This document shows, piece after piece, positions 1-64,000 of a stretch of DNA of 64,000 nucleotides. The stretch comes from Halorutilales archaeon Cl-col2-1. Lineage in GTDB: Archaea > Halobacteriota > Halobacteria > Halobacteriales > Afararchaeaceae. Under the pieces are notes generated by a model, which saw only the letters and a program-made list of their open reading frames with translations, was not told where the DNA came from and searched no databases. How positions within the stretch are numbered: position 1 is the first letter of the stretch; each line of letters begins with the position of its first letter. Both the position numbers and the translations under genes were made by a program. The stretch covers positions 1,871,031 through 1,935,030 of the forward strand of contig CP169074.1 of NCBI GenBank assembly GCA_041891055.1, given 5' to 3'.

Positions 1-790
1 GTATTGCGTTGGCTATCTCGTCGTCGGAGACCGTCACGACCTCGTCGACGTTCTCCTGTATCACCTCGAAGGTCGACTCCGCAATCGACCTCGTGGCTAT
101 CCCGTCGGCTATAGTTGAGACGCCCTCCCTCTCATATATCTCTCCCTTCTCTAAGCTCTGTCGGACGCTCGCCGCTCCCTCCGCCTGAACACCTATCACG
201 CGCGTGTCGGGGCTCCTCGCCTTTACTGCGGTCGAGATTCCCGAGATCAGACCTCCGCCTCCTATCGAGACTATCACCGTATCGGCATCGGGGAGGTCGT
301 CGAGTATCTCTAGTCCTATAGTGCCCTGACCTGCCTGTATATACGTGTCGTCGAAGGGATGGACGAATGTTCCGCCGTCGTTCCTCTGTATCTCCCTCGC
401 CTTCTCGTACGCCTCGGAGTAATCGACCCCAGAGAGGACGACTGTCGCGCCGTACTCACGCGTCGCCTGTACCTTTGAGATAGGAGCGTCCTCGGGCATC
501 ACTATGGTCGACTCTATCCCCGCCTCTGTTGCGGCGAGAGCGACGCCCTGTGCGTGGTTTCCTGCGCTCGCGGCTATGACCCCCTTAGCGCGTTCTTCTT
601 CGCTGAGGTTCTGTATCCTGTTGTAGGCGCCGCGTATCTTGAACGCACCCGTCCTCTGGCGGTTCTCGTACTTAAAGTACACTTCGGAGTCGGTGATGTC
701 GCTGAAGGTTCGAGATGAGTTGAGAGGAGTGTGGCGCGCGACCCCTTCGAGCTCTTCGCGCGCATCTTCTATGTCGTCTATGTCTATCAT
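1..790 (-). CDS. ilvA: threonine/serine ammonia-lyase (PLP-dependent), 3' part outside the window
   Basis: Manual translation from ATG at 790: MIDIDDIEDAREELEGVARHTPL...KYENRQRTGAFKIRGAYN (PLP lysine motif), SAGNHAQG, SIGGGGLISG. Not in the ORF track because it runs off the window edge. Confidence 0.9.
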   Translation of the reverse strand, partial: MIDIDDIEDAREELEGVARHTPLNSSRTFSDITDSEVYFKYENRQRTGAFKIRGAYNRIQNLSEEERAKGVIAASAGNHAQGVALAATEAGIESTIVMPEDAPISKVQATREYGATVVLSGVDYSEAYEKAREIQRNDGGTFVHPFDDTYIQAGQGTIGLEILDDLPDADTVIVSIGGGGLISGISTAVKARSPDTRVIGVQAEGAASVRQSLEKGEIYEREGVSTIADGIATRSIAESTFEVIQENVDEVVTVSDDEIANAI

Positions 791-874
791 ACTTACTTGA
801 GGCTCTGTAAGGCTTTTATTGGTGACGGTTGGGCTTCCGATACAGTAAAGTCGTCGTTTCGTGTTTCTTTAAAC

Positions 875-1777
875 ATGACAGTAGACTCTGTCTCCGGATG
901 TGACGGTATCTATATAGTCGACTTCAAGATGCTCGGACACGATGACCACGGCGCAGTCTATATCGTCGACGACGAAGAGACTGCTATAGTTGACACCGGA
1001 ATGTCGCCCGGGGTCGACCATATCTACGACGCACTCGATGAAGTCGAAATCGAGAAGAACAACGTAGACTACATCATACCGACACACGTCCATCTCGACC
1101 ACGGTGGCGGCACGGGATTCTTAGCCGACGAGTGTGAGAACGCCGAGGTCGTCGCCCACGAGAACGCAGTACCCTACCTCTCCGACTCCGACAAGATAGA
1201 AAAGCTCGTCACGAGTGTCAAACGTGCCGTCGGAGATATGGCTGACGGCTACGGTACCGCGAAGCCAGTCGACAGGGACAGGATAAGAGCCGTCGACGAC
1301 GGTGACGTGGTCGATCTCGGCGGACGCCAACTCGAAGTCCTACATGCTCCGGGACACGCGCCCCACCAGATCTGTCTCTTCGACACCCACGACGAAGCGA
1401 TCTTCACCGCCGACGAGGCGGGTATGAACATAGCCGGCGAGCTTAAGCCTACGACTCCACCCCCTAACTTCGACCTCGAAAAGAACCTCGACAGCTTAGA
1501 GCGGTTCAAGGATCTAGATCCCGAGGTTCTCCTCTACGGACATTACGGCGCGAGACACGACGCAGTCGAGTCTTTAGAAGAGTACTCTGAGATTCTGAGG
1601 GACTGGGTCGACGAGGTCGAGGAAGTACGCGAGAACTACGAGACCGACGACGAGGTCGTCGACCATTTCGTCGAGTCCGACCATCTCTACTACGACGTCT
1701 GGGACGAGGAGTCGGCGTCTGAGACGATAAGGATGGACGTCGAGGGGGTTCTTCTCTACCTAGACAGGCAGGACTGA
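875..1777 (+). CDS. MBL-fold metallo-hydrolase
   Basis: THVHLDHGGG motif, HAPGHAPHQ, LLYGHYG. Start moved to ATG 875 because the longer ORF overlaps ilvA. Confidence 0.85.
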   Translation: MTVDSVSGCDGIYIVDFKMLGHDDHGAVYIVDDEETAIVDTGMSPGVDHIYDALDEVEIEKNNVDYIIPTHVHLDHGGGTGFLADECENAEVVAHENAVPYLSDSDKIEKLVTSVKRAVGDMADGYGTAKPVDRDRIRAVDDGDVVDLGGRQLEVLHAPGHAPHQICLFDTHDEAIFTADEAGMNIAGELKPTTPPPNFDLEKNLDSLERFKDLDPEVLLYGHYGARHDAVESLEEYSEILRDWVDEVEEVRENYETDDEVVDHFVESDHLYYDVWDEESASETIRMDVEGVLLYLDRQD

Positions 1778-1798
1778 ACGGCGACAGGGATCGCAGCC

Positions 1799-2809
1799 TC
1801 AGATTCTCTGCTGTAGCTCGGGGTCTACGTTCCCGTTTCCGAACTCGTACTCGTCGTCTGTCTCCGACTCCTCCTTCGCTCTCTCGACGTACGGCTCGAA
1901 TACCTTCTTGAAGCTGACTTCGAGGAACATTCTCTCGTCGGTGGGTCGCAGGACGTTGCCCGTCTCTGTCTCCTTGTGGACGACGTACTTGTGTACGTTG
2001 ACCCTACCGGCGTGGCGGAGATCGTCCTTCTCGGAGGTAATCTCGAAGAGCATCCTCCCGTCTCCGTTGTACTTCATCTTGACGTCGACGTGTCCCGTGT
2101 AGATACGGATGGGAGTTGGAGGACGGTAACGTGAGAAGTACATCTCCTCACCGCGTTTGGCTCCGACCTCGCGGAAGCCGAGACCCGCGAGTGCCGAGTT
2201 ACACAGTCTCTCGAAGTAGTCGGCTTCGGGGTTACCCGCACCCGCGGCGGAGGTCGCTGCCTCCGTTGGCGTCTCCGGGGCTGAGTCGGAAGCTGAGTCC
2301 GTGACTGAGACCGTCTCGGCAGCTCCGGAGTCTGTCTTCATGTCCATATCCGGGCTTGGTTCTGTCTGTGCCCCGCCCGATTCCTCCGTCTCGGAGCCGA
2401 AGCTGAAGTCGGGGTCATCTTCCTGACCCGTGTCGTCGTACTCCTGCTTTATCTCATCGAAGCTCTTGCCGGGCTGTGTAGCCTCCTCTATATCCTTATC
2501 CGGCTTAGAGACCGAGGATGTGGAAGAAGTAGCCTCGCTCTCCATATCCGGCTCCGTGTCGTCTGACTCGTCGAAATCAAAGCTATCGTCCGCGTCTTCC
2601 ATACCCATTTCGTCCGACTCGTCGAATCCGAAGTCGTCGGATCCTGAGTCGTCGAACTCCATCTCGTCCGAGTCGCCCGTCTCCATCTCCTCGGAGGCTT
2701 CATCGTCGGAACTCGGAGTCTCGTCGGGATCCTCGGACTCCCAGTCGTCCTCCCATTCACCCCCGTTCTCCTCGTACTCCTCCTTTAGCTCCTTGAAGCT
2801 CTTGTCCAT
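1799..2809 (-). CDS. hypothetical protein with acidic low-complexity N-terminus and globular C-terminal domain
   Basis: 336-aa ORF with host codon usage; repeated KSFxE[LI]KxEY motif. Confidence 0.7.
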   Translation of the reverse strand: MDKSFKELKEEYEENGGEWEDDWESEDPDETPSSDDEASEEMETGDSDEMEFDDSGSDDFGFDESDEMGMEDADDSFDFDESDDTEPDMESEATSSTSSVSKPDKDIEEATQPGKSFDEIKQEYDDTGQEDDPDFSFGSETEESGGAQTEPSPDMDMKTDSGAAETVSVTDSASDSAPETPTEAATSAAGAGNPEADYFERLCNSALAGLGFREVGAKRGEEMYFSRYRPPTPIRIYTGHVDVKMKYNGDGRMLFEITSEKDDLRHAGRVNVHKYVVHKETETGNVLRPTDERMFLEVSFKKVFEPYVERAKEESETDDEYEFGNGNVDPELQQRI

Positions 2810-2859
2810 CTTGTCTCGGTCTCTCTACGGCTCTTCCTAAATTAACTTTTGGGGCTACG

Positions 2860-3630
2860 TTAACCCGTGGCGTTGTAGACGACGTCGACGTTCGCGGTTA
2901 CGGTCACGGGACCCGACTCTAACGTAGTGCTCGCACCTCCTGCGTCGCCGCCCGACTGAAGCATCATGCTTTCTCTAGGAATGAATCTAGACTCCGACGT
3001 TCTCACCGAATGCACGCCTGTAATGGAGATCTCGCCTGCGTCTGCTAACGTCTCAGCCTGGGACTGCGCGTTCTCCATAGCCTCTGTCAGAGCCTCGTTT
3101 CTGACAGTTCTCCTCGTTGAGTCCGATAACGTGTACCTCGCTCCGTCGATGTCGGTCGCGCCGTTGTCGACGGCTGTGTCTATGACCTCGCCGACTGCGT
3201 CGAGGTCGGACATCTCTATCTCGAAGCCGTGTCTAGCGTAGTACTCCGTCTCGGGCTCGTCAGTCTTCTCCCGAGGTGGGACTACGCGCGGTGTTCTCTC
3301 GTCTATCCGGTAGTCAGTCGTACGTATCTGGTCGTCTTCTATTCCTATCTCCCTCAGAGCCTCCCTCATACTCGTGACGTTCTCGGCGAGTCTGTCACGC
3401 GCGGTCTGTGAGTCGTCCGCCCTGGCGACAGATGAGACTCTAAGTACCGCCTTGTCGGGCTGCGCGTCTACCTCACCCGTTGCCGAGACTGAGACTGTCT
3501 TACCCGAACTAGGCTGTGTCTGTGCCGACGCTTTAGTCGAACTCTGGTTCACCACGAGTGCCCCCGAGACGAGGAGAGCACTCACCAACACGACCCCTGC
3601 TAAGTATCTGTAGCTTCGTGACTGTGACAT
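2860..3630 (-). CDS. SIMPL (DUF541) domain secreted protein
   Basis: Signal peptide, VSVSATGEVDAQPDKA, GIEDDQIRT, A(V)DNGATDI and a C-terminal VTVTANVDVVY, all typical of SIMPL. Confidence 0.85.
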   Translation of the reverse strand: MSQSRSYRYLAGVVLVSALLVSGALVVNQSSTKASAQTQPSSGKTVSVSATGEVDAQPDKAVLRVSSVARADDSQTARDRLAENVTSMREALREIGIEDDQIRTTDYRIDERTPRVVPPREKTDEPETEYYARHGFEIEMSDLDAVGEVIDTAVDNGATDIDGARYTLSDSTRRTVRNEALTEAMENAQSQAETLADAGEISITGVHSVRTSESRFIPRESMMLQSGGDAGGASTTLESGPVTVTANVDVVYNATG

Positions 3631-3699
3631 ACAGATCTACATCACGCCACGAACCTATATACCTGACCTAGGCTAAAACAGACGTTTGACTCTTATACT

Positions 3700-5148
3700 C
3701 TACTCAGCTTCGGCGATACTGTCGAGCTTCTCTCTCAGAGTCTCGTTGACTGTCCCGGGGTCGGCGCTTCCCCCCGTCTTCTGCATCACCTGTCCGACGA
3801 GGAAGTTGAGGGCGTCGTCCTCGCCCGAGACGTAGTCATCGACTGCGTCGGGGTTGTCGTCTATCGCCTCCTCGACCGCCTCGACAGTGACGTCCTCGCC
3901 CGCCTTCTTCATATCCCTCTCCTCGACTATCTCGACGGGATCACGTCCCTCGTCGAGTGCGTCACGCAGAGCCTCGACGGCGTTTCTGTCGGTGATCTCG
4001 TCCTCGTCGACCATCTCGACGAGTCCCACGAACTCCGAGACGTCGACCTCGTCTACTGTCATGTCCCTGTAGTTGAGCTCACCCAGGAGTTCGTCGGCGA
4101 CCCAGGTCGAGGCGACGTCGTAGCTGACCTCCTCGGCGACAGTCTCGTAGAAGTCGGCGACCGCCTTCTTCGAGGTGAGCTTCTCGGCGACCTCGTCGGA
4201 GACGTCGTACTCGTCTATGAATCTCTCACGGCGGGCGTCGGGAAGCTCAGGTATGCCGATCTCGCCCTTGAACTCCTCGACGCGCACGACTGGAATGTCA
4301 GCCTCCTCGAAGTAACGGTAGTCGTGTTCCTCCGCCTTCTCCCTCAGAGTAACCGTGATTCCTCTGTCGTCGTCGTAATGGCGTGTCTCCTGTCTGATCT
4401 CCGCGCCCCTCTTTATCTGGTTCTTCTGACGCGTGATCTCGTATGCGAGAGCCTTCTCGACCCCTTTCGTCGATCCTATGTTCTTTATCTCAGTCCTGTT
4501 CCCGCCCTCGCCGTCGACCTCGATCGAGACGTTGGCGTCGACCCTTATCGTACCTCCCTCTTCAGTGTCGAAGACGTCGAGGTACTCCAGTATCTCACGT
4601 AGCTTGTCGACGAAGCCTCTCGCCTCCTCGGGGGTTTCGAGGTCGGGCTCAGTGACTATCTCCATAAGGGGAGTACCCGACCTGTTGTAGTCGACGAGTG
4701 TGTGGCTCGCCGACTCTATCGAGCCTCCCTTGTGGACGAGAGAGCCGGGGTCTTCCTCCATGTGGGCGCGGCGTATACGTACCTCCTTCTCGTCGTCTCC
4801 GACCCTCAGATCGACAGAGCCGTCCTGGTTTATCGGAGCGTCGTACTGTGTGATCTGGAAGTTCTTCGGGAGGTCGGGGTAGAAGTAGTTCTTCCTGTGG
4901 AAACGCGTCTCGTCGGCTATCTCGCAGTCGAGTGCCTTTCCGACCATGACGGCGTACTCGACAGCCTTCTGGTTGACGACGGGAAGTGATCCGGGGAGTC
5001 CGAGACAGACGGGACACGTATGTGTGTTCGGCTCGGCGTTCTCGTAGTCGGTCGAACAGCCGCAGAACATCTTCGTCTGGGTGTCGAGCTGAACGTGAAT
5101 TTCGAGTCCTATCGTGACGTCGAGACTCTCCCCGGGTTTAGCGCTCAT
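3700..5148 (-). CDS. gatB: Asp/Glu-tRNA amidotransferase subunit B
   Basis: IGLEIHVQL, CPVCLGLPGSLP, FHRKNYFYPDLPKNFQITQY, DYNRSGTPLMEIVTEPD. Confidence 0.97.
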   Translation of the reverse strand: MSAKPGESLDVTIGLEIHVQLDTQTKMFCGCSTDYENAEPNTHTCPVCLGLPGSLPVVNQKAVEYAVMVGKALDCEIADETRFHRKNYFYPDLPKNFQITQYDAPINQDGSVDLRVGDDEKEVRIRRAHMEEDPGSLVHKGGSIESASHTLVDYNRSGTPLMEIVTEPDLETPEEARGFVDKLREILEYLDVFDTEEGGTIRVDANVSIEVDGEGGNRTEIKNIGSTKGVEKALAYEITRQKNQIKRGAEIRQETRHYDDDRGITVTLREKAEEHDYRYFEEADIPVVRVEEFKGEIGIPELPDARRERFIDEYDVSDEVAEKLTSKKAVADFYETVAEEVSYDVASTWVADELLGELNYRDMTVDEVDVSEFVGLVEMVDEDEITDRNAVEALRDALDEGRDPVEIVEERDMKKAGEDVTVEAVEEAIDDNPDAVDDYVSGEDDALNFLVGQVMQKTGGSADPGTVNETLREKLDSIAEAE

Positions 5149-5217
5149 CGGGTCAAGATTGACCAGATACGTATAAAAGACTGTTGCTACTCCTACTCTC
5201 GTCGAGTGACGTGGCTT

Positions 5218-6819
5218 CTAATCTTCATCCTCGCCAGTGCCGACCTCCGTGACCGTTCCCACACCCTTGCTCTTGCCCTCACGGAAGACGAACCTCTGCC
5301 CCTCTTTCACCATGTAGGGTCGGAACTTGAACCTCAGCTTAGCCTTTCCTTCTTGACCCGGGAGGAGATGTCCGCCCTCGGGCTCGAAGACGGCGGCTTC
5401 GGAGACTGTTTCGAGATGTACGACGGGCTCGTATCCCTCCCTTATACGTGTGGGATGGTTGAGTACCATGACCTCCGCCTCGAACTCACGTACGCTCTCG
5501 GCGTCGGGGTCGGAGGTCAGAGCCATTCCGCGGCTTATCTCGACCTCGTCGACCTCCTTGCCCTTGAGAGCCACGCCGACTATGTTTCCGGGCTTTGCCT
5601 TCTCGACCCTGTGGTAATGCATCTCTATGCTCCTGACCTCTGCGCGCCGGAAGTCGCCGTCCGACGTCGGACCCAGGTAGACCTCGTCGCCGACCTCGAC
5701 CTCGCCCTGCTTGACGGTACCGCTCGCCACGGTTCCGACCCCCGTGACCTCGTAAGTTCTGTCTATGTACATCTCGAACTTCTCGTCGCTCTCGATCTCG
5801 CCGTGTGTCTTCGGAAGCTCCCTGAATATCTCATCGAGAGTGTCGAGACCTTCCATGCTCACCGCACTCGTTCTCACTATCGGGACTATCACACCGCGTG
5901 GCAGACGGTCTACGGCGGTCTCAACACCCCTGTCCTCGACGCTGTGAGGTATCTTTCCGACGTTCTTGAGGAGTTCGGCGACTTCGTCCTCGACCTCTTC
6001 GATCCTGTCGTCTGAGACGAGATCTGACTTCGTGACTGCGACTATTGTCGGAAGGTCGGCGGCGAGAAGAATCCCGAGGTGCTCGCGCGTTATATGTGTG
6101 GGACCGTCGTCTGCGGCGACTGTGACGAGTCCGTAGTCGAGCTTCTGACCCATTATTCCTCTTATAGTCGTCTTGAGCCACGGCTCGTGTCCGACGGTGT
6201 CGACGAAGCTCACGAGCTTCTCGGAGTTCTCGACGACGCTAGACCTCTCGCGTTTCGAGAGCGGGTTGTTCATCCTCACCGGCTCCTCTGACCCCGACTC
6301 GAAGCCGTAGACTCCGTAGCTCAGATCCGCCGAGAGACCCCTGTCCATCTCGTGAGGCTGGACGTCGAGGTAGACACGTGTGCTCCCGTCTCCGTCGTCG
6401 GGTGTTCCCGTCACTAAGCTCCCGACGAGTGTCGACTTGCCGTGGTCGACGTGTCCCGCGGTTCCGACGACTAAGTGGTCTTTGTCCTCGTATGCGTTCG
6501 TGATACTAACGACGGCGACCTCCCCGGTTCCGACGTCGTGAGTCTCGACTTCACGTAGGGCGGCGTCTGCCTCTCCGGCTATCACAGACAGAACACTTAT
6601 GCTCTCGTCGAGCTCTTCGTCGCTGATTCCTTCGAGACCTCCGTCGTCGGTCACACCCACGACGTAAGTAGCCGATCCTCCCCCCGTGAGGATACGGTGT
6701 TTCATCTGTGCAGCAAGAGATTCGAGACGCCCGGATTCGAGGTGAGTCTGTCTTTCGAGCCTTTCCTTGAACTCTATGTTCTCACGCTCGCCGTCCTCGA
6801 CGAGCCGGGCTAACTCCAT
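5218..6819 (-). CDS. GTPBP1-like translational GTPase with N-terminal AlbA_2-like domain
   Basis: GHVDHGKST, DTVGHE, TKSD, EF-Tu-like domains II/III; N-terminal ENIEFKE motif. Confidence 0.85.
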   Translation of the reverse strand: MELARLVEDGERENIEFKERLERQTHLESGRLESLAAQMKHRILTGGGSATYVVGVTDDGGLEGISDEELDESISVLSVIAGEADAALREVETHDVGTGEVAVVSITNAYEDKDHLVVGTAGHVDHGKSTLVGSLVTGTPDDGDGSTRVYLDVQPHEMDRGLSADLSYGVYGFESGSEEPVRMNNPLSKRERSSVVENSEKLVSFVDTVGHEPWLKTTIRGIMGQKLDYGLVTVAADDGPTHITREHLGILLAADLPTIVAVTKSDLVSDDRIEEVEDEVAELLKNVGKIPHSVEDRGVETAVDRLPRGVIVPIVRTSAVSMEGLDTLDEIFRELPKTHGEIESDEKFEMYIDRTYEVTGVGTVASGTVKQGEVEVGDEVYLGPTSDGDFRRAEVRSIEMHYHRVEKAKPGNIVGVALKGKEVDEVEISRGMALTSDPDAESVREFEAEVMVLNHPTRIREGYEPVVHLETVSEAAVFEPEGGHLLPGQEGKAKLRFKFRPYMVKEGQRFVFREGKSKGVGTVTEVGTGEDED

Positions 6820-6857
6820 ACACTACGTTTGTGTGGTGGTAACAAAAGTCTTCCCCC

Positions 6858-7253
6858 CTAACCGACCTCGTAACTCCTTATCGTGCTGTTCGACCCGTCG
6901 TACTCGCCGACTACTGTGACTGTGGTTCCCGAGTCTGGGTTTAGGTTTATCGTATCGCCGATGTCGCTACTCCCGACCGGAGCCCACGTACTGTCTATTT
7001 TCGATTTGTCACTTCCAGTATACCTCACGTATATCCTGTCCGCCCTCGGTGCCGTGATAAGTGTGATATTCACGCTGCCTCCTCTCTCCTCTATCGCTAC
7101 ACCCGCCTGAGCGTTCTGGTTGACCTCACCTCCTAGGTTCATAAACGTAACCCCGGCTACCGCGGCTATTATCACCGTGATAGCTACCATGAGTACCACG
7201 CCTATGACGGGTGAGACACCTCTGTCTTGCTTCAGTCTGCGCCTCCGTATCAT
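6858..7253 (-). CDS. archaeal type IV pilin (class III signal peptide)
   Basis: DRG/VSPVIGVVLMVAITVIIAAV prepilin motif. Confidence 0.88.
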   Translation of the reverse strand: MIRRRRLKQDRGVSPVIGVVLMVAITVIIAAVAGVTFMNLGGEVNQNAQAGVAIEERGGSVNITLITAPRADRIYVRYTGSDKSKIDSTWAPVGSSDIGDTINLNPDSGTTVTVVGEYDGSNSTIRSYEVG

Positions 7254-7354
7254 TCCCCAAACTTACACAGTAATTATGTATAAATCTGTCTCACTCACAG
7301 ACGCACCGAGACACTTCGGCATATTTATGGGTTCAGCACCTCCTCTCAGAACTA

Positions 7355-8500
7355 ATGAGGCTACACGAATATCAGGCTAAGGAGATCTTCGCCGACGCGG
7401 GGATTCCGACGCCCGAAGGCGTCGTCGTCTCGACGCCCGAGGACGCGCGAGAAGCCGCCGACGAGATAGGAGGAACCGTCGCGGTCAAGGCACAGGTTCA
7501 CGTAGGAGGACGTGGAAAGGCAGGCGGAATAAAGATAGCTTCGTCGCCCGACGAGGCTGAGGAAGCCGCCGACGAGATACTCGGGATGGATCTCAAGGGT
7601 CACACCGTCGAGGAGGTTCTCATCGAGGAAGGAGTCGACATCGAAGAGGAGTTCTACGTCGGGATCACGATGGATCGCGGAGAGGGTCAGGGTGTCGCTA
7701 TGGTCTCGTCGAAGGGCGGTGTCAACATAGAGGAGGTCGCCGAGGAGGAGCCCGAGGCGATAGCACAGAACCACATCGATCCTGCCTACGGATTACAGGG
7801 ATTCGAGGCTCGTGAGTGCGTCTACAACACCGACATACCCGACGAGGCGACGAGAGGCGTCTCGGCTGTACTCTCGACACTCTACGAGATATGGGACGAG
7901 AACGACGCAGAGGACGCCGAGATAAACCCCCTGATGCTCACGGGAGACGGCGACCTGATCGCAGCCGACGCAGTTCTCAACATAGACGGATCGTCTCTCT
8001 ACAGACACGAGGATCTCGCCGAACTCGAAGAGGAGTCCTTCGACGACGAGTTCGAGGCTAAGGCGAGCGAAGAGGGATTCGACTACGTCCGTCTCGACGG
8101 AAACGTCGGAATAATAGGAAACGGAGCGGGTCTCGTGATGACGACGCTCGACCTCGTAGACCACTTCGGAGGCAAGCCCGCCAACTTCCTCGACATAGGA
8201 GGGGGAGCGCGCGCGGATCGCGTCCAGTCGGCACTCGAACTCGTCTTCGACGACGAGAACGTCGACGCAGTCCTCTTCAACATCTTCGGAGGAATCACGA
8301 GATGTGACGAGGTCGCACAGGGAATAAACGAGGCTCTCGAAAGCTTCGACGAGCTTCCGAAGCCACTCGTCGTACGTCTCACGGGTACAAACGAGACCGA
8401 GGGAAGAGAGATCCTCACCGAGAGGGTCGAGACACGTGAGGAGCTTGAGGACGCCGTAAAGACAGCAGTTGAACTCGCCGAAACAGGAGGTGACCAGTAA
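7355..8500 (+). CDS. sucC: succinyl-CoA synthetase beta subunit
   Basis: [41 protein letters not shown]. Confidence 0.97.
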
Positions 8501-9366
8501 TGAGCGCACTAGTCGATGAAGACACGCGTGTGATAGTACAGGGAATAACCGGAAGCGAAGGTAAGTTCCACGCCGAACAGATGATGGAGTACGGCACCAA
8601 CGTAGTCGCTGGTGTCACTCCCGGAAAGGGCGGACAGGAGGAGCTCGGGGTTCCCGTCTACGACACGGTCAAGGAAGCCGCCGAGGAGGAAAACGCCAAC
8701 ACCTCGATAATCTTCGTTCCTCCCGCCTTCGCCGGAGACGCTGTGATGGAGAGTCTCGACGCTGACCTCGACCTCTCGATAGCGATAACCGAGGGGATAC
8801 CCGTCCACGACATGGTACGTGTCAACCGCCGTCTCCAGGAGGTTGACACACATCTCGTCGGACCCAACTGCCCCGGAGTCATAACCCCTGGTGAGTCGAA
8901 GGTCGGAATAATGCCCGGCAACATATTCGAGAGCGGCAAGGTGGGACTCGTCTCGCGCTCGGGTACTCTGACCTACCAGATAGTCGACTCCCTCACGAGG
9001 AGAGGAATAGGACAGAGTACCGCTATAGGAATAGGCGGAGATCCTATAATAGGGACGTCTTTCACCGACGCTCTCCAGCATTTCGAGAACGACGACGAGA
9101 CAGAGGCTGTCGCTCTCGTGGGTGAGATAGGAGGCTCCGACGAGGAGGAAGCCGCCGAGTGGGTTGACGAGAACATGTCGAAGCCAGTCGTCGGATTCAT
9201 AGCAGGCAGGACAGCGCCTCCCGGCAAGCAGATGGGACACGCCGGAGCCATAGTCAGCGGAAGCTCCGGAACTGCTGAGTCGAAGATCGCTGCGTTCGAG
9301 GAAGCAGGCATAGAGGTCGCCGACACTCCCGACGAGGTCGCTGACTCGATAGAAGAGATACTCTAA
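8500..9366 (+). CDS. sucD: succinyl-CoA synthetase alpha subunit
   Basis: [26 protein letters not shown]; coupled to sucC. Confidence 0.97.
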
Positions 9367-9390
9367 ACACAGAGTACACAGACTCGACTC

Positions 9391-9407
9391 ACCACCTTTT
9401 TGGTGGT
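9391..9407 (+). terminator. hairpin with T-run downstream of sucD
   Basis: ACCACC-TTTTT-GGTGGT just after the sucD stop. Confidence 0.35.
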
Positions 9408-9427
9408 TGAGACTGGTATCCTAAGTA

Positions 9428-10165
9428 ATGCCGTTGGGAGACGCCCCCCAGACTTCCTACGACGACTCGGGTCTCCGTCTCAAGGTCGATCTTCACGTCC
9501 ACTCCGACGCGTCACACGACGGACGCTCGTCTGTCGAGTCGATACTCGAACGCGCGAGTGAGATCGGACTAGACGCCGTAGCTATTACTGACCACGACAG
9601 TATCTCCGAGTCTCTCCGTGCTCACGAGATAGCCTCGGAGTACGACATCATAAGTATACCCGGTGTCGAGATATCGACCTCTGACGGACATCTCCTCGCT
9701 CTCGGTATCGAGGATCTCCCCGAAATAGGGATGCCTATAGATGAGACGGTAGAGAGGGTACGTGACCTCGGAGGTCTCGCTGTCGTTCCTCATCCCTTCC
9801 AGAGGACTAGACACGGAGCGGGAAAGGTCGACGACTGCGACGCGATGGAGGTCTACAACTCACGTCTTCTCACCGGAAGGTCGAACAGGAAGGCGAGGAA
9901 GTACGCCGAGGCTAACGGCTTCACCCAGGTCGGCGGGAGTGACGCACACACCGTGAGCATGGTCGGGCGAACCTACACCGAGATACTCACTACGATAGAC
10001 TCTAAGATAGAGACGAGCGAAAACGTCGTCGACTCACTCAGACAGGGTGTCACGAGCATCCACGGAAAGAGGACACCGATACATCTGAGCGCGAGACAGA
10101 TAGCCAAGGGTGGGAGTAAGAAGGCGGCGAAGTCGCTAAAGTCGGCTGTCTCGGGTCTTCTCTAA
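9428..10165 (+). CDS. PHP-domain metal-dependent phosphoesterase
   Basis: DLHVHS, AITDHD, GVEIS, HPF, GGSDAH. Confidence 0.9.
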   Translation: MPLGDAPQTSYDDSGLRLKVDLHVHSDASHDGRSSVESILERASEIGLDAVAITDHDSISESLRAHEIASEYDIISIPGVEISTSDGHLLALGIEDLPEIGMPIDETVERVRDLGGLAVVPHPFQRTRHGAGKVDDCDAMEVYNSRLLTGRSNRKARKYAEANGFTQVGGSDAHTVSMVGRTYTEILTTIDSKIETSENVVDSLRQGVTSIHGKRTPIHLSARQIAKGGSKKAAKSLKSAVSGLL

Positions 10166-10230
10166 GGAAAGGAAAGACAGCGAGAGTTCGATGACTCGCT
10201 GTACCCGTGCCCGTACGTGGGCATGGCTTC

Positions 10231-11349
10231 TTACGACGTTTCGAGGAGTGCGTCTGCGAGTCTCTCGGGATCGAACTTCTCCAGGTCGTCGTATCCCTGA
10301 CCCGTTCCGAGGAAGAGTATCGGCTTCCCCGTGACCTTCGAGATCGAGATAGCCGCGCCACCCTGTGAGTCGGCGTCAGCCTTAGTGAGGACGGTACCGT
10401 CTATCTCGGCGGCGTCGTTGAACTCCCTCGCCCTGTTGACGGCGTCCTGTCCTGCGACCGCCTCGTCGACGAAGACCGTGAGATCGGGGTCGACCACACG
10501 GTCGATCTTACCCAACTGATCCATGAGATCCTGGGAGGTATGGAGCCTCCCGGCTGTGTCGCCGAGGACGACGTCTATTCCGTTTGCCTCGGCGTACTCG
10601 ACGGCGTCGTATATCACTGCGGCGGGGTCTCCTCCCTTGTCGTGTTTTATGAGCTTCTTTCCGAGGTTCTCGGAGTGCTGCTCTATCTGTTCGTTCGCGC
10701 CCGCCCTGTAGGTGTCTCCGTTGGCGAGTACACTCGATATACCTCTGTCTTCGAGTCTCCTCGCTATCTTGGCGATTGTCGTTGTCTTTCCGACCCCGTT
10801 CACTCCCGTGAAGATCACGACGACGGGCTTGTCGGCTTCTTCGACGTATGTGTCGAACTCCAGACCGTCTACGTCGAGTACGTCGACGAGTGCGTCGTGG
10901 AGAGCCTCGGTGACTATCTCGTCGGTCGACTCCCTCCATTTCCTCTTCTCACCGACTAAGCTCTCCTCGACGTCTTGGGTTATGGTGTCGGCGACGCCGA
11001 CCTCGACGTCGCTCGAAAGAAGTGCTCTCTCTAGCTCCCAGAGAGGGTCTTCGAGGTCTTCCTCCTCTATTATGAAAGACCTCTCAGTGACGAGTGTCTT
11101 AGCCTTCTGAGTGATCGAGGTCGACGACTCCTCGTCTTCGTCTACATCAGACTCCGTCTTCTCTTCGGTCTCCTCCTCAGCCACAGCCTCGGACTTGGCG
11201 GAAGTGGAAGTCTCCTCTTTCTCGGACTCAGAGGTCTCCGTGTCGGTTTCTTCCACAGCCTCGGACTCGACCTCCTCGGCTTTCTCCTCGACGCTCTCGT
11301 CTACGTCGTCACGGAAGCTTGAGAGCTTGTCCTTGAGGCTGTCGAACAT
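10231..11349 (-). CDS. ftsY: signal recognition particle receptor
   Basis: Acidic N-terminus, GVNGVGKTTTIAK, DTYRAGA, DTAGR, TKADAD. Confidence 0.96.
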   Translation of the reverse strand: MFDSLKDKLSSFRDDVDESVEEKAEEVESEAVEETDTETSESEKEETSTSAKSEAVAEEETEEKTESDVDEDEESSTSITQKAKTLVTERSFIIEEEDLEDPLWELERALLSSDVEVGVADTITQDVEESLVGEKRKWRESTDEIVTEALHDALVDVLDVDGLEFDTYVEEADKPVVVIFTGVNGVGKTTTIAKIARRLEDRGISSVLANGDTYRAGANEQIEQHSENLGKKLIKHDKGGDPAAVIYDAVEYAEANGIDVVLGDTAGRLHTSQDLMDQLGKIDRVVDPDLTVFVDEAVAGQDAVNRAREFNDAAEIDGTVLTKADADSQGGAAISISKVTGKPILFLGTGQGYDDLEKFDPERLADALLETS

Positions 11350-11361
11350 CTCTACCTACTC

Positions 11362-11790
11362 CTATTCTTCGTCCTGCTGCATCTGCTGCTGCTGTTGCTG
11401 CTGAGCCATCTGTGCCTGCTGCTGTATCTGCTGTATCTCCTGAGTCTTCTGCTCTATGTTGTCCTCGGCACTCTGTTTCTCTTCCTTGAGGTCGTCTCTC
11501 TTCTTCTCGAGCTTCTCGACAGCCTCCTCGGGTCCGACCTCGACGTTGACTCCCGCGCCTATTCCGACTACGACGTCGTCTACGTTGTCGACAGTCGCGG
11601 GTATGTAGGTGTCGCCTCCGAGAGGTAGAAGGATCTCGGAGCCCTCTTCGAGGTTTTCGAGCGACTCTATCGCGTCGTCACATCCCTCTATCTCGTCTTC
11701 GAGTGTCTCTACGAGTTCGCGGAGTTCTTCTATCTCGCCCGCGAGCTCACTGTACGCCTGCTGTAACTGCTGCTGTTGTTGCATGCTCAT
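11362..11790 (-). CDS. pfdA: prefoldin alpha subunit
   Basis: Coiled coils flanking LLPLGGDTY and VVGIGAGV beta-hairpins; conserved position upstream of ftsY. Confidence 0.92.
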   Translation of the reverse strand: MSMQQQQQLQQAYSELAGEIEELRELVETLEDEIEGCDDAIESLENLEEGSEILLPLGGDTYIPATVDNVDDVVVGIGAGVNVEVGPEEAVEKLEKKRDDLKEEKQSAEDNIEQKTQEIQQIQQQAQMAQQQQQQQMQQDEE

Positions 11791-11816
11791 TTTAATCAGT
11801 CTCCTGTCGTCTTAGT

Positions 11817-12494
11817 TTAGCTGTCTTCGTCTATAAATCCCAGAGCCTCTTCAATCCTTCCAAGCTCTGGTCCTGTCGTCTCGGCTCCAACCACGTACCC
11901 CTTCGAGTTGGCTATAAGACCGCTTCCCACAAGAGGGGTTCCGTAGTTGACCGTACCTATGTCGACGGGCACCTCGAAGACATCTTCGAGATATTCTACC
12001 TCGTCGTCGTTCGACTTGGGATGTACGAGGACGCCCTCGTCTGTCGCCACACCCGCGGAGCCGACGGTATCGAGACCCGCTACGGTTCCCTCGTGAACCT
12101 CGACGCCGAGAACGCCGGCTATCTCGTCCTTCGCATCCTCCGAAAGCTCAGGACTCACGAGGGCGGCGTTGTCGTTCGCTAGGACTGTGTTTCCGACCGC
12201 AGTATGGCGTCCCGATATTCTCTCGACGTTGACCCCGGTAATGTCTCTGATCTCTCTTATCTCCCTGTCCAAGGCGTTAGAAGAAACAGCGATGCCCTCG
12301 GTGTTTCCTTCCGCCATAGTACCGAGGACTGACGAACCGTTGATGGTTCCCGTGTAAACGTTTTCGACGCCGAGTTCGTCGGCGACCTCTTCGGCTCTCG
12401 ACTCGTCTATCTCGGAGGTCACGAGTAGAGATCTGTCTGTCGTGACACCGAAGACGCCTAAGAACGGGCTCCCGTTGAACTCGGCTCTTAACAT
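11817..12494 (-). CDS. eif6: translation initiation factor 6 (aIF6)
   Basis: [49 protein letters not shown]. Confidence 0.95.
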
Positions 12495-12503
12495 TAGATT
12501 AGT

Positions 12504-12758
12504 TTACTCAGCTATCTCGGCTTCGACGACTCCGTCGTCGAACTTGGCGGCTCTGACACGTACCTTTGAGGGAGGACTCGAACGTCCGTTCGACCAGACT
12601 TCCTCGTTTATAGACGAGTCGAGGTTGATCTCGTCCTCGTCAGCCTTGAGGTGTTTCGAGAGATGGTCGCGGATGATCTTCATAGCCTCGTCGGCTCTCT
12701 CGTACTTCTTCGCCTTCTTGGCGTCCCTAAGCGGGACGTTCATGACTCTCTCTTCCAT
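12504..12758 (-). CDS. rpl31e: 50S ribosomal protein eL31
   Basis: VPLRDAK...RADEAMKIIR...INEEVWSNG...PPSKVRVR. Confidence 0.95.
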   Translation of the reverse strand: MEERVMNVPLRDAKKAKKYERADEAMKIIRDHLSKHLKADEDEINLDSSINEEVWSNGRSSPPSKVRVRAAKFDDGVVEAEIAE

Positions 12759-12761
12759 TGT

Positions 12762-12914
12762 TTACTCGTCTAGGTCGCTACGTCTCCAGTTCCTTCTCTT
12801 GGGATTCCTCACGACGTCCTGGTTCGTCTTCATTATGACCCACGCAGGAACCCTCGAGTTCTGCTTGTTCGCCTTCGCGAGACGTTTCTTCTTCGCCTTG
12901 TTCTTCTTGGTCAT
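12762..12914 (-). CDS. rpl39e: 50S ribosomal protein eL39
   Basis: [30 protein letters not shown]...RRNWRRSDL; start at ATG 12914. Confidence 0.95.
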
Positions 12915-12969
12915 GTTGGCGACTATGTCAGCACCACATAAATCTGTTATCTTCCTGTCTCCCACGTAG

Positions 12970-13632
12970 TCAGTCAGTCCTCACGACACCCAGGGTCTCG
13001 CCGTCGCCTGTCGACGAACAAGAATCGACAGTCTCGACTGATATCTTCTCTATCTCTGAGGAGTTGCCCGGTATATCCACCCTGAGCTTGTCCTTCGAAG
13101 TAGTCAGACCCCAGATAACGTCGGGAACTCGGTTGAACGTCCTGACGCTTCTCCCACCGTAACAGACCTCGTACGGTACATCCGTCTGGCGCGGGAGAAC
13201 CGACGGATTACTCACTTCTAAATCACCCACGACGACCGGAAACGCTGCCTCGCCCAACGAACCCCACTTGTTGAACTCCGCCTTGTCGTTCGGGTCTAGG
13301 GAGTAAGATGGATCGGGCTGTACGAAGTCGAAGCCTACGAGGAGTACGCCCACTAGGAGTATTCCGACCACGATTTTCTTGTACGTATCTGTCGTCATCC
13401 TCCACTCCTTGACCCTTCCGAGACCTATGAACCCCAAGACGAGAGGCGGAACAACTACGAGGAAGAACATCGGAGCCGCAAAACCCGTGAAAGACATCAG
13501 CGACCTCACGAAGCCGAGGTAGATCACGAAGCCGACACCGTAGAGCGTCGTAACCGCGTAGTAGTACCCCGTCGTTATCACTAGTCCGAAGCCGAGGAAG
13601 TAGAGGACTGACTCCGTGAGTGGTGACAGCAT
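12970..13632 (-). CDS. hypothetical membrane protein
   Basis: About 4 hydrophobic N-terminal segments plus a small extracellular domain. Confidence 0.65.
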
Positions 13633-13682
13633 CTGATGGAGTAAGAACGCGGTGAGACCGGAGAAAGCTTACGGTTTAAGAT

Positions 13683-14846
13683 TTAGAGCTCCTTGAAGAA
13701 GCTCTTGACACCTCTCTTCGCTCCTCTAACCGAAGCTATGTGTCTCGCTGCGACCGTCTTCTTGAGGAGGCGCGCTGCGACCCCGCCGAAGACATTTCCG
13801 TTCACCATAGCGACCGCCTCACGTCCCACAGAGACGAGCGTCCCGGGGTCGTTTAGCTCTAACTCCTTGAGGCCGTCGCCGTCTATCTTCCTCAGTATGT
13901 TCTCGGCACATACGTCCGCCTCGTCCTCCGCCGCCCAAGCCGTCTGTGGTGCTCTGTTTCCGTTGGTGTCTTCGACAGCCGCAGCGTCTCCTATTACGAA
14001 TACGTCGTCGGCGTCGACCGACTCGAGGTACTCGTCGACCTTGAAGGCGTTTCTCTCGGCGTCCTCGGTCTCTATGTCGATGTCGAACTCCCTCGCCGTC
14101 AGACCGCCCGCCCAGATCAGCATGTCGTACTCTATCGGGTCACCCTCGTCAAGACGCACCTCGTTGTCGGTGACCTCGGTTATGGGGTCGCCCGTCTTCG
14201 TCTGTATCCCCTTCGAGCGCAGGAGTCTCTTTATATGTGACCTCAGACGGTCGTCGACGCTGGGTCCCGGCATGACCTCGTCGAGAGCCTCTATTATGTT
14301 CACAGTAACTTCCCCTTCCCTGACCTCTGCGTCGTCTATGACGTCTGCTATCTCTCCCGCCGTCTGTATACCTGAGAGACCCGCCCCTCCGATGACGACA
14401 CGTTTCTCGGCACCCTCCTTCGCCTCCTCGACTATCTCCTCTAGCTCGTGTCTTATGCTGAAGCCGTCGCCGAGGCTCCGGAGAGTGTGGGCATTCTCCT
14501 CCATCCCCGGAATTCCGTAGAAAGCAGTACGCTGTCCGAGTGCTATAACGAGGTAGTCGTACTCGATCTCGTCGTCTTCTAAGACAACCTTCTTCTCCTC
14601 GAACTCGAATCCCTCGACCTCCGACTCGACGAATTTCTCCCTATCCTTCTTTATCTCGTCCATGGGTATGGCAATCTCCTCGTCGACCGACGGGTCGTAT
14701 ATGACTCTGTGAACTTCGTGGCGCACGAGGTGGTAGTCGTTCTTGTCGATCCAGACGATCTCGTCGTTGTCGTCGAGGCTACTCCTGAGACGTTTAACCA
14801 CGGTCGCGCCCCCGTATCCCGCGCCGAGAACTACTACCCTGTTCAT
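13683..14846 (-). CDS. ndh: type II NADH dehydrogenase-like FAD oxidoreductase
   Basis: VVLGAGYGG, YDYLVIALG, VIGGAGLSGIQTAGE, FVIGDAA. Confidence 0.85.
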   Translation of the reverse strand: MNRVVVLGAGYGGATVVKRLRSSLDDNDEIVWIDKNDYHLVRHEVHRVIYDPSVDEEIAIPMDEIKKDREKFVESEVEGFEFEEKKVVLEDDEIEYDYLVIALGQRTAFYGIPGMEENAHTLRSLGDGFSIRHELEEIVEEAKEGAEKRVVIGGAGLSGIQTAGEIADVIDDAEVREGEVTVNIIEALDEVMPGPSVDDRLRSHIKRLLRSKGIQTKTGDPITEVTDNEVRLDEGDPIEYDMLIWAGGLTAREFDIDIETEDAERNAFKVDEYLESVDADDVFVIGDAAAVEDTNGNRAPQTAWAAEDEADVCAENILRKIDGDGLKELELNDPGTLVSVGREAVAMVNGNVFGGVAARLLKKTVAARHIASVRGAKRGVKSFFKEL

Positions 14847-14980
14847 ATACCTTTTAGAGTCTTGACCACAAAACGTCTATCGGTAGGAATCAACTCACTA
14901 CTATCGATTGTGTATATCTATCTATCGTTGCAATTCGGGAAGTATGTAAACAGTCCCCAAGGCATCGAAATAAAGCAAGA

Positions 14981-14990
14981 GTTTTATTAT
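14981..14990 (+). promoter_or_regulatory. candidate TATA box of the RNA polymerase operon
   Basis: TTTTATTATA preceded by a purine-rich BRE-like stretch about 50 nt upstream of rpoH. Confidence 0.4.
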
Positions 14991-15039
14991 ACCGATCCCC
15001 GATATACACAGTGGAACAGACTTTTTCACGGGAGAAAGA

Positions 15040-15279
15040 ATGAGCACGTTCAACGTCACTGACCACGACATGGCGCCCGAGCACATCTTGCTCGACGACG
15101 ACGAGGTCGAGGAGGTTCTGGAGAGGTACGATCTCGAAAAGCCCGAGCTCCCCAAGATACGGGAGAGCGACGCCGGCTTGTCGAACCTCGACGCCGAGGT
15201 CGGCGACGTCATCAAGATTGTCAGGGAGTCGTGGACTACCGACAGAGCCGTCACATACAGACTTGTCATAGAGGACTAA
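15040..15279 (+). CDS. rpoH: RNA polymerase subunit H (Rpo5)
   Basis: DHDMAPEH, LPKIRESD, GDVIKIVRES, YRLVI. Confidence 0.95.
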   Translation: MSTFNVTDHDMAPEHILLDDDEVEEVLERYDLEKPELPKIRESDAGLSNLDAEVGDVIKIVRESWTTDRAVTYRLVIED

Positions 15280-15286
15280 AACAAAA

Positions 15287-16915
15287 ATGAGCTTGGACAG
15301 AGGAAAGCTAGCCGACGCTTACTTCGGACAGGAACGCCTCGCACAGCACCATATCTCGTCGTTCAACAACTTCCTTGAACACGGGATGCAGAGGGTTGTC
15401 GACGAGCAGGAGACGATAGATACCGACATAGGTGAGAAGGAGGGTGAGGAAGAGGTCTACATAAAGCTCGGAGAGGTCGAGGTCGGAACACCTATGGTGA
15501 GAGAGGCAGATGGAAGCGAGGAGACACTCTACCCGCAGGAGTCGCGTCTCAGGAACATAAGTTACAGCGCGCCTCTGAGGATGGAGATGCAGATCGTCGA
15601 GGGCGACTACGAACACGAGCCCGTCAAGACGACTATAGGCAAGATGCCTATAATGATAAAGAGTAAGAACTGTAACCTCGCGGGACTCGACGACGACGAG
15701 CTAGTCAAGACAGGAGAGGACCCCGTTGACCCCGGAGGCTACTTCATAGTCAACGGGAGCGAGCGTGTCCTGATGACGAGCGAGGATCTCGCGCCCAACA
15801 CTATACTCGCCGAGAAAGACACTAAGTACGGCGACGATATACAGGTCGCGAAGGTCTTCTCACACAGACAGGGATACCGCGCCCTCGTGACTGTCGAGAG
15901 AGGACGTGATTCGCTCCTCAACGTCGGATTCCCGAGCGTCTCGAACGACATAAACTTCGTCACACTCGTACGTGCTCTCGGACTTGAGACCGACGAGGAG
16001 ATAGTCAACTCTGTCTCTAACGACCCCGAGATAGTCAAGTTCATGCTCGAAAATCTCGAAGAGGCGGAGGTTCAGACACAGGAGGAGGCGATGGAACTCC
16101 TAGGCGAGAAGGTCGCGAGCGGACAGGCGAAGGACTACCAGAGAAAGCGCGCCGACTACGTCATAGACAGATATCTACTCCCTCATCTCGAGGACGTCAG
16201 TGAGAACGACGAGGAGGTCAGGATAGCGAAGGCGCATTACCTCTGCCGTATGGCGGAGACGTGTTTCGAGCTCGCACTCGGCAGGAGGGAGCCCGACGAC
16301 AAGGATCATTACTCGAACAAACGTCTCAAGATATCCGGAGACCTGATGCAGGATCTCTTCCGTGTCGCTCTCAACAAGCTCGCGCGCGACGTCAAGTACC
16401 AGCTCGAACGTGCCAACATGAGAAACCGCGAGCTACGTGTCGACACCGTCGTCCGTAGCGACGTACTCACCGAGAGACTCGAACATCCACTCGCTACGGG
16501 TAACTGGGTCGGAGGACGTACTGGTGTCGCACAGCTTCTCGACAGGTCGAACCACATGGCGATACTGAGCCATCTCAGACGTGTCGTCTCACCCCTCTCA
16601 CGCGGACAGCCCCATTTCGAGGCGCGCGACCTACATCCGACACAGTGGGGACGTATCTGCCCGGGTGAGACACCAGAGGGACCTAACTGTGGACTCGTGA
16701 AGAACTTCGCCCAGTCGGTCGAGATATCGAAGGGGCTTGAAGACGACACACACGTACGTGACACACTCTCCGACCTCGGAGTCGAGAGGATACATACTTC
16801 GCCGACCTCCTCGGACGCAGGAGCTGAGTCTGACTCCGAGTCCGAGGCAGAGGCGGAGGAGTCCAACGACGTCGAAACCGAAGAGATTCCCGAGACAGAG
16901 GAAGCAGAAGCATAA
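15287..16915 (+). CDS. rpoB2: RNA polymerase subunit B'' (Rpo2N)
   Basis: DPGGYFIVNGSERV, ARDLHPTQWGRICPGETPEGPNCGLVKN. Confidence 0.97.
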   Translation: MSLDRGKLADAYFGQERLAQHHISSFNNFLEHGMQRVVDEQETIDTDIGEKEGEEEVYIKLGEVEVGTPMVREADGSEETLYPQESRLRNISYSAPLRMEMQIVEGDYEHEPVKTTIGKMPIMIKSKNCNLAGLDDDELVKTGEDPVDPGGYFIVNGSERVLMTSEDLAPNTILAEKDTKYGDDIQVAKVFSHRQGYRALVTVERGRDSLLNVGFPSVSNDINFVTLVRALGLETDEEIVNSVSNDPEIVKFMLENLEEAEVQTQEEAMELLGEKVASGQAKDYQRKRADYVIDRYLLPHLEDVSENDEEVRIAKAHYLCRMAETCFELALGRREPDDKDHYSNKRLKISGDLMQDLFRVALNKLARDVKYQLERANMRNRELRVDTVVRSDVLTERLEHPLATGNWVGGRTGVAQLLDRSNHMAILSHLRRVVSPLSRGQPHFEARDLHPTQWGRICPGETPEGPNCGLVKNFAQSVEISKGLEDDTHVRDTLSDLGVERIHTSPTSSDAGAESDSESEAEAEESNDVETEEIPETEEAEA

Positions 16916-16924
16916 CAATATAAC

Positions 16925-18748
16925 ATGAGTTCGGAAACCTCGAAAGTATACATAGACGGAAGTCTCGTAGGAACCCACGAGAGACCCGAGGATCTCGTAG
17001 AGAGCCTCAGGCAGGAGAGAAGACGCGGAAACATAAGCGACCAGGTCAATATATCGATAGACAAACGCACGAAGGAGGTCTTCGTCGACACCGGACCCGG
17101 AAGGGCACGCCGCCCTCTAGTAGTCGTCGAGGACGGTGAGCCTCTCGTCACACAGGAACACATAGACGCGCTCGAAAACGACGAGATAGAGTTCGAGGAT
17201 CTCGTCGAGAAGGGGTACGTCGAGTACATAGACGGAAACGAGGAGGAAGACCTCCTGATCGCCGTAGACGAGGACGAGCTTACCGAGAACCACACCCACC
17301 TCGAACTCTACCCGTCGCTAATATTCGGAATCTGTGCGGGAATGATCCCGTACCCCGAACACAACGCCTCGCCACGTATAACCATGGGAGCGGGAATGGT
17401 GAAGCAGTCGCTGGGTCTTCCGGCGGCGAACTACCGAGTCCGTTCGGACACTCAGTCGAACCTTCTCCATTACCCACAGCTCTCGATGGTCACGACACAG
17501 ACATCGGAGTCGATAGGCTACGACGACCGTCCTGCGGCACAGAACTTCGTCGTCGCGGTGATGTCTTACGAGGGCTTCAACATTGAGGATGCCCTCATAC
17601 TCAACCAGGGAAGCGTCGACAGGGCACTTGCGCGTTCACACTTCTTCCGTATGTACGAGGCGGAGGAACGCGGCTACCCCGGTGGACAGGAAGACAGATT
17701 CGAGATTCCTGAAGATGACGTCCGTGGACACAAGGGAGAGGACGCCTACACACACTTAGACGACGACGGACTCGTAAACCCTGAGACTGAGGTCGGACAG
17801 AGCGAGGTTCTCGTCGGCAAGACTTCACCGCCGCGTTTCTTAGAGGAGCCCGACACGATGGCGGGTCTGTCGCCCCAGAAGAGACGTGAGACGAGTGTGA
17901 CGATGAGGTCGAACGAGAAGGGAATCGTCGACACGGTGATGCTGATGGAGGGTCAGGAGGGCAACAAGGTCGCGAAGGTACGTGTGAGGGATGAGAGAAT
18001 TCCCGAACTCGGAGACAAGTTCGCCTCGAAACACGGACAGAAGGGTATCACGGGACATATAGCTCCACAGGAGGACATGCCCTTCACCGAGGACGGCATA
18101 ACACCCGATCTGATCATAAACCCCCACGCGCTCCCGTCACGTATGACTGTGGGGCACGTCTTAGAGATGCTCGGCGGAAAGGTCGGTGCTCTCGAAGGAA
18201 GACGTATAGACGGAACTGCCTTCACGGGTGAGGACGAGGAAGATCTCAGAGAGTCGCTCGAGGAACGCGGATTCAAGTCGTCGGGCAAACAGACGATGCA
18301 CTCGGGTATCACGGGCGAGAAGATAGACGCCGAGATATACACCGGAATCATTCTCTACCAGAAGCTCCACCACATGGTGAGCAAGAAGATACACGCGCGC
18401 TCACACGGTCCCGTCCAGGTTCTGACACGTCAGCCCACCGAGGGACGTGCGAGAGAGGGTGGTCTACGTATAGGAGAGATGGAGCGCGACGTCCTGATAG
18501 GACACGGCGCTGCACTCACACTCAAGGATCGTCTCCTCGACGAGTCGGATCGTGAGATGATCTACGTCTGTTCGAACTGTGGAATGACTGCGACAGAGGA
18601 CGTACGTCAGAACCGCGTCTACTGTCCCAACTGTGACTCGGAGACAGGAATACACGAGGTCGAGATGAGCTACGCCTTCAAGCTACTACTCGACGAGATG
18701 AAGTCGCTCGGAATAGCACCGCGCCTCGACCTAGAGGACGCGGTTTAG
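16925..18748 (+). CDS. rpoB1: RNA polymerase subunit B' (Rpo2C)
   Basis: [34 protein letters not shown]-terminal Zn ribbon. Confidence 0.97.
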
Positions 18749-18773
18749 GTTAAACCAACTAACAACAATAATT

Positions 18774-21428
18774 ATGAGTACGAACACAAGTCCCAAGAAG
18801 ATTAACTCGATCGACTTTGGGCTAATGAGTCCCCAGTCGTACCGTGATATGAGCGTCACGAAGATAATCACGGCTGACACTTACGACGACGATGGCTTCC
18901 CGATAGACATGGGTCTGATGGATCCACGTCTCGGCGTCATAGATCCGGGTCTCCAGTGCAAGACGTGTGGGAAACGGTCGGGTCAGTGTGAAGGACACTT
19001 TGGACACATAGAGCTCGCCGCGCCCGTGATACACGTCGGCTTCTCGAAGCTCATCAGACGTCTCCTCAGAGGTACATGCAGGGAGTGTTCACGACTACTC
19101 CTCACAGAGGATCAGAAAGACGAGTTCGACGAGAAGCTTGAGAAGACGAGGTCGTTCAACCAGGATCTCAGCGATGTCACCAAGAGTGCTATAAGGGCGG
19201 CGAGGAAGAACGACTTCTGTCCCTACTGTGGTGAGGAACAGAAGAAGATCAAACACGAGAAGCCGACGACCTACTACGAGGACGGTCACAAGCTGATGCC
19301 GTCGGACGTCAGAGACCGTCTCGAACGTATACCCGACGACGACCTCGAAGCCATAGGCATAGACGCCGAGGACTCACGTCCCGAGTGGATGATTCTCACA
19401 GTCCTCCCCGTACCTCCCGTGACCGCACGTCCGTCGATAACACTCGACAACGGACAGAGAAGCGAGGACGACCTCACCCACAAGCTCGTCGACATAATAC
19501 GTATCAACCAGAGATTCATGGAGAACCGAGAGGCGGGATCGCCCCAGCTCATCATAGAGGATCTCTGGGAGCTTCTCCAGTACCACGTCACGACCTTCAT
19601 GGACAACGAGATATCGGGTACTCCTCCCGCACGCCACAGGTCGGGGAGACCCCTCAAGACACTCTCCCAGAGGCTCAAGGGCAAGGAGGGACGTTTCAGA
19701 GGCTCTCTCTCCGGAAAACGTGTCAACTTCTCTTCGCGTACAGTCATCTCTCCCGATCCGACTCTCTCGGTCAACGAGATAGGAGTTCCCGAGAGCATAG
19801 CCAAGGAGATGACACAGAGCATGACCGTCACCCACAACAACATAGAGGAGGCGGTCGAGTACGTACGTCGTGGTCCCGAGAACCACCCCGGTGCGAACTA
19901 CGTCAAGAGGAGCGACGGAAGACGTCTCAAGGTCACCGACACGAACTCCGAGAACCTCGCAGAGAGGATGCTCGAGGAGGACGACGACGGCAACATACGT
20001 GGCATCGGATGGACGGTCGACAGACAGCTCAAGGACGGCGACATAGTACTCTTCAACCGACAGCCCTCGCTCCATCGCATGTCGATGATGGCACACGAGG
20101 TCGTCGTGATGCCCCACAAGACCTTCAGGCTCAACACGACGGTCTGTCCGCCGTACAACGCCGACTTCGACGGCGACGAGATGAACATGCATGTCCTCCA
20201 GAGCGAGGAGGCGCGTGCCGAGGCGCGTATACTCATGAGGGTTCAGGAACACATACTCTCACCGCGTTTCGGAGGTCCGATAGTCGGAGCGATACAGGAT
20301 CACATCTCGGGACTCTACCTCCTCACACACGGAGAGAGACAGTTCGACGAGTCGGCGGCACTTGACCTCCTGAGGATGACGACGGTCGACAACCTACCCG
20401 AGCCCGACGGAACCGAGGACGGCGACGAGTACTGGACCGGAAAGACGATCTTCTCGCTCATACTCCCCGAAGGTCTCGACATGGAGTTCGAGTCGTCGGC
20501 AGGTGACACCGTCGTAATCGAGGACGGCGAGCTACTCGACGGCACTATAGACGAGAACGCGATGGGAAGCTTTGTCGGAGAGATAATAGACCTCGTAACC
20601 AAGGTCTACGGTGAGTCACGTTCGGCTCAGCTAATAGACGACGCATCGTCGCTCGCTATACGCGCTATAATGCATTTCGGCTTCTCGTTCGGAATCGACG
20701 ACGAGGATCTCCCCGAGGAGGCACACGAGGAGATAGACGCCTCTATAGTCGAAGCCGAGAAGGAGGCAGAACGTCTCATAGAGACCTACGAACGCGGCGA
20801 GCTAGAGTCGCTCCCGGGACGTACTCTTGAGGAGACACTTGAGATGAAGATAATGCAGGCTCTCGGAAAGGCACGTGACTCGGCGGGAGAGATAGCCGAG
20901 GACTACCTCGAAGAGGACAACCCCGCCGTCGTGATGGCGGAGTCAGGAGCACGTGGATCGATGCTCAACCTCACACAGATGGCAGGCTGTGTCGGACAGC
21001 AGGCTGTGAGAGGCGAACGCATAAACAGGGGATACGAGAACAGGACTCTTCCTCATTTCGAGGAGGGTGACCTGTCGTCCGACGCGCGCGGCTTCGTCGA
21101 GCACTCGTACAAGGAAGGTCTCGAACCCAAGGAGTTCTTCTTCCATTCGATGGGAGGACGTGAGGGACTCGTCGACACTGCGGTTCGTACCTCGAAGTCG
21201 GGATACCTCCAGCGCAGACTCATAAACGCGCTCCAGGAGATAGAGGCACAGTACGACGGAACCGTCCGTACTACGAACGGCGACATGGTTCAGTTCGAGT
21301 ACGGAGAGGACGGTACAGATCCGATGAAGATGCCGAAGGGAGAGGAGATAGACGTCGATGCGGTCGTCGACAGAGTCCTCGAAGCCGAGTTCGACGACGA
21401 AGAGCCCGAGTTCGTGAGCGGCGACTAA
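18774..21428 (+). CDS. rpoA1: RNA polymerase subunit A' (Rpo1N)
   Basis: Catalytic YNADFDGDEMN, GHFGHIELA, GREGLVDTAVRTS. Confidence 0.98.
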   Translation: MSTNTSPKKINSIDFGLMSPQSYRDMSVTKIITADTYDDDGFPIDMGLMDPRLGVIDPGLQCKTCGKRSGQCEGHFGHIELAAPVIHVGFSKLIRRLLRGTCRECSRLLLTEDQKDEFDEKLEKTRSFNQDLSDVTKSAIRAARKNDFCPYCGEEQKKIKHEKPTTYYEDGHKLMPSDVRDRLERIPDDDLEAIGIDAEDSRPEWMILTVLPVPPVTARPSITLDNGQRSEDDLTHKLVDIIRINQRFMENREAGSPQLIIEDLWELLQYHVTTFMDNEISGTPPARHRSGRPLKTLSQRLKGKEGRFRGSLSGKRVNFSSRTVISPDPTLSVNEIGVPESIAKEMTQSMTVTHNNIEEAVEYVRRGPENHPGANYVKRSDGRRLKVTDTNSENLAERMLEEDDDGNIRGIGWTVDRQLKDGDIVLFNRQPSLHRMSMMAHEVVVMPHKTFRLNTTVCPPYNADFDGDEMNMHVLQSEEARAEARILMRVQEHILSPRFGGPIVGAIQDHISGLYLLTHGERQFDESAALDLLRMTTVDNLPEPDGTEDGDEYWTGKTIFSLILPEGLDMEFESSAGDTVVIEDGELLDGTIDENAMGSFVGEIIDLVTKVYGESRSAQLIDDASSLAIRAIMHFGFSFGIDDEDLPEEAHEEIDASIVEAEKEAERLIETYERGELESLPGRTLEETLEMKIMQALGKARDSAGEIAEDYLEEDNPAVVMAESGARGSMLNLTQMAGCVGQQAVRGERINRGYENRTLPHFEEGDLSSDARGFVEHSYKEGLEPKEFFFHSMGGREGLVDTAVRTSKSGYLQRRLINALQEIEAQYDGTVRTTNGDMVQFEYGEDGTDPMKMPKGEEIDVDAVVDRVLEAEFDDEEPEFVSGD

Positions 21429-21454
21429 AATAAGAGTAAGAGAGTGATAAAAAC

Positions 21455-22612
21455 ATGTCAGTAGAACCCGAGACAGTCGAGTCGAAGCTCGAAGACAGCG
21501 AGCTTCCTCAGAGACTCCACGACAAAGTCAAGGACGCAGTCGGCGAGGAAGAAGTCACGGAGGCACAGATCGACGAGATCATAGACCAGGTCGAGGACAG
21601 GTACAGGTCGACACGTATAGACCCGCTCGAACCCGTGGGTACCGTGAGCGCTCAGTCTATAGGGGAACCCGGAACCCAAATGACTATGAACACCTTCCAT
21701 TACGCCGGAGTCGCCGAGATCGATGTCACACAGGGTCTCCCTCGTCTCATAGAGCTCGTCGACGCGAGGAAGGAGCCCGACACTCCGATGATGACGGTCT
21801 ACCTCAAGGACGACTGGGCGACCGACCGAGAGAAGGCGCGTGAGGTCGTCTGGGACATAGAGTCGACGACTATACTCTCGCTCGGCGACATCTCTACCAA
21901 CGTCGCCGAGATGGAGGTCTCTATAAACTTAGACGATGAGATGCTCGACGAGCGTCTCCTCTCAGTCGACGACATAGCAGACAAGATAGAGGCGGAGCTA
22001 GGTGTCGACGTCCGAGCGAACGGAACACGTGTCTCTTTCGGACCGTCGTCGCCGTCGTACCGCGAGCTTCTCCAGCTAATAGAACAGCTACGTGAGATCA
22101 CGTTCAAGGGAATCGAGGAGATCGATAGGGTCGTCATACGTAAGGAAGACGTCGGCGACAGGGAGGAGTACGTCCTCTACACCGAGGGAAGTGCACTCAA
22201 GGACGTCATACAGGTCGAGGGGGTCGACGAGACACGTACGAGAACCAACAACATACACGAGATGGCTGATGTCTTCGGCATAGAAGCTGCGAGGAACTCC
22301 CTCATAGACGAGATGACCTCCACGCTCGAGGAACAGGGTCTCGAAGTCGACATTAGACACGAGATGCTCGTCGCAGACATAATGACGATCACGGGAGAGA
22401 TACGTAGCATAGGAAGACACGGTATATCGGGTGCTAAGGAGAGCGTCCTGTCGCGTGCCGCCTTCGAGGTCACTGTCAACCAGCTTCTCGACGCCGCCGT
22501 TCACGGAGAGATCGACGACCTCGACGGAGTCATAGAGAACGTCATCGTCGGACAGCCCATAAAGCTCGGCACGGGAGACGTTGACCTCGTTATGGGACGT
22601 CCCGAGGACTAG
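21455..22612 (+). CDS. rpoA2: RNA polymerase subunit A'' (Rpo1C); stop codon lies inside an inserted double-hairpin element
   Basis: [41 protein letters not shown]. Confidence 0.97.
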
Positions 22613-22657
22613 TCCTCGTGTGCGCGTGAATCGGAAGATTCACGAATGTCCCGAGGA
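22599..22657 (+). mobile_element. 49-nt double-hairpin mini-element (copy E1) inserted at the rpoA2 3' end
   Basis: Hairpins CGAGGACT/AGTCCTCG (22603-22618) and CGTGAATC-GGAA-GATTCACG (22625-22644); direct repeat GTCCCGAGGA at 22599 and 22648. Confidence 0.75.
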
Positions 22658-22702
22658 TAGCACTAGCGACGACGAGTAGTCAGAGTAGAAAGACTCTCTT
22701 AC

Positions 22703-23353
22703 TTACTGTTTCGAGACCGTCCAGCTACCTGACGCCGACATTCCGGTGTTACTCTCGCCGCTCCAGTCGCCCTCTATCTTCGACGAGTCGTCGGAGACGT
22801 CGCCCGACATGTCCATGTTCATCGTCATGTATGACATCGCACGTCCCGAGGCGTCAGCATCGACCTCACCGTCCGACACAGAGCCTTCTATGGGTCCCGA
22901 GGCGTCACCTTCTATGCTTCCCGAGACCTCGTTGTTCGAGTAGTCGACTGTGACTGTCATGTCGCCGCCGACGTTGACGCCTCCCGTCGCTTCGCCGCTC
23001 CAGCTTCCCGAGTACTCTACGGTTTCGGTTCTTCCGGAACTCTCGTCTTTACTGCTACTGTCCGAACCCGATCCGGAGTCGGAGCCGGAGTCGGACGTCG
23101 TCTCAGTCTCCGACTTCTCCCCATCGGTCTGGTCTCCGGATGAGTCGGAGTCAGAGTCGGAGCTTGTCTTCGTGTCGGATTCGGATGACTCGGTCTTTGT
23201 CTCCGACTTGGAGTCCGAATCCTCGCTCGAACTCGACGAATCGTCGTCTTCCGAACTGCTGTCCTCCGAAGACTTAGCTTCCCCACCTGCGCAGCCGGCT
23301 ATTCCCCCCATTACAGAGGCACCCGTTAGTGCCAGAAACTGTCGTCTTTTCAT
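22703..23353 (-). CDS. Tat-exported lipoprotein with Ser/Asp-rich linker
   Basis: MKRRQFLALTG...IAGC (twin arginine plus lipobox); start at ATG 23353. Confidence 0.8.
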   Translation of the reverse strand: MKRRQFLALTGASVMGGIAGCAGGEAKSSEDSSSEDDDSSSSSEDSDSKSETKTESSESDTKTSSDSDSDSSGDQTDGEKSETETTSDSGSDSGSGSDSSSKDESSGRTETVEYSGSWSGEATGGVNVGGDMTVTVDYSNNEVSGSIEGDASGPIEGSVSDGEVDADASGRAMSYMTMNMDMSGDVSDDSSKIEGDWSGESNTGMSASGSWTVSKQ

Positions 23354-23603
23354 GTTTCCCCCAATCCCACAGCGTTTGAAATACTGTGATGCACTCACAA
23401 ATTCACCTCAGTTGCTATATAAGGGTTTCTAACGTTGTGTTAGTAATACAGACGTAGTACTATCGCCGTAACCCATTTTGCTACTACGAGAGTAATTGGA
23501 AATAGTCAACCGGCATACCTATATATCCTTATTTTAAATTAGCTATCCGTTGACCATGATGTACTGTTGTTACAATGGTGTGTAATCATGGGTGAAACAA
23601 AAC

Positions 23604-26600
23604 ATGAATAGGAAAAACAGAATCACTGCGATGTTTATAGCACTCGTAGTGGCTGTGTCGGTGACGGCGTTTGCAGCGCCCGCAGCGGCACAGAGCGTTG
23701 ATAATATTGATCCGACCCTCTCCGACGAGAATGGAGACGGTCTGGATGACAGGGTATCGATAGATGTGACGGTTTCGAATGTTGGTAGCGGAGTGACGAA
23801 TGTGACGCTTGGAGAGAGCAACTTTGACGTAGATGTATCGCCGACAGACACTGGACAGGACGATTTTGTGACCCTGTACGATACTGACGGTGACGGAACC
23901 GACGAGAAGGTTCAGTTCGTCAATATCACATCAGGAAGTGGTACCGACGCGACGTATACGGTAGTAGCCGACCTGTCGGGACAGTCCGACAGTGACACCG
24001 GTTCCGTTGATGTCGAACTCGGCGGAGGAACGGCTTCCTCTGCAACTTACACTGTAGTTGGTGGTTCTACACCCCCACCCTCGACTACGCCATCTGAAAT
24101 CCGTAAGACACAGGATTCGACAGATAACGCAAACGGCAACCCCGGCGGAACAATAGACCTCGCGAACAACCCGACAGTCTACCAGGGAGAAGATGACGTC
24201 CACTGGGTAAACAGTGCAGGTAGCGTACCCAACACGCTCACAGGAGACGAGAACTCAGGAGCCGAGGGACAGCAGCTTGACCTTGTAGGCACGATACCGC
24301 AGAACCAGGAGACTGGAGTCTACGGTGGCGGTAGGGTCACAGTCTCGACGCCCCGCATAGTGTCGATGGATGTTGACAACGAGCAGGGACAGGGAGTCGC
24401 AGGAAGTGAAGTCCAGGAAGGAACAAATCTCTACGTCAGCACGACGTGGAACTACGACTCCGCAGAGGACGTCGAGCTCAGCGTAATGGACTCGACGGGA
24501 ACAGAGGTTACCGGAGAAGCACTAGCTACGGGTCAGTCCGACACACGTAGTGGAGGAGCGGTTAATGATAACTTAGGTAACCGCTGGGAGATAAACACAG
24601 GAGATCTCGAAGCAGGAGAGTACACGATAGAAGTAGCCGGAGTCGACAGCCTTGACTTCGGAGACGCGACAAGGACAGCGACGATATCAATAACGTCGCA
24701 GGAAGATCCGTACCTAGAGCTTGAAGAAGACAGTGCGACACAGGGAGAGCGTGTCGACTACACTGTCAGAGCGTCTGACGCGGGTCTTTACCACGCAGTC
24801 GCGATAGACGAAGACGACCTACGTGACTCGGTCGACACGAGTGCTGGATCTAACGATCCCCTCGGAGTCTTCCGTAATGTTGGAGACACGCTGGATATCA
24901 GACGTGTGGACGGTTACGTAGTTGCGATGGTTGAGGTAGACGACTCCACAGGAGTAGCTACGGGAAGAATAGACACGCAGGATCTCGACGACACGTCGGT
25001 TGATGTCTACCTCTACGAGAGCACAGTCGCGGCAAACGACTACAGTACATCTAGCGCAGCGATAGACGCAGCGTACCACGATCTTACGGACGGTACCATA
25101 GACCTCGCTACTGACGACGAAGACGACAAGACGCTCAATGTCGAGGAAGCACAGGTAACTATAGACAACCCCGGAGCGACGTACGTGATAGGCTCCGAAG
25201 TTAACCTCAACGGAACAGCGTCGCAGGGACTTGACGAGGTCGCAGTCTACGTCAGAGACGAAGGCGACTGGCAACGTGTACTTACTGACACGGTTGAGTC
25301 CGACGGAACGTGGGAGGAAGAAGATGTCGCGCTGGATGCCCGTAGTGACATACTCAGCATTTCAGGAACCTACAGAATAGGAATCATAGACAAGCAGGAC
25401 ACTTCGAGAGCCGCAGTCACTGACGACGACGGCGAAACTGACTCAACTAACTTCCATAACGGCTACGCGAGGACACTCGACACGAGTGACTTCAACCAGG
25501 GAACATCCAGTCAGCGCTCCATACGTGTCCTCGAACCGAGCTTCCAGTATACTATACATCCAGTTGGAGGATCTGTTGCAGAAGAGGATGGTGAAATAAG
25601 AGTTACTGGTGAGGCAGTCGGTGCTGATGAAGTCGTAGTTGGGTTTGTTGGAGACAAGGGAGATGCTGCAGCTTATACGGTATCAGTAGATGACGACTAT
25701 ACCTTTGAGGAAGATCTTGAACTTACAACGACATCAGGTCATCCTGCCGATGAACCGATAAGACAAGGTACAGTAGTTGCTTTCGGTGTAGTTAACGGAA
25801 GAGACGACGAATTCGGTGATGGTACTGCTATGGGACGGCCTACAGAAACACCTCGGCAGTTTGCCGGTCTTGTTCCTGGATTTGATAACGATGTGAGTAG
25901 AGCTAGGGGTGGCCCCACCCGAACCTCTGGTCAGATAATAGAGCTACTACGTGCGGAATCAGTGGATGAAACCGGATCTGACGACCTCGGATATCCGTCG
26001 TCGTTCCGATACACAGATGGAAGCACGTCGATCAACGACGTAGTGCCTACGTCGCACTCCAACGTCACGGGAGTCGTCCCGATAGAGGTAGGAGAGACGA
26101 TGATGGTACGCGGAACGACGAACCTCCAGCCCGACGACAACACGATAAGTGTTGAAGCGGTCTCTGGATCCAGCATGAACGAGATGCCTGTCGAGACGAC
26201 GGACATGTGGAAGATGGAGAGCGGAGTCTGGTCTGTGACGATAGACACGACAGGACTTGAGCCGGGAACGTACGAGATCGAGTCTGACGACGGAGACTCG
26301 ACTGACACTGTCATGGTAGAGATAGTCGCGGAAGGAGAGCGCAACGACGCGATGCTCTCCGACAAGCCGACACTCGCAGACAGAGTCAGTCAGCTCCAGA
26401 GCAACGTAGAGGAGCTCCAGACCGAGAACGAGGAGCTCAGCACGCAGGTAGACGAGCTAGAGACGCAGAACGAGGAGCTCAACACGCAGCTTGAGGACGC
26501 GCAGTCGGAGAACGAGGAGCTCAGCACGCAGGTAGATGAGCTTGAGCAGGAGAACAGCGACCTCCAGAGCCAGCTTGAGGAAGCCGAGAGTGGCGGACAG

Positions 26601-26684
26601 GGACAGCCTGGATTCGGAGTCGCAGCGACTCTGATCGCCCTCATCGGCGCTGGTCTCATAGCTCTCAGAAGAAAGAACGAGTAG
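23604..26684 (+). CDS. csg: major cell-surface (S-layer) glycoprotein with PGF-CTERM anchor
   Basis: Sec signal peptide, TVYQGE, GRDDEFGDG, GTTNLQPDDNTISVE, GSDDL motifs typical of haloarchaeal Csg; several N-x-T sequons; GQPGFG-TM-RRK archaeosortase signal. Confidence 0.88.
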   Translation: MNRKNRITAMFIALVVAVSVTAFAAPAAAQSVDNIDPTLSDENGDGLDDRVSIDVTVSNVGSGVTNVTLGESNFDVDVSPTDTGQDDFVTLYDTDGDGTDEKVQFVNITSGSGTDATYTVVADLSGQSDSDTGSVDVELGGGTASSATYTVVGGSTPPPSTTPSEIRKTQDSTDNANGNPGGTIDLANNPTVYQGEDDVHWVNSAGSVPNTLTGDENSGAEGQQLDLVGTIPQNQETGVYGGGRVTVSTPRIVSMDVDNEQGQGVAGSEVQEGTNLYVSTTWNYDSAEDVELSVMDSTGTEVTGEALATGQSDTRSGGAVNDNLGNRWEINTGDLEAGEYTIEVAGVDSLDFGDATRTATISITSQEDPYLELEEDSATQGERVDYTVRASDAGLYHAVAIDEDDLRDSVDTSAGSNDPLGVFRNVGDTLDIRRVDGYVVAMVEVDDSTGVATGRIDTQDLDDTSVDVYLYESTVAANDYSTSSAAIDAAYHDLTDGTIDLATDDEDDKTLNVEEAQVTIDNPGATYVIGSEVNLNGTASQGLDEVAVYVRDEGDWQRVLTDTVESDGTWEEEDVALDARSDILSISGTYRIGIIDKQDTSRAAVTDDDGETDSTNFHNGYARTLDTSDFNQGTSSQRSIRVLEPSFQYTIHPVGGSVAEEDGEIRVTGEAVGADEVVVGFVGDKGDAAAYTVSVDDDYTFEEDLELTTTSGHPADEPIRQGTVVAFGVVNGRDDEFGDGTAMGRPTETPRQFAGLVPGFDNDVSRARGGPTRTSGQIIELLRAESVDETGSDDLGYPSSFRYTDGSTSINDVVPTSHSNVTGVVPIEVGETMMVRGTTNLQPDDNTISVEAVSGSSMNEMPVETTDMWKMESGVWSVTIDTTGLEPGTYEIESDDGDSTDTVMVEIVAEGERNDAMLSDKPTLADRVSQLQSNVEELQTENEELSTQVDELETQNEELNTQLEDAQSENEELSTQVDELEQENSDLQSQLEEAESGGQGQPGFGVAATLIALIGAGLIALRRKNE
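26423..26560 (+). repeat. heptad coiled-coil tandem repeat within csg
   Basis: AGAACGAGGAGCTCA[G/A]CACGCAG occurs 3 times (ENEELSTQVDELE-type units). Confidence 0.75.
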
Positions 26685-26713
26685 AGTAGCGGTACCGACG
26701 TAGCAGAAAAGAA

Positions 26714-26728
26714 GTCTTTTTTATTTTA
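26714..26728 (+). terminator. oligo-T terminator of csg
   Basis: TCTTTTTTATTTT about 30 nt after the stop. Confidence 0.5.
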
Positions 26729-28882
26729 ATCCCGCGCGGAGTCGAGAGTCTGTTTTACCTCTCTCTCGACGTTCTCCTGAGTCAGACTGTCGAGACTGAC
26801 GTAGTCGCCACCCGACTCACGTGCTATCTCCTCTCCGAGACCCGTCTGTACGTATCCCGACTCGCCGTCTAAGACGACGACCTTGACGTTCTCAGAGCCG
26901 AGGAGACGTGATAGTCTTCTGACTTCCTCGACCGGGTCGCCGTCTTCGTGCATAGAGACGTTCGCCTTTCCGTCAGTAACGAGAACTAGAACCGGAAGAA
27001 CTGCGTTGTCCGACTTCTTCGTCTCGTTCTGGATGACGTCATACGACTTCGAGAGGGCGTGACTCAGAGGTGTCCTGTCGCCCGTCGGAAGCTCCTTGAG
27101 ATGGCGTGCAGCTATCTCGACGCTGTTAGTCGGCGGAAGAAGCACCTCGGCGTCGTCGCCCTTGAAGCCTATGAAAGCGACCTTGTCACGGTTCCGGTAC
27201 GAGTCGTTGAGGAGCGACATGACTGCGCCCTTCGCCGTCTTCATACGTCCCTCGGCGTTCATGCTTCCAGACGCGTCGACTGCGAAGACGACGAGTGCCT
27301 GACGTCCTTCCTCACGTACCTTCTCGTGCAGGTCGTCCTTGCCCACTTCTGTCTTACCGCCTCTAGCCGCCGACCTGACTGTCGCGTCAACTGCTACGTC
27401 TATGTCTGTGTCGTCTGTGTCGCTCGCGCGTCTCGATCTGACGTATCTACCGGAGTCCGAGGTGGAAGAAGAGTGTTCGCCCGACTCGGTGCCGACTCGA
27501 TCGGCGGTGTCTACGTCTATCTCAGGCGAGTCGGCATCGCCTACGTCAGCTACCGTCTCTGGCTTCGATCCCGGCTTAGCTTCTTCGGTCGGCACTTCCT
27601 CGCCCTCATCACTGTCTTCTGTCCCATCCGTCTCTCTTTCACTGTCACCGTCACGGTCTCGGGCACCGGTGTCCTCCTCTCGAGTCTCCCTTTCTCGTTC
27701 TCTTGTGTCACTGTCTCCGTCTCTGGCGTCATCATCACCCTTACCACCTTCTTCGTCACCGTCGTCGTTTTCCGACCCTTCGTCGTCATCCATCTCATTG
27801 TCGGACTCCGGATCACCGTCTTCCTCCCCCTCTTCTCCTTCGTCCATCCCGTCTTCGCTTTCTTCCTCCCCTTCCTCGTCAAAGCTCTCGTCCATGACGT
27901 CGTCGAGATCACGTGAGTCGCCGAATGGGTCGGTCTTCATCCTGTGGGGAAGGGTCAGACGCGCCGCTTCTTTGACGTCTTCTTCCCTCACCTTCTCCCT
28001 TTGGTCTAAGGCTGCGATCGCACGTGCCGTCCTCGTAGTTATTATGTCGGCACGGTATCCGTCGACTCCCGCCTCGGTACAGAGTTCAGCAATCTTCTGT
28101 CTCAGAGACGCGTCGATACCCACGCCCTCGCCGTAGATCTCTCTTCCCTCCTCGATCTTCTCTCTCAGACGTTCCTCGTCTCCTCTGTACTCCTCTATGA
28201 CCGAGTCGGGGTCTCTCTCGAACTTCTCGGCTATCTCGACGACCTCGATACGTTCCTCTGGATCGGACGATCCGACGACATCGACCTGTAGACCGAACCT
28301 GTCGAGGAACTGGGGTCTCAGGCTCCCTTCCTCGGGATTCATGGTTCCGACGAGTATGAAGTCGGCGGGATGTTCGACCGAGACCCCCTCTCTCTCGACC
28401 TTGTTGACACCGCTCGCGGCGGCGTCGAGGAGAACGTCGACGAGATGGTCATCGAGGAGGTTGACCTCGTCTATGTAGAGAATCCCTCGGTTCGCGCGAG
28501 CGAGAATTCCGGGTTCGAGTGCGTTTACTCCCTCATTGAGTGCCTTCTCGACGTCTATCGATCCCACGACCCTGTCCTCTGTCGCCCCGAGAGGCAGATC
28601 GACGACGGGTGTGGGTATACTCTCGGTCTCAATCTCCTCAGGGTCTTTCTCCTTACAGTTCTCACACTGGAGATCGGGGTTCTCGGGATGACAGTTGAAC
28701 TCACATCCTCTGACGACCTCTATCTCGGGAAGGAGACGTCCTAGCCCCCGGACTGCGGTGCTCTTGGCAGTCCCTTTCTCACCTCTTATGAGGACTCCCT
28801 GAAGGGGAGCTACCGAGTTGAGAAGAAGTGCCCTCTTGAGGCTGTCCTGACCCACTACAGCCGGAAACGGAAAGACTCGCAT
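26726..28882 (-). CDS. chlID: ChlI/ChlD-fusion AAA+/VWA chelatase subunit (CobN partner)
   Basis: [37 protein letters not shown], acidic linker, VWA DASGSM / TDGKAN. Confidence 0.9.
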
Positions 28883-28980
28883 CTACCCGATATCGTCGTG
28901 TGTGTCTTATATCGGTTGGGATTCGACGAGGAATTAAAATTCGTTTGATTTAACACAACTGGGTTTGTACTCGTCTCCAT

Positions 28981-31900
28981 ATGAGGGTGGCTGTCTTCAG
29001 CGCGACGGACAACGAGATAGGGGCTATCGAGAGAGGGTACACGAGAGCCTCTGACTCAGCCGAGATAGATCTTGAGGTCAGAAGCAAGAGGGATCTCAAG
29101 GACGAAGATGAGAGGGAGGGGTTCCTCGAATTCTGTCTCGACTCCGACTTCGTTCTCCTCAACCTCCACGGACCCGAGGACAGCATGCCGGGGTACGAGG
29201 AGTTCATAGACGAACTCGATGACGAGGACAAGCCAGTCTGTGTCAAGTCGACGGGTGATCCCTTCGCTCTACGTGACACGACGGTCGACGACGAGGTACG
29301 TGACCGAATCTACGACTACATCGACAAGGGTGGAATCGTCAACCTCGAAAACCTACTTCTCTACTTAGCCGACAGATACGGCACCGAAGACGCCGGACAC
29401 GACGATCCCGTCGAACTTCCGACCGAGGGCATCTACCATCCCGACTACCCCGGGATCGAGTACGAAGACTACTTAGAGACTCTCGACGACTCGAAGCCGA
29501 CCGTCGGCGTCTGGTTCTACGAGTCCCAGTGGGTACACGGAAACACCGACTACATCGACGCCGTGGTACGTGAGATAGAGTCGAACGGAGCGAACGCACT
29601 CCCCGTCTTCCTGACACCGACCTACGACGAGGAGATCGACAACCGCCCCGCGAGATGGGTCGCACGCAACTGGTTCACTAGAGACGGCGAGTCCGTCGTC
29701 GACGCTGTGGTCTCTTCGCTGATGTTCTCTCTCTCAATGGAGGAGAGAGGAAGGTCAGGAAACGCCGACGAAGCCGGTGACACCAACGCATTCCTCGAAG
29801 AGCTCGGTGTTCCTGTCATACAGACAGTTACCACGATGAGGTCACGTTCGAGGTACGAGTCCGCCGACCAGGGTCTGATGTCGTTCGAACTCTCTCTCTC
29901 TGTCGCACTTCCCGAGTACGACGGAAACCTCATAACCTTCCCCGTGAGCGGGAAGGAGTCGGTCGATCCGTCGGTCGAGATGGGGACGAGTCCGAAACGC
30001 CACAAGCCGATAGACCACCGTGTCGAGAGAGCGGTCTCGCTCGCGGTCAACTGGGCGCGTCTCTCGTACATCCCTAACTCGGAGAAGAAGGTAGCAGTCG
30101 TCCTCCACAACTATCCCCCGACTGACCACGGAATAGGTACTGCTTTCGGTCTCGACTCGCCCGAAAGCGCGGTGCGTCTTCTCGAAGGACTCGACGAGAG
30201 GGGATACGAGACCGATGTCCCTGAGTCGGGAGAGGAGCTACTCGATGTACTCACATCACAGCTTACACTCGACAACCGGTGGGTCGCTCCCGAGGACGTC
30301 GAGGAGATAGCACTCGATACGGTCTCGGAGGAAGAGTACCTCGACTGGTTCGAAGACGCGCCCGAGGGCATACGTGAGGGTCTCGTAGACGAGTGGGGCG
30401 AACCCGAGGGCGAGGGCGACTACCCGATTCCGGGTACGAAGCTCGGAAACGTCTTAGTGACTGTACAGCCCCCACGCGGATTCGGCGACGATCCCTCGAA
30501 GATCTACCACTCGTCCGACCTCAACCCACCCCACGACTACTACGCCTTCTACGAATGGATCAGACACGAGTTCGAGGCGGACGCAGTCGTCCATCTCGGA
30601 ACACACGGATCACTCGAATGGCTTCCCGGAAAGACTGTCGGACTCTCGGAGTCGTGTTTCCCCGACGCGATGGTACAGGACATCCCGAACGTCTACCCCT
30701 ACATAGTCAACAATCCCGGAGAAGGCGCACAGGCTAAGAGGAGAAGCTACGCCGCACTCGTCGACTACCTCACCCCTGTGATGAAGAACGCCGGACTCTA
30801 CGACGAACTCGCCGAGATCGAGGATCTGTGTAACGAGTACAAGAAGTCGGAGGCGGACAAGGACGAGGCGGGACATCTGCGTGACCTGATCTGGGAGAGG
30901 ATAGACGAGTCGGGAGTCGATGAGGACATCGATATATCGAGGGAAGACGACTTCGACGACGTTCTCACGCGACTCCACAGCTATCTCAACGACGTCAAGA
31001 AGACACAGATACGTTCGGGTCTCCACACTATGGGACAGCCGCCCCACGGAGAAGACCTCGTCGAGTACCTCGTCGCACTCACACGTCTCGGTAACCCCGG
31101 CGCGCCGTCTCTCAGGAAGTCGGTCACCGACGCGATGGGATATGACTACGACGAGATGCTCGACAGCCCCTCGGAGTACGTCGACGAACTCGGAATGACG
31201 TGGGCTGAGGCTACGGATGAAGTCGACGAGACGTGTGTATCTCTCGTTTCCGAACTCGCCGAAGAGGGATTCGACGTGAGTGGTGAATACGTAAGAGAGA
31301 TCACGCGTTCATACCTCGGAGACTCTCACGAAGACGTCGAGGAGGTTCTCTCCTACATCGCCGACGAGATAAAGCCATCACTCGACGGAGCCGAAAACGA
31401 GATAAGCCGTACTGCCGACGCCCTGAACGGCGAGTACGTGCCACCCGGAAAGTCGGGTGCTCCGACGAGAGGAAACGCCGACGTACTCCCGACTGCGCGT
31501 AACTTCTACACCATAGACCCGCGCACAGTCCCCTCGAAGGCGGCTTACCGAGTCGGCTCCGAGGTCGCCGAGTCAACCTTGAAGAGACATCTCGACGAAA
31601 ACGGCGAGTATCCCGAGGAGATGGGTGTAGTCGCTTGGGGAACCCCCATAATTAGGTCGAACGGAGAGACGATCGCCGAGGTACTGCGTCTGATGGGGGT
31701 ACGTCCTGAGTGGAGCGACTCGGGACGCGTCGAGGGCGTTGAGCCGATACCTCTCGAAGACCTCGACAGACCACGTATCGATGTCACGACACGTGTCTCG
31801 GGACTCTTTAGGGACGCCTTCCCACCCGTCGCGAAGTTACTCAATGAGGCTGTCGAGACGGTCGTAGAACTCGACGAGCCCCACGACATGAACTACGTCA

Positions 31901-32769
31901 AGAAACACGTCGAGGACGAAGCCGACGAACTCATCGAGGACGGACTCGACGAGGACGAAGCCCTCGACACGGCGTCGTACCGTGTCTTCTGTACGAAGCC
32001 CGGTGGATACGGAGCCGGTACGAACAAGGCGGTCGACGAGTCGGAGTGGGAAGACGCCTCCGACCTAGCCGAGATATACGTCGAGTGGGGAGGCTACGCC
32101 CTCACGGGACGTGACGTCGTCGAGTCGAAGGATGTCTTCGAGACACGTCTCGGAAACGTCGAGGCGACACTCAAGACAGAGGACACACAGGAACAGGACG
32201 AGTTCGACTCGAGCGACTGGTACGCCTTCCACGGCGGCTTCATCACAGCGGTCGAGACGGTGAGTGGTGAGAAGCCCGAGTCGTACGTCGGAGACACGAG
32301 TGATCCCGACAGGATAGAGGTCTACACCAACGACGAGAAGGTCAAGAAGGCTCTCAGGGCACGTGTTCTCAACCCCAAATGGATAGACAGCATGAAGGAA
32401 CACGGATACAAGGGTGCCGGCGACCTCGCCCAGACGGTCGACACGGCGTTCGGATGGGACGCGACGACCGACGTCATAGACGACGCCGCCTACGAGGAGA
32501 TCGCCGAGAAGTACGCCTTCGACGAAGATACCCAGGACTGGATGAGAGACGTCAACCCTTGGGCACTCGAGTCGATCACGGAGCGTCTTCTCGAAGCGAT
32601 ACAGAGAGGAATGTGGGACGCCGACGACGAGACCGAGGACGACCTCAGACGCGTCTACTTGTCGGTAGAGGGAGAGATAGAGGAAGAAACAGAAGCGAGT
32701 ATCGACGCCCACAGAGAGTCAGACAGTAGTACTGAGACAGCCAGAACCAAGACGGAGACTGACGACTGA
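28981..32769 (+). CDS. cobN: cobaltochelatase subunit CobN
   Basis: HLGTHGSLEWLPGK, NNPGEGAQAKRR, LPTARNFY, RPRIDVT, NPKWIDSMKEHGYKGA. Confidence 0.95.
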   Translation: MRVAVFSATDNEIGAIERGYTRASDSAEIDLEVRSKRDLKDEDEREGFLEFCLDSDFVLLNLHGPEDSMPGYEEFIDELDDEDKPVCVKSTGDPFALRDTTVDDEVRDRIYDYIDKGGIVNLENLLLYLADRYGTEDAGHDDPVELPTEGIYHPDYPGIEYEDYLETLDDSKPTVGVWFYESQWVHGNTDYIDAVVREIESNGANALPVFLTPTYDEEIDNRPARWVARNWFTRDGESVVDAVVSSLMFSLSMEERGRSGNADEAGDTNAFLEELGVPVIQTVTTMRSRSRYESADQGLMSFELSLSVALPEYDGNLITFPVSGKESVDPSVEMGTSPKRHKPIDHRVERAVSLAVNWARLSYIPNSEKKVAVVLHNYPPTDHGIGTAFGLDSPESAVRLLEGLDERGYETDVPESGEELLDVLTSQLTLDNRWVAPEDVEEIALDTVSEEEYLDWFEDAPEGIREGLVDEWGEPEGEGDYPIPGTKLGNVLVTVQPPRGFGDDPSKIYHSSDLNPPHDYYAFYEWIRHEFEADAVVHLGTHGSLEWLPGKTVGLSESCFPDAMVQDIPNVYPYIVNNPGEGAQAKRRSYAALVDYLTPVMKNAGLYDELAEIEDLCNEYKKSEADKDEAGHLRDLIWERIDESGVDEDIDISREDDFDDVLTRLHSYLNDVKKTQIRSGLHTMGQPPHGEDLVEYLVALTRLGNPGAPSLRKSVTDAMGYDYDEMLDSPSEYVDELGMTWAEATDEVDETCVSLVSELAEEGFDVSGEYVREITRSYLGDSHEDVEEVLSYIADEIKPSLDGAENEISRTADALNGEYVPPGKSGAPTRGNADVLPTARNFYTIDPRTVPSKAAYRVGSEVAESTLKRHLDENGEYPEEMGVVAWGTPIIRSNGETIAEVLRLMGVRPEWSDSGRVEGVEPIPLEDLDRPRIDVTTRVSGLFRDAFPPVAKLLNEAVETVVELDEPHDMNYVKKHVEDEADELIEDGLDEDEALDTASYRVFCTKPGGYGAGTNKAVDESEWEDASDLAEIYVEWGGYALTGRDVVESKDVFETRLGNVEATLKTEDTQEQDEFDSSDWYAFHGGFITAVETVSGEKPESYVGDTSDPDRIEVYTNDEKVKKALRARVLNPKWIDSMKEHGYKGAGDLAQTVDTAFGWDATTDVIDDAAYEEIAEKYAFDEDTQDWMRDVNPWALESITERLLEAIQRGMWDADDETEDDLRRVYLSVEGEIEEETEASIDAHRESDSSTETARTKTETDD

Positions 32770-33446
32770 TGACAGATAAGAAAAACAGACAGAAACAGAA
32801 CGAGCCGAACAGTAACAACCCGTACGCCGACCTAGGAGCGACGACCAAGCAGGGAGAGGCTATCGCGGAGTCGAGCATGGAGTTTGTCCGGACGGTCGTC
32901 GGAGACGAGACCCCCGAGGACAGGATACGCCAGAAGTCGGTACATTCGACCGGTGACATAGAGTTCCAACACTTCATGCGGTTCGAGGGCGATCCCATAG
33001 AGTCGGCGGTCGAGGCTATCAACTCTGAGTCGAAGATAGTCACCGACATAACGATGGCGAAGGCGGGAATCACGTCGCGCGGACATTCGTGTGAAGTCGT
33101 GAAGGCACTCGGACACGGTAAGGAGCTCGCCGAGGAGACAGGTATGACACGTACAGCCGCGGGTGTAGTCGGTACGAAGGATCAGATAGACGGCGGTATA
33201 TTCGTCGTCGGAAACGCTCCAACTGCGGCGTTCAAGCTCTGTGAACTCGTCGAGGAAGAGGGGATCGAGCCCGCGTGTGTCGTCGCGACCCCGGTAGGAT
33301 TCGTCAACGCCGAGGAGTCGAGACAGAGGGTCAGACAGACCGACGTACCCTCGATCACGAACGTCTCGACACGTGGAGGATCGGGACTCGCCGCCGCGCT
33401 CACGAACGAACTCATACATATAGCCTCCGACAGGAGAGAGGAGTAG
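32769..33446 (+). CDS. cbiC: precorrin-8X methylmutase
   Basis: VHSTGD, TDITM, VGNAPTA, PVGFVNAEES, GGSGLAAA. Confidence 0.92.
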   Translation: MTDKKNRQKQNEPNSNNPYADLGATTKQGEAIAESSMEFVRTVVGDETPEDRIRQKSVHSTGDIEFQHFMRFEGDPIESAVEAINSESKIVTDITMAKAGITSRGHSCEVVKALGHGKELAEETGMTRTAAGVVGTKDQIDGGIFVVGNAPTAAFKLCELVEEEGIEPACVVATPVGFVNAEESRQRVRQTDVPSITNVSTRGGSGLAAALTNELIHIASDRREE

Positions 33447-33447
33447 T

Positions 33448-34185
33448 ATGTCGGAAACTCAGACACGAGAGACGGAACAGTCCAGGTTGGGGGACGTTCA
33501 TGCCGTCGGTATAGGTCCCGGTAGTTCCGAGTACGTCACTCTCAGGACGAAACGTCTCATAGAGGACGCAGACGTGGTCGCGGGATTCACCGCAGTAGTC
33601 GAGAAGATCGAGGAACACATCGACGGTGCCGAGGTCGTCGAGATGGGGTACGCCGACGAGGCGGAGAAACTCGAATACGTCGCCGACCTGAACCGCGAGG
33701 GCGACGACGTCGTCGTATGCCTCATGGGTGATGCCAACTTCTCGGGATACCAGTACCTCGAAAAGGTCGAGGACGCCCTCGACGCCGACGTAGAACTCGT
33801 GCCGGGTATAAGTTCAGCACAGGTCGCGGCGAGCCGTTCGAGGACGCCGTTCGAGGAGTCGGTCTTCGTCACACTCCACAAGACGTACGACGAGGGAGAG
33901 ATAGAAGACGACCTCGACGTCATAGTCGACGCGGTGACCTCGGGAAGAAACGCGATTGTGATACCCCTTCCTTACTCGTTCATGCCTGAGGACGTCGCCG
34001 AGCTTCTGATCGACGAAGGAGCCGACACCGACGCCGACGCCTACGTCTACGAGGAGCTGACGATGGACGAGACGCGGTGGGAGGGAACTGTAGAGGATCT
34101 TTCCGACCTCGAAGGCGACGAAGGTAAGGGTGACAGAGAAGAGAGCGCGTTCTCCGATATGACCATCATGGTCGTATCACCATAA
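33448..34185 (+). CDS. cbiE: cobalt-precorrin-7 C5-methyltransferase
   Basis: VGIGPG, MGDANFSGY, PGISSAQVAA; cob cluster context. Confidence 0.82.
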   Translation: MSETQTRETEQSRLGDVHAVGIGPGSSEYVTLRTKRLIEDADVVAGFTAVVEKIEEHIDGAEVVEMGYADEAEKLEYVADLNREGDDVVVCLMGDANFSGYQYLEKVEDALDADVELVPGISSAQVAASRSRTPFEESVFVTLHKTYDEGEIEDDLDVIVDAVTSGRNAIVIPLPYSFMPEDVAELLIDEGADTDADAYVYEELTMDETRWEGTVEDLSDLEGDEGKGDREESAFSDMTIMVVSP

Positions 34186-35536
34186 CACGTAGGTCGCTGA
34201 CGTTCGTCGAGGTCTCTCCCGTGACGACGAGACCGTCTCTCTCGTCGAAGAAGGTGTACGACGAGTTTTCTTCGAGTGCCACGGCGGCTTTCTCGGGGTC
34301 GTCTATGGTCTCGGTGCTACCTACTGCACCAGCCGCACCCCCGACGCCGTCGATACCGTCTGTGTCGACAGCCGCGATGCCTACTTCGACCTCGCCCTCA
34401 TCCTCATTCAACTCTCCGACGCCGCTCTCGTACAGACTCAGGAGACACGAAAGCACGAACTCCTGGTTGGGTCCGCCGTCTCCGTCCCCCGTGACTTCGA
34501 CTGTTGTCTCTCCGCCCGATATGACTGCACACGGCGGCTCGGCGGGATTACCCGTTCTTACGCACTCGCGGAGTACCGAGGCGTGGAACTCGCCGACGTC
34601 TCTCGACTCGCCCTCTGTGAGGGAAGAGAGGACAACGGTCTCGTAGCCGTGATTCTCGACATACTCCCTTGCGGCGTCGACCGCGTCGAAGGTGTTTGCG
34701 ACGACGACGTTGTCTACTTTCTCGAAACAGATGTCGCCGTAGCTCGGTGTTTCGTCCCATTCTCCCTCGACACCTTGGGTGAGACGTCGCACTACGGCGT
34801 CGGGACACTCGTCGTAAATCCCGTACTCTCTCAACGTCTTGACCGCGTCGGAGTAGGTCGACGCATCGGGAGACGTTGGACCGCTCGCTATGACGCTCGT
34901 GTCGTCACCCACGACATCCGAGACTATCACAGAGACGGTACGTGCGAGATCGAGTTCGCGCGCGAGCCTCCCTCCCTTTATCTCCGAGAGATGTTTGCGT
35001 ACCGAGTTGATCTCGTCTATCGACGCGCCGCTTTCAAGGAGTAGACGGTTCGTCCTCCTCAGGTCTTTAAGCTGTATCCCGTCAGCGGGTGCGGTCATGA
35101 GGGAGCTACCCCCTCCGGTGACCACGAAGACAACGAGGTCGTCCTCGTCGGCTTCTCTTGCCGTCTCAACGACCTTCGTCGCTCCCTCGACGCTCGTCTC
35201 GTCGGGGACGGGATGTGACCCCTCCACTGTTTCGACCCCTTCTATCCCCACGGGATCGGAGTCAACGACAACCCCTCCGTCTACGCCTCCGAGACGCTCG
35301 ACTATCTCACGCGCGAGTACGCTCGACCCCTTTCCGCCGCCTACCACGAGAACTCTCTCGAAGCGCGAGACCTCGAGGCTGAGATCTGATCCTTCGATAC
35401 ACATACTGTCACCGTCGAACTCCATCTTTTTTTCCACGACTTCCTTGGGACTTACGGCTTCTATCCCTGTCTCTACGGCTTCGACACAGACTTGTCCTGC
35501 GAACACCGTCTCGTACTCGCGCTCGAACTCCACCAT
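34166..35536 (-). CDS. glycerate 2-kinase (MOFRL family)
   Basis: GGGKG, HPVPD, TGGGSSL, RKHLSEIKGGRLA, SDVVGDD, GGETTV, GGPNQE, DTDGIDG, TNVSDL; start at ATG 35536. Confidence 0.9.
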   Translation of the reverse strand: MVEFEREYETVFAGQVCVEAVETGIEAVSPKEVVEKKMEFDGDSMCIEGSDLSLEVSRFERVLVVGGGKGSSVLAREIVERLGGVDGGVVVDSDPVGIEGVETVEGSHPVPDETSVEGATKVVETAREADEDDLVVFVVTGGGSSLMTAPADGIQLKDLRRTNRLLLESGASIDEINSVRKHLSEIKGGRLARELDLARTVSVIVSDVVGDDTSVIASGPTSPDASTYSDAVKTLREYGIYDECPDAVVRRLTQGVEGEWDETPSYGDICFEKVDNVVVANTFDAVDAAREYVENHGYETVVLSSLTEGESRDVGEFHASVLRECVRTGNPAEPPCAVISGGETTVEVTGDGDGGPNQEFVLSCLLSLYESGVGELNEDEGEVEVGIAAVDTDGIDGVGGAAGAVGSTETIDDPEKAAVALEENSSYTFFDERDGLVVTGETSTNVSDLRVMVIRP

Positions 35537-35590
35537 GTTCTCACGGATGCCCCCGACAGAAAAAAGTCGTTCGAGATCCGATCTTAGGTG

Positions 35591-37207
35591 ATGAGAAGAC
35601 TCGGTATAGCCATAGCCGTCATACTCGCCGTCTTCGTCCTCTCGACGGGAGCCGTCGACGCCGAGACAGCCTACGAGGTGGACGTCGATGGACCGACCGC
35701 AGAGGTTACGGCGTCGTTCGACCTCTACTCCGATGACCCCGTAAACTACTGGACGACATCCTTCGGAGTACCCGAGGGATCGCGGGTCGTTTCTGTCGAG
35801 GACACTCACGGCGATATAACCGACTACAGCCTCGAAGTCTCTACTCTCCGGGTTGAGACAAATAAGGCGGAGCGGCGGAGTAAGGAGACAGTCGAGGTCG
35901 AGTTTACGACCTCAGATGTCGTCAGAAGCCGTTACAACGGTGTCAGAGTCGTGAGTCTGAGTCTCTCGGGATACGAGGATCTCAGAGAAGACGTCCCTGA
36001 CGAGGTCACGACCGTAGCCGTGAGATCCGACGAGAGGATACTCGCTGAGTCCCACTCGCTCGGCTTCAAGTCGAAAACCGAGCCTAGAAGAGCCGTCTAC
36101 GAGGGGGAAGGACCCGTTAACATCTACATGACAGTCGGGGACGGCGGCGAGGAGTACGACCACTACCGACTCTTCGGAGACGGAAATCTGACACGTGCCG
36201 ACGAACTCTACTCCCTAGTGCCCTCTGTCACGGGATTCGAGGCGGAGACCGGGGGAGGTAGACATCCCGTCGTGAGCCTCCCTGACGACGTCTACGACGA
36301 GAAGGTCAACAGATGGAGCCAGGGTCAGTACAGAACCGGCGGTCTCATACTCGTGCGCGAGTCGGTCGCCTCCGAGGACGGAGCACCCGTAGTCCTCCAC
36401 GAGGTCACCCACGCCTACAACGAGGAGGCGCTGAGATGGTCACGTCCGACTGTCTCTTGGTTCGACGAGGGAACCGCACAGTATGTCGAGTTCGTCGCCA
36501 CTAACCGTATCGGAGCGAGACAGCCCGAGATATTCGGTGAGACAGTCGAATGGGAGGATGACTGCGAAGACGGCGACGGCGACGCGAGATGTGTATATAA
36601 ACTCCGACCCCGGAAACAGCCCGACGATCTCTGGGAGTACTACTCCTCGGGCTCCGACTTCATGGTCGACTGGTCGCCCGATAATCCTCGTAACAGAGCC
36701 TTCGGCTACGCTTTCTCCGAACTCGCTGTGAGGAACTACGTCAGACAGAACGGCGAAGGGAGTCTTAGCGGTGTCTATGACTCTCTTCTGAGTACACGAG
36801 ACAGGGTCACAGACCCCCGAAAGTCGAGTCGGGTGGTACTCGATGCGATGGATATGGGTACGGATACGGATCTACGTCCGTGTTACTCCGAGTCGTACGA
36901 TGACTTCGAGGCGTGTCTCGACGAAGTCAACGAGATGGGAGACATCGACGAAGGTAACCGAACTGATGAGACGGTCGACATGGGTGGTGAGGGAGGGACT
37001 CCCGAGATACAGGTCGAGAATGCTACTCCAACTGACCGGGATGCTTCCTCGGAAACTCAGACCGGGGACACGGAGGCCGATCAACAGACCTCGGCTGACG
37101 GCAGCATCGAAAACGGGACACCTGATTCCCCTGAGACGTCTTCGAGGGGATTCGTCAGACGTCTCTTTGACCGGCTACTCTCGGGCATAAGAAGTCTTTT
37201 CAGATAA
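35591..37207 (+). CDS. secreted gluzincin (peptidase MA-like) metallopeptidase
   Basis: Signal peptide; HEVTH followed by WFDEGTAQY. Confidence 0.75.
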   Translation: MRRLGIAIAVILAVFVLSTGAVDAETAYEVDVDGPTAEVTASFDLYSDDPVNYWTTSFGVPEGSRVVSVEDTHGDITDYSLEVSTLRVETNKAERRSKETVEVEFTTSDVVRSRYNGVRVVSLSLSGYEDLREDVPDEVTTVAVRSDERILAESHSLGFKSKTEPRRAVYEGEGPVNIYMTVGDGGEEYDHYRLFGDGNLTRADELYSLVPSVTGFEAETGGGRHPVVSLPDDVYDEKVNRWSQGQYRTGGLILVRESVASEDGAPVVLHEVTHAYNEEALRWSRPTVSWFDEGTAQYVEFVATNRIGARQPEIFGETVEWEDDCEDGDGDARCVYKLRPRKQPDDLWEYYSSGSDFMVDWSPDNPRNRAFGYAFSELAVRNYVRQNGEGSLSGVYDSLLSTRDRVTDPRKSSRVVLDAMDMGTDTDLRPCYSESYDDFEACLDEVNEMGDIDEGNRTDETVDMGGEGGTPEIQVENATPTDRDASSETQTGDTEADQQTSADGSIENGTPDSPETSSRGFVRRLFDRLLSGIRSLFR

Positions 37208-37730
37208 TCTCGACCGAGGTCTCCTCGAATGTCTCAGGATCCCTCACTGTGATCCTTCCGTCCGTATGTATCTTTTCGTCTATCTCTTTCAGAAGTCTCA
37301 GATCCTTTCTGAGACCGTGTCTTACAGCCTCCTTTCTTCCCGACTCCCAGTCGAGAGGAAGAGACCTCATGTCGGGGCGCTCCTCACCGAGGCTGTTCTT
37401 AGTGACGTTGTTGAACGAGACTCGTTTTCCATCCTCGAGACGGTCGTTGACAGCGTCGAGTATGCCGACGAACTCTATTTCCTCGACACCGTCGTAGGCT
37501 TCGAGTGCATCTACCACGAAGCCACTCACACCGACCACCCTCTCTGACTCCTTGAGTATACCGAGGAGGTCGTCGAGATTCTTCTCCTCGAAGAAGTAAA
37601 AGTTGCTGTCCCTCATCACACCCACACACGCGACACCTAGTCTTTCCGGGTCGAGGCTCGCCGACGTATTCGTATTAGCGGTTCTACGTGTAACGACCGA
37701 GACGTAGGCTGTCCCGGAGTAACTCTCCAT
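37200..37730 (-). CDS. hypothetical protein, possibly a degenerate RNase H-like (YprB/RNase_H_2) fold
   Basis: Pattern resembles the exonuclease-like domain (FFEEKNLDDL...VVG...RVSFNNV...W..G....V.....KDL) but canonical acidic residues appear absent. Confidence 0.45.
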   Translation of the reverse strand: MESYSGTAYVSVVTRRTANTNTSASLDPERLGVACVGVMRDSNFYFFEEKNLDDLLGILKESERVVGVSGFVVDALEAYDGVEEIEFVGILDAVNDRLEDGKRVSFNNVTKNSLGEERPDMRSLPLDWESGRKEAVRHGLRKDLRLLKEIDEKIHTDGRITVRDPETFEETSVEII

Positions 37731-37731
37731 C

Positions 37732-38391
37732 TTACTCGAACCCCACCCAGTCTGTCGGGCTCGAACTCAGACCCTTCGCACGTACCTCCTTCCCCTCGTC
37801 GCCTTGTCTGAGCTCTACCATGCCGTCGAATAGTGGCTTGAGGGTCGAGTAAGCCTGCTGCTCGTGCATCTCGGGATCGATTATGAAGAGACCGAGTCCG
37901 TCGACGCTGTCTACACGTCCCGTGAATACGTGGAGGAACTTGAAGACCGTCTGGAGATCGGAGTACATCAGGAGGGTTGAAACCGAGTTGAGGTATATGA
38001 CGTTCCTCTCCACTCCCTTCTCATTCCAGAACTCGTCGAGGAACTGTGAGACGTTTATTCCTATTCCTGTGAGGTCGCTCGGTGAGTTTGCCATACGAAC
38101 GTTGTCGAGATCTATCTCTTCACGACCCTGATCCTTCGAGACGCAGTCGACGACTCCGAACGAGTTTGGGTCGTACCCCGTGACACCGTCGTACCTGTCG
38201 GCTATCTTGTCGCCTGATTCCTCCGTAGCGACGTATATGACGCCTTCGTCCTCGCCCACTGCGTAGGAGACCACCGACTCCTCGAACTGCTTGACCCCCT
38301 CCATGGGAGGAGCCATCACGAGTATATTACTCCCCGGATCTATCTCCCCTACAGCCTGATCTAGATTGTCGACTCCGAGTTTGTACGTCAC
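37732..38391 (-). CDS. RecA/KaiC-superfamily protein with degenerate Walker A
   Basis: KLGVDNLD...PGSNILVMAPPMEG, SPSDLTGIGI, NSVSTLLMY, FLHVFTGRV, LFDGMVE. Confidence 0.75.
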   Translation of the reverse strand: MTYKLGVDNLDQAVGEIDPGSNILVMAPPMEGVKQFEESVVSYAVGEDEGVIYVATEESGDKIADRYDGVTGYDPNSFGVVDCVSKDQGREEIDLDNVRMANSPSDLTGIGINVSQFLDEFWNEKGVERNVIYLNSVSTLLMYSDLQTVFKFLHVFTGRVDSVDGLGLFIIDPEMHEQQAYSTLKPLFDGMVELRQGDEGKEVRAKGLSSSPTDWVGFE

Positions 38392-38526
38392 AGTTTAACT
38401 ACCTCATCTTTCTCCTTTCAGGTGTCTCCCTTCTGCTATGTTTATCTCTGTTATGATCACATAAGTCTTTATCTACATTATCCGGGATTCAAAACCCTTA
38501 ATACCGTAACAGACCTCGGTTGGAGT

Positions 38527-39006
38527 ATGGCAGAGACGATTGATGTTCTAGTCGAAGGCGGCGACGCCTCTCCGGGTCCACCTCTAGGACCCGCTCTCGG
38601 ACCTACGGGAGTCAACGTACAGGAGGTCGTACAGGCGATAAACGACGAGACCGCCGACTTCGAGGGAACCGAGGTTCCGGTCACTATAACAGTCGAGGAT
38701 TCCGACTTCGAGATAGAGGTTGGACTCCCCCCCACCGCAGCTATGATAAAGGACGAGGTCGGCATAGAGACGGGTAGCGGAGAGCCCAACGAGGATTTTG
38801 TCGCCGACATGTCCGTCGAACAGGCGGCTAAGGTCGGACGTATGAAGTCTAAGGATCTCCTGTCGTACGACACGAAGAACGCCACGAAGGAGGTCATAGG
38901 TACATGTGTCTCTCTCGGAATCACCATAGAGGGCGAAGACCCCCGTGTGATGAAGGATAAGATAGACTCGGGCGAGTACGACGAAGTCTTCGAGGACGAA
39001 GAGTAG
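38527..39006 (+). CDS. rpl11: 50S ribosomal protein uL11
   Basis: LVEGGDASPGPPLGPALG, PPTAAMIK, KEVIGTCVSLG; start at ATG 38527. Confidence 0.95.
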   Translation: MAETIDVLVEGGDASPGPPLGPALGPTGVNVQEVVQAINDETADFEGTEVPVTITVEDSDFEIEVGLPPTAAMIKDEVGIETGSGEPNEDFVADMSVEQAAKVGRMKSKDLLSYDTKNATKEVIGTCVSLGITIEGEDPRVMKDKIDSGEYDEVFEDEE

Positions 39007-39087
39007 ATCCAGACTTTTTCCTCTTCCGACTCTCTTTATAAATCTTTCCGCAGGTTAAAGTAGTTAGCCGCCGAATATTCAGGCGGA

Positions 39088-40929
39088 ATGAAAGTTATTC
39101 CGGACACGAGCGTGATCGTCGACGGGCGAATCACGCAGATGATCGAGGAAGGCGAGTTCGAGGGGAACGAGGTAATAGTCCCTGAGGCCGTCGTAGCAGA
39201 ACTTGAGTCACAGGCTAACAAGGGTCGTGAGACAGGTCACAGCGGCTTAGAGGAGCTCAAGAATCTCAAGGAGCTGAGTCAGGAGGGACGTGTAGTCATG
39301 AGATACGAGGGGAGACGTCCCTCGTTCGAGGAGATAAAGCTAGCAAAGGGCGGTGAGATAGACTCTCTCATAAGGGATCTCGCGGTCGAACACGACGCGA
39401 CTTTCGTTACTTCTGACTACGTCCAGAGCGAGGTAGCGCGTGCTAAGGGTCTCGAAGTCATATACTTAGAGCCCGAGCACGAGGAGATAGGCGACTTAGA
39501 GATAGAGAAGTACTTCAACGACGAGACGATGTCGATCCATCTCAAGGAAGGCGTACCCCCGATGGCAAAGAGGGGCAAAGTCGGAGAGATGAGGTTCAGG
39601 AAGATACGTGACACCCCTCTCTCGCGTTACCAGGTCAGAGAGATGGGACAGGAGATTATCGAGGCGGCTGAGAGGAGCGACAACGGCTTCACTGAGGTCG
39701 AACGTGACGGCATGACTATCGTACAGGTACGTGACATGCGTATCGCGATAGCACGTCCGCCGTTCTCCGACGGACACGAGATAACCGCGGTGAGACCCAT
39801 AGCCGACGTCGACCTCGAGGAGTACCGTCTCAGCGAGGATCTCAAGGAACGTCTCATAGAGAAACAGAGAGGAATCATGATCGCGGGTTCGCCCGGCGCG
39901 GGAAAGACGACCTTCGCCCAGGCGGTCGCCGAGTTCCTGATGGATCACGAGTACTCGGTCAAGACTATGGAAGCCCCGCGTGATCTCCAGGTTAGCGACG
40001 AGATTACCCAGTACACACATCTCGAAGACAGCATGGAGAAGACTGCCGACGCTCTCCTGATGGTACGTCCCGATTACACCATCTACGACGAGGTCAGGAA
40101 GGACTCCGACTTCGAGGTCTTCTCCGACATGCGTCTCGCGGGAGTCGGTATGGTAGGAGTCGTCCACGCAACACGTGCGATAGACTCGGTACAGCGTCTC
40201 ATAGGACGCGTAGAGCTCGGAATGATCCCACAGGTTGTCGACACCATCGTACATATCTCCGATGGGGGAATAGAGAAAGTCTATGAGCTACAGTCGGGAG
40301 TTAAGCTCCCCGCCGGCATGACCGAGGAAGACCTCGCACGTCCCGTCATAGAGGTCACCGACTTCGAGACGGGTGACCCCGAGTACGAGATATACACCTA
40401 CAACAGACAGGTCGTCGTGATGCCCGTCGGAGAGAACGCTGAGACAGAACCCGAGAAGGGGTCGTGGAAGCTCGCAGAGAAGGAGATACAGAGGGAGATC
40501 GGAGAGGTCGCGCGTGGATATGTAGACGTCGAGATGAAGGGTGACGACAACGCCGTCGTCTACGTCGACGAGGACGACATACCCTTCGTGATAGGAAAGC
40601 AGGGTGAGACAATCTCCGAGATAGAGGAGAGCCTCGGTATAGGAATCGACGTCAAGTCACACGACGAGAGACCTGAGTCGGAGACTGCTAAGAAGCCACA
40701 GAAGGTAGAGGGCAATGCCGCCGACGTCGAGATGACTTCGAGGCACGTCATACTCAACCTCGAAGGAATGGAGAGTGAGACTGTCGAGGTCTCGGCGGGA
40801 GACGAGTACCTCTTCACTGCGACTGTCGGAAGACAGGGCGACATAAAGGTCTCACGCGGAAGCGAGATTGCCGAGAGACTAGAGGACGCAGTCGACAGGG
40901 GCGAACGTATAGTCGTCAATCCTGTCTAA
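39088..40929 (+). CDS. PINA: PIN domain + PilT/VirB11-like ATPase + KH domain
   Basis: PDTSVIVDG PIN start, GSPGAGKTT, RPDYTIYDEVR, GVVHA, KH motif VIGKQG. Confidence 0.9.
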   Translation: MKVIPDTSVIVDGRITQMIEEGEFEGNEVIVPEAVVAELESQANKGRETGHSGLEELKNLKELSQEGRVVMRYEGRRPSFEEIKLAKGGEIDSLIRDLAVEHDATFVTSDYVQSEVARAKGLEVIYLEPEHEEIGDLEIEKYFNDETMSIHLKEGVPPMAKRGKVGEMRFRKIRDTPLSRYQVREMGQEIIEAAERSDNGFTEVERDGMTIVQVRDMRIAIARPPFSDGHEITAVRPIADVDLEEYRLSEDLKERLIEKQRGIMIAGSPGAGKTTFAQAVAEFLMDHEYSVKTMEAPRDLQVSDEITQYTHLEDSMEKTADALLMVRPDYTIYDEVRKDSDFEVFSDMRLAGVGMVGVVHATRAIDSVQRLIGRVELGMIPQVVDTIVHISDGGIEKVYELQSGVKLPAGMTEEDLARPVIEVTDFETGDPEYEIYTYNRQVVVMPVGENAETEPEKGSWKLAEKEIQREIGEVARGYVDVEMKGDDNAVVYVDEDDIPFVIGKQGETISEIEESLGIGIDVKSHDERPESETAKKPQKVEGNAADVEMTSRHVILNLEGMESETVEVSAGDEYLFTATVGRQGDIKVSRGSEIAERLEDAVDRGERIVVNPV

Positions 40930-40962
40930 AGTAAGCTGAGTAAGAAAGCAGATTAGATCAGC

Positions 40963-41979
40963 TCAGAGTTCGCGTTCGACTTCTTTTGCGGTCTCGACGA
41001 AGGCACGTACGTTCTCGACGGGTGTGTCTCTGTTGACCCCGTGACCCAGGTTGAGTATATGTCCCGTGTCGCCCGCCTTCTCGATAACGTCACGCGTCTT
41101 CCGTCTCACGAACTCCTCGTCACCGAAGAGGTATGATGGGTCGAGGTTGCCCTGTACGGGAGTCTCGCCTAACTCCTCGCGCGCCTCTCCGATATCGACA
41201 GTCCAGTCGAGGCTCACGACGTCCGCGCCGCTCTCCTTCAGTAGGTCGAGACGTCCTGCCGAGTTGCGCACGAAGACAACAGTCGGAACGTCTGCGGCGT
41301 CGATCGCCTTCCTCTGGTAGGGGAGCACGAACTCCTCGTAGTCGTCGGGCGACATTATTCCAGCCCACGTGTCGAATACCTGGACTACGTCGGCGCCGTT
41401 CTCAACCTGGAACTCCAGGTAATCGGCGACGACCTCGGCGAAGCCATCGAGTAATGTCTTGAGGGCGTCGGGATGGTTCGCACGGAACTTACGCAGATCC
41501 ATGAAGCTCTTCGACTTCTCTGAGGAGCCGACGACGTATGACGCGAGTGTGAAAGGCGCGCCCGAGAATCCTATTATGCTCGTCTCGTCGCCGACGCTTC
41601 GGTTGAGACGTCTCAGAAGCTTACCGACGTAATCTATCTCTTTTTCGACGTCTCCTACCTCTCTCTCAGCGTCGTCGGGCGACTCGACGGGGTTGTCGAC
41701 GACAGGTCCCACGCCGCTCTTTATCTCGTACTCGAAGCCGAGGGGTTCCAAGACGGTCAGAATGTCGGAGAACATCACGAGACCGTCGGGCTCGAAGAGA
41801 TTCCAGGGAAGGAGCGTAATCCTCTCGGCGACCTCGGGGTCTTTTATAGCCTCCTTGAAGCTGTACTCCTGCCTTATCTCCCTGTATTCGGGTATGTAAC
41901 GTCCCGCCTGTCTCATCAGCCAGACCGGTGGACGTTCGGTTCTCTCCCCCTTCGCCGCGCGGACAAGTAGATCGCTCAT
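40963..41979 (-). CDS. hemE: uroporphyrinogen decarboxylase
   Basis: PVWLMRQAGRY, FSDIL, GAPFTLASY, QVFDTW, QGNLDP, NLGHG. Confidence 0.95.
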   Translation of the reverse strand: MSDLLVRAAKGERTERPPVWLMRQAGRYIPEYREIRQEYSFKEAIKDPEVAERITLLPWNLFEPDGLVMFSDILTVLEPLGFEYEIKSGVGPVVDNPVESPDDAEREVGDVEKEIDYVGKLLRRLNRSVGDETSIIGFSGAPFTLASYVVGSSEKSKSFMDLRKFRANHPDALKTLLDGFAEVVADYLEFQVENGADVVQVFDTWAGIMSPDDYEEFVLPYQRKAIDAADVPTVVFVRNSAGRLDLLKESGADVVSLDWTVDIGEAREELGETPVQGNLDPSYLFGDEEFVRRKTRDVIEKAGDTGHILNLGHGVNRDTPVENVRAFVETAKEVEREL

Positions 41980-42003
41980 TGTTCTGTCTCGGGCTCCGAG
42001 TCC

Positions 42004-43059
42004 CTAAGTCTTTTCCGGTGGAGATGGGGACAGAGATGAAGATGTGGATGACACTACGACGCGGTCTCCGTCGTCTTCGATGTCTATCCCTGCGTCGGTA
42101 ATCTGTTCACAGACCCACGCGTTCGTCATGAGATGTGACGTCTTCTCGGGAGCCGTGTATCTACCGCCTCCGAGGGCGAGATACGGAATCATCTGGTCGC
42201 CCGAGTAGATGTCGACCGCGGCGTCCGAGTTCGCCGACCTGAGTAAGTCTTCCGCCGCTTCCTCGCCGACTTCCTCGGCGGGCTTACCTATCTCTCCGAG
42301 TGCGCTACCTCCTATTACGGTCTCGTCGAACTCAGCCCAGACTGTAATTCCGGTACCCGTTGAGACCGAATCGTAGCTACGTGTCTCTGTATCTACCTCG
42401 ATGTCCCCGAGTTCTTCCCGTAGTCTCCTCTCGGCGGCTTTCGCCTGTCTCTCGGCAATCTCGTCGTCGAGGTTCGAGACGTGGGAGACAGCCTTGACAC
42501 GTCTCAGACTTCCTTTCTCAACAATCCTGACCCCGTCCGGACTTGACGGTCTCAGTCGGAGAGTTACCTCACCGCCGCCCTCGGGGTAGTACCCCCTCCT
42601 TCCGAGACGGATCTCGGCGTCTATCCCGGTTCTTCGGAGGAGAGGCAGACTGACGTTTTCGAGGTAGTCGTAGGTCGGACTCCATCTGACGTCAGTACCT
42701 CCCCTTACGCTCAGACGTATCTCGGACCCGGCTCTCACCGCGAGGGGTAGAACTGCTTGGATCACGAGGCTTACGCTCCCCGCAGTCCCGACGTCGACCT
42801 CGTACCTCCCGCCCTGAATCCCGTTGGGATCGAAGACGAGTCTCTCCGACCCCTCGGAGACGCCCTCGACTGACGCGTCGGATATCTCAGCGACTGCCTT
42901 GACTGCAGCGATATGCTGGTTACTGAGACCCGAAGGATCACGTCCTCTCCGCATATTCCTTAGCTCTATCTCAGTTCCTGTGACAGCCGCGAGAGCCACA
43001 GCCGTCCTTATTATCTGCCCGCCTCCCTCTCCGTGGGACGCGTCTATGACCTTTCTCAT
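42004..43059 (-). CDS. rtcA: RNA 3'-terminal phosphate cyclase
   Basis: GEGGGQIIRTA, GTAGS, GGTDV, RRGYYPEGGG, DQ, TSHLMTN. Confidence 0.93.
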   Translation of the reverse strand: MRKVIDASHGEGGGQIIRTAVALAAVTGTEIELRNMRRGRDPSGLSNQHIAAVKAVAEISDASVEGVSEGSERLVFDPNGIQGGRYEVDVGTAGSVSLVIQAVLPLAVRAGSEIRLSVRGGTDVRWSPTYDYLENVSLPLLRRTGIDAEIRLGRRGYYPEGGGEVTLRLRPSSPDGVRIVEKGSLRRVKAVSHVSNLDDEIAERQAKAAERRLREELGDIEVDTETRSYDSVSTGTGITVWAEFDETVIGGSALGEIGKPAEEVGEEAAEDLLRSANSDAAVDIYSGDQMIPYLALGGGRYTAPEKTSHLMTNAWVCEQITDAGIDIEDDGDRVVVSSTSSSLSPSPPEKT

Positions 43060-43100
43060 CAGTCTTACTTACCGCAATCATGGACTTAAATCCGGTAGTC

Positions 43101-43109
43101 TTTTTAAAT
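43101..43109 (+). promoter_or_regulatory. TATA box of tRNA-Arg
   Basis: TTTTTAAAT about 25 nt upstream of the tRNA. Confidence 0.55.
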
Positions 43110-43130
43110 GCGGACACAAAGTTGGAATGA

Positions 43131-43203
43131 GTTCCGATAGGGTAGTGGACTATCCTCCGGGCTTGCGGAGCCCGGGACCGGGGTTCAAATCCCCGTCGGG
43201 ACG
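43131..43203 (+). tRNA. tRNA-Arg(GCG)
   Basis: Acceptor GTTCCGA/TCGGGAC, anticodon arm CGGGC-TT GCG GA-GCCCG, T arm CGGGG-TTCAAAT-CCCCG. Confidence 0.93.
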
Positions 43204-43302
43204 TGTATTTCCCACTCTTTATTTTTGTCCAGAGGGATTTGAACAGGGAAGCCACTGACCGAGTTCAAATCCCCGTCGGGACGTGTATTTCCCACTCTTT
43301 AT
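43183..43302 (+). repeat. 40-bp direct repeat of the tRNA-Arg 3' end with an intervening inverted T-arm copy
   Basis: 43183-43222 = 43263-43302; GGGATTTGAAC at 43234-43244. Confidence 0.9.
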
Positions 43303-43361
43303 CCTTATCACGAGAAGCACACGACTTATACGAGTTCAACCGAAAACGACTGTGTAACTCT

Positions 43362-44516
43362 ATGTCGAGAATACAGGCTCCGGTACGTGGTGTCTTCTTA
43401 GTCGCCATCGGAGCCCTTCTACTTCTATCCGGATCTGTCGTAGGTGATGCTGCCGCACAGACCACACAGCCGGATACAGATAACACTGTCACACGTCTCG
43501 ATGTACGAGAGGACGGATCGGCGCGGTGGACTGTTCAGATACGGACACGTCTCGACACCGAGGAGACTTCAGACGAGTACAGAGCCTTCAAGTCGAGATT
43601 CCGTAACGACACGTCTCTCTACCTCGGTACCTTCCGGAGTAGGATGACACGAGTCGTCTCCGACGCGTCGAACACTACCCGCAGGGAGATGCGGGCTACC
43701 AACTTCACCGCTTCAGCGACTGTACAGGAGGTTCCCCGACGCTGGGGAGTAGTCACCTACCGTTTCACGTGGGGTAACTTCGCGTCCACCGAGAACGACC
43801 CCGTCGTAGTCGGAGACGTCTTCGAGGGCGGCTTCTTCCTCGCACAGAACGACAGCCTCCAGATGGAGCCACCCGAAGGATACGAAGCAGTGACTGTCGA
43901 GCCAGAACCCGACAGCCGTGACGGTGACAGACTCGTGTGGAGAGGAAGACACGACTTCTCCGACGGGCGTCCACGCGTCGTCTTCAGGCCCGTTCAGGAA
44001 GAGGATTCGGCTACGGATAACCAAACTTCGACGTCGACCGGCGGTGATGGTGACACGACACAAACGGGGGAAGATACTTCGGACGGTTCGAATCGGGGTC
44101 TTCTATTCGTGGGGGTCGCTCTCGTCCTGATCGTGGCGGGTGCAGCCATCTACTACTACCGGAGAGAACAGGACAGCTCCTCGGAGGACAACGAGTCTGA
44201 CACCAAAATCCAAGCCGACACTGAGACCCAGACCCAGACCTCGACGGCGGCGGAGACGGGATCGGGGACAGTCATGACAGACGAGGAACGCGTAGAGGCA
44301 GTCCTCGAAGCTAACGGCGGACGTATGCGTCAGGCGGAGATAGCCGACGAGTTCGACTGGTCTGCCTCGAAGACGTCACGTGTCATAGGAAAGATGGTAG
44401 AAGACGACTCGGTGGAGAAGCTACGTCTCGGACGTGAGAATCTCATCGATCTTTCGGGTTTCGACACCGATGTCGATGAATCTGACTCAGACTCCGAACT
44501 AGGCTCCGAAGAGTAG
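43362..44516 (+). CDS. membrane-anchored protein with extracellular domain and C-terminal winged HTH (haloarchaeal transmembrane regulator type)
   Basis: Signal peptide, VREDGSARW, single TM, TDEERVEAVLEANGGRMRQAEIA...WSASKTSR...GRENLI. Confidence 0.8.
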   Translation: MSRIQAPVRGVFLVAIGALLLLSGSVVGDAAAQTTQPDTDNTVTRLDVREDGSARWTVQIRTRLDTEETSDEYRAFKSRFRNDTSLYLGTFRSRMTRVVSDASNTTRREMRATNFTASATVQEVPRRWGVVTYRFTWGNFASTENDPVVVGDVFEGGFFLAQNDSLQMEPPEGYEAVTVEPEPDSRDGDRLVWRGRHDFSDGRPRVVFRPVQEEDSATDNQTSTSTGGDGDTTQTGEDTSDGSNRGLLFVGVALVLIVAGAAIYYYRREQDSSSEDNESDTKIQADTETQTQTSTAAETGSGTVMTDEERVEAVLEANGGRMRQAEIADEFDWSASKTSRVIGKMVEDDSVEKLRLGRENLIDLSGFDTDVDESDSDSELGSEE

Positions 44517-44523
44517 TTTTCCT

Positions 44524-44964
44524 TCATGTCTCAAGTATCTCAACAAGATTGTCCTCGGGATCGCGGACGAAGAGTATACGTGTGCCGCTCTCTGTCGTCT
44601 GAGGCTCGCTGAGGGTCTCGACGTCGTCGGGTAGCCCCTTGTAGAAGGCGTCGATGTCGTCGACTTCGAGTCCGAGGTGTTTCGCGCCGCGTCTGTTGAT
44701 ACTCTCTGACCCTCCCTCCTCTATCTCTATCGGGTCGTACTCGACGAGTTCGATCCGTGCGTTCCCTGCGTCGAGATGGGCGAACCTCCCCGTCGCGTTG
44801 TCGACGTCGACGCCCTCGGAGAACTCCTTTCCCGAGACCGTGAACCGTGCGACGACATCGAGACCCAGTACGTCTTCGTAGAACTCGACCGCGCGTTCGA
44901 GGTTCTCGACAGTCACGCCGAAGTGGTGGGCTGTCAGATCGGGCTTCGACTCGGATTCGGTCAT
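44524..44964 (-). CDS. VOC/glyoxalase family protein
   Basis: HHFGVTV, RIELVEY, HLGLEVDD, RDPEDNLVE. Confidence 0.88.
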   Translation of the reverse strand: MTESESKPDLTAHHFGVTVENLERAVEFYEDVLGLDVVARFTVSGKEFSEGVDVDNATGRFAHLDAGNARIELVEYDPIEIEEGGSESINRRGAKHLGLEVDDIDAFYKGLPDDVETLSEPQTTESGTRILFVRDPEDNLVEILET

Positions 44965-45052
44965 GTCTACGGGTTCGGCACGAACCCGCTTCGTTCTTGC
45001 GGATCAGAAGACAAGAGATAAAAGACACAACTCCGAATTTGAGACTGCGAGA

Positions 45053-45137
45053 GCGTGGGTAGCCAAGCTAGGCCAACGGCGCAGCGCTTAGGACGCTGTC
45101 CCGTAGGGGTCCGCCGGTTCGAATCCGGTCCCACGCA
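45053..45137 (+). tRNA. tRNA-Leu(TAG)
   Basis: Acceptor GCGTGGG/CCCACGC, anticodon arm CAGCG-CT TAG GA-CGCTG, long variable arm, TTCGAAT T-loop. Confidence 0.94.
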
Positions 45138-45306
45138 GTTTTTCTGAGTGAAACGAAGAAAAACGAGTAGGAGCGGTATTCGAACTAAAGAACAAGCGAC
45201 AGCGAAGTGACTGAGGTTCGAATCCGGTCCCACGCATTCGAACGAAGTGAGGATCGTGGGACAGGGAACATGAGTGACCGTGTCCCGCGCATACGAACGA
45301 AGTGAA
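45116..45306 (+). repeat. tRNA-Leu 3'-end duplication with inverted copy and a second degenerate unit
   Basis: GGTTCGAATCCGGTCCCACGCA at 45116 and 45215; inverted copy about 45165-45185; CGAACGAAGTGA at 45239 and 45295. Confidence 0.85.
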
Positions 45307-45311
45307 GGTTG

Positions 45312-45899
45312 TCACGCTTCCCGAACGTCGACTGTGAGTTCCCAGTCAAAGAGTTTCTCAGAGCCTCGGAATCCGTGGTGGTTCTCGAAGGTGTACTCTC
45401 GCGTAGGTATACATCCCTCGTTGCCGTAATGCCCCCATACACCGTACTCCTCCCGTATAGACTCGCCCGGCTCGATCGTCTCGTACTTGGCTACGGTAGG
45501 GCTTTCGGTAGGTCTTTCGGGTTCGGGAGGCTTCCAGCAGTCGTCCGAGATCTTGGTTTTGTCGGCGTCGACGCGAACCAGTAACAAGCCGGGATGTGTC
45601 TGTGTGCTAACAGTAGTGAATACTCTTCCTGACGACGTGTTGATCTCCATCTCGGAGTCTCTCTGGTTCGTCAGGCTGATCCGCAGTCGAGCCGTCTGGT
45701 CGGTGTCGATCCTCGACCGTAGGACTTCAGTCTCTACCGAGACCCCGAACTCCGATGACGACACGGTCTTTCCATCGGTCACTGATACCTCAAGCGGATA
45801 CTCCGTATCCCTGCTGTCACCTTCTTGGCTACTCCTATTCGCCGTACATCCCGCGAGTAGAACACTGCCGTACAACGAGAGGAAGTTTCTACGGTTCAT
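45312..45899 (-). CDS. Tat-exported lipoprotein
   Basis: MNRRNFL...LAGC. Confidence 0.75.
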   Translation of the reverse strand: MNRRNFLSLYGSVLLAGCTANRSSQEGDSRDTEYPLEVSVTDGKTVSSSEFGVSVETEVLRSRIDTDQTARLRISLTNQRDSEMEINTSSGRVFTTVSTQTHPGLLLVRVDADKTKISDDCWKPPEPERPTESPTVAKYETIEPGESIREEYGVWGHYGNEGCIPTREYTFENHHGFRGSEKLFDWELTVDVREA

Positions 45900-45947
45900 A
45901 CTTCGTCAAAAATCTCTGCGACTAAGAGAGTTTCCCCGGATATTAAC

Positions 45948-47398
<1,451 letters not shown>

Positions 47399-47445
47399 TA
47401 TCTTGGCTTAGCCACGGTTTTTAGGCGTGAGAACCTTCTGAGTCT

Positions 47446-48402
47446 ATGATCCGTCTCCCCGAAGAGACAGTCTCCGAGAGGTTCATGCCCACCGCCCGCG
47501 CCATGATCGCGCGTGACCTCGACGACAGAGGCATGACCCAGGACGAAATAGCCCGCGAACTCGGAGTGAGTCAGGCTGCGGTAAGCAAGTACGTGAGTCG
47601 CGACGCAGAGCTCGATCCCCTCTTCAGCAGTAACCGGCGTATGGTCGAGACCGTCGAGGAGATAGGCGAGGGTCTTTACCACGACGAGATCGACGGCTAC
47701 GACGCAGTTTCACGTCTCCTGAGGCTTGTGCGCGAGTTCGAGAACAGGGGTCCGATCTGTGAGGCACACGAGGACGAGATGCCGTCTCTCAGAGGGAGGG
47801 GCTGTGACCTGTGTGTCTCCGAGCGTAACCCCGGCGAGAGACAGGCTGTCTCGAAGGTCAAAGCAGGCGTACGCGTACTCTCCGAGACTGACGGAGTCGC
47901 CGACTACATACCCAACGTCGGGACTAACGTCGTGACCGCAGTCCCGGGTGCCGACTCTGTCGACGAAGTCGTCGGAGTCCCCGGACGTGTCTACGAGGTC
48001 AGAGGAAACGTCAAGATACCTGCGAAGCCCGAACTCGGCGCGTCTGAGAACGTCTCCGAGGTCGTCCTTGCCGCTCATCAATCTTTGATTGATGTGCCTG
48101 TTAATCAAAGATTAACAGACGCCAACTCGGTCGAGCCGTCGGTACGCGGCGGACTCAACTTAGCGACGAGCGACGACTTCCTCGGTGCCGCTGAGAACCG
48201 AGGAATCGAGACGGTCGAGTTCGACCCAGCGTACGAAAACAGGAAAGACCGTCTCACACGGGTCTTCGAGGACTCGGGAGTTCCCGAGGTAGTCTACCAT
48301 ACCGGCGGGTTCGGAATAGAGCCCATAACCTACGTACTCGGAGAGACAGCCGTCGAGGCGGCGGAGCTCGCCTCGGAGATAATAAGCAGTACCGAGGATT
48401 AG
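47446..48402 (+). CDS. thiR: ThiR-type regulator: N-terminal HTH + ThiN (thiamine-phosphate synthase-like) domain, with a 16-aa in-frame insertion
   Basis: GMTQDEIARELGVSQAAVSKY, IPNVGTN, PGR, YHTGGFGIEPITY; divergent from thiC. Confidence 0.82.
   Translation: MIRLPEETVSERFMPTARAMIARDLDDRGMTQDEIARELGVSQAAVSKYVSRDAELDPLFSSNRRMVETVEEIGEGLYHDEIDGYDAVSRLLRLVREFENRGPICEAHEDEMPSLRGRGCDLCVSERNPGERQAVSKVKAGVRVLSETDGVADYIPNVGTNVVTAVPGADSVDEVVGVPGRVYEVRGNVKIPAKPELGASENVSEVVLAAHQSLIDVPVNQRLTDANSVEPSVRGGLNLATSDDFLGAAENRGIETVEFDPAYENRKDRLTRVFEDSGVPEVVYHTGGFGIEPITYVLGETAVEAAELASEIISSTED
48072..48122 (-). mobile_element. 48-nt double-hairpin mini-element (copy E2) inserted in frame in thiR
   Basis: CATCAATC-TTT-GATTGATG (48076-48094) and CTGTTAATC-AAA-GATTAACAG (48098-48118); CGC duplicated at 48072 and 48120; AT-rich patch inside a GC-rich gene. 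Confidence 0.78.
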
Positions 48403-48408
48403 GGGTGC

Positions 48409-49161
48409 TCAGTCGGAGAACGAGCCGCGTATACGTCTCTCGGCGTCTTCGAGTGCCTCGTCCTTGTCAAACCCCTCGACTATCCGTCGTAGCTCGTCGT
48501 CGTCGGCGTCCCGAAGTTCGTCGGCTATCTCGACCATCTTGGGGAACGCCCTTATCACGTTGTCTATGATCGGAATATGGGACATCTGTGGCGACCTCGA
48601 AAGCGGATTGAGGTCGACGACTATCTCTGTCTTCCCCATCTCGACGAGAGCCTCACATCTGTCGCCGTCCTCAAGAGGTATCAGGACGACGTCAGCCTCG
48701 TATATACCGTCGGAGTCGACCTTCGATCTCTCGCTCGATAAACCAGGTACTCTAGCGTCGGCTTTCAGACCTTTGACCTCGTCGGCACCGTGGTCTCTGA
48801 GATGTTCGGCTATCGCCTCTATCCTCTCTTCCGTCCTGTTGAAGAGGTTGACCTCAATCTCCGCACCGACGGCTCCTGCGAGTTCGACCGTCTCGTCGGG
48901 GCAGAGAGCCGCGAGGTTGCCGTTCACGGAGATAACGGGCTTTTCGGCGAGTAACATCTCGGCTACCGCCGCCCTCTCGGCTTCGCGTGCGGTGGGTGTC
49001 GTCTCCTCGCCGAGGAGGTAGTCGAAAGCCTCGCCTCGTCCCTCGGCTATCAGACCCTGTCTGCTGGTTATTCCCTTCTCGACACCCTCCTCGATCGTGT
49101 GGCGTGTCTCCAGCGACTCGCTCCGGGGATGGTCGTCGGGTATCGTGTCTGTTTCCACCAT
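48409..49161 (-). CDS. pps: 4-phosphopantoate--beta-alanine ligase (archaeal phosphopantothenate synthetase)
   Basis: IPDDHPRSESL, GRGEAFDYLLGE, VISVNGN, EVNLFNRTEER, PLEDGDR, DLNPLSRS. Confidence 0.93.
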   Translation of the reverse strand: MVETDTIPDDHPRSESLETRHTIEEGVEKGITSRQGLIAEGRGEAFDYLLGEETTPTAREAERAAVAEMLLAEKPVISVNGNLAALCPDETVELAGAVGAEIEVNLFNRTEERIEAIAEHLRDHGADEVKGLKADARVPGLSSERSKVDSDGIYEADVVLIPLEDGDRCEALVEMGKTEIVVDLNPLSRSPQMSHIPIIDNVIRAFPKMVEIADELRDADDDELRRIVEGFDKDEALEDAERRIRGSFSD

Positions 49162-49163
49162 TA

Positions 49164-49397
49164 TTACGGGTTAGATACCCTCCACGTCGTCGACGTAGAG
49201 TAGCCCCATTTCTCTATCTCCAGGTCGTCTATCTCGTCCTTGAGATTGCTGAGATGGACGCCGACCTGTTTAGACGACAGACCCGTGGCGTCGGCTATCT
49301 TCTTGCTCTTGAAGAAGCTCTTTCCGCGCTCGACTCGGGTACGTAGATGCTGAAGAATACGCTCCTGGTCGTCGTTGTACTTCTCGTCAGACGGCAT
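49164..49397 (-). CDS. small winged-helix protein (conserved haloarchaeal family)
   Basis: FFKSKKIADATGLSSKQVG...IEKWGYSTSTTWRV; start at ATG 49397. Confidence 0.8.
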   Translation of the reverse strand: MPSDEKYNDDQERILQHLRTRVERGKSFFKSKKIADATGLSSKQVGVHLSNLKDEIDDLEIEKWGYSTSTTWRVSNP

Positions 49398-49450
49398 CAC
49401 TTCCCAATAGACTGTCGTTAATAATGAACTTACCGCTACCTCTCCTAATC

Positions 49451-50437
49451 TCAGTCGGAGACGAGTCCGAACTCCGTGCCTATCCCCGCCTCGTCGGCGT
49501 TCTCGTAGACGACCCTTGAAGTCGCGACGTCCTGTATCGCAAGACCCGTCGAGTCGAAGACGGTTACCTCGTCGCCGCTCCTTCCGTCGGTGTCTCCCGC
49601 AACTATACTCCCGAGGTCGGCGTAGATATCGTCTCTGTCTATCAGGCCCTCCGAGTACGGCACGTTTATCTCGCCGCTGTGTGAGCACTGTTCCCAGTCG
49701 TCTATGACGACTTTCGTGTCCGGATCAGTGAGTATCTCTGGGTCAAGCTCCTGTTTTCCCTCGGCGTCGGCTCCCATCGCGTTTATGTGTGTCCCCTCTG
49801 AGACCCAGTTGCTCTGTATCACGGGCTCTCTCGAAGGCGTAGTCGTTGAGACTATGTCACAGCCTGCGGCTTCCTCAGCCGATCCGACTCTCGCCTCGAT
49901 ACTCTCGTATTCATCTCTGACCTCTTCGACGAAATCTCTCGCCGCGTCTTCGTCTATGTCGGAGACTATGACTTCCTCTATGCCGAAGACAGACGAGACA
50001 GCACTTAGCTGTGTGTGTGCCTGTGCCCCCGCACCTACGAGACCCAGTGAGTCGGAGTCGGATTGAGCGAGGTACTTCGAGGCGACGCCCGCTGCGGCAC
50101 CAGTCCTGTACTTCGTGAGTGTCGTCCCGTCTATGACTGCGAGGGGATAAGCAGTCTCGGGGTCGCTGTAGATCATGACACCCATCACGGTCGGAAGACC
50201 GTGTTTCTCGGGGTTGTCGGGATGCGAGTTGACCCATTTCACGCCCGCGGAGTCGTCGACGAAGGCAGGCATAGCTCTGAAGTCTCCGTTGTACTGGGGC
50301 AGGTCGATGTAGGTCTTCGCGGGCATCTCGTCCTCGCCCTTTCCATGGGCTTCGAACGCCGACTCGACAGCGTCTATTGCGTCCTCTATATCTATGCTTT
50401 CAGTCACATCGTCGGAACCCAGGAGAAGCGTCTTCAT
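49451..50437 (-). CDS. ala: alanine dehydrogenase / ornithine cyclodeaminase (mu-crystallin family)
   Basis: GDFRAMPA, KWVNSHPDN, RTGAAAG, GAGAQA, HINAMGAD, FDSTGLAIQD; start at ATG 50437. Confidence 0.88.
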   Translation of the reverse strand: MKTLLLGSDDVTESIDIEDAIDAVESAFEAHGKGEDEMPAKTYIDLPQYNGDFRAMPAFVDDSAGVKWVNSHPDNPEKHGLPTVMGVMIYSDPETAYPLAVIDGTTLTKYRTGAAAGVASKYLAQSDSDSLGLVGAGAQAHTQLSAVSSVFGIEEVIVSDIDEDAARDFVEEVRDEYESIEARVGSAEEAAGCDIVSTTTPSREPVIQSNWVSEGTHINAMGADAEGKQELDPEILTDPDTKVVIDDWEQCSHSGEINVPYSEGLIDRDDIYADLGSIVAGDTDGRSGDEVTVFDSTGLAIQDVATSRVVYENADEAGIGTEFGLVSD

Positions 50438-50514
50438 CCGTCTTAACTGTGTCCTCACTCTTCTTAACTCGTACGGTGCGGTAGATTCAAGTCTCATCCC
50501 GAGTAAGACACCGT

Positions 50515-51189
50515 ATGCGCCGACTTGTCCTCGGATTTCTTCTCGTCGTCGTCACGGCGGGCTGTCTCTCATTCTCCCCCGCCTCCGACACACGAGCCAA
50601 CACGGACATCAGATCGACTCCTGACGCTGACACACTAATCGAGTCGTCGATTCAGAATCTCGAATCCGCGGACTCGTACGGTCTCAGGCACAGTACACGT
50701 CTCTCGACCCCCAGCCGTATGACTACAAGAACCGTCACGGGCGAGGTCGACTTCTCGGAACAGACTGCGAGCCTCGTAGCCGAGACCTCTACCGGTGGCA
50801 GAGACGTCGAGACACGTATCAATGTCTCAGACTCGACGGTCTACTCCGACGGTGATCCCGTTGAGAACATCACGAGTCTGAGGCAGTACCTCGCCGACAC
50901 CGAGGGTCTCAGGGTGGACTACTACCCCCTCGACAGTCTCGAAGCTGTAGCCGACTCGTCGAATATCTCTATGACATCTACGACCTATGAGGGCGACGAA
51001 GCCTACCGTGTCTCTGCTTCGGATGTCTCGTCGGGAGGACGTCTCAACTCCGAAGACACTGACGCAGAGATCATAGCTGTCATAGACGCCGAGACACGTC
51101 TGCCGTCCGAGATCAGGTACGAAGCCTCCGACGACGCCTCCGAAGTCACCGAGACGTTACGTCTGAGGTACGGAGACGGCGGAGACTGA
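50515..51189 (+). CDS. lipoprotein of unknown function
   Basis: MRRLVLGFLLVVVTAGC lipobox. Confidence 0.7.
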   Translation: MRRLVLGFLLVVVTAGCLSFSPASDTRANTDIRSTPDADTLIESSIQNLESADSYGLRHSTRLSTPSRMTTRTVTGEVDFSEQTASLVAETSTGGRDVETRINVSDSTVYSDGDPVENITSLRQYLADTEGLRVDYYPLDSLEAVADSSNISMTSTTYEGDEAYRVSASDVSSGGRLNSEDTDAEIIAVIDAETRLPSEIRYEASDDASEVTETLRLRYGDGGD

Positions 51190-51234
51190 GAAAGAAAAGC
51201 ATATTACGGAAGCGTGGATAGGTTTAGATGTAGT

Positions 51235-51307
51235 AGTCCCGTAGTGTAGCGGTCAATCACGGGGGGTTCTGGTCCCCCTAACCCAAGTTCGAATCTTGGC
51301 GGGACTA
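51235..51307 (+). tRNA. tRNA-Gln(CTG)
   Basis: Acceptor AGTCCCG/CGGGACT, anticodon arm GGGGG-TT CTG GT-CCCCC, T arm CCAAG-TTCGAAT-CTTGG. Confidence 0.93.
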
Positions 51308-51434
51308 TCAGACAGATCTCTTGTGATCGAGACAAGAACCATAAAGATTCGAAGTAATGAAGTCGCACGCCCGTGAGCGACTACACGGGAGCGAACCGGA
51401 ACGTCTGACTGTAGTTCGAATCTTGGCGGGACTA
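51286..51434 (+). repeat. tRNA-Gln 3'-end duplication with inverted T-arm copy
   Basis: AGTTCGAATCTTGGCGGGACTA at 51286 and 51413; AAGATTCGAA at 51344-51353. Confidence 0.85.
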
Positions 51435-51724
51435 CTCCCTTTTATATCTGCGATTAGATATACCGTGATTAATCTAGCAGTCATTTCATATCTATCTGAA
51501 AAAATGAAGTATATCTGAGGAGCGACGAACCTTTCGTGGGTGGGATGGATGTCATGGGACGGAGACATTGACGCAGGACGCTACTCCTGCACTTCCCACC
51601 AGCCCCGGCTCCCCTACTGGAAGTTTTCAGTAAGTTAGCTTAAGTTCTGGGCTCCAGTTATCAGTTCTGAATACTGCGACATAACCACCGTCAGATACGT
51701 AACGTCTCAGTCTGAAAGAACTAC

Positions 51725-52162
51725 ATGGCACACCAAGGTCTACTCACAGCCGAGGAGAGGAACAAGATATCGGGGAGACAGGGTGAAGAGAAGAAAGACG
51801 AGGCAGTCTCTCAGGTACACAGACGAATAAAAGAGGATCTCACGACTGACACGAAGATTCTCAGGAGGAACTCCATCAGTCTCTACTCCGACCTCGTTCT
51901 TGGAGTCTGTGACACCACCCACGTCAAGATGGCTACTAACAGGGGCGGCGAGATCGCTGACTTCGTAGCCGACGTAAAGGGAGAGAGGTACAGATGTCGA
52001 TCCTGTGGCGAGACTTCTACGGTCTACACCGTACTCGGTTATCCCGAGGAAGGCGGGAGACGTGACAGACATGGCGGACAGTGGTGTCTCTACATCGAAT
52101 GCCCGTCTTGTGGTACTGTCATAGAGGGCGACGAGATAAAACAGAGGATAGACGACGTATAG
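51725..52162 (+). CDS. hypothetical protein with C-terminal CxxC...CxxC zinc ribbon
   Basis: CRSC and CPSC motifs; N-terminal LLTAEERNKISG. Confidence 0.65.
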   Translation: MAHQGLLTAEERNKISGRQGEEKKDEAVSQVHRRIKEDLTTDTKILRRNSISLYSDLVLGVCDTTHVKMATNRGGEIADFVADVKGERYRCRSCGETSTVYTVLGYPEEGGRRDRHGGQWCLYIECPSCGTVIEGDEIKQRIDDV

Positions 52163-52203
52163 TATAACCACAGACTTAGGCTCGTTGATGACGTATCCGC
52201 GTT

Positions 52204-53031
52204 ATGGCAGTATCAACAGTAGTCGGATGCGGATACGTCGGGAAGGTTCTCGCCCGGCGTCTCGTAGACCGTGGACACGAAGTCTACGCTATAACTAGGT
52301 CGGGTGTCGAGATAGACGGAGTCGAGAGCGTCGAGACCGACGTGACAAGACCTGATCTTAGGTTACCTGACCCTGTCTCCGACTCCGACTACGTCTTCTA
52401 CCTAGTGAGCGCAGGATCGCGTGACACCGACGATTACAGGGAGGCGTACGTTGAGGGTCAGAGAAACGTCATCGATGTTATCGACGGCGACAGTACTCTC
52501 ATCTACTCGTCGAGTACGGGAGTATACGAGACTGTGGACGGAAGTCGAGTCGACGAGACGACCGAGATAGAAGGTAAGACTCGGAAGACACGTGTCCTTC
52601 TTGAGGCTGAGGAGGTCACGCACCAGAACGGCGGTACTGTCGTCCGTTTCGCGGGTCTCTACGGTCCTGGGAGGTACGGTCTCAACAGATACCTTTCGGA
52701 CGAGGGAACAGACGCGACTGAGACCGAGACGACTGTACCGACTGGCTACCTCAACCTCCTCCACAGGCAAGACGCCGCGAGAGCGCTCGAACACGTCGCT
52801 ATCAGAGACGAAGCCGACGACAATCTCTACCTCGCTTGTGACAATGAGCCGGTCGAGAGACACGAACTAGCGAGATGGCTCGCCGAGAAGACGGGTAGGG
52901 AGACGGGGAGACTAGTCGACGAGACGAAGGGATCGAACAAGAGATGTTCGAACGATCGGCTGCGTTCGACGGGATGGGAGCCCAACTACTCGACATTCAG
53001 GGACGGCTACTCGGACTCCGAAGCCTTCTGA
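52204..53031 (+). CDS. NAD-dependent epimerase/dehydratase (extended SDR)
   Basis: VVGCGYVG, YSSSTGVY, RFAGLYGPGR, NKRCSNDRL. Confidence 0.88.
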   Translation: MAVSTVVGCGYVGKVLARRLVDRGHEVYAITRSGVEIDGVESVETDVTRPDLRLPDPVSDSDYVFYLVSAGSRDTDDYREAYVEGQRNVIDVIDGDSTLIYSSSTGVYETVDGSRVDETTEIEGKTRKTRVLLEAEEVTHQNGGTVVRFAGLYGPGRYGLNRYLSDEGTDATETETTVPTGYLNLLHRQDAARALEHVAIRDEADDNLYLACDNEPVERHELARWLAEKTGRETGRLVDETKGSNKRCSNDRLRSTGWEPNYSTFRDGYSDSEAF

Positions 53032-53036
53032 CCCGG

Positions 53037-53909
53037 TCAGATCCACTCGCGCGCTTTCATACGTGCGGTGAGGGCGACCGCCTTTCTGAGTCCGCGGCGT
53101 ATTAGACCCGACGAGTTGGGGACTCCCTCGCCGTCTTCGTATTCGAGACCCCTGATTACGACGACCGGGGTGCGTTCATCCGACTGACCAAAGAGGAGCG
53201 CCGACCCCGCGGTTATCTCGTCGGCGATCAGATCGACTCCTCCTATCTTCGGCTCTCCGTAGAGATCCTCACGTCCGAATTTGCTGTCGACAGCCTCAAT
53301 TCCGGAACATCCCGTGGCTAAGTCGATGGTTCCGGGACCTACTATCTCAGAGTCCGCGAGAACTACAGCGATATCTTTTCCTGTCTCCTCTTCGATACCC
53401 TTACGTATCCTCCGAGCGCTCTCATCGGGATCTTCAGGGAGGAGCGTCATCCTCCCTTCAGGCGAGTTCGACCAGTCTACCCCGGCGTTCGTACATAGAC
53501 GTCCTCCGCGGTCAGTCACGAGAGCCGACGGCATCTCTTCTAAAGCACTCTCGGCTTTCTCGGGGTCTGAGGCGTGTTCCATTATGAGATCCTCGCCTAT
53601 CTCGGCGACGGGGATAGCACCTATCACGTCGCTCTCGTCGTATATAAGAGAGACCTCCCGCGGATCTAGACCCGTTACTTCGGCGACCCTCTCGTCACGC
53701 TCCGTAACTTCTACCTCGTCGGCGTCTACGAGACGTCCCTCCGCCGTAGAGACGACCTTCGTGGTGATAGCGAGGACATCGCCGTCCTCAAGCGGATACT
53801 CGTCATCCGTCGCCTCGGATATACGTTCGACGAGGTCGTCTCCCTCCTCAATTACTCCTATATCGAGTCCTTGGAAGCTGAGTCTTTCCGTCTTCTGTTT
53901 AGGTGACAC
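53037..53909 (-). CDS. cofE: coenzyme F420:L-glutamate ligase-like protein
   Basis: GDDL, KVVSTAEG, NAGVDWSN, LLPEDPDESARRIR, ADEI, PVVVIRG. Confidence 0.75.
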   Translation of the reverse strand: MSPKQKTERLSFQGLDIGVIEEGDDLVERISEATDDEYPLEDGDVLAITTKVVSTAEGRLVDADEVEVTERDERVAEVTGLDPREVSLIYDESDVIGAIPVAEIGEDLIMEHASDPEKAESALEEMPSALVTDRGGRLCTNAGVDWSNSPEGRMTLLPEDPDESARRIRKGIEEETGKDIAVVLADSEIVGPGTIDLATGCSGIEAVDSKFGREDLYGEPKIGGVDLIADEITAGSALLFGQSDERTPVVVIRGLEYEDGEGVPNSSGLIRRGLRKAVALTARMKAREWI

Positions 53910-53966
53910 ATACTATGGTACTCGGTGCCAGACTTTATACTTATCCGAGTCATATATGCGACACAG

Positions 53967-54095
53967 ATGACAGAGTACGAGTGCAAACTGTGCAGTGTCA
54001 CATTCGACACGAGAAAGGAGCTACAGGATCATATGAGAGAGGCGCACGGACTCGAAGACGACGAGATAGAGGAAGAGATCGAAGTACACGACTGA
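53967..54095 (+). CDS. 42-aa C2H2 zinc-finger microprotein (below the ORF-track cutoff)
   Basis: MTEYECKLCSVTFDTRKELQDHMREAHGLEDDEIEEEIEVHD*; TTTATA upstream at about 53933. Confidence 0.8.
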   Translation: MTEYECKLCSVTFDTRKELQDHMREAHGLEDDEIEEEIEVHD

Positions 54096-54113
54096 GTACG
54101 CTACACTACGCTA

Positions 54114-55388
54114 CTAAGGGAAGAGACCTCTGACCTCGTGTGCCTCCACGACACGTCTAAGACCCACGACGTATGCCGCTGTACGTAGGTCATCGACGTC
54201 CTCCGACTCGTAGACTTCGACGATGTCGTCGAAACTCCTGAGTAGCTTCTTTTCGAGCTCTCTGTTGACTTTCTCCTCGTCCCACGAGTACTGCTGGAAG
54301 TTCTGTACCCACTCGAAGTACGACACGATCACTCCCCCGGCGTTCGTGATTACGTCGGGAACGACGTCGATGTCGCGCTCCCTCAGGACGGCGCCGGCTT
54401 CGAGAGTCGTGGGACCGTTTGCGGCTTCGACTACGGTGTCGGCACGCACCTCGTCGGCTATATCCGATGTTATCGCGTTTTCGAGGGCTGCGGGGACTAT
54501 GGCGTCGACGTCGAGTGTGAGGAGGTCTCTGTTATCTATACTGTCTACGCCGTTTTTCTCACACAGGTAGTCGACGAGTTCGGCGTCATCGGCTCTCTTG
54601 AAGTCGGCTACGTCCTCCGTGTCGAGACCGTCGGGATCGTAGATTCCCCCGCTTGAGTCACTCACCGCCACGATCTCGGCTCCCATTCCGTCGAGTATCT
54701 CGGCGGCTACACTCCCGACGTTTCCGAATCCCTGTATCGCAATCTCAGCACCTTCGACCTCTTTCCCGAGGTACTCGAAGGCGTGTTCGAGTATTATCGA
54801 GACCCCCCTTCCCGTCGCCTTCTTCCGCCCGACTGTTCCACCGACTGAGACGGGCTTACCCGTTACGACCTCCGAGACTGTGTAGCCCTCGTACGCCGAG
54901 TAGGTGTCCATTATCCAAGCCATAGTCTGTTCGTCGGTGTTGACGTCGGGCGCGGGTACGTCCTTCTCGGGACCTATTATGTTCCTTATCGACTCGGTGT
55001 AACGCCTCGTGAGTCTCTCGATCTCGTCGTCGGACATTTCCTTCGGGTTACAGACTACACCACCCTTCGCGCCTCCGTACGGCAGATCGACGACTGCGGT
55101 CTTCCACGTCATCCAGCCTGCGAGGGCTATGACCTCCTCGTCGCTCACCCTCGGATGGTAACGCACACCTCCCTTGTAGGGTCCTCTCGCTCCGTTGTAC
55201 TGGCATCGGTAACCCGTGAAGTTCTCGACCCTCCCGTTGTCCATCTTAACGGGGAGTGTGACAGAGTGAAGACGCTCGGGGTGTTCAAGACGTCTGTATA
55301 TGTTCTCGTCGACGTCTATGCTGTCGTACGCCCTGTCGAGCTGTTTCCGCATCGTGACGTACGGGTTGGTGGTGTCTTGGTTTGGCAT
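54114..55388 (-). CDS. gdhA: glutamate dehydrogenase
   Basis: GPYKGGVRY, MTWK, GGAKGG, DVPAPD, ATGRG, QGFGNVG, EAANGP, NAGGVIVSYFEW. Confidence 0.96.
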   Translation of the reverse strand: MPNQDTTNPYVTMRKQLDRAYDSIDVDENIYRRLEHPERLHSVTLPVKMDNGRVENFTGYRCQYNGARGPYKGGVRYHPRVSDEEVIALAGWMTWKTAVVDLPYGGAKGGVVCNPKEMSDDEIERLTRRYTESIRNIIGPEKDVPAPDVNTDEQTMAWIMDTYSAYEGYTVSEVVTGKPVSVGGTVGRKKATGRGVSIILEHAFEYLGKEVEGAEIAIQGFGNVGSVAAEILDGMGAEIVAVSDSSGGIYDPDGLDTEDVADFKRADDAELVDYLCEKNGVDSIDNRDLLTLDVDAIVPAALENAITSDIADEVRADTVVEAANGPTTLEAGAVLRERDIDVVPDVITNAGGVIVSYFEWVQNFQQYSWDEEKVNRELEKKLLRSFDDIVEVYESEDVDDLRTAAYVVGLRRVVEAHEVRGLFP

Positions 55389-55444
55389 CGAACACCACAG
55401 ACCACACCACGCGGAGATATTAAGCTTTGGGCGATCCCTATTCC

Positions 55445-55888
55445 CTATGACAGTCTCTCTATTATGTCGAGGGTCGATTCGAGGTTGTCGAGAATACGTC
55501 CCAGACGGTCGAGATCCTCCTCGTCCTCCGCCTCGTCTGCGAGACGCCTTGCTACCTTTGAGAGTGAGACGACTACCTCGCGGTTCTGGTTCCCTGTCTG
55601 TCCTTGTTCCCGTCTCTGATTCTGGTTCTGACTCGGGCTCTGTCCCCTCGACGTCGTATCTCCCTGGCTTGTACTGTTCTCTCCTTCCATCTCTCCGGCG
55701 TCTCTCGTGGATCTATCTCCCGTCGGAGTCTCTCCGAGTATACGTCTCGCCTCGTCGGGATCACACGCCGCACAGAAGACGTCGCCGTCGTGTCTGAAAA
55801 GGGGATTCCCGCAGTCTGGACACTCGTCGCCGAGCATCGTCACGCCACGCAGGAGAAGGTCGCTCATCAGGTCGGAGTCGTCTGCCAT
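55445..55888 (-). CDS. Sjogren/scleroderma autoantigen 1 (Auto_anti-p27) family Zn-ribbon protein
   Basis: MSDLLLRGVTMLGDECPDCGNPLFRHDGDVFCAAC. Confidence 0.85.
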   Translation of the reverse strand: MADDSDLMSDLLLRGVTMLGDECPDCGNPLFRHDGDVFCAACDPDEARRILGETPTGDRSTRDAGEMEGENSTSQGDTTSRGQSPSQNQNQRREQGQTGNQNREVVVSLSKVARRLADEAEDEEDLDRLGRILDNLESTLDIIERLS

Positions 55889-55942
55889 GTCCCGACTATT
55901 CGTCGGACGACAAAAAGAGATGTGGTCGTCGACCTCCTATTA

Positions 55943-56101
55943 TCAGAAGCTCTTATCTCCGATACGTTCCCTTCTCTGTTCCATGTAGCAGTCCATACAC
56001 ATCTCGCGCGTCTCGGAGTAGTGCTCGAAACAGACGGGACGGCTACACTCGTCACAGACGTGGTCAGCCTCTATACGTCCGCATTTGTGACAGTCTGCCA
56101 T
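55943..56101 (-). CDS. 52-aa multi-Cys zinc-finger microprotein (below the ORF-track cutoff)
   Basis: MADCHKCGRIEADHVCDECSRPVCFEHYSETREMCMDCYMEQRRERIGDKSF*. Confidence 0.78.
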   Translation of the reverse strand: MADCHKCGRIEADHVCDECSRPVCFEHYSETREMCMDCYMEQRRERIGDKSF

Positions 56102-56141
56102 GCTTGGACGTGTCTACGCAGCCCGGACTTTTGAAGCTTTC

Positions 56142-56498
56142 TCAGACGAGATCAGCTTCGGGGTCGCCTTTAGTTTTGTAGAGTTCGTCCCAGGCGGTTA
56201 TGCCGCCTTGAAGGTTGTAGATCTCGTCGAAGTCGTCGAGGTTGGAGAGGAAGTCGCAGGCGTCCTGGCTTCTCGATCCGCTGTGGCAGTAGACGAGGAG
56301 TTTGTCGCCTTCTATCTCGTCGACTCTGTCGGGGAGTATTTCGACTGGTATCAGATGGTCGACGCCGGGTACTCTCTTCCACTCGTACTCGTCGGGGTTT
56401 CTGACGTCGAGTACGAAGATGTCGTCGTCCTCAACCATCTCCTTTGCGTCCTCGGGCGTTACGTCGTTGAAGTTCTGATCCTGTGTTATCTCTTTCAT
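56142..56498 (-). CDS. rhodanese-like sulfurtransferase
   Basis: LDVRNPDEY, YCHSGSRS, NLQGGITAW. Confidence 0.9.
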   Translation of the reverse strand: MKEITQDQNFNDVTPEDAKEMVEDDDIFVLDVRNPDEYEWKRVPGVDHLIPVEILPDRVDEIEGDKLLVYCHSGSRSQDACDFLSNLDDFDEIYNLQGGITAWDELYKTKGDPEADLV

Positions 56499-56555
56499 AT
56501 TACAACTGTAGTACCACAGCTATATAAGTCTTACCACCACTGGGAAATGGTGGTA

Positions 56556-56723
56556 CTACTCTCCACCTCCCAAAGCCTCAGTCCCGCGTTTCCTGATCGA
56601 TCGCTTGACTCCCGTCCACTCCGTCACGCGTGAGACCCTCTTGGTGAGGCACTCTCCGACTGTCGATAGCTCTGTTCCGCCGAGACCTGTCGAGTAGTTC
56701 TCGTGGTATCTCTGGTTTATCAT
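56556..56723 (-). CDS. possible 55-aa small protein
   Basis: MINQRYHENYSTGLGGTELSTVGECLTKRVSRVTEWTGVKRSIRKRGTEALGGGE*; GGAGG upstream, host-like codons, followed by a TACCACCA...TGGTGGTA hairpin. Confidence 0.4.
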   Translation of the reverse strand: MINQRYHENYSTGLGGTELSTVGECLTKRVSRVTEWTGVKRSIRKRGTEALGGGE

Positions 56724-56966
56724 TTCTGTCTTCCTCCATCCATATCCACATCGTGTGACTGTATTAAATCTCGGATTATCTCCTAAATATTTTCTCTATA
56801 TGCCTCTAAATAGACTATATATTTGAGGAAGAAGTCCTAAAGATGTATAATAACGGAAATATCCCTCATGCTGCTACAAATTAGTGGAGGAGTCAGGTTG
56901 GCACAGTCTCTTACGGTAAAAAAGAAAAGAGGGTTCTCACGAACTCGGGAGAAGACGGTGACTACG

Positions 56967-57266
56967 TTATACTCTAACCATCTGAGCGTGGGCGACGCCG
57001 TCGATGTAGATCACGTTCTCGTCGTCTATGACGCCTGCCTCTATTCCCGCTTCGACACTCTCCTCCCCGACTAGGTTGGCTATCGACGCCTCTCTCAGAT
57101 CAACGACGGTCTCGTCCTTCTCTCGCTCCTCGCCGCCGTAGAAGTCCTCGTTGACTTCTATACGCACCTCTGTTTCCGAGTCCTCGACTGTCTGACCCAG
57201 GAGACTCACATCACACGCCGCGACCATCGTCCCCTGGTCGGTCTCGTACTTACACAGACTTATCAT
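56967..57266 (-). CDS. DUF424 family protein
   Basis: VAACD, FYGGE, ANLVG, AIEAG-like motif, IDGVAHAQ. Confidence 0.85.
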   Translation of the reverse strand: MISLCKYETDQGTMVAACDVSLLGQTVEDSETEVRIEVNEDFYGGEEREKDETVVDLREASIANLVGEESVEAGIEAGVIDDENVIYIDGVAHAQMVRV

Positions 57267-57952
57267 CCCCTCATCGCCTCTGTCATCTTCTCGTCCTTCG
57301 CTTCCTCGGCAACCTCACGCGCCTCTTCCGCCTCTTCGTACCTCTCTAGACCTTCGAGTGCGCGTGCCTTCTCCTCGTATACGTAGGGTGCTCTCAGACC
57401 TAGCTTCACGGCATTGTTGATCGAGTTGAGTGCGTCCTGGTGTCTTCCCTCCTCGTTGAGGAAGAACGCCCTATTGTACCACGCCTCGGGCTGTCTCTCG
57501 TCTATCTCAAGTGCCTTCTCTATGTGTTCGAGGTGTTCGCCTCCGACACCCATCTCGTACTCGGCGTAGGCGAGGTTGGTGAGAGCCTTCGCTGCCTCCT
57601 CGGTACTGTCGTCTATACGTACAGCTTCGGTGTACGCGGCTGTCGCCTCGTCGAACTCCTCCATCTCGGCGTGTGCGAAGCCCTTGTTGACCCAAGCGTC
57701 CTGGTTCTCGTCGTCGAAACGCAGAGCGCGTTCGAAGGTCTCGACCGCCTGTTCGTAACGGTTGATCTCTATGTAACTCAGACCCACGTCGACTAGACCC
57801 TCCACGTCGACGTCCTCGGGCTCTGTGGTCTCGACTAGCTCGTCGAGGACGTGCGAGTCGGCGGGTGTTATGCCGTCGATCTCTATGTTGAGATCGTCTC
57901 CTTCAAGGTCAAACTTATCGTCGTAGATATCGTCGTCAAAACCGTCTTCCAT
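57263..57952 (-). CDS. tetratricopeptide repeat protein
   Basis: AWVNKG, ALTNLAYA, AWYNRA TPR motifs; conserved pairing with DUF424. Confidence 0.85.
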   Translation of the reverse strand: MEDGFDDDIYDDKFDLEGDDLNIEIDGITPADSHVLDELVETTEPEDVDVEGLVDVGLSYIEINRYEQAVETFERALRFDDENQDAWVNKGFAHAEMEEFDEATAAYTEAVRIDDSTEEAAKALTNLAYAEYEMGVGGEHLEHIEKALEIDERQPEAWYNRAFFLNEEGRHQDALNSINNAVKLGLRAPYVYEEKARALEGLERYEEAEEAREVAEEAKDEKMTEAMRG

Positions 57953-58055
57953 ATCCTCTTTTAGTCGTGAAGAGAGATAAATCCGACGTTCACCCTTCCT
58001 TCACTATCAATATCCGAAAACCCTTAATTCACAGTCCACACCTTCCTATACAGAC

Positions 58056-59102
58056 ATGACAGACTCAGACACCATGGAAGCCGTACTCTTCCACGAACAC
58101 GGAGACCTAGACGTCTTGTCGCACGAGGAAGTTCCCGTCCCTGAGATAGACGAAGACGAGGTGAGGATAGAGGTGCGTGCAACCGCACTCAATCACCTCG
58201 ACCTACATATAAGACGAGGAATACCGACCGTCGACCTCGACCTCCCCCATATCCCTGGAAGTGACATAGCCGGAGTCGTCGACGAGGTCGGAGACGGCGT
58301 GACTGACTGGGAGGAGGGTGACAGAGTAGTCCTCAACCCGTCGCTGTCGTGTGGAGAGTGTGAGTTCTGCATACAGGGCGAACAGAGTATGTGTGAGGAG
58401 TTCGAGATTATCGGCGAACACGTCGACGGGGGCTACGCCGAGTACGCCAAGGCACCCGCGATGAATCTTATCGAGATCCCCGACGAGTACTCGTTCGTAG
58501 ACGCCGCCGCCGCGGGTCTCGTCTACATGACTGCGTGGAGAATGGTGAGCACACGCGCCGAACTCCAGTCGGGTGAAGAGGTTCTTGTCACAGGCGCGAG
58601 TGGAGGTGTCGGAAGTGCCGCGGTACAGATCGCAGACATGATCGACGCGAAGGTCTATGCCACGGCGGGAAGCGAAGAGAAAGCGGAGTTCGTCGAGGAG
58701 ATGGGAGCCGACGTCAGCATAAACTACAAGGAGGAGGATGTCGGCGATCGCATACGTGAGGAAACAGACAACGGCGTAGACGTAGTTCTCGACTCTGTCG
58801 GCGGAGAGATGTGGATGGATCTCCTCAAAGGGATGAAGAACGGCGCGACCCTCGTGACGTGTGGAGCGACTGCGGGCTGGAACCCCGACGCCGGTCTCAA
58901 CTACATCTTCTTCAACCAGCTTGAGGTCAAGGGATCGACTATGTCGACTCTCAAGGAGGCGCGCGAGATAATGGATCTCGTCTTCAACAGTCCCGACCTA
59001 GAGCCCGTCGTCGATCAGGTCATGCCCCTCGAAGACGCTGAGGAGGCACAGAAGACACTCGAAGAAGGCGACCATCTCGGCAAGATAGTTCTTCAGCCGT
59101 AA
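58056..59102 (+). CDS. zinc-binding alcohol dehydrogenase / quinone oxidoreductase (MDR family)
   Basis: LNHLD, PGSD, CGECEFC...C, GASGGVG, GKIVL. Confidence 0.9.
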   Translation: MTDSDTMEAVLFHEHGDLDVLSHEEVPVPEIDEDEVRIEVRATALNHLDLHIRRGIPTVDLDLPHIPGSDIAGVVDEVGDGVTDWEEGDRVVLNPSLSCGECEFCIQGEQSMCEEFEIIGEHVDGGYAEYAKAPAMNLIEIPDEYSFVDAAAAGLVYMTAWRMVSTRAELQSGEEVLVTGASGGVGSAAVQIADMIDAKVYATAGSEEKAEFVEEMGADVSINYKEEDVGDRIREETDNGVDVVLDSVGGEMWMDLLKGMKNGATLVTCGATAGWNPDAGLNYIFFNQLEVKGSTMSTLKEAREIMDLVFNSPDLEPVVDQVMPLEDAEEAQKTLEEGDHLGKIVLQP

Positions 59103-59103
59103 A

Positions 59104-59270
59104 GTGAACTACCCCTGCACTCGCCACCTTCAGCAGTGGTTCGAGAGAGCGAAGCTCTCTTGCCATCACGAAAGACCTTCGGTCTTTTGAACGTCCCGAG
59201 ATCTGCGATCTCGTGGGCTCGTGAATCTAAGATTCACGAACGACTCCTTGAGGAAGGGGACTTAGCGCCT
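59104..59270. mobile_element. IS200/IS605-type end remnant carrying two nested double-hairpin elements (E3, E4)
   Basis: GTGAACTACCCC...CTCCTTGAGGAAGGGG frame, related to 62464, interrupted by four perfect 17-21 nt hairpins at 59144, 59171, 59197 and 59219. Confidence 0.7.
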
Positions 59271-59295
59271 GTTCTCAGTTAAATCTACCTTTGTA

Positions 59296-59325
59296 AGCTA
59301 CCACGCCCTAAAGGGCGTGGCATTC
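59296..59325 (-). mobile_element. IS200/IS605 right-end subterminal hairpin
   Basis: CCACGCCC-TAAA-GGGCGTGG (59301-59320) immediately 3' of tnpB. Confidence 0.65.
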
Positions 59326-59329
59326 ACGG

Positions 59330-59384
59330 AATCTCGTGAATCGTAGATTCACGATGTACGCGAACCGATGGTTCGCTTGAAATC
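59330..59384 (+). mobile_element. 51-nt double-hairpin mini-element (copy E5)
   Basis: TCGTGAATC-GTA-GATTCACGA, linker TGTAC, GCGAACC-GAT-GGTTCGC; AATC duplicated at 59330 and 59381. Confidence 0.7.
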
Positions 59385-59833
59385 GGAGCCGTTCCTGTTC
59401 TCCGGATGGGTGAACCCGCACTTAGAGCAACGCTGTGACATATGCTCCGGGTTCTCTTGGGTAACTCGTATCCCACGCTCCTCGGCTTTGTACTCTACGT
59501 ACTGATAGAAACGGCGATACGCCCAGTCATGCCAACGGTTTAGGTCGTCGCGTATCCGTTCTAAGTCTTCATAGCTATAACGCTACAGCCATTCTCGACA
59601 GCTTCCTCAACTATCTCCTTAGCTACTCTATGTAGATAGTTCTTGAAACGTCCAGTTTCTTTCTTACCGACTCGTTGGATGTTTTCGTGGGCATAACGAG
59701 AACCATGCTCCTGCAACGACTTGCGGCGTTTCTTGTACTCTCTCCGCCAATGGTTTAGGTACTCTATGCTCCAGTATGCTCCGGTTGAGGTGACGGCGAG
59801 ACTGCCTCGTGTGTTCAAATCTACACCGAGAAC

Positions 59834-59886
59834 CGTTCAGAAATCTTTGATTTCTGAGCCATCGAAGCTCCCGCTTCGAGACGTTC
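59834..59886 (-). mobile_element. 48-nt double-hairpin mini-element (copy E6) that introduces a stop in tnpB
   Basis: TCAGAAATC-TTT-GATTTCTGA and TCGAAGC-TCCC-GCTTCGA; CGTTC duplicated at 59834 and 59882. Confidence 0.78.
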
Positions 59887-59946
59887 CGTTCTCGGTTTCT
59901 TCCGACTCTATCTCCTTCTTGACGCCTATATGGAGGTAGTATTCGC

Positions 59947-60001
59947 CGTCTCCAGAACTATTGGTTCTGGATGGCTCGTCAGACGAAGTCTGACGAACGT
60001 C
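59947..60001 (+). mobile_element. 51-nt double-hairpin mini-element (copy E7) inserted in frame in tnpB
   Basis: TCCAGAAC-TATTG-GTTCTGGA, linker TGGC, TCGTCAGAC-GAA-GTCTGACGA; CGTC duplicated at 59947 and 59998. Confidence 0.78.
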
Positions 60002-60508
60002 GCGGTAATGGAGCGTAGCACCTGTTTTCTCCCAGTCGTCCTGTAGATACTCTGTCTGAGGGTTGTCGTCACCGTCAGGTAAGACGTACTCGGCTTCTAT
60101 CCTTCCGTTTACCGTGGCGAGAGTACACGAGCCGTCCTTGTAGGTTATCGTCCGTGCGTCGTAACGAACCACATTAGACGTGAACTGTGGCTTACTCGTC
60201 CTCTCTCCGTTCTTCAACCGTTCCACCGTGACCGTACAAGATGACCTGGTGTCATCGAAAACGCGGAGATCACTGACTCAGAGGTAGTTGACCACCTCTC
60301 AGATATTGATACGGATAGACGGGGGAGGCTTTGGATCGCGCACTTCGGGTGGGGGTCGTAACGTTAGGACTTGCAGGCTCTGGTGAATCACTAGGAGACG
60401 TCGGTACTAGAGGCGAATTACTATCTTCTTGCTTTGAGAAAACTCAGTACAAAAGATCTCACAACCCAAAGCGGTGTTTTTAACCTCGGCTCTCTCTAAC
60501 GTACCGAT

Positions 60509-62440
60509 ATGTTTTCCTCCCTTCCCCTAACAGTCTTACAGACGATTTTGCCTGCGGATCTTACGACCGATATGATCGTTGTCTTCTTAATCATCCTCGG
60601 GGCAATCGTCTTGTTCATCACAGAATGGCTTCCCATCGATGTGACTGCCATCTCTATTATGGTCACGCTAATTGTCCTCGAACCTTGGACTAACATTTCA
60701 CCGAGTGAGGGCATCTCTGGGTTCTCCAGTTCGGCGACAATAACTGTTCTGGCGATGTTAATCCTAAGCAGCGGTATCAGCCAAACCGGGCTCGTCCAGA
60801 TTATCGGGCGGAAAATTTCTTCGTTTGCTGGTGACAGCCTAACCAAGCAGCTGCTCGCAACTATCGGTGTAACAGGACCCACCTCAGGATTCATCAACAA
60901 CACGCCAGTAGTCGCTATTCTGGTTCCGGTCATCTCCGATGTCGCACATAAGGGCAAGACCTCGCCGTCAAAACTCCTAATCCCTCTGTCGTATGCCTCC
61001 CAGCTCGGAGGAATGCTTACCCTCATCGGCACCTCGACGAACATTCTCGCCAGCGACACCGCAGCACGTCTCTCTAGTGACTATCCTACACTCCATGCGT
61101 TCGACTTCTTCGAGTTCACTATTCTTGGTGTAATTATCTTTGTTACGGGCACGATCTATCTTCTCACTATCGGACACCGGCTCCTCCCTGAAAGAGTACC
61201 AGTAGAAGAAGACTATGTCGAAGAGTACGAGATTACCGATTACCTCGCGGAAGTAGTCGTTCGAGATAACTCACCACTGATCGGGAAAACCATTGAAGAG
61301 GCAATCGAAGAAGCAGATACAGACGCCACCATCCTCCAACTTATCCGCGATGGTGAACGTTTCACCGAACCATTAGAACGCAAACAGATACAAGCAAGCG
61401 ACACTTTACTCATTCGGGCGAGCAGAGACACGCTTGAGCAACTTGCTGATGCCGATAACCTCGACATTCAAGGTTCGGTTGATACAGACGAAGGACTCGA
61501 ACCCGACCAGACCGATGACCAGTCAGTCGTCGAGGTCGTCATCCCATCGAGATCATTTCTCGTCGGAGAGACGCTTACGAGTTCCAACTTTCGACAGCGG
61601 TATGATGCCAACGTCCTCGCACTCCGGAGCCGTGGTGAAATCATCCGCGACCGCATAGATAATATCAAAATTCAGGCAGGTAACACGCTCCTCGTCCAAG
61701 CCGAGTCCGACAGTATCGATCGGCTGGCACAGAACCGTGATTTTATCCTCGCTCACGAGCCGGATAAACCAGACTACCGAACTGACAAAATCCCACATGC
61801 AATCGCAATCATGATCGGCGTCGTCGGATTCGTCGCTGTCCCTTGGGATTTTCTCGCGAACACCTTCGTATCGCTGACTGGTATCGAGCAGTTCACGATG
61901 CTCGCTGGGGCACAACAAGACATTCTCGTGACTGCACTCGCTGGCGTCGTAGCCATGGTCATAAGCGGTGTACTCAAGCCCAACGAGCTGTATAACTCAG
62001 TCGACTGGGACGTTATTTTCCTTCTAGCGGGTGTGATTCCGTTGGGAATCGCGCTCGAACAGACTGGCGCGGCGACAGCCCTCGGTGATCTCGTTGCGAC
62101 CTCCGCAGAGTATCTCCCTGTAATACTCGTCCTGTGGCTGTTCTATATCGGAACAGGTCTCATCACCGAAGTCATCAGTAACAATGCCAGCGTTGTGCTG
62201 ATGATACCGGTTGCAGCTGCTGCGGCGACAGAAATCGGGACAAACCCATTTGCGTTCGTCCTCGCAGTGACGTTTGCGGCTTCAACCGCGTTCCTCGGTC
62301 CGGTCGGCTACCAGACGAACCTGTTCGTGTATGGTCCGGGTGGCTACAAGTTCACCGATTACTTCAGAGTCGGTGCACCGCTACAACTTCTACTTTCGAC
62401 AGTCACCGTAGTTGGAATCGCTTTTTTCTGGGGAATCTGA
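60509..62440 (+). CDS. SLC13/DASS-family permease with TrkA-C domains
   Basis: FINNTPVV, SPSKLLIPLSYAS.LGG.LTLIGTSTN, two TrkA-C repeats, SNNA, PVGYQTN, GGYKFTDY. Confidence 0.9.
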   Translation: MFSSLPLTVLQTILPADLTTDMIVVFLIILGAIVLFITEWLPIDVTAISIMVTLIVLEPWTNISPSEGISGFSSSATITVLAMLILSSGISQTGLVQIIGRKISSFAGDSLTKQLLATIGVTGPTSGFINNTPVVAILVPVISDVAHKGKTSPSKLLIPLSYASQLGGMLTLIGTSTNILASDTAARLSSDYPTLHAFDFFEFTILGVIIFVTGTIYLLTIGHRLLPERVPVEEDYVEEYEITDYLAEVVVRDNSPLIGKTIEEAIEEADTDATILQLIRDGERFTEPLERKQIQASDTLLIRASRDTLEQLADADNLDIQGSVDTDEGLEPDQTDDQSVVEVVIPSRSFLVGETLTSSNFRQRYDANVLALRSRGEIIRDRIDNIKIQAGNTLLVQAESDSIDRLAQNRDFILAHEPDKPDYRTDKIPHAIAIMIGVVGFVAVPWDFLANTFVSLTGIEQFTMLAGAQQDILVTALAGVVAMVISGVLKPNELYNSVDWDVIFLLAGVIPLGIALEQTGAATALGDLVATSAEYLPVILVLWLFYIGTGLITEVISNNASVVLMIPVAAAAATEIGTNPFAFVLAVTFAASTAFLGPVGYQTNLFVYGPGGYKFTDYFRVGAPLQLLLSTVTVVGIAFFWGI

Positions 62441-62463
62441 AGAAAAATCGGGAGTCCCACGTG

Positions 62464-62513
62464 GTGAACTACCCAACCCTACTCGCTCACGGCTAACGCC
62501 GTTCGCTCCTTGA
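62464..62513. mobile_element. IS200/IS605-type end fragment
   Basis: GTGAACTACCCAACCCTACTCGCTCACGGCTAACGCCGTTCGCTCCTTGA; shares GTGAACTACCC...CTCG...CTCCTTGA with 59104. Confidence 0.55.
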
Positions 62514-62564
62514 AACGCTTCTTGTCTACAGGCTAACTATAGCAAAAAGAAGTCAATCAGATAC

Positions 62565-63929
62565 TTATACCAAATCCGATAGACCAAACAAAGAGACGTC
62601 GTCTCTCGACTCGGCACACCGGAGGAGGTCATCTGTATATCCAGACCGGCTGAAAAGAACATACTGTGTCGAGGCGTCGGCTGGCTCTTCCGACCAACGA
62701 ACCTCCTCGGCAGTATTTTCTAACCCGAATAGAACACCCTCACTCACCGGTGAGGAAGTGAACTTACATTCTCCGGCGACGAGACCCTCTTTAGTGAGAC
62801 CAAGGACATCTATTTCATGTTCTTTGAACCACCACTGACCAACGTCGAGGAAACGTCTATCGAGAAGATCTGGGATCGCATTCTGACAGAGACGCTCGAA
62901 CAAGGGACTAACGTAGTCTGAGAACTCAGGTGCTACGATCTCCTTGAAGACATCGTCTTCCAACAGCTGTAGACGATCCTGGTTACCGTAGACAAAACGG
63001 AACCAGAACTTAAACAGAGGTGCTGAAAGACGGTATCTGCCTCTTTTCGATGAAGTCGGCGAAGCCGTCACAGGTATGTGACGTTCGACAAGTCGGAGAC
63101 GACGGAGCTTCTGTAAGTATGTACTCAGAGACGAAGAGTCAATACCAGCCATACCGGCTATTTCGTTGGGAGTACGTCGTCCGTGTGCAAGAGCCCTCAG
63201 TATGCTGAAGTACTTGTTCGGCTGGCGTAACTCGGTACGAAGCAGGAACTCCGGCTCTGAGTGCAACAGCCCTTGTTCTGAGAGGATAGTATCCTGGATG
63301 TTCTCCGACAGGTTCTTCTCCGGATCGACTGTCTGTAGATAATACGGAGTTCCTCCATAGACTGACCAAGTCTTCACCGTGTCCTCATCGTCGTAGTCTG
63401 GGAAAAAAGCCCGTGCTTTGTCGACAGCGAGAGGTTTGAGATCGGTGGTTGCCGTACGTCGACCGTACAGAGGACTGTTACCTGCCAAAACCTCGTCTTC
63501 CATGACACTGATAGACGACCCAACTAAGACGAGTGTCATCTCTGTATCCTGTAGCTGAGTGTCCCATACACGCTGGATACGAGAGGGTAATGAGCTGTCT
63601 TCCTCAAGTAGGAACGGGAACTCATCGATGATGACAACTGCGTCTTTCTGCCCGAGTGCTCCGAGAATAGCTTCCCAGTCGCGACGGACGTTCTCTATTT
63701 CCGGAAAGGTTCTTGTCGCTACGTCGACAAAGCTCTCAAGCTGGTTCTGCGCAGTGGACTCCACAGCTTGGTAGTAGACAGCGTCGTCTCTCTCAGAGAC
63801 GGACTGACGTACAAGTTCACTCTTTCCGAGACGTCTACGTCCGTATAGAACCATGAACTCAGAGTCTTCAGACTCATATAGGTCAACGAGAGTTCTGAGT
63901 TCCTCCTCTCGGTCGACGAATCCGTCCAT
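62565..63929 (-). CDS. archaeal ATPase (AAA/STAND) with wHTH and DUF234 nuclease-like C-terminus
   Basis: FVDREEEL, YGRRRLGKS, IIDEFP, GSS, LYGRRT, GGTPYYL, FWFRFV, EIDV...GECKF. Confidence 0.9.
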   Translation of the reverse strand: MDGFVDREEELRTLVDLYESEDSEFMVLYGRRRLGKSELVRQSVSERDDAVYYQAVESTAQNQLESFVDVATRTFPEIENVRRDWEAILGALGQKDAVVIIDEFPFLLEEDSSLPSRIQRVWDTQLQDTEMTLVLVGSSISVMEDEVLAGNSPLYGRRTATTDLKPLAVDKARAFFPDYDDEDTVKTWSVYGGTPYYLQTVDPEKNLSENIQDTILSEQGLLHSEPEFLLRTELRQPNKYFSILRALAHGRRTPNEIAGMAGIDSSSLSTYLQKLRRLRLVERHIPVTASPTSSKRGRYRLSAPLFKFWFRFVYGNQDRLQLLEDDVFKEIVAPEFSDYVSPLFERLCQNAIPDLLDRRFLDVGQWWFKEHEIDVLGLTKEGLVAGECKFTSSPVSEGVLFGLENTAEEVRWSEEPADASTQYVLFSRSGYTDDLLRCAESRDDVSLFGLSDLV

Positions 63930-64000
63930 ACTTGATGATACTCTTACGACTTATTATCTCTTCGGATTTAGAAATTAGGATTTCTGAAATGTAGATTTCT

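Follow-up and report, generated by a model that had tools for sequence, protein, structure and literature searches.

Members of the IS200/IS605 family such as IS608 and ISDra2 move by 'peel and paste', inserting 3' of a fixed 4-5-nt target with no flanking repeat, and their imperfect hairpins lie sub-terminally, together with spacer and guide segments. REP sequences, with their BIME and REPIN arrangements, consist of a short hairpin and a conserved adjacent tetranucleotide and occur as opposite-polarity pairs and as arrays with alternating linkers; REPs are sequence-conserved and extragenic, and are proposed single-stranded DNA substrates of a bacterial HUH enzyme (RAYT, Y1). Rickettsia palindromic elements (RPE) are bacterial repeats of 100-150 bp lying in frame in protein genes, to which they add a peptide segment; we know of no link between RPE and IS200/IS605 elements.

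The closest known kind to the repeats reported here, compared by description, is found in the SMR-A and PATE repeats of Haloquadratum, which limits their novelty. According to Dyall-Smith et al. 2011 (PMC3119063), SMR-A of Haloquadratum walsbyi (HqIRS42/43/55) measures about 110 bp, is bounded by prominent inverted terminal repeats and inserts without duplicating its target. Its copies are too short for a protein, numerous, and differ between strains as whole elements; they strongly favour insertion into the palindromes close to the ends of PATEs and IS605-type transposons, and a disabling of IS elements by SMR-A was proposed in 2011 (PMC3119063). PATEs, including 52-bp terminal-only forms, have near-end palindromes resembling those of the parent IS, no transposase gene and a link to IS605 (PMC3119063). 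A literature search returned no description of such elements beyond the passages on these repeats in PMC3119063.

Here we describe double-hairpin mini-elements in the 2.06 Mb genome of Halorutilales archaeon Cl-col2-1 (G000), of which C1 is a contig. The window is the whole stretch of 64,000 nucleotides of this genome that was analysed. Seven elements (E1-E7) had been predicted in it from the letters alone, and all were found where predicted or a few bases off. They and their surroundings, in window positions and with H1 and H2 for the two hairpins of a unit, are as follows.

21455..22612, plus strand: RNA polymerase subunit A'' gene (RNA_pol_Rpb1_5), whose final codons are the 5' arm of E1 H1.
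22598..22657, plus strand: E1, a unit TCC-H1(22603-22618)-TGTGCG-H2(22625-22644)-AATG at the 3' end of rpoA'', hairpin span 22603-22644.
47446..48402, plus strand: HTH-ThiN gene (Pfam-named), host of E2.
48074..48121, minus strand: E2, 48 nt (16 codons), in frame in the ThiN gene, hairpins at 48076-48094 and 48098-48118, CG on each side.
59104..59115, minus strand: terminus at the right end of an IS1341-type element (...ggggtagttcac in reverse complement), which immediately follows the stop codon of the dehydrogenase gene upstream and recurs in several tnpB copies.
59144..59187, minus strand: E3, a hairpin pair with the long linker TGCCATCACG.
59192..59242, plus strand: E4, canonical CG/TCC-H1-TGGGC-H2-A-CG in the right-end region of the IS, at a site of repeated insertion, hairpin span 59197-59239.
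59245..59264, minus strand: motif ...gtccccttcctcaaggag, also upstream (left-end region) of the tnpB copy at C1 1350955.
59301..59320, no strand assigned: GC-rich palindrome of the type forming the true ends of resident IS200/IS605 elements.
59334..59376, minus strand: E5, subtype TYAA-H-GTAC(n)-H-GAT, directly after the tnpB stop codon.
59380..60226, minus strand: tnpB remnant with at least three open frames and a partial zinc-ribbon match.
59835..59882, minus strand: E6, a 48-nt canonical unit in frame in tnpB, hairpin span 59837-59879.
59949..59999, plus strand: E7, a 51-nt canonical unit in frame in tnpB, hairpin span 59951-59996.

As single-stranded DNA, E1, E2 and E4-E7 each fold into two hairpins (z -3.5 to -6.0), and none of 200 shuffles folded as well. 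The census was based on perfect hairpins and exact motifs, so that imperfect copies are left out of its counts. Across the genome, the hairpin scan gave 117 clusters comprising 311 perfect hairpins; their number was even in 102 clusters and odd in 15, and the arrays held 2-9 hairpins, tandem arrangements being common. On C1, where a perfect hairpin was required to have a stem of at least 7 and a loop of 2-6, 1141 hairpins were counted against 815-894 in three dinucleotide shuffles. Most distinct was the excess of adjacent hairpin pairs (169 versus 2-7), and 3-nt loops held the hairpin excess (454 versus 181-209). Taken with the folding of the window elements, this excess means that the window pattern is not due to chance. 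The observation is therefore real and larger than first described: all seven copies of the original prediction stand, while the limit of the family to seven gives way to at least 117 clusters and 311 hairpins. The window items are probably part of a genome-wide superfamily of non-coding, non-autonomous, mobile double-hairpin mini-elements. Such a family, defined by structure, is missed by similarity-based repeat finders and by annotation.

The commonest unit reads CG/TC(C)-H1(7-9 bp)-(T)GGC-H2(9 bp, apex AATC-nnn-GATT)-A-CG/ and is 45-54 nt long. Its ends, CGT and ACG, are able to pair; no terminal inverted repeat was evident beyond them, and H1 and H2 are mostly unlike each other. As a correction to the single scaffold that had been proposed for all copies, E3 and E5 belong to other linker subtypes, which occur beside this canonical unit. 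Four-hairpin modules of 97-105 nt are also found in the genome. Elsewhere, the E5 subtype appears as G000-specific insertions of 49 nt and 51 nt. Sequence of the E3 type was matched by blastn in 10 plasmid records from Natrialbaceae and other haloarchaea, two of which were inspected; conserved in sequence as it is, this subtype could be a module native to the right end or else a unit that is old and widespread. An exact-pattern scan of genome contigs for two AATC-N3-GATT cores gave, among the matches listed, chance hits in unrelated bacteria and three haloarchaeal records. The H. walsbyi plasmid PL47 held 21 hairpins versus about 14 expected, none of them adjacent, which is uninformative on the form of SMR-A.

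The original prediction also stated that the stems pair perfectly yet vary in sequence, and an unbiased pairing test upheld this. At 194 sites defined by AATC-N3-GATT only, at least four further consecutive pairs were present in 124, compared with 5-16 in controls, and all four bases occur at the two innermost of the further paired positions. The stem variation is thus truly compensated. The loops vary too: they occur as complementary pairs of the form RRA/TYY, with TYY favoured in H1 and RRA in H2, and the H2 loop of E7 is TTC in the window copy and GAA, i.e. reversed, in the close copy (L085) of a same-genus genome.

That genome (G001) has about 92.5% identity to G000, and 1.44 Mb of it was compared. 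Good syntenic flanks were available for 22 of the 117 G000 clusters, of which 4 were equal in length, 12 had at least 40 nt more in G000 and 6 were longer in G001. In the reverse comparison, such flanks were available for 11 of 82 G001 clusters: lengths were equal in 2, greater in G001 in 6 and greater in G000 in 3. Much of the length difference between these two close species is due to the mini-elements. One of the length differences looks like a deletion between hairpins.

Gain or loss proceeds by whole units, with precise empty sites, which were read both in this congener and in paralogues. Near-identical units also occur at unrelated loci: five unit pairs within 3 mismatches have unrelated flanks, and one of these pairs consists of a G000-specific insertion in a phosphodiesterase gene and a unit 410 kb away with identical stems. 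Units are further stacked head to tail in arrays. The empty alleles in a close relative and in paralogues, the near-identical units at unrelated loci and the pairing test bear out the earlier view of a structure-defined, non-autonomous mobile family. As judged from outgroup sequences, insertion rather than deletion is proven solely for E2, which is missing from 6/6 orthologues of other families and present in the one same-genus genome, and for an 18-aa insertion in AdoMet synthetase, missing from 6/6 distant orthologues. It is very improbable that the hairpins are immobile, functional structures kept in place as terminators, parts of a guide-RNA scaffold or protein-binding sites. Their folds are thermodynamically strong, and pairs of the E3 and E5 types are fixed in IS 3' regions across genera, as such a role would lead one to expect. 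Presence and absence differ precisely within conserved protein genes, however, in-frame insertions are missing from all distant orthologues, identical units stand at unrelated loci and no Rfam family matched window positions 58900-60400; immobility is contradicted for the canonical units, and E5-type empty-site alleles are seen outside IS elements.

Within the window, the sites of the mobile units could be read individually. An 11-nt direct repeat, 22598-22608 and 22647-22657, with a single mismatch between its copies, brackets E1, and the H1 loop of the element contains the rpoA'' stop codon. G001 has the same sequence through the H1 5' arm and the stop codon and is missing the rest of E1; the gene ends there at the same ...GRPED stop. 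Removal of the element had been thought to restore the reading frame in four coding cases; this holds for E2, E6 and E7 (48, 48 and 51 nt, in frame) and not for E1. E6 went into a resident hairpin, CGAGAAC...GTTCTCG, at the CG of its loop. The E6 site is empty in a close G001 tnpB copy and in one contig of X3, and two intact G000 paralogues carry the unit at the same site, with two compensated pairs of the H2 stem differing. The G000 paralogue at C1 219 kb has no unit at the site of E7, and contigs of X1 and X2 include forms that skip its 51 nt. Contigs of X1-X3 lacking E6 or E7 may come from a G001-like organism or from a paralogous tnpB, and for this reason they were not counted as population alleles. 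A contig of the public run X1 covers E2, and the match of the window to G001 and to X2/X3 contigs ends at 59103.

The repeats flanking insertions measured 0-1, 2 (CG, TA, AT), 4, 5, 8 and 10-13 nt, mostly 2 nt, and could reflect duplication of the target, a core shared in recombination or a preference for certain targets. Variable repeats fit poorly with a fixed target duplication and do not fit the IS200/IS605 mode, in which there is none. They would suit a spread without any dedicated transposase, by templated insertion (template switching or gene conversion using microhomology with existing arrays), the arrays growing by slippage. Such a process is also suggested by the length of the repeat, up to 13 nt, by its running into the unit end in three cases (E1 and two others), by a deletion between hairpin cores and by the pre-existence of the H1 5' arm in the empty allele of E1 and one other insertion. 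Loop flips and compensated stems, both observed here, are in quasi-palindromes the signature of template switching. Most events nevertheless involve whole units with the same CG bounds and a repeat of 2 nt only; recombination would need longer homology, random template switches would not be so regular, and many unrelated genic sites were hit. We therefore consider templated insertion an unlikely source of the units as mobile elements. That H1 is always built from the target was considered and rejected: the empty site lacks the H1 arm for E2 and two other insertions.

A link of the mini-elements to IS605-type elements had likewise been proposed, and units indeed lie inside the palindromic ends of TnpB elements. 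In G000 and in G011, GC-rich IS end palindromes are split at CG by units. Units are also located in the 3' non-coding regions of IS200/IS605 (TnpB) elements, where E3- and E5-type pairs hold fixed positions in several elements, and the number of units at the right-end insertion site varies from zero to two among paralogous IS copies. The resident IS200/IS605 elements have GC-rich palindromes at their left and right ends; the hairpins of the units are unlike these and are inserted inside them. Insertions in the TnpB 3' region, where the guide RNA is made, are natural tests of guide-RNA tolerance and of whether small repeats disable IS elements.

These positions invite the reading that the units are themselves terminal-only PATEs, that is, IS200/IS605 ends fused after core deletion and mobilised by TnpA as a minimal IS. 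Their size of about 50 nt, their two hairpins and their strong association with tnpB elements agree with it, as do the fixed E5- and E3-type pairs in several IS 3' regions and the 52-bp terminal-only PATEs with strain-specific insertions in Haloquadratum (PMC3119063). The window even has an end-only piece of this kind at 59104-59264: by comparison of the window copy with that at C1 1350955, the motif at 59245-59264 and the terminus at 59104-59115 make up a PATE-like remnant. The resident IS ends, however, are GC-rich palindromes with other termini, which the units split at CG from inside; no full-length IS was seen with these hairpins as its sole end structures, and core deletion leaves the direct repeats and the tandem stacking unexplained. 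Fused ends are thus an improbable origin for the mini-elements.

As independent mini-elements, the units share with PATEs, as characterised in PMC3119063, the near-end palindromes, the missing transposase gene, the IS605 link and, in one form, a length of about 50 bp; they differ in having hairpins unlike the ends of the resident IS, which they interrupt. With SMR-A, on the evidence of the same passages, they have in common a non-coding size, a high number, whole-element differences between genomes and a location inside IS605-type end palindromes, to which a recurrent right-end site is added here. They differ from it by their 45-54 nt and their two internal hairpins, and may differ by their short flanking repeat of 0-13 nt, mostly CG, SMR-A being described without a target duplication. 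In-frame copies in housekeeping genes also occur here, and the passages of PMC3119063 on SMR-A make no mention of such copies.

Mobilisation by an HUH/Y1 transposase, as originally suggested, did not gain from the comparison, as the hairpins are unlike the resident IS ends and flanking repeats of 0-13 nt are not made by canonical IS200/IS605 elements. The genome has a single open IS200-type tnpA (C1:979038-979397), divergent to a tnpB and with a six-hairpin array just downstream. It scores 151 bits as IS200 equivalog and 25.8 bits as RAYT (cut-off 80). The expected co-occurrence of units with TnpA failed in G027, a relative whose genome is 91% complete and which carries units with 0 tnpA matches. 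We tentatively retain this single IS200-type Y1 TnpA, acting in trans on single-stranded DNA, as the leading enzyme candidate. Hairpin recognition, a possible single-stranded mechanism and an orientation that may depend on the strand recall IS200/IS605, whereas the CG on both sides and the variable repeats do not; the repeat-free insertion at a fixed target and the sub-terminal imperfect hairpins of canonical members do not fit the units. In IS608, a spacer of roughly 19 nt separates the left cleavage site from the hairpin, and the mini-element units are too tight for such a spacer. Short hairpins, pairs and arrays with alternating linkers are shared with REPs and REPINs; the stems here are variable, in contrast to REPs, units are also intragenic, and the sole Y1 gene is an IS200-type equivalog far below the RAYT cut-off.

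The following scheme would account for these traits. A unit would be copied or excised and then integrated at CG, often as ACG^T, with a preference for sites like its own junction or for sites in hairpins. Recognition would depend on hairpin geometry and on linkers of 3-5 nt, the stem sequence being irrelevant. Stem diversity would arise by mutation in place, after which one arm would be corrected to the other by template switching inside the hairpin, together with exchange between units; perfect stems and flipped loops would result. It is conceivable, if speculative, that the units form a distinct class of structure-recognised mini-transposon, with a CG target in or beside hairpins, recognition by geometry and linker, and drifting stems; such a class would be a hyperparasite of IS200/IS605 at their ends and guide-RNA region, would take H1 partly from the target in some events, as with E1 and one further insertion whose H1 5' arm is already in the empty allele, and would employ a non-canonical Y1 TnpA or another enzyme. 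The integration chemistry of the units is not that of the textbook modes.

Orientation was examined along the genome. The 36 canonical loci form 9 runs of like orientation (p = 0.0007 by permutation); with a looser definition by H2 only, 45 loci gave 20 runs and the clustering was not significant (p = 0.19). There was no orientation-block switch at the sole C1 orc1/cdc6 gene and GC-skew peak. The blocks of the strict definition are real but do not fit a single-origin map.

Genic hosts, named by Pfam, include ThiN (E2), AdoMet synthetase, family-B DNA polymerase, an M24 peptidase, an integrase and TnpB (E6, E7). The coding insertions were 48, 54, 48, 51, 51, 99, 48 and 51 nt long, a multiple of 3 in 8/8, as compared with 3/7 of the non-coding insertions. 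The mini-elements thereby add 15-33 residues to housekeeping and other proteins. As palindromic mini-elements in frame in protein genes they resemble RPE, of which they form an archaeal counterpart; RPE are longer, bacterial and unrelated to them in sequence. The insertion in the DNA polymerase B gene falls in its intein part.

All seven double-hairpin mini-elements of the original prediction (E1-E7) were found in the window where it placed them. Single-stranded DNA folding of E1, E2 and E4-E7 returned the proposed two hairpins each (z -3.5 to -6.0). Pairing tended to extend to the terminal triplets, CGT and ACG. The genome, that of Halorutilales archaeon Cl-col2-1 (G000), is 2.06 Mb long with 55% G+C and is 99.5% complete. 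Its contig CP169074.1 (C1) was scanned for perfect stems of at least 7 with loops of 2-6, adjacent pairs being defined by a gap of 0-12, and three dinucleotide shuffles served as controls. C1 contained 1141 perfect hairpins against 815-894 in shuffled sequence, the surplus being concentrated in 3-nt loops, and further copies beyond the shuffled background were evident from 169 adjacent hairpin pairs against 2-7. Merging gave 117 clusters with 311 hairpins.

Cluster sizes in G000 (hairpins per cluster, number of clusters)
2 hairpins: 84
3 hairpins: 11
4 hairpins: 13
5 hairpins: 2
6 hairpins: 4
7 hairpins: 1
8 hairpins: 1
9 hairpins: 1

From this distribution the unit is therefore taken to be the hairpin pair, and arrays to be pairs stacked together. 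A common scaffold, CG/TC(C)-H1-(T)GGC-H2-A-CG/ (H1 and H2, first and second hairpin), fits 54 fully perfect pairs. H2 is mostly TCGNNAATC-nnn-GATTNNCGA, H1 is far more variable, and the array linkers GACGT(T) and (T)GCCA alternate. The following subtypes were distinguished:

E5 subtype: TYAA-H-GTAC-H-GAT, set apart by its linkers
E3 subtype: 10-nt linker with CATCACG at its end
Further subtype: GTGT-H-TACGTA-H-ACAC
Four-hairpin modules: 97-105 nt

The longest array seen, 15 adjacent perfect hairpins, lies in the one same-genus genome, G001 (C13, about 34527-34907; segment L068, 14527-14907); the matching place in G000 has 4 hairpins.

The units are probably mobile elements. G001 is about 92.5% identical to G000 over long matches, and the comparison covered 1.44 Mb of it. 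The empty sites sought in a close relative were found there and were clean, the length differences being whole units (45, 48, 49 and 51 nt) or multiples (92-105 nt). For 76 of the 117 G000 clusters a syntenic match was lacking, and 19 had weak flanks. The 22 with good flanks comprised 4 of equal length, 12 in which G000 was the longer by at least 40 nt and 6 in which G001 was the longer. Good flanks were found for 11 of 82 G001 clusters (2 equal, 6 longer in G001, 3 longer in G000). The array at C1 1615263-1615360 consists of two units and is absent from G001, and paralogous IS copies within G000 carry zero, one or two units at an identical site (...gagCG/AAcc...). E6 is absent from the close G001 copy of tnpB, a gene of IS200/IS605 elements, and E7 from one G000 paralogue. 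Unit pairs with at most 3 mismatches numbered 60; 5 of these had unrelated flanks, and one pair was identical. A G000-specific unit in a phosphodiesterase gene matches a unit 410 kb distant except in the loops.

Inside open frames lay 22 of the 117 clusters, under a criterion (frame of at least 150 codons, at least 30 on each side of the cluster) by which an open frame alone is no proof of a gene. Eight frames were searched against Pfam; a 229-codon frame had no match, and seven were recognised:

Tyrosine integrase
M24 peptidase
Intein-containing family-B DNA polymerase; its unit lies within the intein part
Type I phosphodiesterase
AdoMet synthetase
Hel308-type helicase
IS200 transposase domain (included as control)

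The polymerase gene (C1 641649-646688) has intein and LAGLIDADG matches; its unit, of 51 nt and E5 type, is lacking in G001. The two genes from the window were identified by Pfam as ThiN and RpoA''. E2 is an exact 16-codon insertion in the ThiN gene, and the AdoMet synthetase has an 18-residue insertion between invariant motifs; both are present in G001 and missing in 6/6 orthologues, those of ThiN being from other families. All eight coding insertions measured (48, 54, 48, 51, 51, 99, 48 and 51 nt) are multiples of three, against three of seven non-coding ones (49, 97, 92, 105, 105, 48 and 49 nt).

A short direct repeat, in most cases containing CG, was proposed at each copy; for most events CG stands on both sides of the unit and one CG, or TG/CA, in the empty allele; others showed TA, AT, none or one T, TCCG, TATCT, GGGGACGT, or 10-13 nt starting CGTCCCGAG. 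At E1 and the 99-nt integrase-gene insertion the flanking repeat takes in the H1 5' arm, which pre-exists in the empty allele or G001. Units are frequently in or beside hairpins: GC-rich left- and right-end IS200/IS605 palindromes are split at CG by units in G000 and in G011, a genome of another family, and a resident hairpin, CGAGAAC...GTTCTCG, carries E6 in its loop.

An IS605 remnant does house several copies: E3-E7 all lie in or near a broken tnpB (window 59103-60230), which is split into three frames and has a partial zinc-ribbon match. An end-only piece, with a left-end motif joined to a right-end terminus, adjoins it. The placements are:

E4: recurrent right-end site of the IS
E5: immediately 3' of the stop codon of tnpB
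E6 and E7: within the tnpB coding part

The whole composite is missing from G001 at that locus. Sequences 76-93% identical to E3 occur in 10 plasmid records from haloarchaea, and in one record examined the match adjoins an IS terminus of the same kind; by these matches E3 would be either an end module native to the IS or a unit that is old and widespread. In four metagenome runs, summed contig depth at window 59069-59515 was several to tens of times above neighbouring bins, as expected if IS-end/hairpin sequence is repeated across many of the genomes sampled.

That stems vary freely yet pair perfectly was borne out at sites chosen by an AATC-N3-GATT core alone, with no further pairing required. 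At least 4 additional consecutive pairs were present in 124 of 194 sites, against 5-16 when 3' flanks were redistributed among sites, and all four bases occur at the two core-adjacent positions. Compared with its two paralogues, E6 has two compensated pairs and a changed loop in H2, and the same H1. Loops are chiefly RRA or the complement TYY (GAA 24, TTC 18, AAA 17, TTT 15, TCT 13, AGA 12, GGA 12, TCC 11). In oriented units H1 favours TYY (24 against 7) and H2 favours RRA (28 against 11), so that the two hairpins are opposite in polarity. In the window copy the E7 H2 loop reads TTC and in the close copy from G001 (segment L085) GAA, and loops are the sole difference between some otherwise identical units. 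The stem variation agrees with mutation and subsequent repair of one arm to match the other, plus exchange between units, and requires no selection on every stem pair. Such processes are known for quasi-palindromes and hairpin-flanked minute inversions. Three genomes of one genus in family f4 (G020, G035, G050) have H2-type hairpins with a single constant stem, TCGAAAATC, and loops TTC, GAA, TTA, TCC and GGA, which suggests faster change in loops than in stems.

As to the enzyme, G000 has 33 TnpB zinc-ribbon matches and a single, open Y1 tnpA (IS200-type transposase gene), which scores as IS200 equivalog, far under the RAYT cut-off. Downstream of it a GC-rich palindrome holds a six-hairpin array in its loop. 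Three loci (C1 533469-533608 and 979447-979586; contig C2 51551-51690) share one six-hairpin array, identical flanks included, and tnpA stands beside only one of them. A strand-specific mechanism is favoured by loop polarity and by orientation, 36 strictly defined loci falling into 9 runs (p = 0.0007), whereas a looser definition (p = 0.19) and the lack of a switch at the orc1/GC-skew peak count against it. Against TnpA, unit hairpins differ from IS ends, flanking repeats are inconsistent in length, and the suggested co-occurrence broke down in G027, a haloarchaeal genome (91% complete) with units and no tnpA match. On these points mobility is therefore judged probable and movement by TnpA a tentative, rather doubtful possibility. 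Canonical units on C1 form orientation blocks switching near 44-78, 407-466, 840-915 and 1019-1080 kb; a single block contains both the sole orc1/cdc6 gene, at 1.519 Mb, and the peak of cumulative GC skew, at 1.51 Mb.

A pattern scan like that proposed for other Halobacteria brought further carriers to light. In a sample of 201 genomes from the order, 32 had the double-core pattern (G000 42 sites, G001 40, G093 31, others 1-5). GC-H2-ACG matches numbered 62 in G000, 55 in G001, 2-13 in six family f11 genomes and, within a single f4 genus, 3-7 in each of three genomes; elsewhere the matches listed were single, mostly without pairing. Judged by this occurrence, the hairpin type is old and widespread, amplified in a few small-genome lineages. 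In G093, from another family and 88% complete, the sites include an identical pair, with linker TACGTA, that is present four times.

For Haloquadratum, PMC3119063 describes PATEs along with a 52-bp terminal-only form, and SMR-A repeats, which go into near-terminal palindromes of IS605-type elements. By those descriptions our units share the insertion behaviour of SMR-A but differ in size, hairpin-pair build, flanking CG and in-frame genic insertions. No further description of such units was found in the literature.

Two sites beyond the window and 18 kb from each other (C1 1671526-1671570 and 1689653-1689697) share one hairpin pair together with its right flank. The first copy, flanked by a TGGACC repeat, is absent from G001, and one of the two abuts a tRNA 3' end; they look like the pair of attachment sites that an integrated element would have, rather than members of the mini-element family.

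Follow-up and report, generated by a model that had tools for sequence, protein, structure and literature searches.

A probable transposase-less two-hairpin unit related to IS200/IS605 ends at the 3' end of a haloarchaeal rpoA2 gene

The 3' end of rpoA2 and its counterpart in a sister species

The window, meaning the whole 64-kb stretch of DNA that was analyzed, belongs to a haloarchaeal genome designated G000, and coordinates are positions in this window except where they carry the prefix C1. The features at the 3' end of the gene for RNA polymerase subunit A'' (rpoA2), together with two related sites elsewhere in the window, are listed in Table 1. The rpoA2 product contains the Pfam family PF04998 (precomputed for the identical protein, P0001), and homologues were present in 39 of the 41 related genomes searched.

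Table 1. Features of the rpoA2 3' end and related sites in the window
Feature	Position	Strand	Description
rpoA2 (RNA polymerase subunit A'')	21455..22612	+	385 aa, ending ...LVMGRPED then TAG; from the ORF list and translation
Left copy of 10-nt direct repeat GTCCCGAGGA	22599..22608	+	In the last rpoA2 codons; also in the empty site of the sister species (G001)
Two-hairpin unit, 49 nt	22602..22650	+	Delimited by the family insertion rule; starts CCGAG, ends GAATGTC; equivalent registers within the 10-nt repeat
Hairpin 1	22603..22618	+	Perfect 16-nt palindrome with the rpoA2 stop codon at its centre; inverted repeat I18
Stop codon TAG	22610-22612	+	In present use by rpoA2
Linker between hairpins	22619..22624	+	Conserved; within family motif CTCGTGTGCnCG; invariant columns of alignment A1
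Hairpin 2	22625..22644	+	8-bp stem (arms 22625-22632 and 22637-22644), GGAA 4-nt loop; inverted repeat I19
Right copy of 10-nt direct repeat GTCCCGAGGA	22648..22657	+	GTC closes the element at its 3' end; the right flank begins with CCGAGGA
'Orphaned tail'	22656..22679	+	D-STSDDE-stop; in frame only after 49-nt deletion
Right-flank TAG	22658..22660	+	Aligns with the G001 TAA stop (pairwise alignments)
Convergent ORF, 231 aa	22703..23398	-	No Pfam family; orthologue in G001; occupies the place of nusA in relatives
Empty family site (L068)	33490..33499	+	G001 has a 54-nt unit here, with this 10-nt sequence on both sides
Second family copy	59187..59246	+	R1 match, E 6.6e-23; 145 nt from a tnpB remnant (TnpB TNB domain, C1:1930421-1930549)

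The features on which the original prediction was built, namely the TAG at the centre of a palindrome, the second hairpin, and a 10-nt repeat spaced 49 nt, were all found to be correct. The arms of hairpin 1 (22603-22610 and 22611-22618) were 100% complementary with 0 nt between them. In the 64-kb window GTCCCGAGGA occurred exactly at only two sites, 22599 and 22648, which are 49 nt apart; 22 matches were found when one mismatch or fewer was allowed, two of them exact. Folding z-scores at the site were modest, at -2.6 for RNA and -3.15 for DNA. Removal of the 49 nt brings the codons GAT AGC ACT AGC GAC GAC GAG TAG into frame, with the stop at 22677-22679.

The RpoA'' protein of the sister species (P0121, genome G001) was 97% identical to that of G000 and ended in ...VMGRPED with TAA directly after it; both the hairpins and an STSDDE-like tail were absent. 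The DNA of G001 at this site, which is empty, reads ...GGACGTCCCGAGGAC TAA and then continues into an unrelated spacer. Gene order around rpoA2 was the same in G001 without the hairpins, and the spacer from rpoA2 to the next gene was 41 nt in G001 versus 90 nt in G000, a difference of 49 nt; this comparison is with a single sister species, whose spacer is too diverged for firm alignment. Protein searches found no RpoA'' relative closer than G001, the next best being 83% identical over residues 200-385. Protein P0122 ended in VMGKPE, and a ...GKPE end was found in 19 of the 33 nearest relatives without inteins. Ser-rich acidic tails occurred in some relatives, such as ...GKPGSSKSESD (in G027 and in P0016) and GKPGSGGSKSESD, and no STSDDE-like tail was present among the relatives whose C-termini were read, a sample that took in 19 of the 30 loci of one set, the other 11 being on the opposite strand.

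Metagenome contigs contained both forms of the site: the empty form, like that of G001, was the only one on X2 and X3, whereas an X1 contig had the filled form and spanned 22350-22778 without gaps. Neither joints nor a 49-nt gap indicative of an element-free tail allele were found in the contigs of four metagenome runs, a result that is weak because contigs drop rare variants. A metagenome scan with a 17-nt native stretch gave 116 matches, and comparison to a 409-nt piece of rpoA2 showed no resemblance to this gene in any of them (0 of 116), in a collection from which records near the window's genome may be absent.

The original prediction had proposed that the insertion rewrote the C-terminus of RpoA'' and cost it six residues. 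This is not supported. The sister protein ends at PED-TAA without hairpins or tail, a pattern that the original prediction had itself named as telling against it, the nearest outgroups mostly ended ...GKPE* with no STSDDE-like allele found, and the contigs of the four runs showed no element-free tail allele. Because G001 ends in PED-TAA, relatives have GKPE ends, and the right-flank TAG aligns with the TAA of G001, the comparison is most simply explained by a stop directly after PED that was ancestral and an insertion that left RpoA'' unchanged. Most likely, then, no RpoA'' residue was lost. The right-flank TAG is probably what remains of the stop used before the insertion, and the absence of one C now puts it out of frame.

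The repeat family and its insertion sites

A 101-nt query around the rpoA2 site identified two more copies in G000 in a BLAST-type search (E 8.6e-12 and 5.3e-8), and a motif scan of the same genome identified further copies. Model R1, a covariance model made from nine G000 copies and containing no G001 sequence, had 82 matches in G000, 87 in G001, 24 in G005, 16 in G035, and 14 in G011, and there was at least one match in 23 of the 41 genomes. The rpoA2 unit itself was matched at 22593-22652 with an E of 1.5e-21, this copy being one of the seeds of the model. In the alignment of the nine copies, 134 of 134 stem cells were paired and 11 cells had two-sided changes; the observed covariation score was reached by none of 500 shuffles, and slid controls paired at 18-41%, the count having been made on the same alignment from which the structure had been read. 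Stem positions of hairpin 1 covaried, and two of the eight stem pairs of hairpin 2 had two-sided changes. Units also occurred in tandem arrays joined by GAACGTC, and GAACGTCCCGAG, the sequence of such unit-unit junctions, occurred 13 times in G000. Fifty-three family loci were placed relative to genes: 13 were between convergent genes, 11 between tandem genes, 11 between divergent genes, and 18 inside ORFs, with no bias toward gene 3' ends. The gene calls for this count were crude longest-ORF calls, and several of the cases inside ORFs, those of 97-181 aa, probably reflect spurious reading frames that cross hairpin arrays.

The family was found at the ends of insertion sequences. In 11 of the 31 tnpB genes the TNB domain was followed, at a distance of 143-308 nt, by an R1 unit that in every case had the opposite orientation, compared to a chance expectation of about 0.024 per gene, and at eight tnpB genes there was an R1 match 1.0-1.4 kb upstream of the TNB domain. 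G000 contained a single intact Y1_Tnp ORF (PF01797, 133.7 bits; an open 138-aa frame, C1:979038-979397), with a hairpin array 66 nt downstream. This co-occurrence suggests that TnpA may be involved in movement of the units.

The boundaries of the rpoA2 unit were taken from six other pairs of filled and empty sites, in which the inserts were 51 nt (PDE), 48 nt (aminotransferase), 54 nt (SAM synthetase), 54 nt (L068), 54 nt (L073), and 51 nt (L085) long. The rpoA2, PDE, and aminotransferase sites were filled in G000 and empty in G001, and L068, L073, and L085 were filled in G001 and empty in G000. The SAM synthetase site was filled in both genomes and empty in G011 and G027, which places a unit beginning with CCGAGGACT before the split of G000 and G001. 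Comparison of 20 G001 copies with their flanks yielded four clean pairs filled in G001 and empty in G000: L068, L073, L085, and L077. The last of these, 104 nt long and with a repeat of 8-9 nt, belongs to another subfamily and was excluded from the insertion rule. Two other loci (L081 and L083) were filled in both genomes, and the remaining 14 of the 20 had repeat-rich, rearranged, or unmatched flanks. In all seven pairs, including rpoA2, the insertion came directly after (C/T)(G/A)TC, and units ended in a GAACGTC-like motif. Since the left flank and the unit end in the same letters, (C/T)(G/A)TC may be a targeting motif or may belong to a duplication of 2-10 nt. The identity at the junctions ranged from 2 to 10 nt over the seven pairs. 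A miniature inverted-repeat element (MITE) with a 10-nt target duplication was considered and rejected, since there were no terminal inverted repeats and the junction identity was this variable.

The repeat family, the covarying stems, the location at tnpB ends, and the empty site in G001 strongly support the original reading of the rpoA2 structure as a mini-element. Among known elements the closest fit is with the PATEs (palindrome-associated transposable elements), IS200/IS605 derivatives that lack a transposase.

Origin of the rpoA2 copy

The rpoA2 copy is a member of the family, its site is empty in G001, and the C-terminus of the sister protein is identical. The preferred reading, to which a probability of roughly 0.7 was assigned, is that 22602-22650 is a transposase-less two-hairpin mobile unit, derived from IS200/IS605 ends, that was inserted after the split from G001 and most likely left the protein unchanged. 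The 49 nt would be one copy of a unit derived from the ends of tnpA/tnpB insertion sequences. After the split, a unit of the CCGAGGACT subfamily would have entered 3' of ACGTC, 9 nt before the rpoA2 stop, where the native sequence past the insertion point, CCGAGGAC-TAR, nearly equals the first bases of the unit itself. The last three codons and the stop would thus now be present twice, and the protein would still end ...GRPED* as in G001, while the downstream 'STSDDE' frame would have arisen because the right-hand copy, which is non-coding, differs by 1 nt. Mobilization would have been in trans, by the sole Y1 transposase, through single-stranded hairpin intermediates; preferred sites may mimic the unit-to-unit junction ACGTC-CCGAG, and the relative timing of the insertion and of the 1-nt change is likewise presumed.

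Several details fit this reading poorly. Removal of the unit by the family rule (a cut after GTC, with the unit ending ...GTC) leaves GGA-TAGCAC, which is a PEDSTSDDE* allele with the DNA ...GAGGATAGCAC..., so an unchanged protein requires either that the right-hand copy additionally lost 1 nt or that the event was an atypical one of 48 nt. A Ser-rich acidic tail would not have been odd in the G000 lineage, since relatives carry such tails, and this is a point against an unchanged protein. The right flank matches the element start over 7-10 nt, an identity that was absent in the other six pairs, except for 3 nt in L068; the IS608-type mechanism is known to read only 4-5 nt on the left flank and leaves this identity unexplained. 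The variable 2-10-nt junction repeats could instead reflect microhomology-mediated copying rather than transposase action.

These details bear on two alternatives. If the unit was copied in by homology, the native rpoA2 end, ACGTCCCGAGGA, would have mimicked the junction of tandem units, and a template switch or array recombination would have added one unit. This would account for the 10 nt of junction identity both at rpoA2 and at L068 (native site GAACGTCCCC) and for a 2-10-nt spread over the seven pairs that is unlike a fixed target duplication; the 13 genomic occurrences of GAACGTCCCGAG as unit-unit junctions and the presence of a CCGAGGACT-type unit before the split, in the SAM synthetase gene, are also in its favor. 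However, in five of the seven pairs the identity was limited to 2-6 nt and ended each time in TC, which is better explained by a short targeting motif, a native site at C1:1358787 that is identical to the rpoA2 end over 16 nt has no unit, and a donor array with the exact rpoA2-type unit was not found in G000. Copying of this kind is considered somewhat doubtful as the origin of the rpoA2 unit, and homology-guided targeting at sites that mimic ACGTC-CCGAG is plausible. That the RpoA'' of G000 ended in ...MGRPEDSTSDDE before a 49-nt unit with its own TAG cut off six residues is unlikely. Removal of one unit by the family rule does give a frame with the stop at 22677-22679, GAC GAC GAG resembles coding sequence, with exact 12-mers that recur many times in G000, and the tails GKPGSSKSESD and GKPGSGGSKSESD of relatives offer a parallel; a transient PEDSTSDDE allele may have existed in the G000 lineage, because rule-based excision gives exactly that sequence. 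Such a history, however, requires a tail-creating 1-nt indel in the G000 lineage followed by an insertion that by luck restored the C-terminus of the sister, and the chance of an Asp codon followed by a stop was estimated at a few per cent. G001, with PED-TAA, has neither tail nor hairpins, the right-flank TAG aligns with its stop, no element-free tail allele was seen in the contigs of the four runs, and six open codons before a stop are the chance expectation in most frames.

Two further explanations concern the hairpins themselves. Retention of the hairpins as a 3' end structure (a terminator or RNA stabilizer) of the rpo operon, in which nusA no longer follows rpoA2, would suit a unit that lies directly after the stop between convergent genes and that could form two stable stems in the transcript. 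The same gene order without hairpins in G001 and the lack of bias toward gene 3' ends among the 53 loci make this improbable; no hairpin-plus-T-run terminator pattern was found in 22400-22900, nor any Rfam match at E up to 1 in 22300-23000. Less probable still, and contradicted by the family evidence, is an immobile structure that the rpoA2 end formed on the spot through local duplication and inversion. Native rpoA2 sequence does supply the 10-nt repeat and the left arm of hairpin 1, but dozens of copies elsewhere share the linker, hairpin 2, and the 3' motif, and the same hairpin 1 stem occurs at unrelated sites whose empty alleles lack it. The suggestion in the original prediction that the stem was templated by the target was abandoned, because the SAM synthetase copy has the same stem and its empty alleles in G011 and G027 do not. 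In PDE, the aminotransferase, L073, and L085 the whole of hairpin 1 was inside the insert.

Related systems and units inside genes

In the IS200/IS605 family (IS608 and ISDra2), the Y1 HUH transposase TnpA acts on single-stranded hairpin ends. In G000 a single intact Y1_Tnp gene is accompanied by about 30 tnpB genes, with units at the ends of tnpB elements, and the units resemble this family in being inserted 3' of (C/T)(G/A)TC, a sequence similar to their own 3' end, without a target duplication of fixed length. They differ in a much shorter spacing between hairpin and end than in IS608, and in the 10-nt identities at two sites, which the textbook mechanism does not include. The REP and BIME sequences of bacteria are short hairpin repeats that also occur in arrays and whose movement is attributed to an IS200-like Y1 enzyme (RAYT), but REPs are extragenic and RAYT genes are typically flanked by REP pairs, whereas here the sole Y1 gene is within an IS605-type unit and the repeats enter genes too.

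The PATEs of Haloquadratum walsbyi and Natronomonas, as portrayed in PMC3119063, have no inverted terminal repeats, contain palindromes near their termini, are related to IS605-type ends, and have a 4-6-nt targeting sequence. The same account describes 52-bp 'terminal-only' forms of HqIRS46 and ISHwa23 in Haloquadratum, which 'can be mobilized', and its authors found the mobilization of such short remnants hard to reconcile with the known dependence on tnpA (PMC3119063). Measured against these descriptions, both PATEs and the present units are haloarchaeal and too short to encode a transposase (48-54 nt in the seven pairs, a match to about 50 bp), and both lack terminal inverted repeats, the unit ends CCGAG... 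and ...GAACGTC not being inverted copies of each other. Both have palindromes near the two termini, the hairpins of the unit reaching within 1-7 nt of its ends, and share these palindromes with the ends of IS605-type (tnpB) transposons in the same genome; both are strain- or species-specific insertions, and the (C/T)(G/A)TC on one flank of the units may correspond to the short conserved oligonucleotide beside PATEs. By description, the units are distinct in that their hairpins start within 1-2 nt of the ends and that they form tandem arrays joined by GAACGTC. The present family also resides in frame in protein-coding genes, which the passages on PATEs in PMC3119063 do not mention.

All five of the inserts within ORFs for which an empty allele is known were multiples of three in length (54, 51, 48, 51, and 54 nt). 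Their hosts were SAM synthetase, Phosphodiest, and Aminotran_1_2 genes, an ORF with an HADGD motif, and an ORF beginning MSETQTQ; the in-frame loop of SAM synthetase includes ...NTADDYDVRESEDSR..., and the L068 unit of G001 is in frame at the N-terminus of an ORF. The rpoA2 copy is not in frame, with 49 nt and an internal stop, and adds no residues. The unit was antisense in all seven host genes that are not insertion sequences.

RPEs (Rickettsia palindromic elements) are palindromic repeats of about 150 bp found in frame in unrelated housekeeping genes of bacteria, as reviewed in PMC10969869. The likeness to them is at the level of the family only, as palindromic repeats that are in frame and presumably translated as extra surface peptides; RPEs differ in being bacterial, about 150 bp long, and unrelated in sequence. 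Tentatively, and at less than even odds, the 48-54-nt units may be an archaeal counterpart of RPEs, derived from IS200/IS605, in frame in housekeeping genes, translated as acidic loops, and with a preference for targets that mimic the junction ACGTC-CCGAG. If so, this preference would be the reason that the last codons of rpoA2 were hit without a change in the protein. Hosts named in connection with this comparison are SAM synthetase, a PLP aminotransferase, a phosphodiesterase, a thioredoxin-like protein, and two more ORFs in G001, and ...DVRESEDSRAH... is an example of a predicted translated acidic loop. Full-text literature searches turned up no archaeal gene reported to carry a PATE-like insertion in frame, although such a report may still be in print.

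At rpoA2 a mobile element touched the edge of an essential gene and most likely left its protein as it was, so this case mainly shows how exactly, and at how little cost, such elements can land. The natural pairs of filled and empty sites are material for understanding how remnants of IS200/IS605 elements of about 50 nt move. In this small haloarchaeal genome (2.06 Mb), units can reside in coding sequence as in-frame loops. Such units matter for annotation because odd insertions in conserved enzymes are not errors, and they bear on how proteins gain surface loops.

The end of rpoA2 with and without the unit

In the Cl-col2-1 genome (G000), translation of the rpoA2 ORF ends in ...LVMGRPED, and the TAG codon that follows (22610-22612) lies within the first of two hairpins (see table). 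GTCCCGAGGA occurs exactly twice in the 64-kb window, at 22599 and 22648, and deletion of the 49 nt separating the two start points continues the frame through D-STSDDE to a stop whose last base is 22679. The TAG-centred palindrome, the two repeats and the frame of the deletion had all been described in the original prediction, and every detail was borne out. Near-copies of the 10-nt repeat (GTCCCGAGGC) at 22843-22852 and 22894-22903, within the convergent ORF, belong to a repeated 19-23-nt coding motif of that ORF and look unrelated to the element.

RpoA'' of the sister species in the same genus (G001) is 97% identical to that of G000, and the sister species has no unit at this site. Its gene ends in ...GGACGTCCCGAGGAC TAA, after which a 41-nt spacer leads to the stop of a convergent gene that is also found in G000, where the spacer is 90 nt. 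The same empty form was present on contigs from two metagenome sequencing runs (X2 and X3), independently of the genomes. The filled form was seen on a contig from a third run (X1), which spans 22350-22778 ungapped and, with its 8 differences, represents a slightly different strain.

According to the original prediction, a mini-element had rewritten the C-terminus of RpoA'' at a cost of six residues, the STSDDE tail. The mobile element was confirmed by the repeat family, the empty site in G001 and the filled and empty pairs described below. The rewriting and the six-residue loss are probably wrong, as the G001 protein stops directly after PED, an end that the prediction had itself named as speaking against it. 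Among the nearest other relatives, 19 of 33 end in ...GKPE, and others end in GSPD, DRPGD, GKPGED or GRPGGD; P0122, of 83% identity, has the end VMGKPE. The right flank of the unit reads GGA-TAG-CACT-AG vs GGAC-TAA-AACTCAG in G001, so that its TAG (22658-22660) is aligned with the G001 stop, one C short. In the simplest history, a native end of ...CCC GAG GAC TAR would have received a unit whose first bases were CCGAGGACT; units with this start are older than the species split, as evidenced by the SAM synthetase copy. Insertion would then have duplicated the final codons and the stop, leaving the protein with its ...GRPED end, and the right-hand copy, by then non-coding, would have lost one C.

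The alternative is that a 1-nt change created the tail first, and that a later insertion happened to restore the exact end of the sister protein. The family rule places the unit at 22602-22650, inserted after ACGTC, and its precise removal yields exactly ...PEDSTSDDE and a stop, as this alternative expects. It would require a coincidence that we estimate at a few per cent, and the PED end of G001, the similar stopping point of most of the nearest relatives and the aligned TAG in the flank all argue against it. We consider it unlikely but keep it in view because Ser-rich acidic tails do occur in relatives (e.g. GKPGSSKSESD) and only one sister genome was available for comparison.

The surroundings of rpoA2 also differ among these genomes. 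In G011, G027, G005 and most other relatives, nusA begins a few bases after rpoA2, while in G000 and G001 its place is taken by a convergent 231-aa ORF without a Pfam family (region 22613-23398). The nusA_arch model (TIGR01952) scored 157-173 bits in G011, G027 and G005, had no match above cut-off in G000 (22 bits, in a 621-aa ORF) and had no hit in G001. NusA proteins of four relatives, used as tblastn queries against G000, had no match with an E-value of 1e-3 or below. It is possible that nusA was lost in this genus. RpoA'' of G001 (P0121; locus L002 on G001:C20) is split by an intein of 869-874 aa (PF14528 and PF14890), located between residues corresponding to about 73-103 of the intein-free G000 protein.

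A family of two-hairpin units and its insertion sites

Far from being peculiar to this locus, the rpoA2 unit belongs to a repeat family. When 101 nt spanning the site were used as query, two additional copies were found in G000, and a motif scan added more. Nine aligned copies had 28 invariant columns and a common plan, (A)CGTC / CCGAG-hairpin 1-CTCGTGTGCnCG-hairpin 2-CGAACGTC. The structure had been read from these same nine sequences, in which 134 of 134 stem cells were paired, 11 with two-sided changes; the covariation score was reached by 0 of 500 shuffles, and slid controls were paired at 18-41%. The covariance model of the family (R1) gave 126 matches in G000 when E-values up to 1 were accepted. 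With stricter filters, 23 of 41 genomes had a match: 82 in G000, 87 in G001, 24 in G005, 16 in G035, 14 in G011, and 0-6 in each of the others. Tandem arrays of units joined by GAACGTC were frequent.

The insertion rule was derived from six filled and empty pairs besides rpoA2. In all seven pairs the left flank ended in (C/T)(G/A)TC, the 3' end of the unit repeated these letters, as GAACGTC or a variant of it, and hairpin 1 lay wholly within the insert; identity at the junctions ranged from 2 to 10 nt. Such a pattern would be expected from IS200/IS605-type insertion beside a short targeting motif. The pairs showed neither a fixed target duplication nor terminal inverted repeats, and the family was thus rejected as a MITE. 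Another hairpin subfamily is represented by a 104-nt element (L077, G001:C1:34212-35070; absent at G000 C1:1645733-1645742), which appears more like a MITE because of its flanking 8-9-nt direct repeat (TCGCTCAT).

Features of the rpoA2 end, the repeat family and its insertion sites (bare coordinates are window positions; G011 and G027 are further relatives; C1 and C2 are G000 contigs)
Feature	Location	Strand	Insert (nt)	Remarks
rpoA2 (RNA polymerase subunit A'')	21455-22612	+		preceded by rpoH-, rpoB''-, rpoB'- and rpoA'-sized ORFs
Hairpin 1	22603-22618			perfect 16-nt palindrome, rpoA2 TAG at centre
Hairpin 2	22625-22644			8-bp stem, GGAA loop
Second unit in window	59187-59246			145 nt from 77-aa tnpB remnant; more hairpins downstream
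Phosphodiesterase gene			51	filled G000, empty G001
Class I/II aminotransferase gene			48	filled G000, empty G001
L068	33490-33499 (empty site)		54	filled G001, empty G000
L073			54	filled G001, empty G000
L085			51	filled G001, empty G000
SAM synthetase gene			54	filled G000 and G001, empty G011 and G027
tnpB paralogues (L057)	C1:129306-130610, C1:218815-220047, C1:1843541-1844899			NGTSRSGSFDGSQIEDLRTVL unit
210-nt six-hairpin stretch	C1:979411-979620, C1:533432-533642, C2:51514-51724			one copy directly after the only tnpA gene

The right flank at rpoA2 matches the start of the unit over 7 nt, or 10-11 nt if the missing C is allowed. The other six pairs showed no such identity except 3 nt at L068, and by our arithmetic the chance of a 7-nt match for six pairs is about 4 in 10,000. 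The native rpoA2 end, ACGTC/CCGAG, equals the consensus junction of tandem units (GAACGTCCCGAG is present 13 times in G000), and the native L068 site, GAACGTC/CCC, is a second mimic. Because of these two sites, a preference for junction-like targets, or microhomology copying, is a fair, unproven hypothesis. A different gene, at C1:1358787, natively shares 16 nt with the rpoA2 end and is without a unit. Target-templated stem formation, also proposed originally, is ruled out by the SAM synthetase filled and empty comparison.

Nothing in the sequence suggests a function for the unit at rpoA2, where neither a hairpin-plus-T-run pattern nor an Rfam match was found, and the sister species does without it. 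By our own crude gene calls, 18 of 53 family loci lay in ORFs, and the spacers that held the others were convergent at 13, tandem at 11 and divergent at 11.

Copies within genes and the link to IS200/IS605 elements

In-frame units were found in G000 genes for SAM synthetase (AdoMet_Synthase), a Phosphodiest-family enzyme, an Aminotran_1_2 enzyme, a thioredoxin-fold protein, a 209-aa protein without a Pfam family, a tyrosine recombinase and three tnpB paralogues, and in two additional ORFs of G001. For five inserts within ORFs the empty allele is known, and each of the five has a length divisible by three (54, 51, 48, 51 and 54 nt). The unit at the very end of rpoA2 measures 49 nt. At L068 in G001, the unit is bounded on both sides by the 10-nt sequence of the empty site and is read as ...DVRESEDSRAHQNAKRSG... 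close to the N-terminus. When SAM synthetase is aligned with the solved M. jannaschii enzyme (4l4q), its insert appears as a clean 17-residue gap from ...NTADD to the GTSAE motif. Leaving aside the IS and integrase genes, seven host genes remain, and in all of them the unit runs antisense; the predicted peptides are hydrophilic and acidic (e.g. ...DVRESEDSRAH...). These units resemble the Rickettsia palindromic elements reviewed in PMC10969869; a literature search found no archaeal report of such units, which is not proof of absence. In the three tnpB paralogues, which are diverged, a near-identical unit (...NGTSRSGSFDGSQIEDLRTVL...) lies immediately ahead of the GVDLG motif and is bounded by an outer inverted repeat. 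The arrangement points to one of two origins: units that inserted repeatedly at the same position, or a conserved nucleic-acid element that is part of tnpB.

A single intact gene for a Y1 (IS200-type) transposase is present in G000, and a hairpin array lies 66 nt downstream of it. The genome also has 33 matches to the TnpB TNB domain. At 11 of 31 compared tnpB loci an R1 unit lies 143-308 nt past the TNB domain, in every case in opposite orientation, and at 8 of the same 31 one lies 1.0-1.4 kb upstream; the chance expectation is about 0.024 per gene. The 210-nt six-hairpin stretch lies inside a long-range GC-rich inverted repeat, and its three G000 copies have 98% identity.

The passages on Haloquadratum PATEs in PMC3119063 describe elements without a transposase or terminal inverted repeats, with a 4-6-nt targeting sequence and with near-terminal palindromes resembling those of IS605-type transposons. 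The 52-bp 'terminal-only' versions are reported there as strain-specific insertions that 'can be mobilized', and the rpoA2 unit matches them by description. On that basis the element is placed with the PATE-like IS200/IS605 remnants, a class that is already known.
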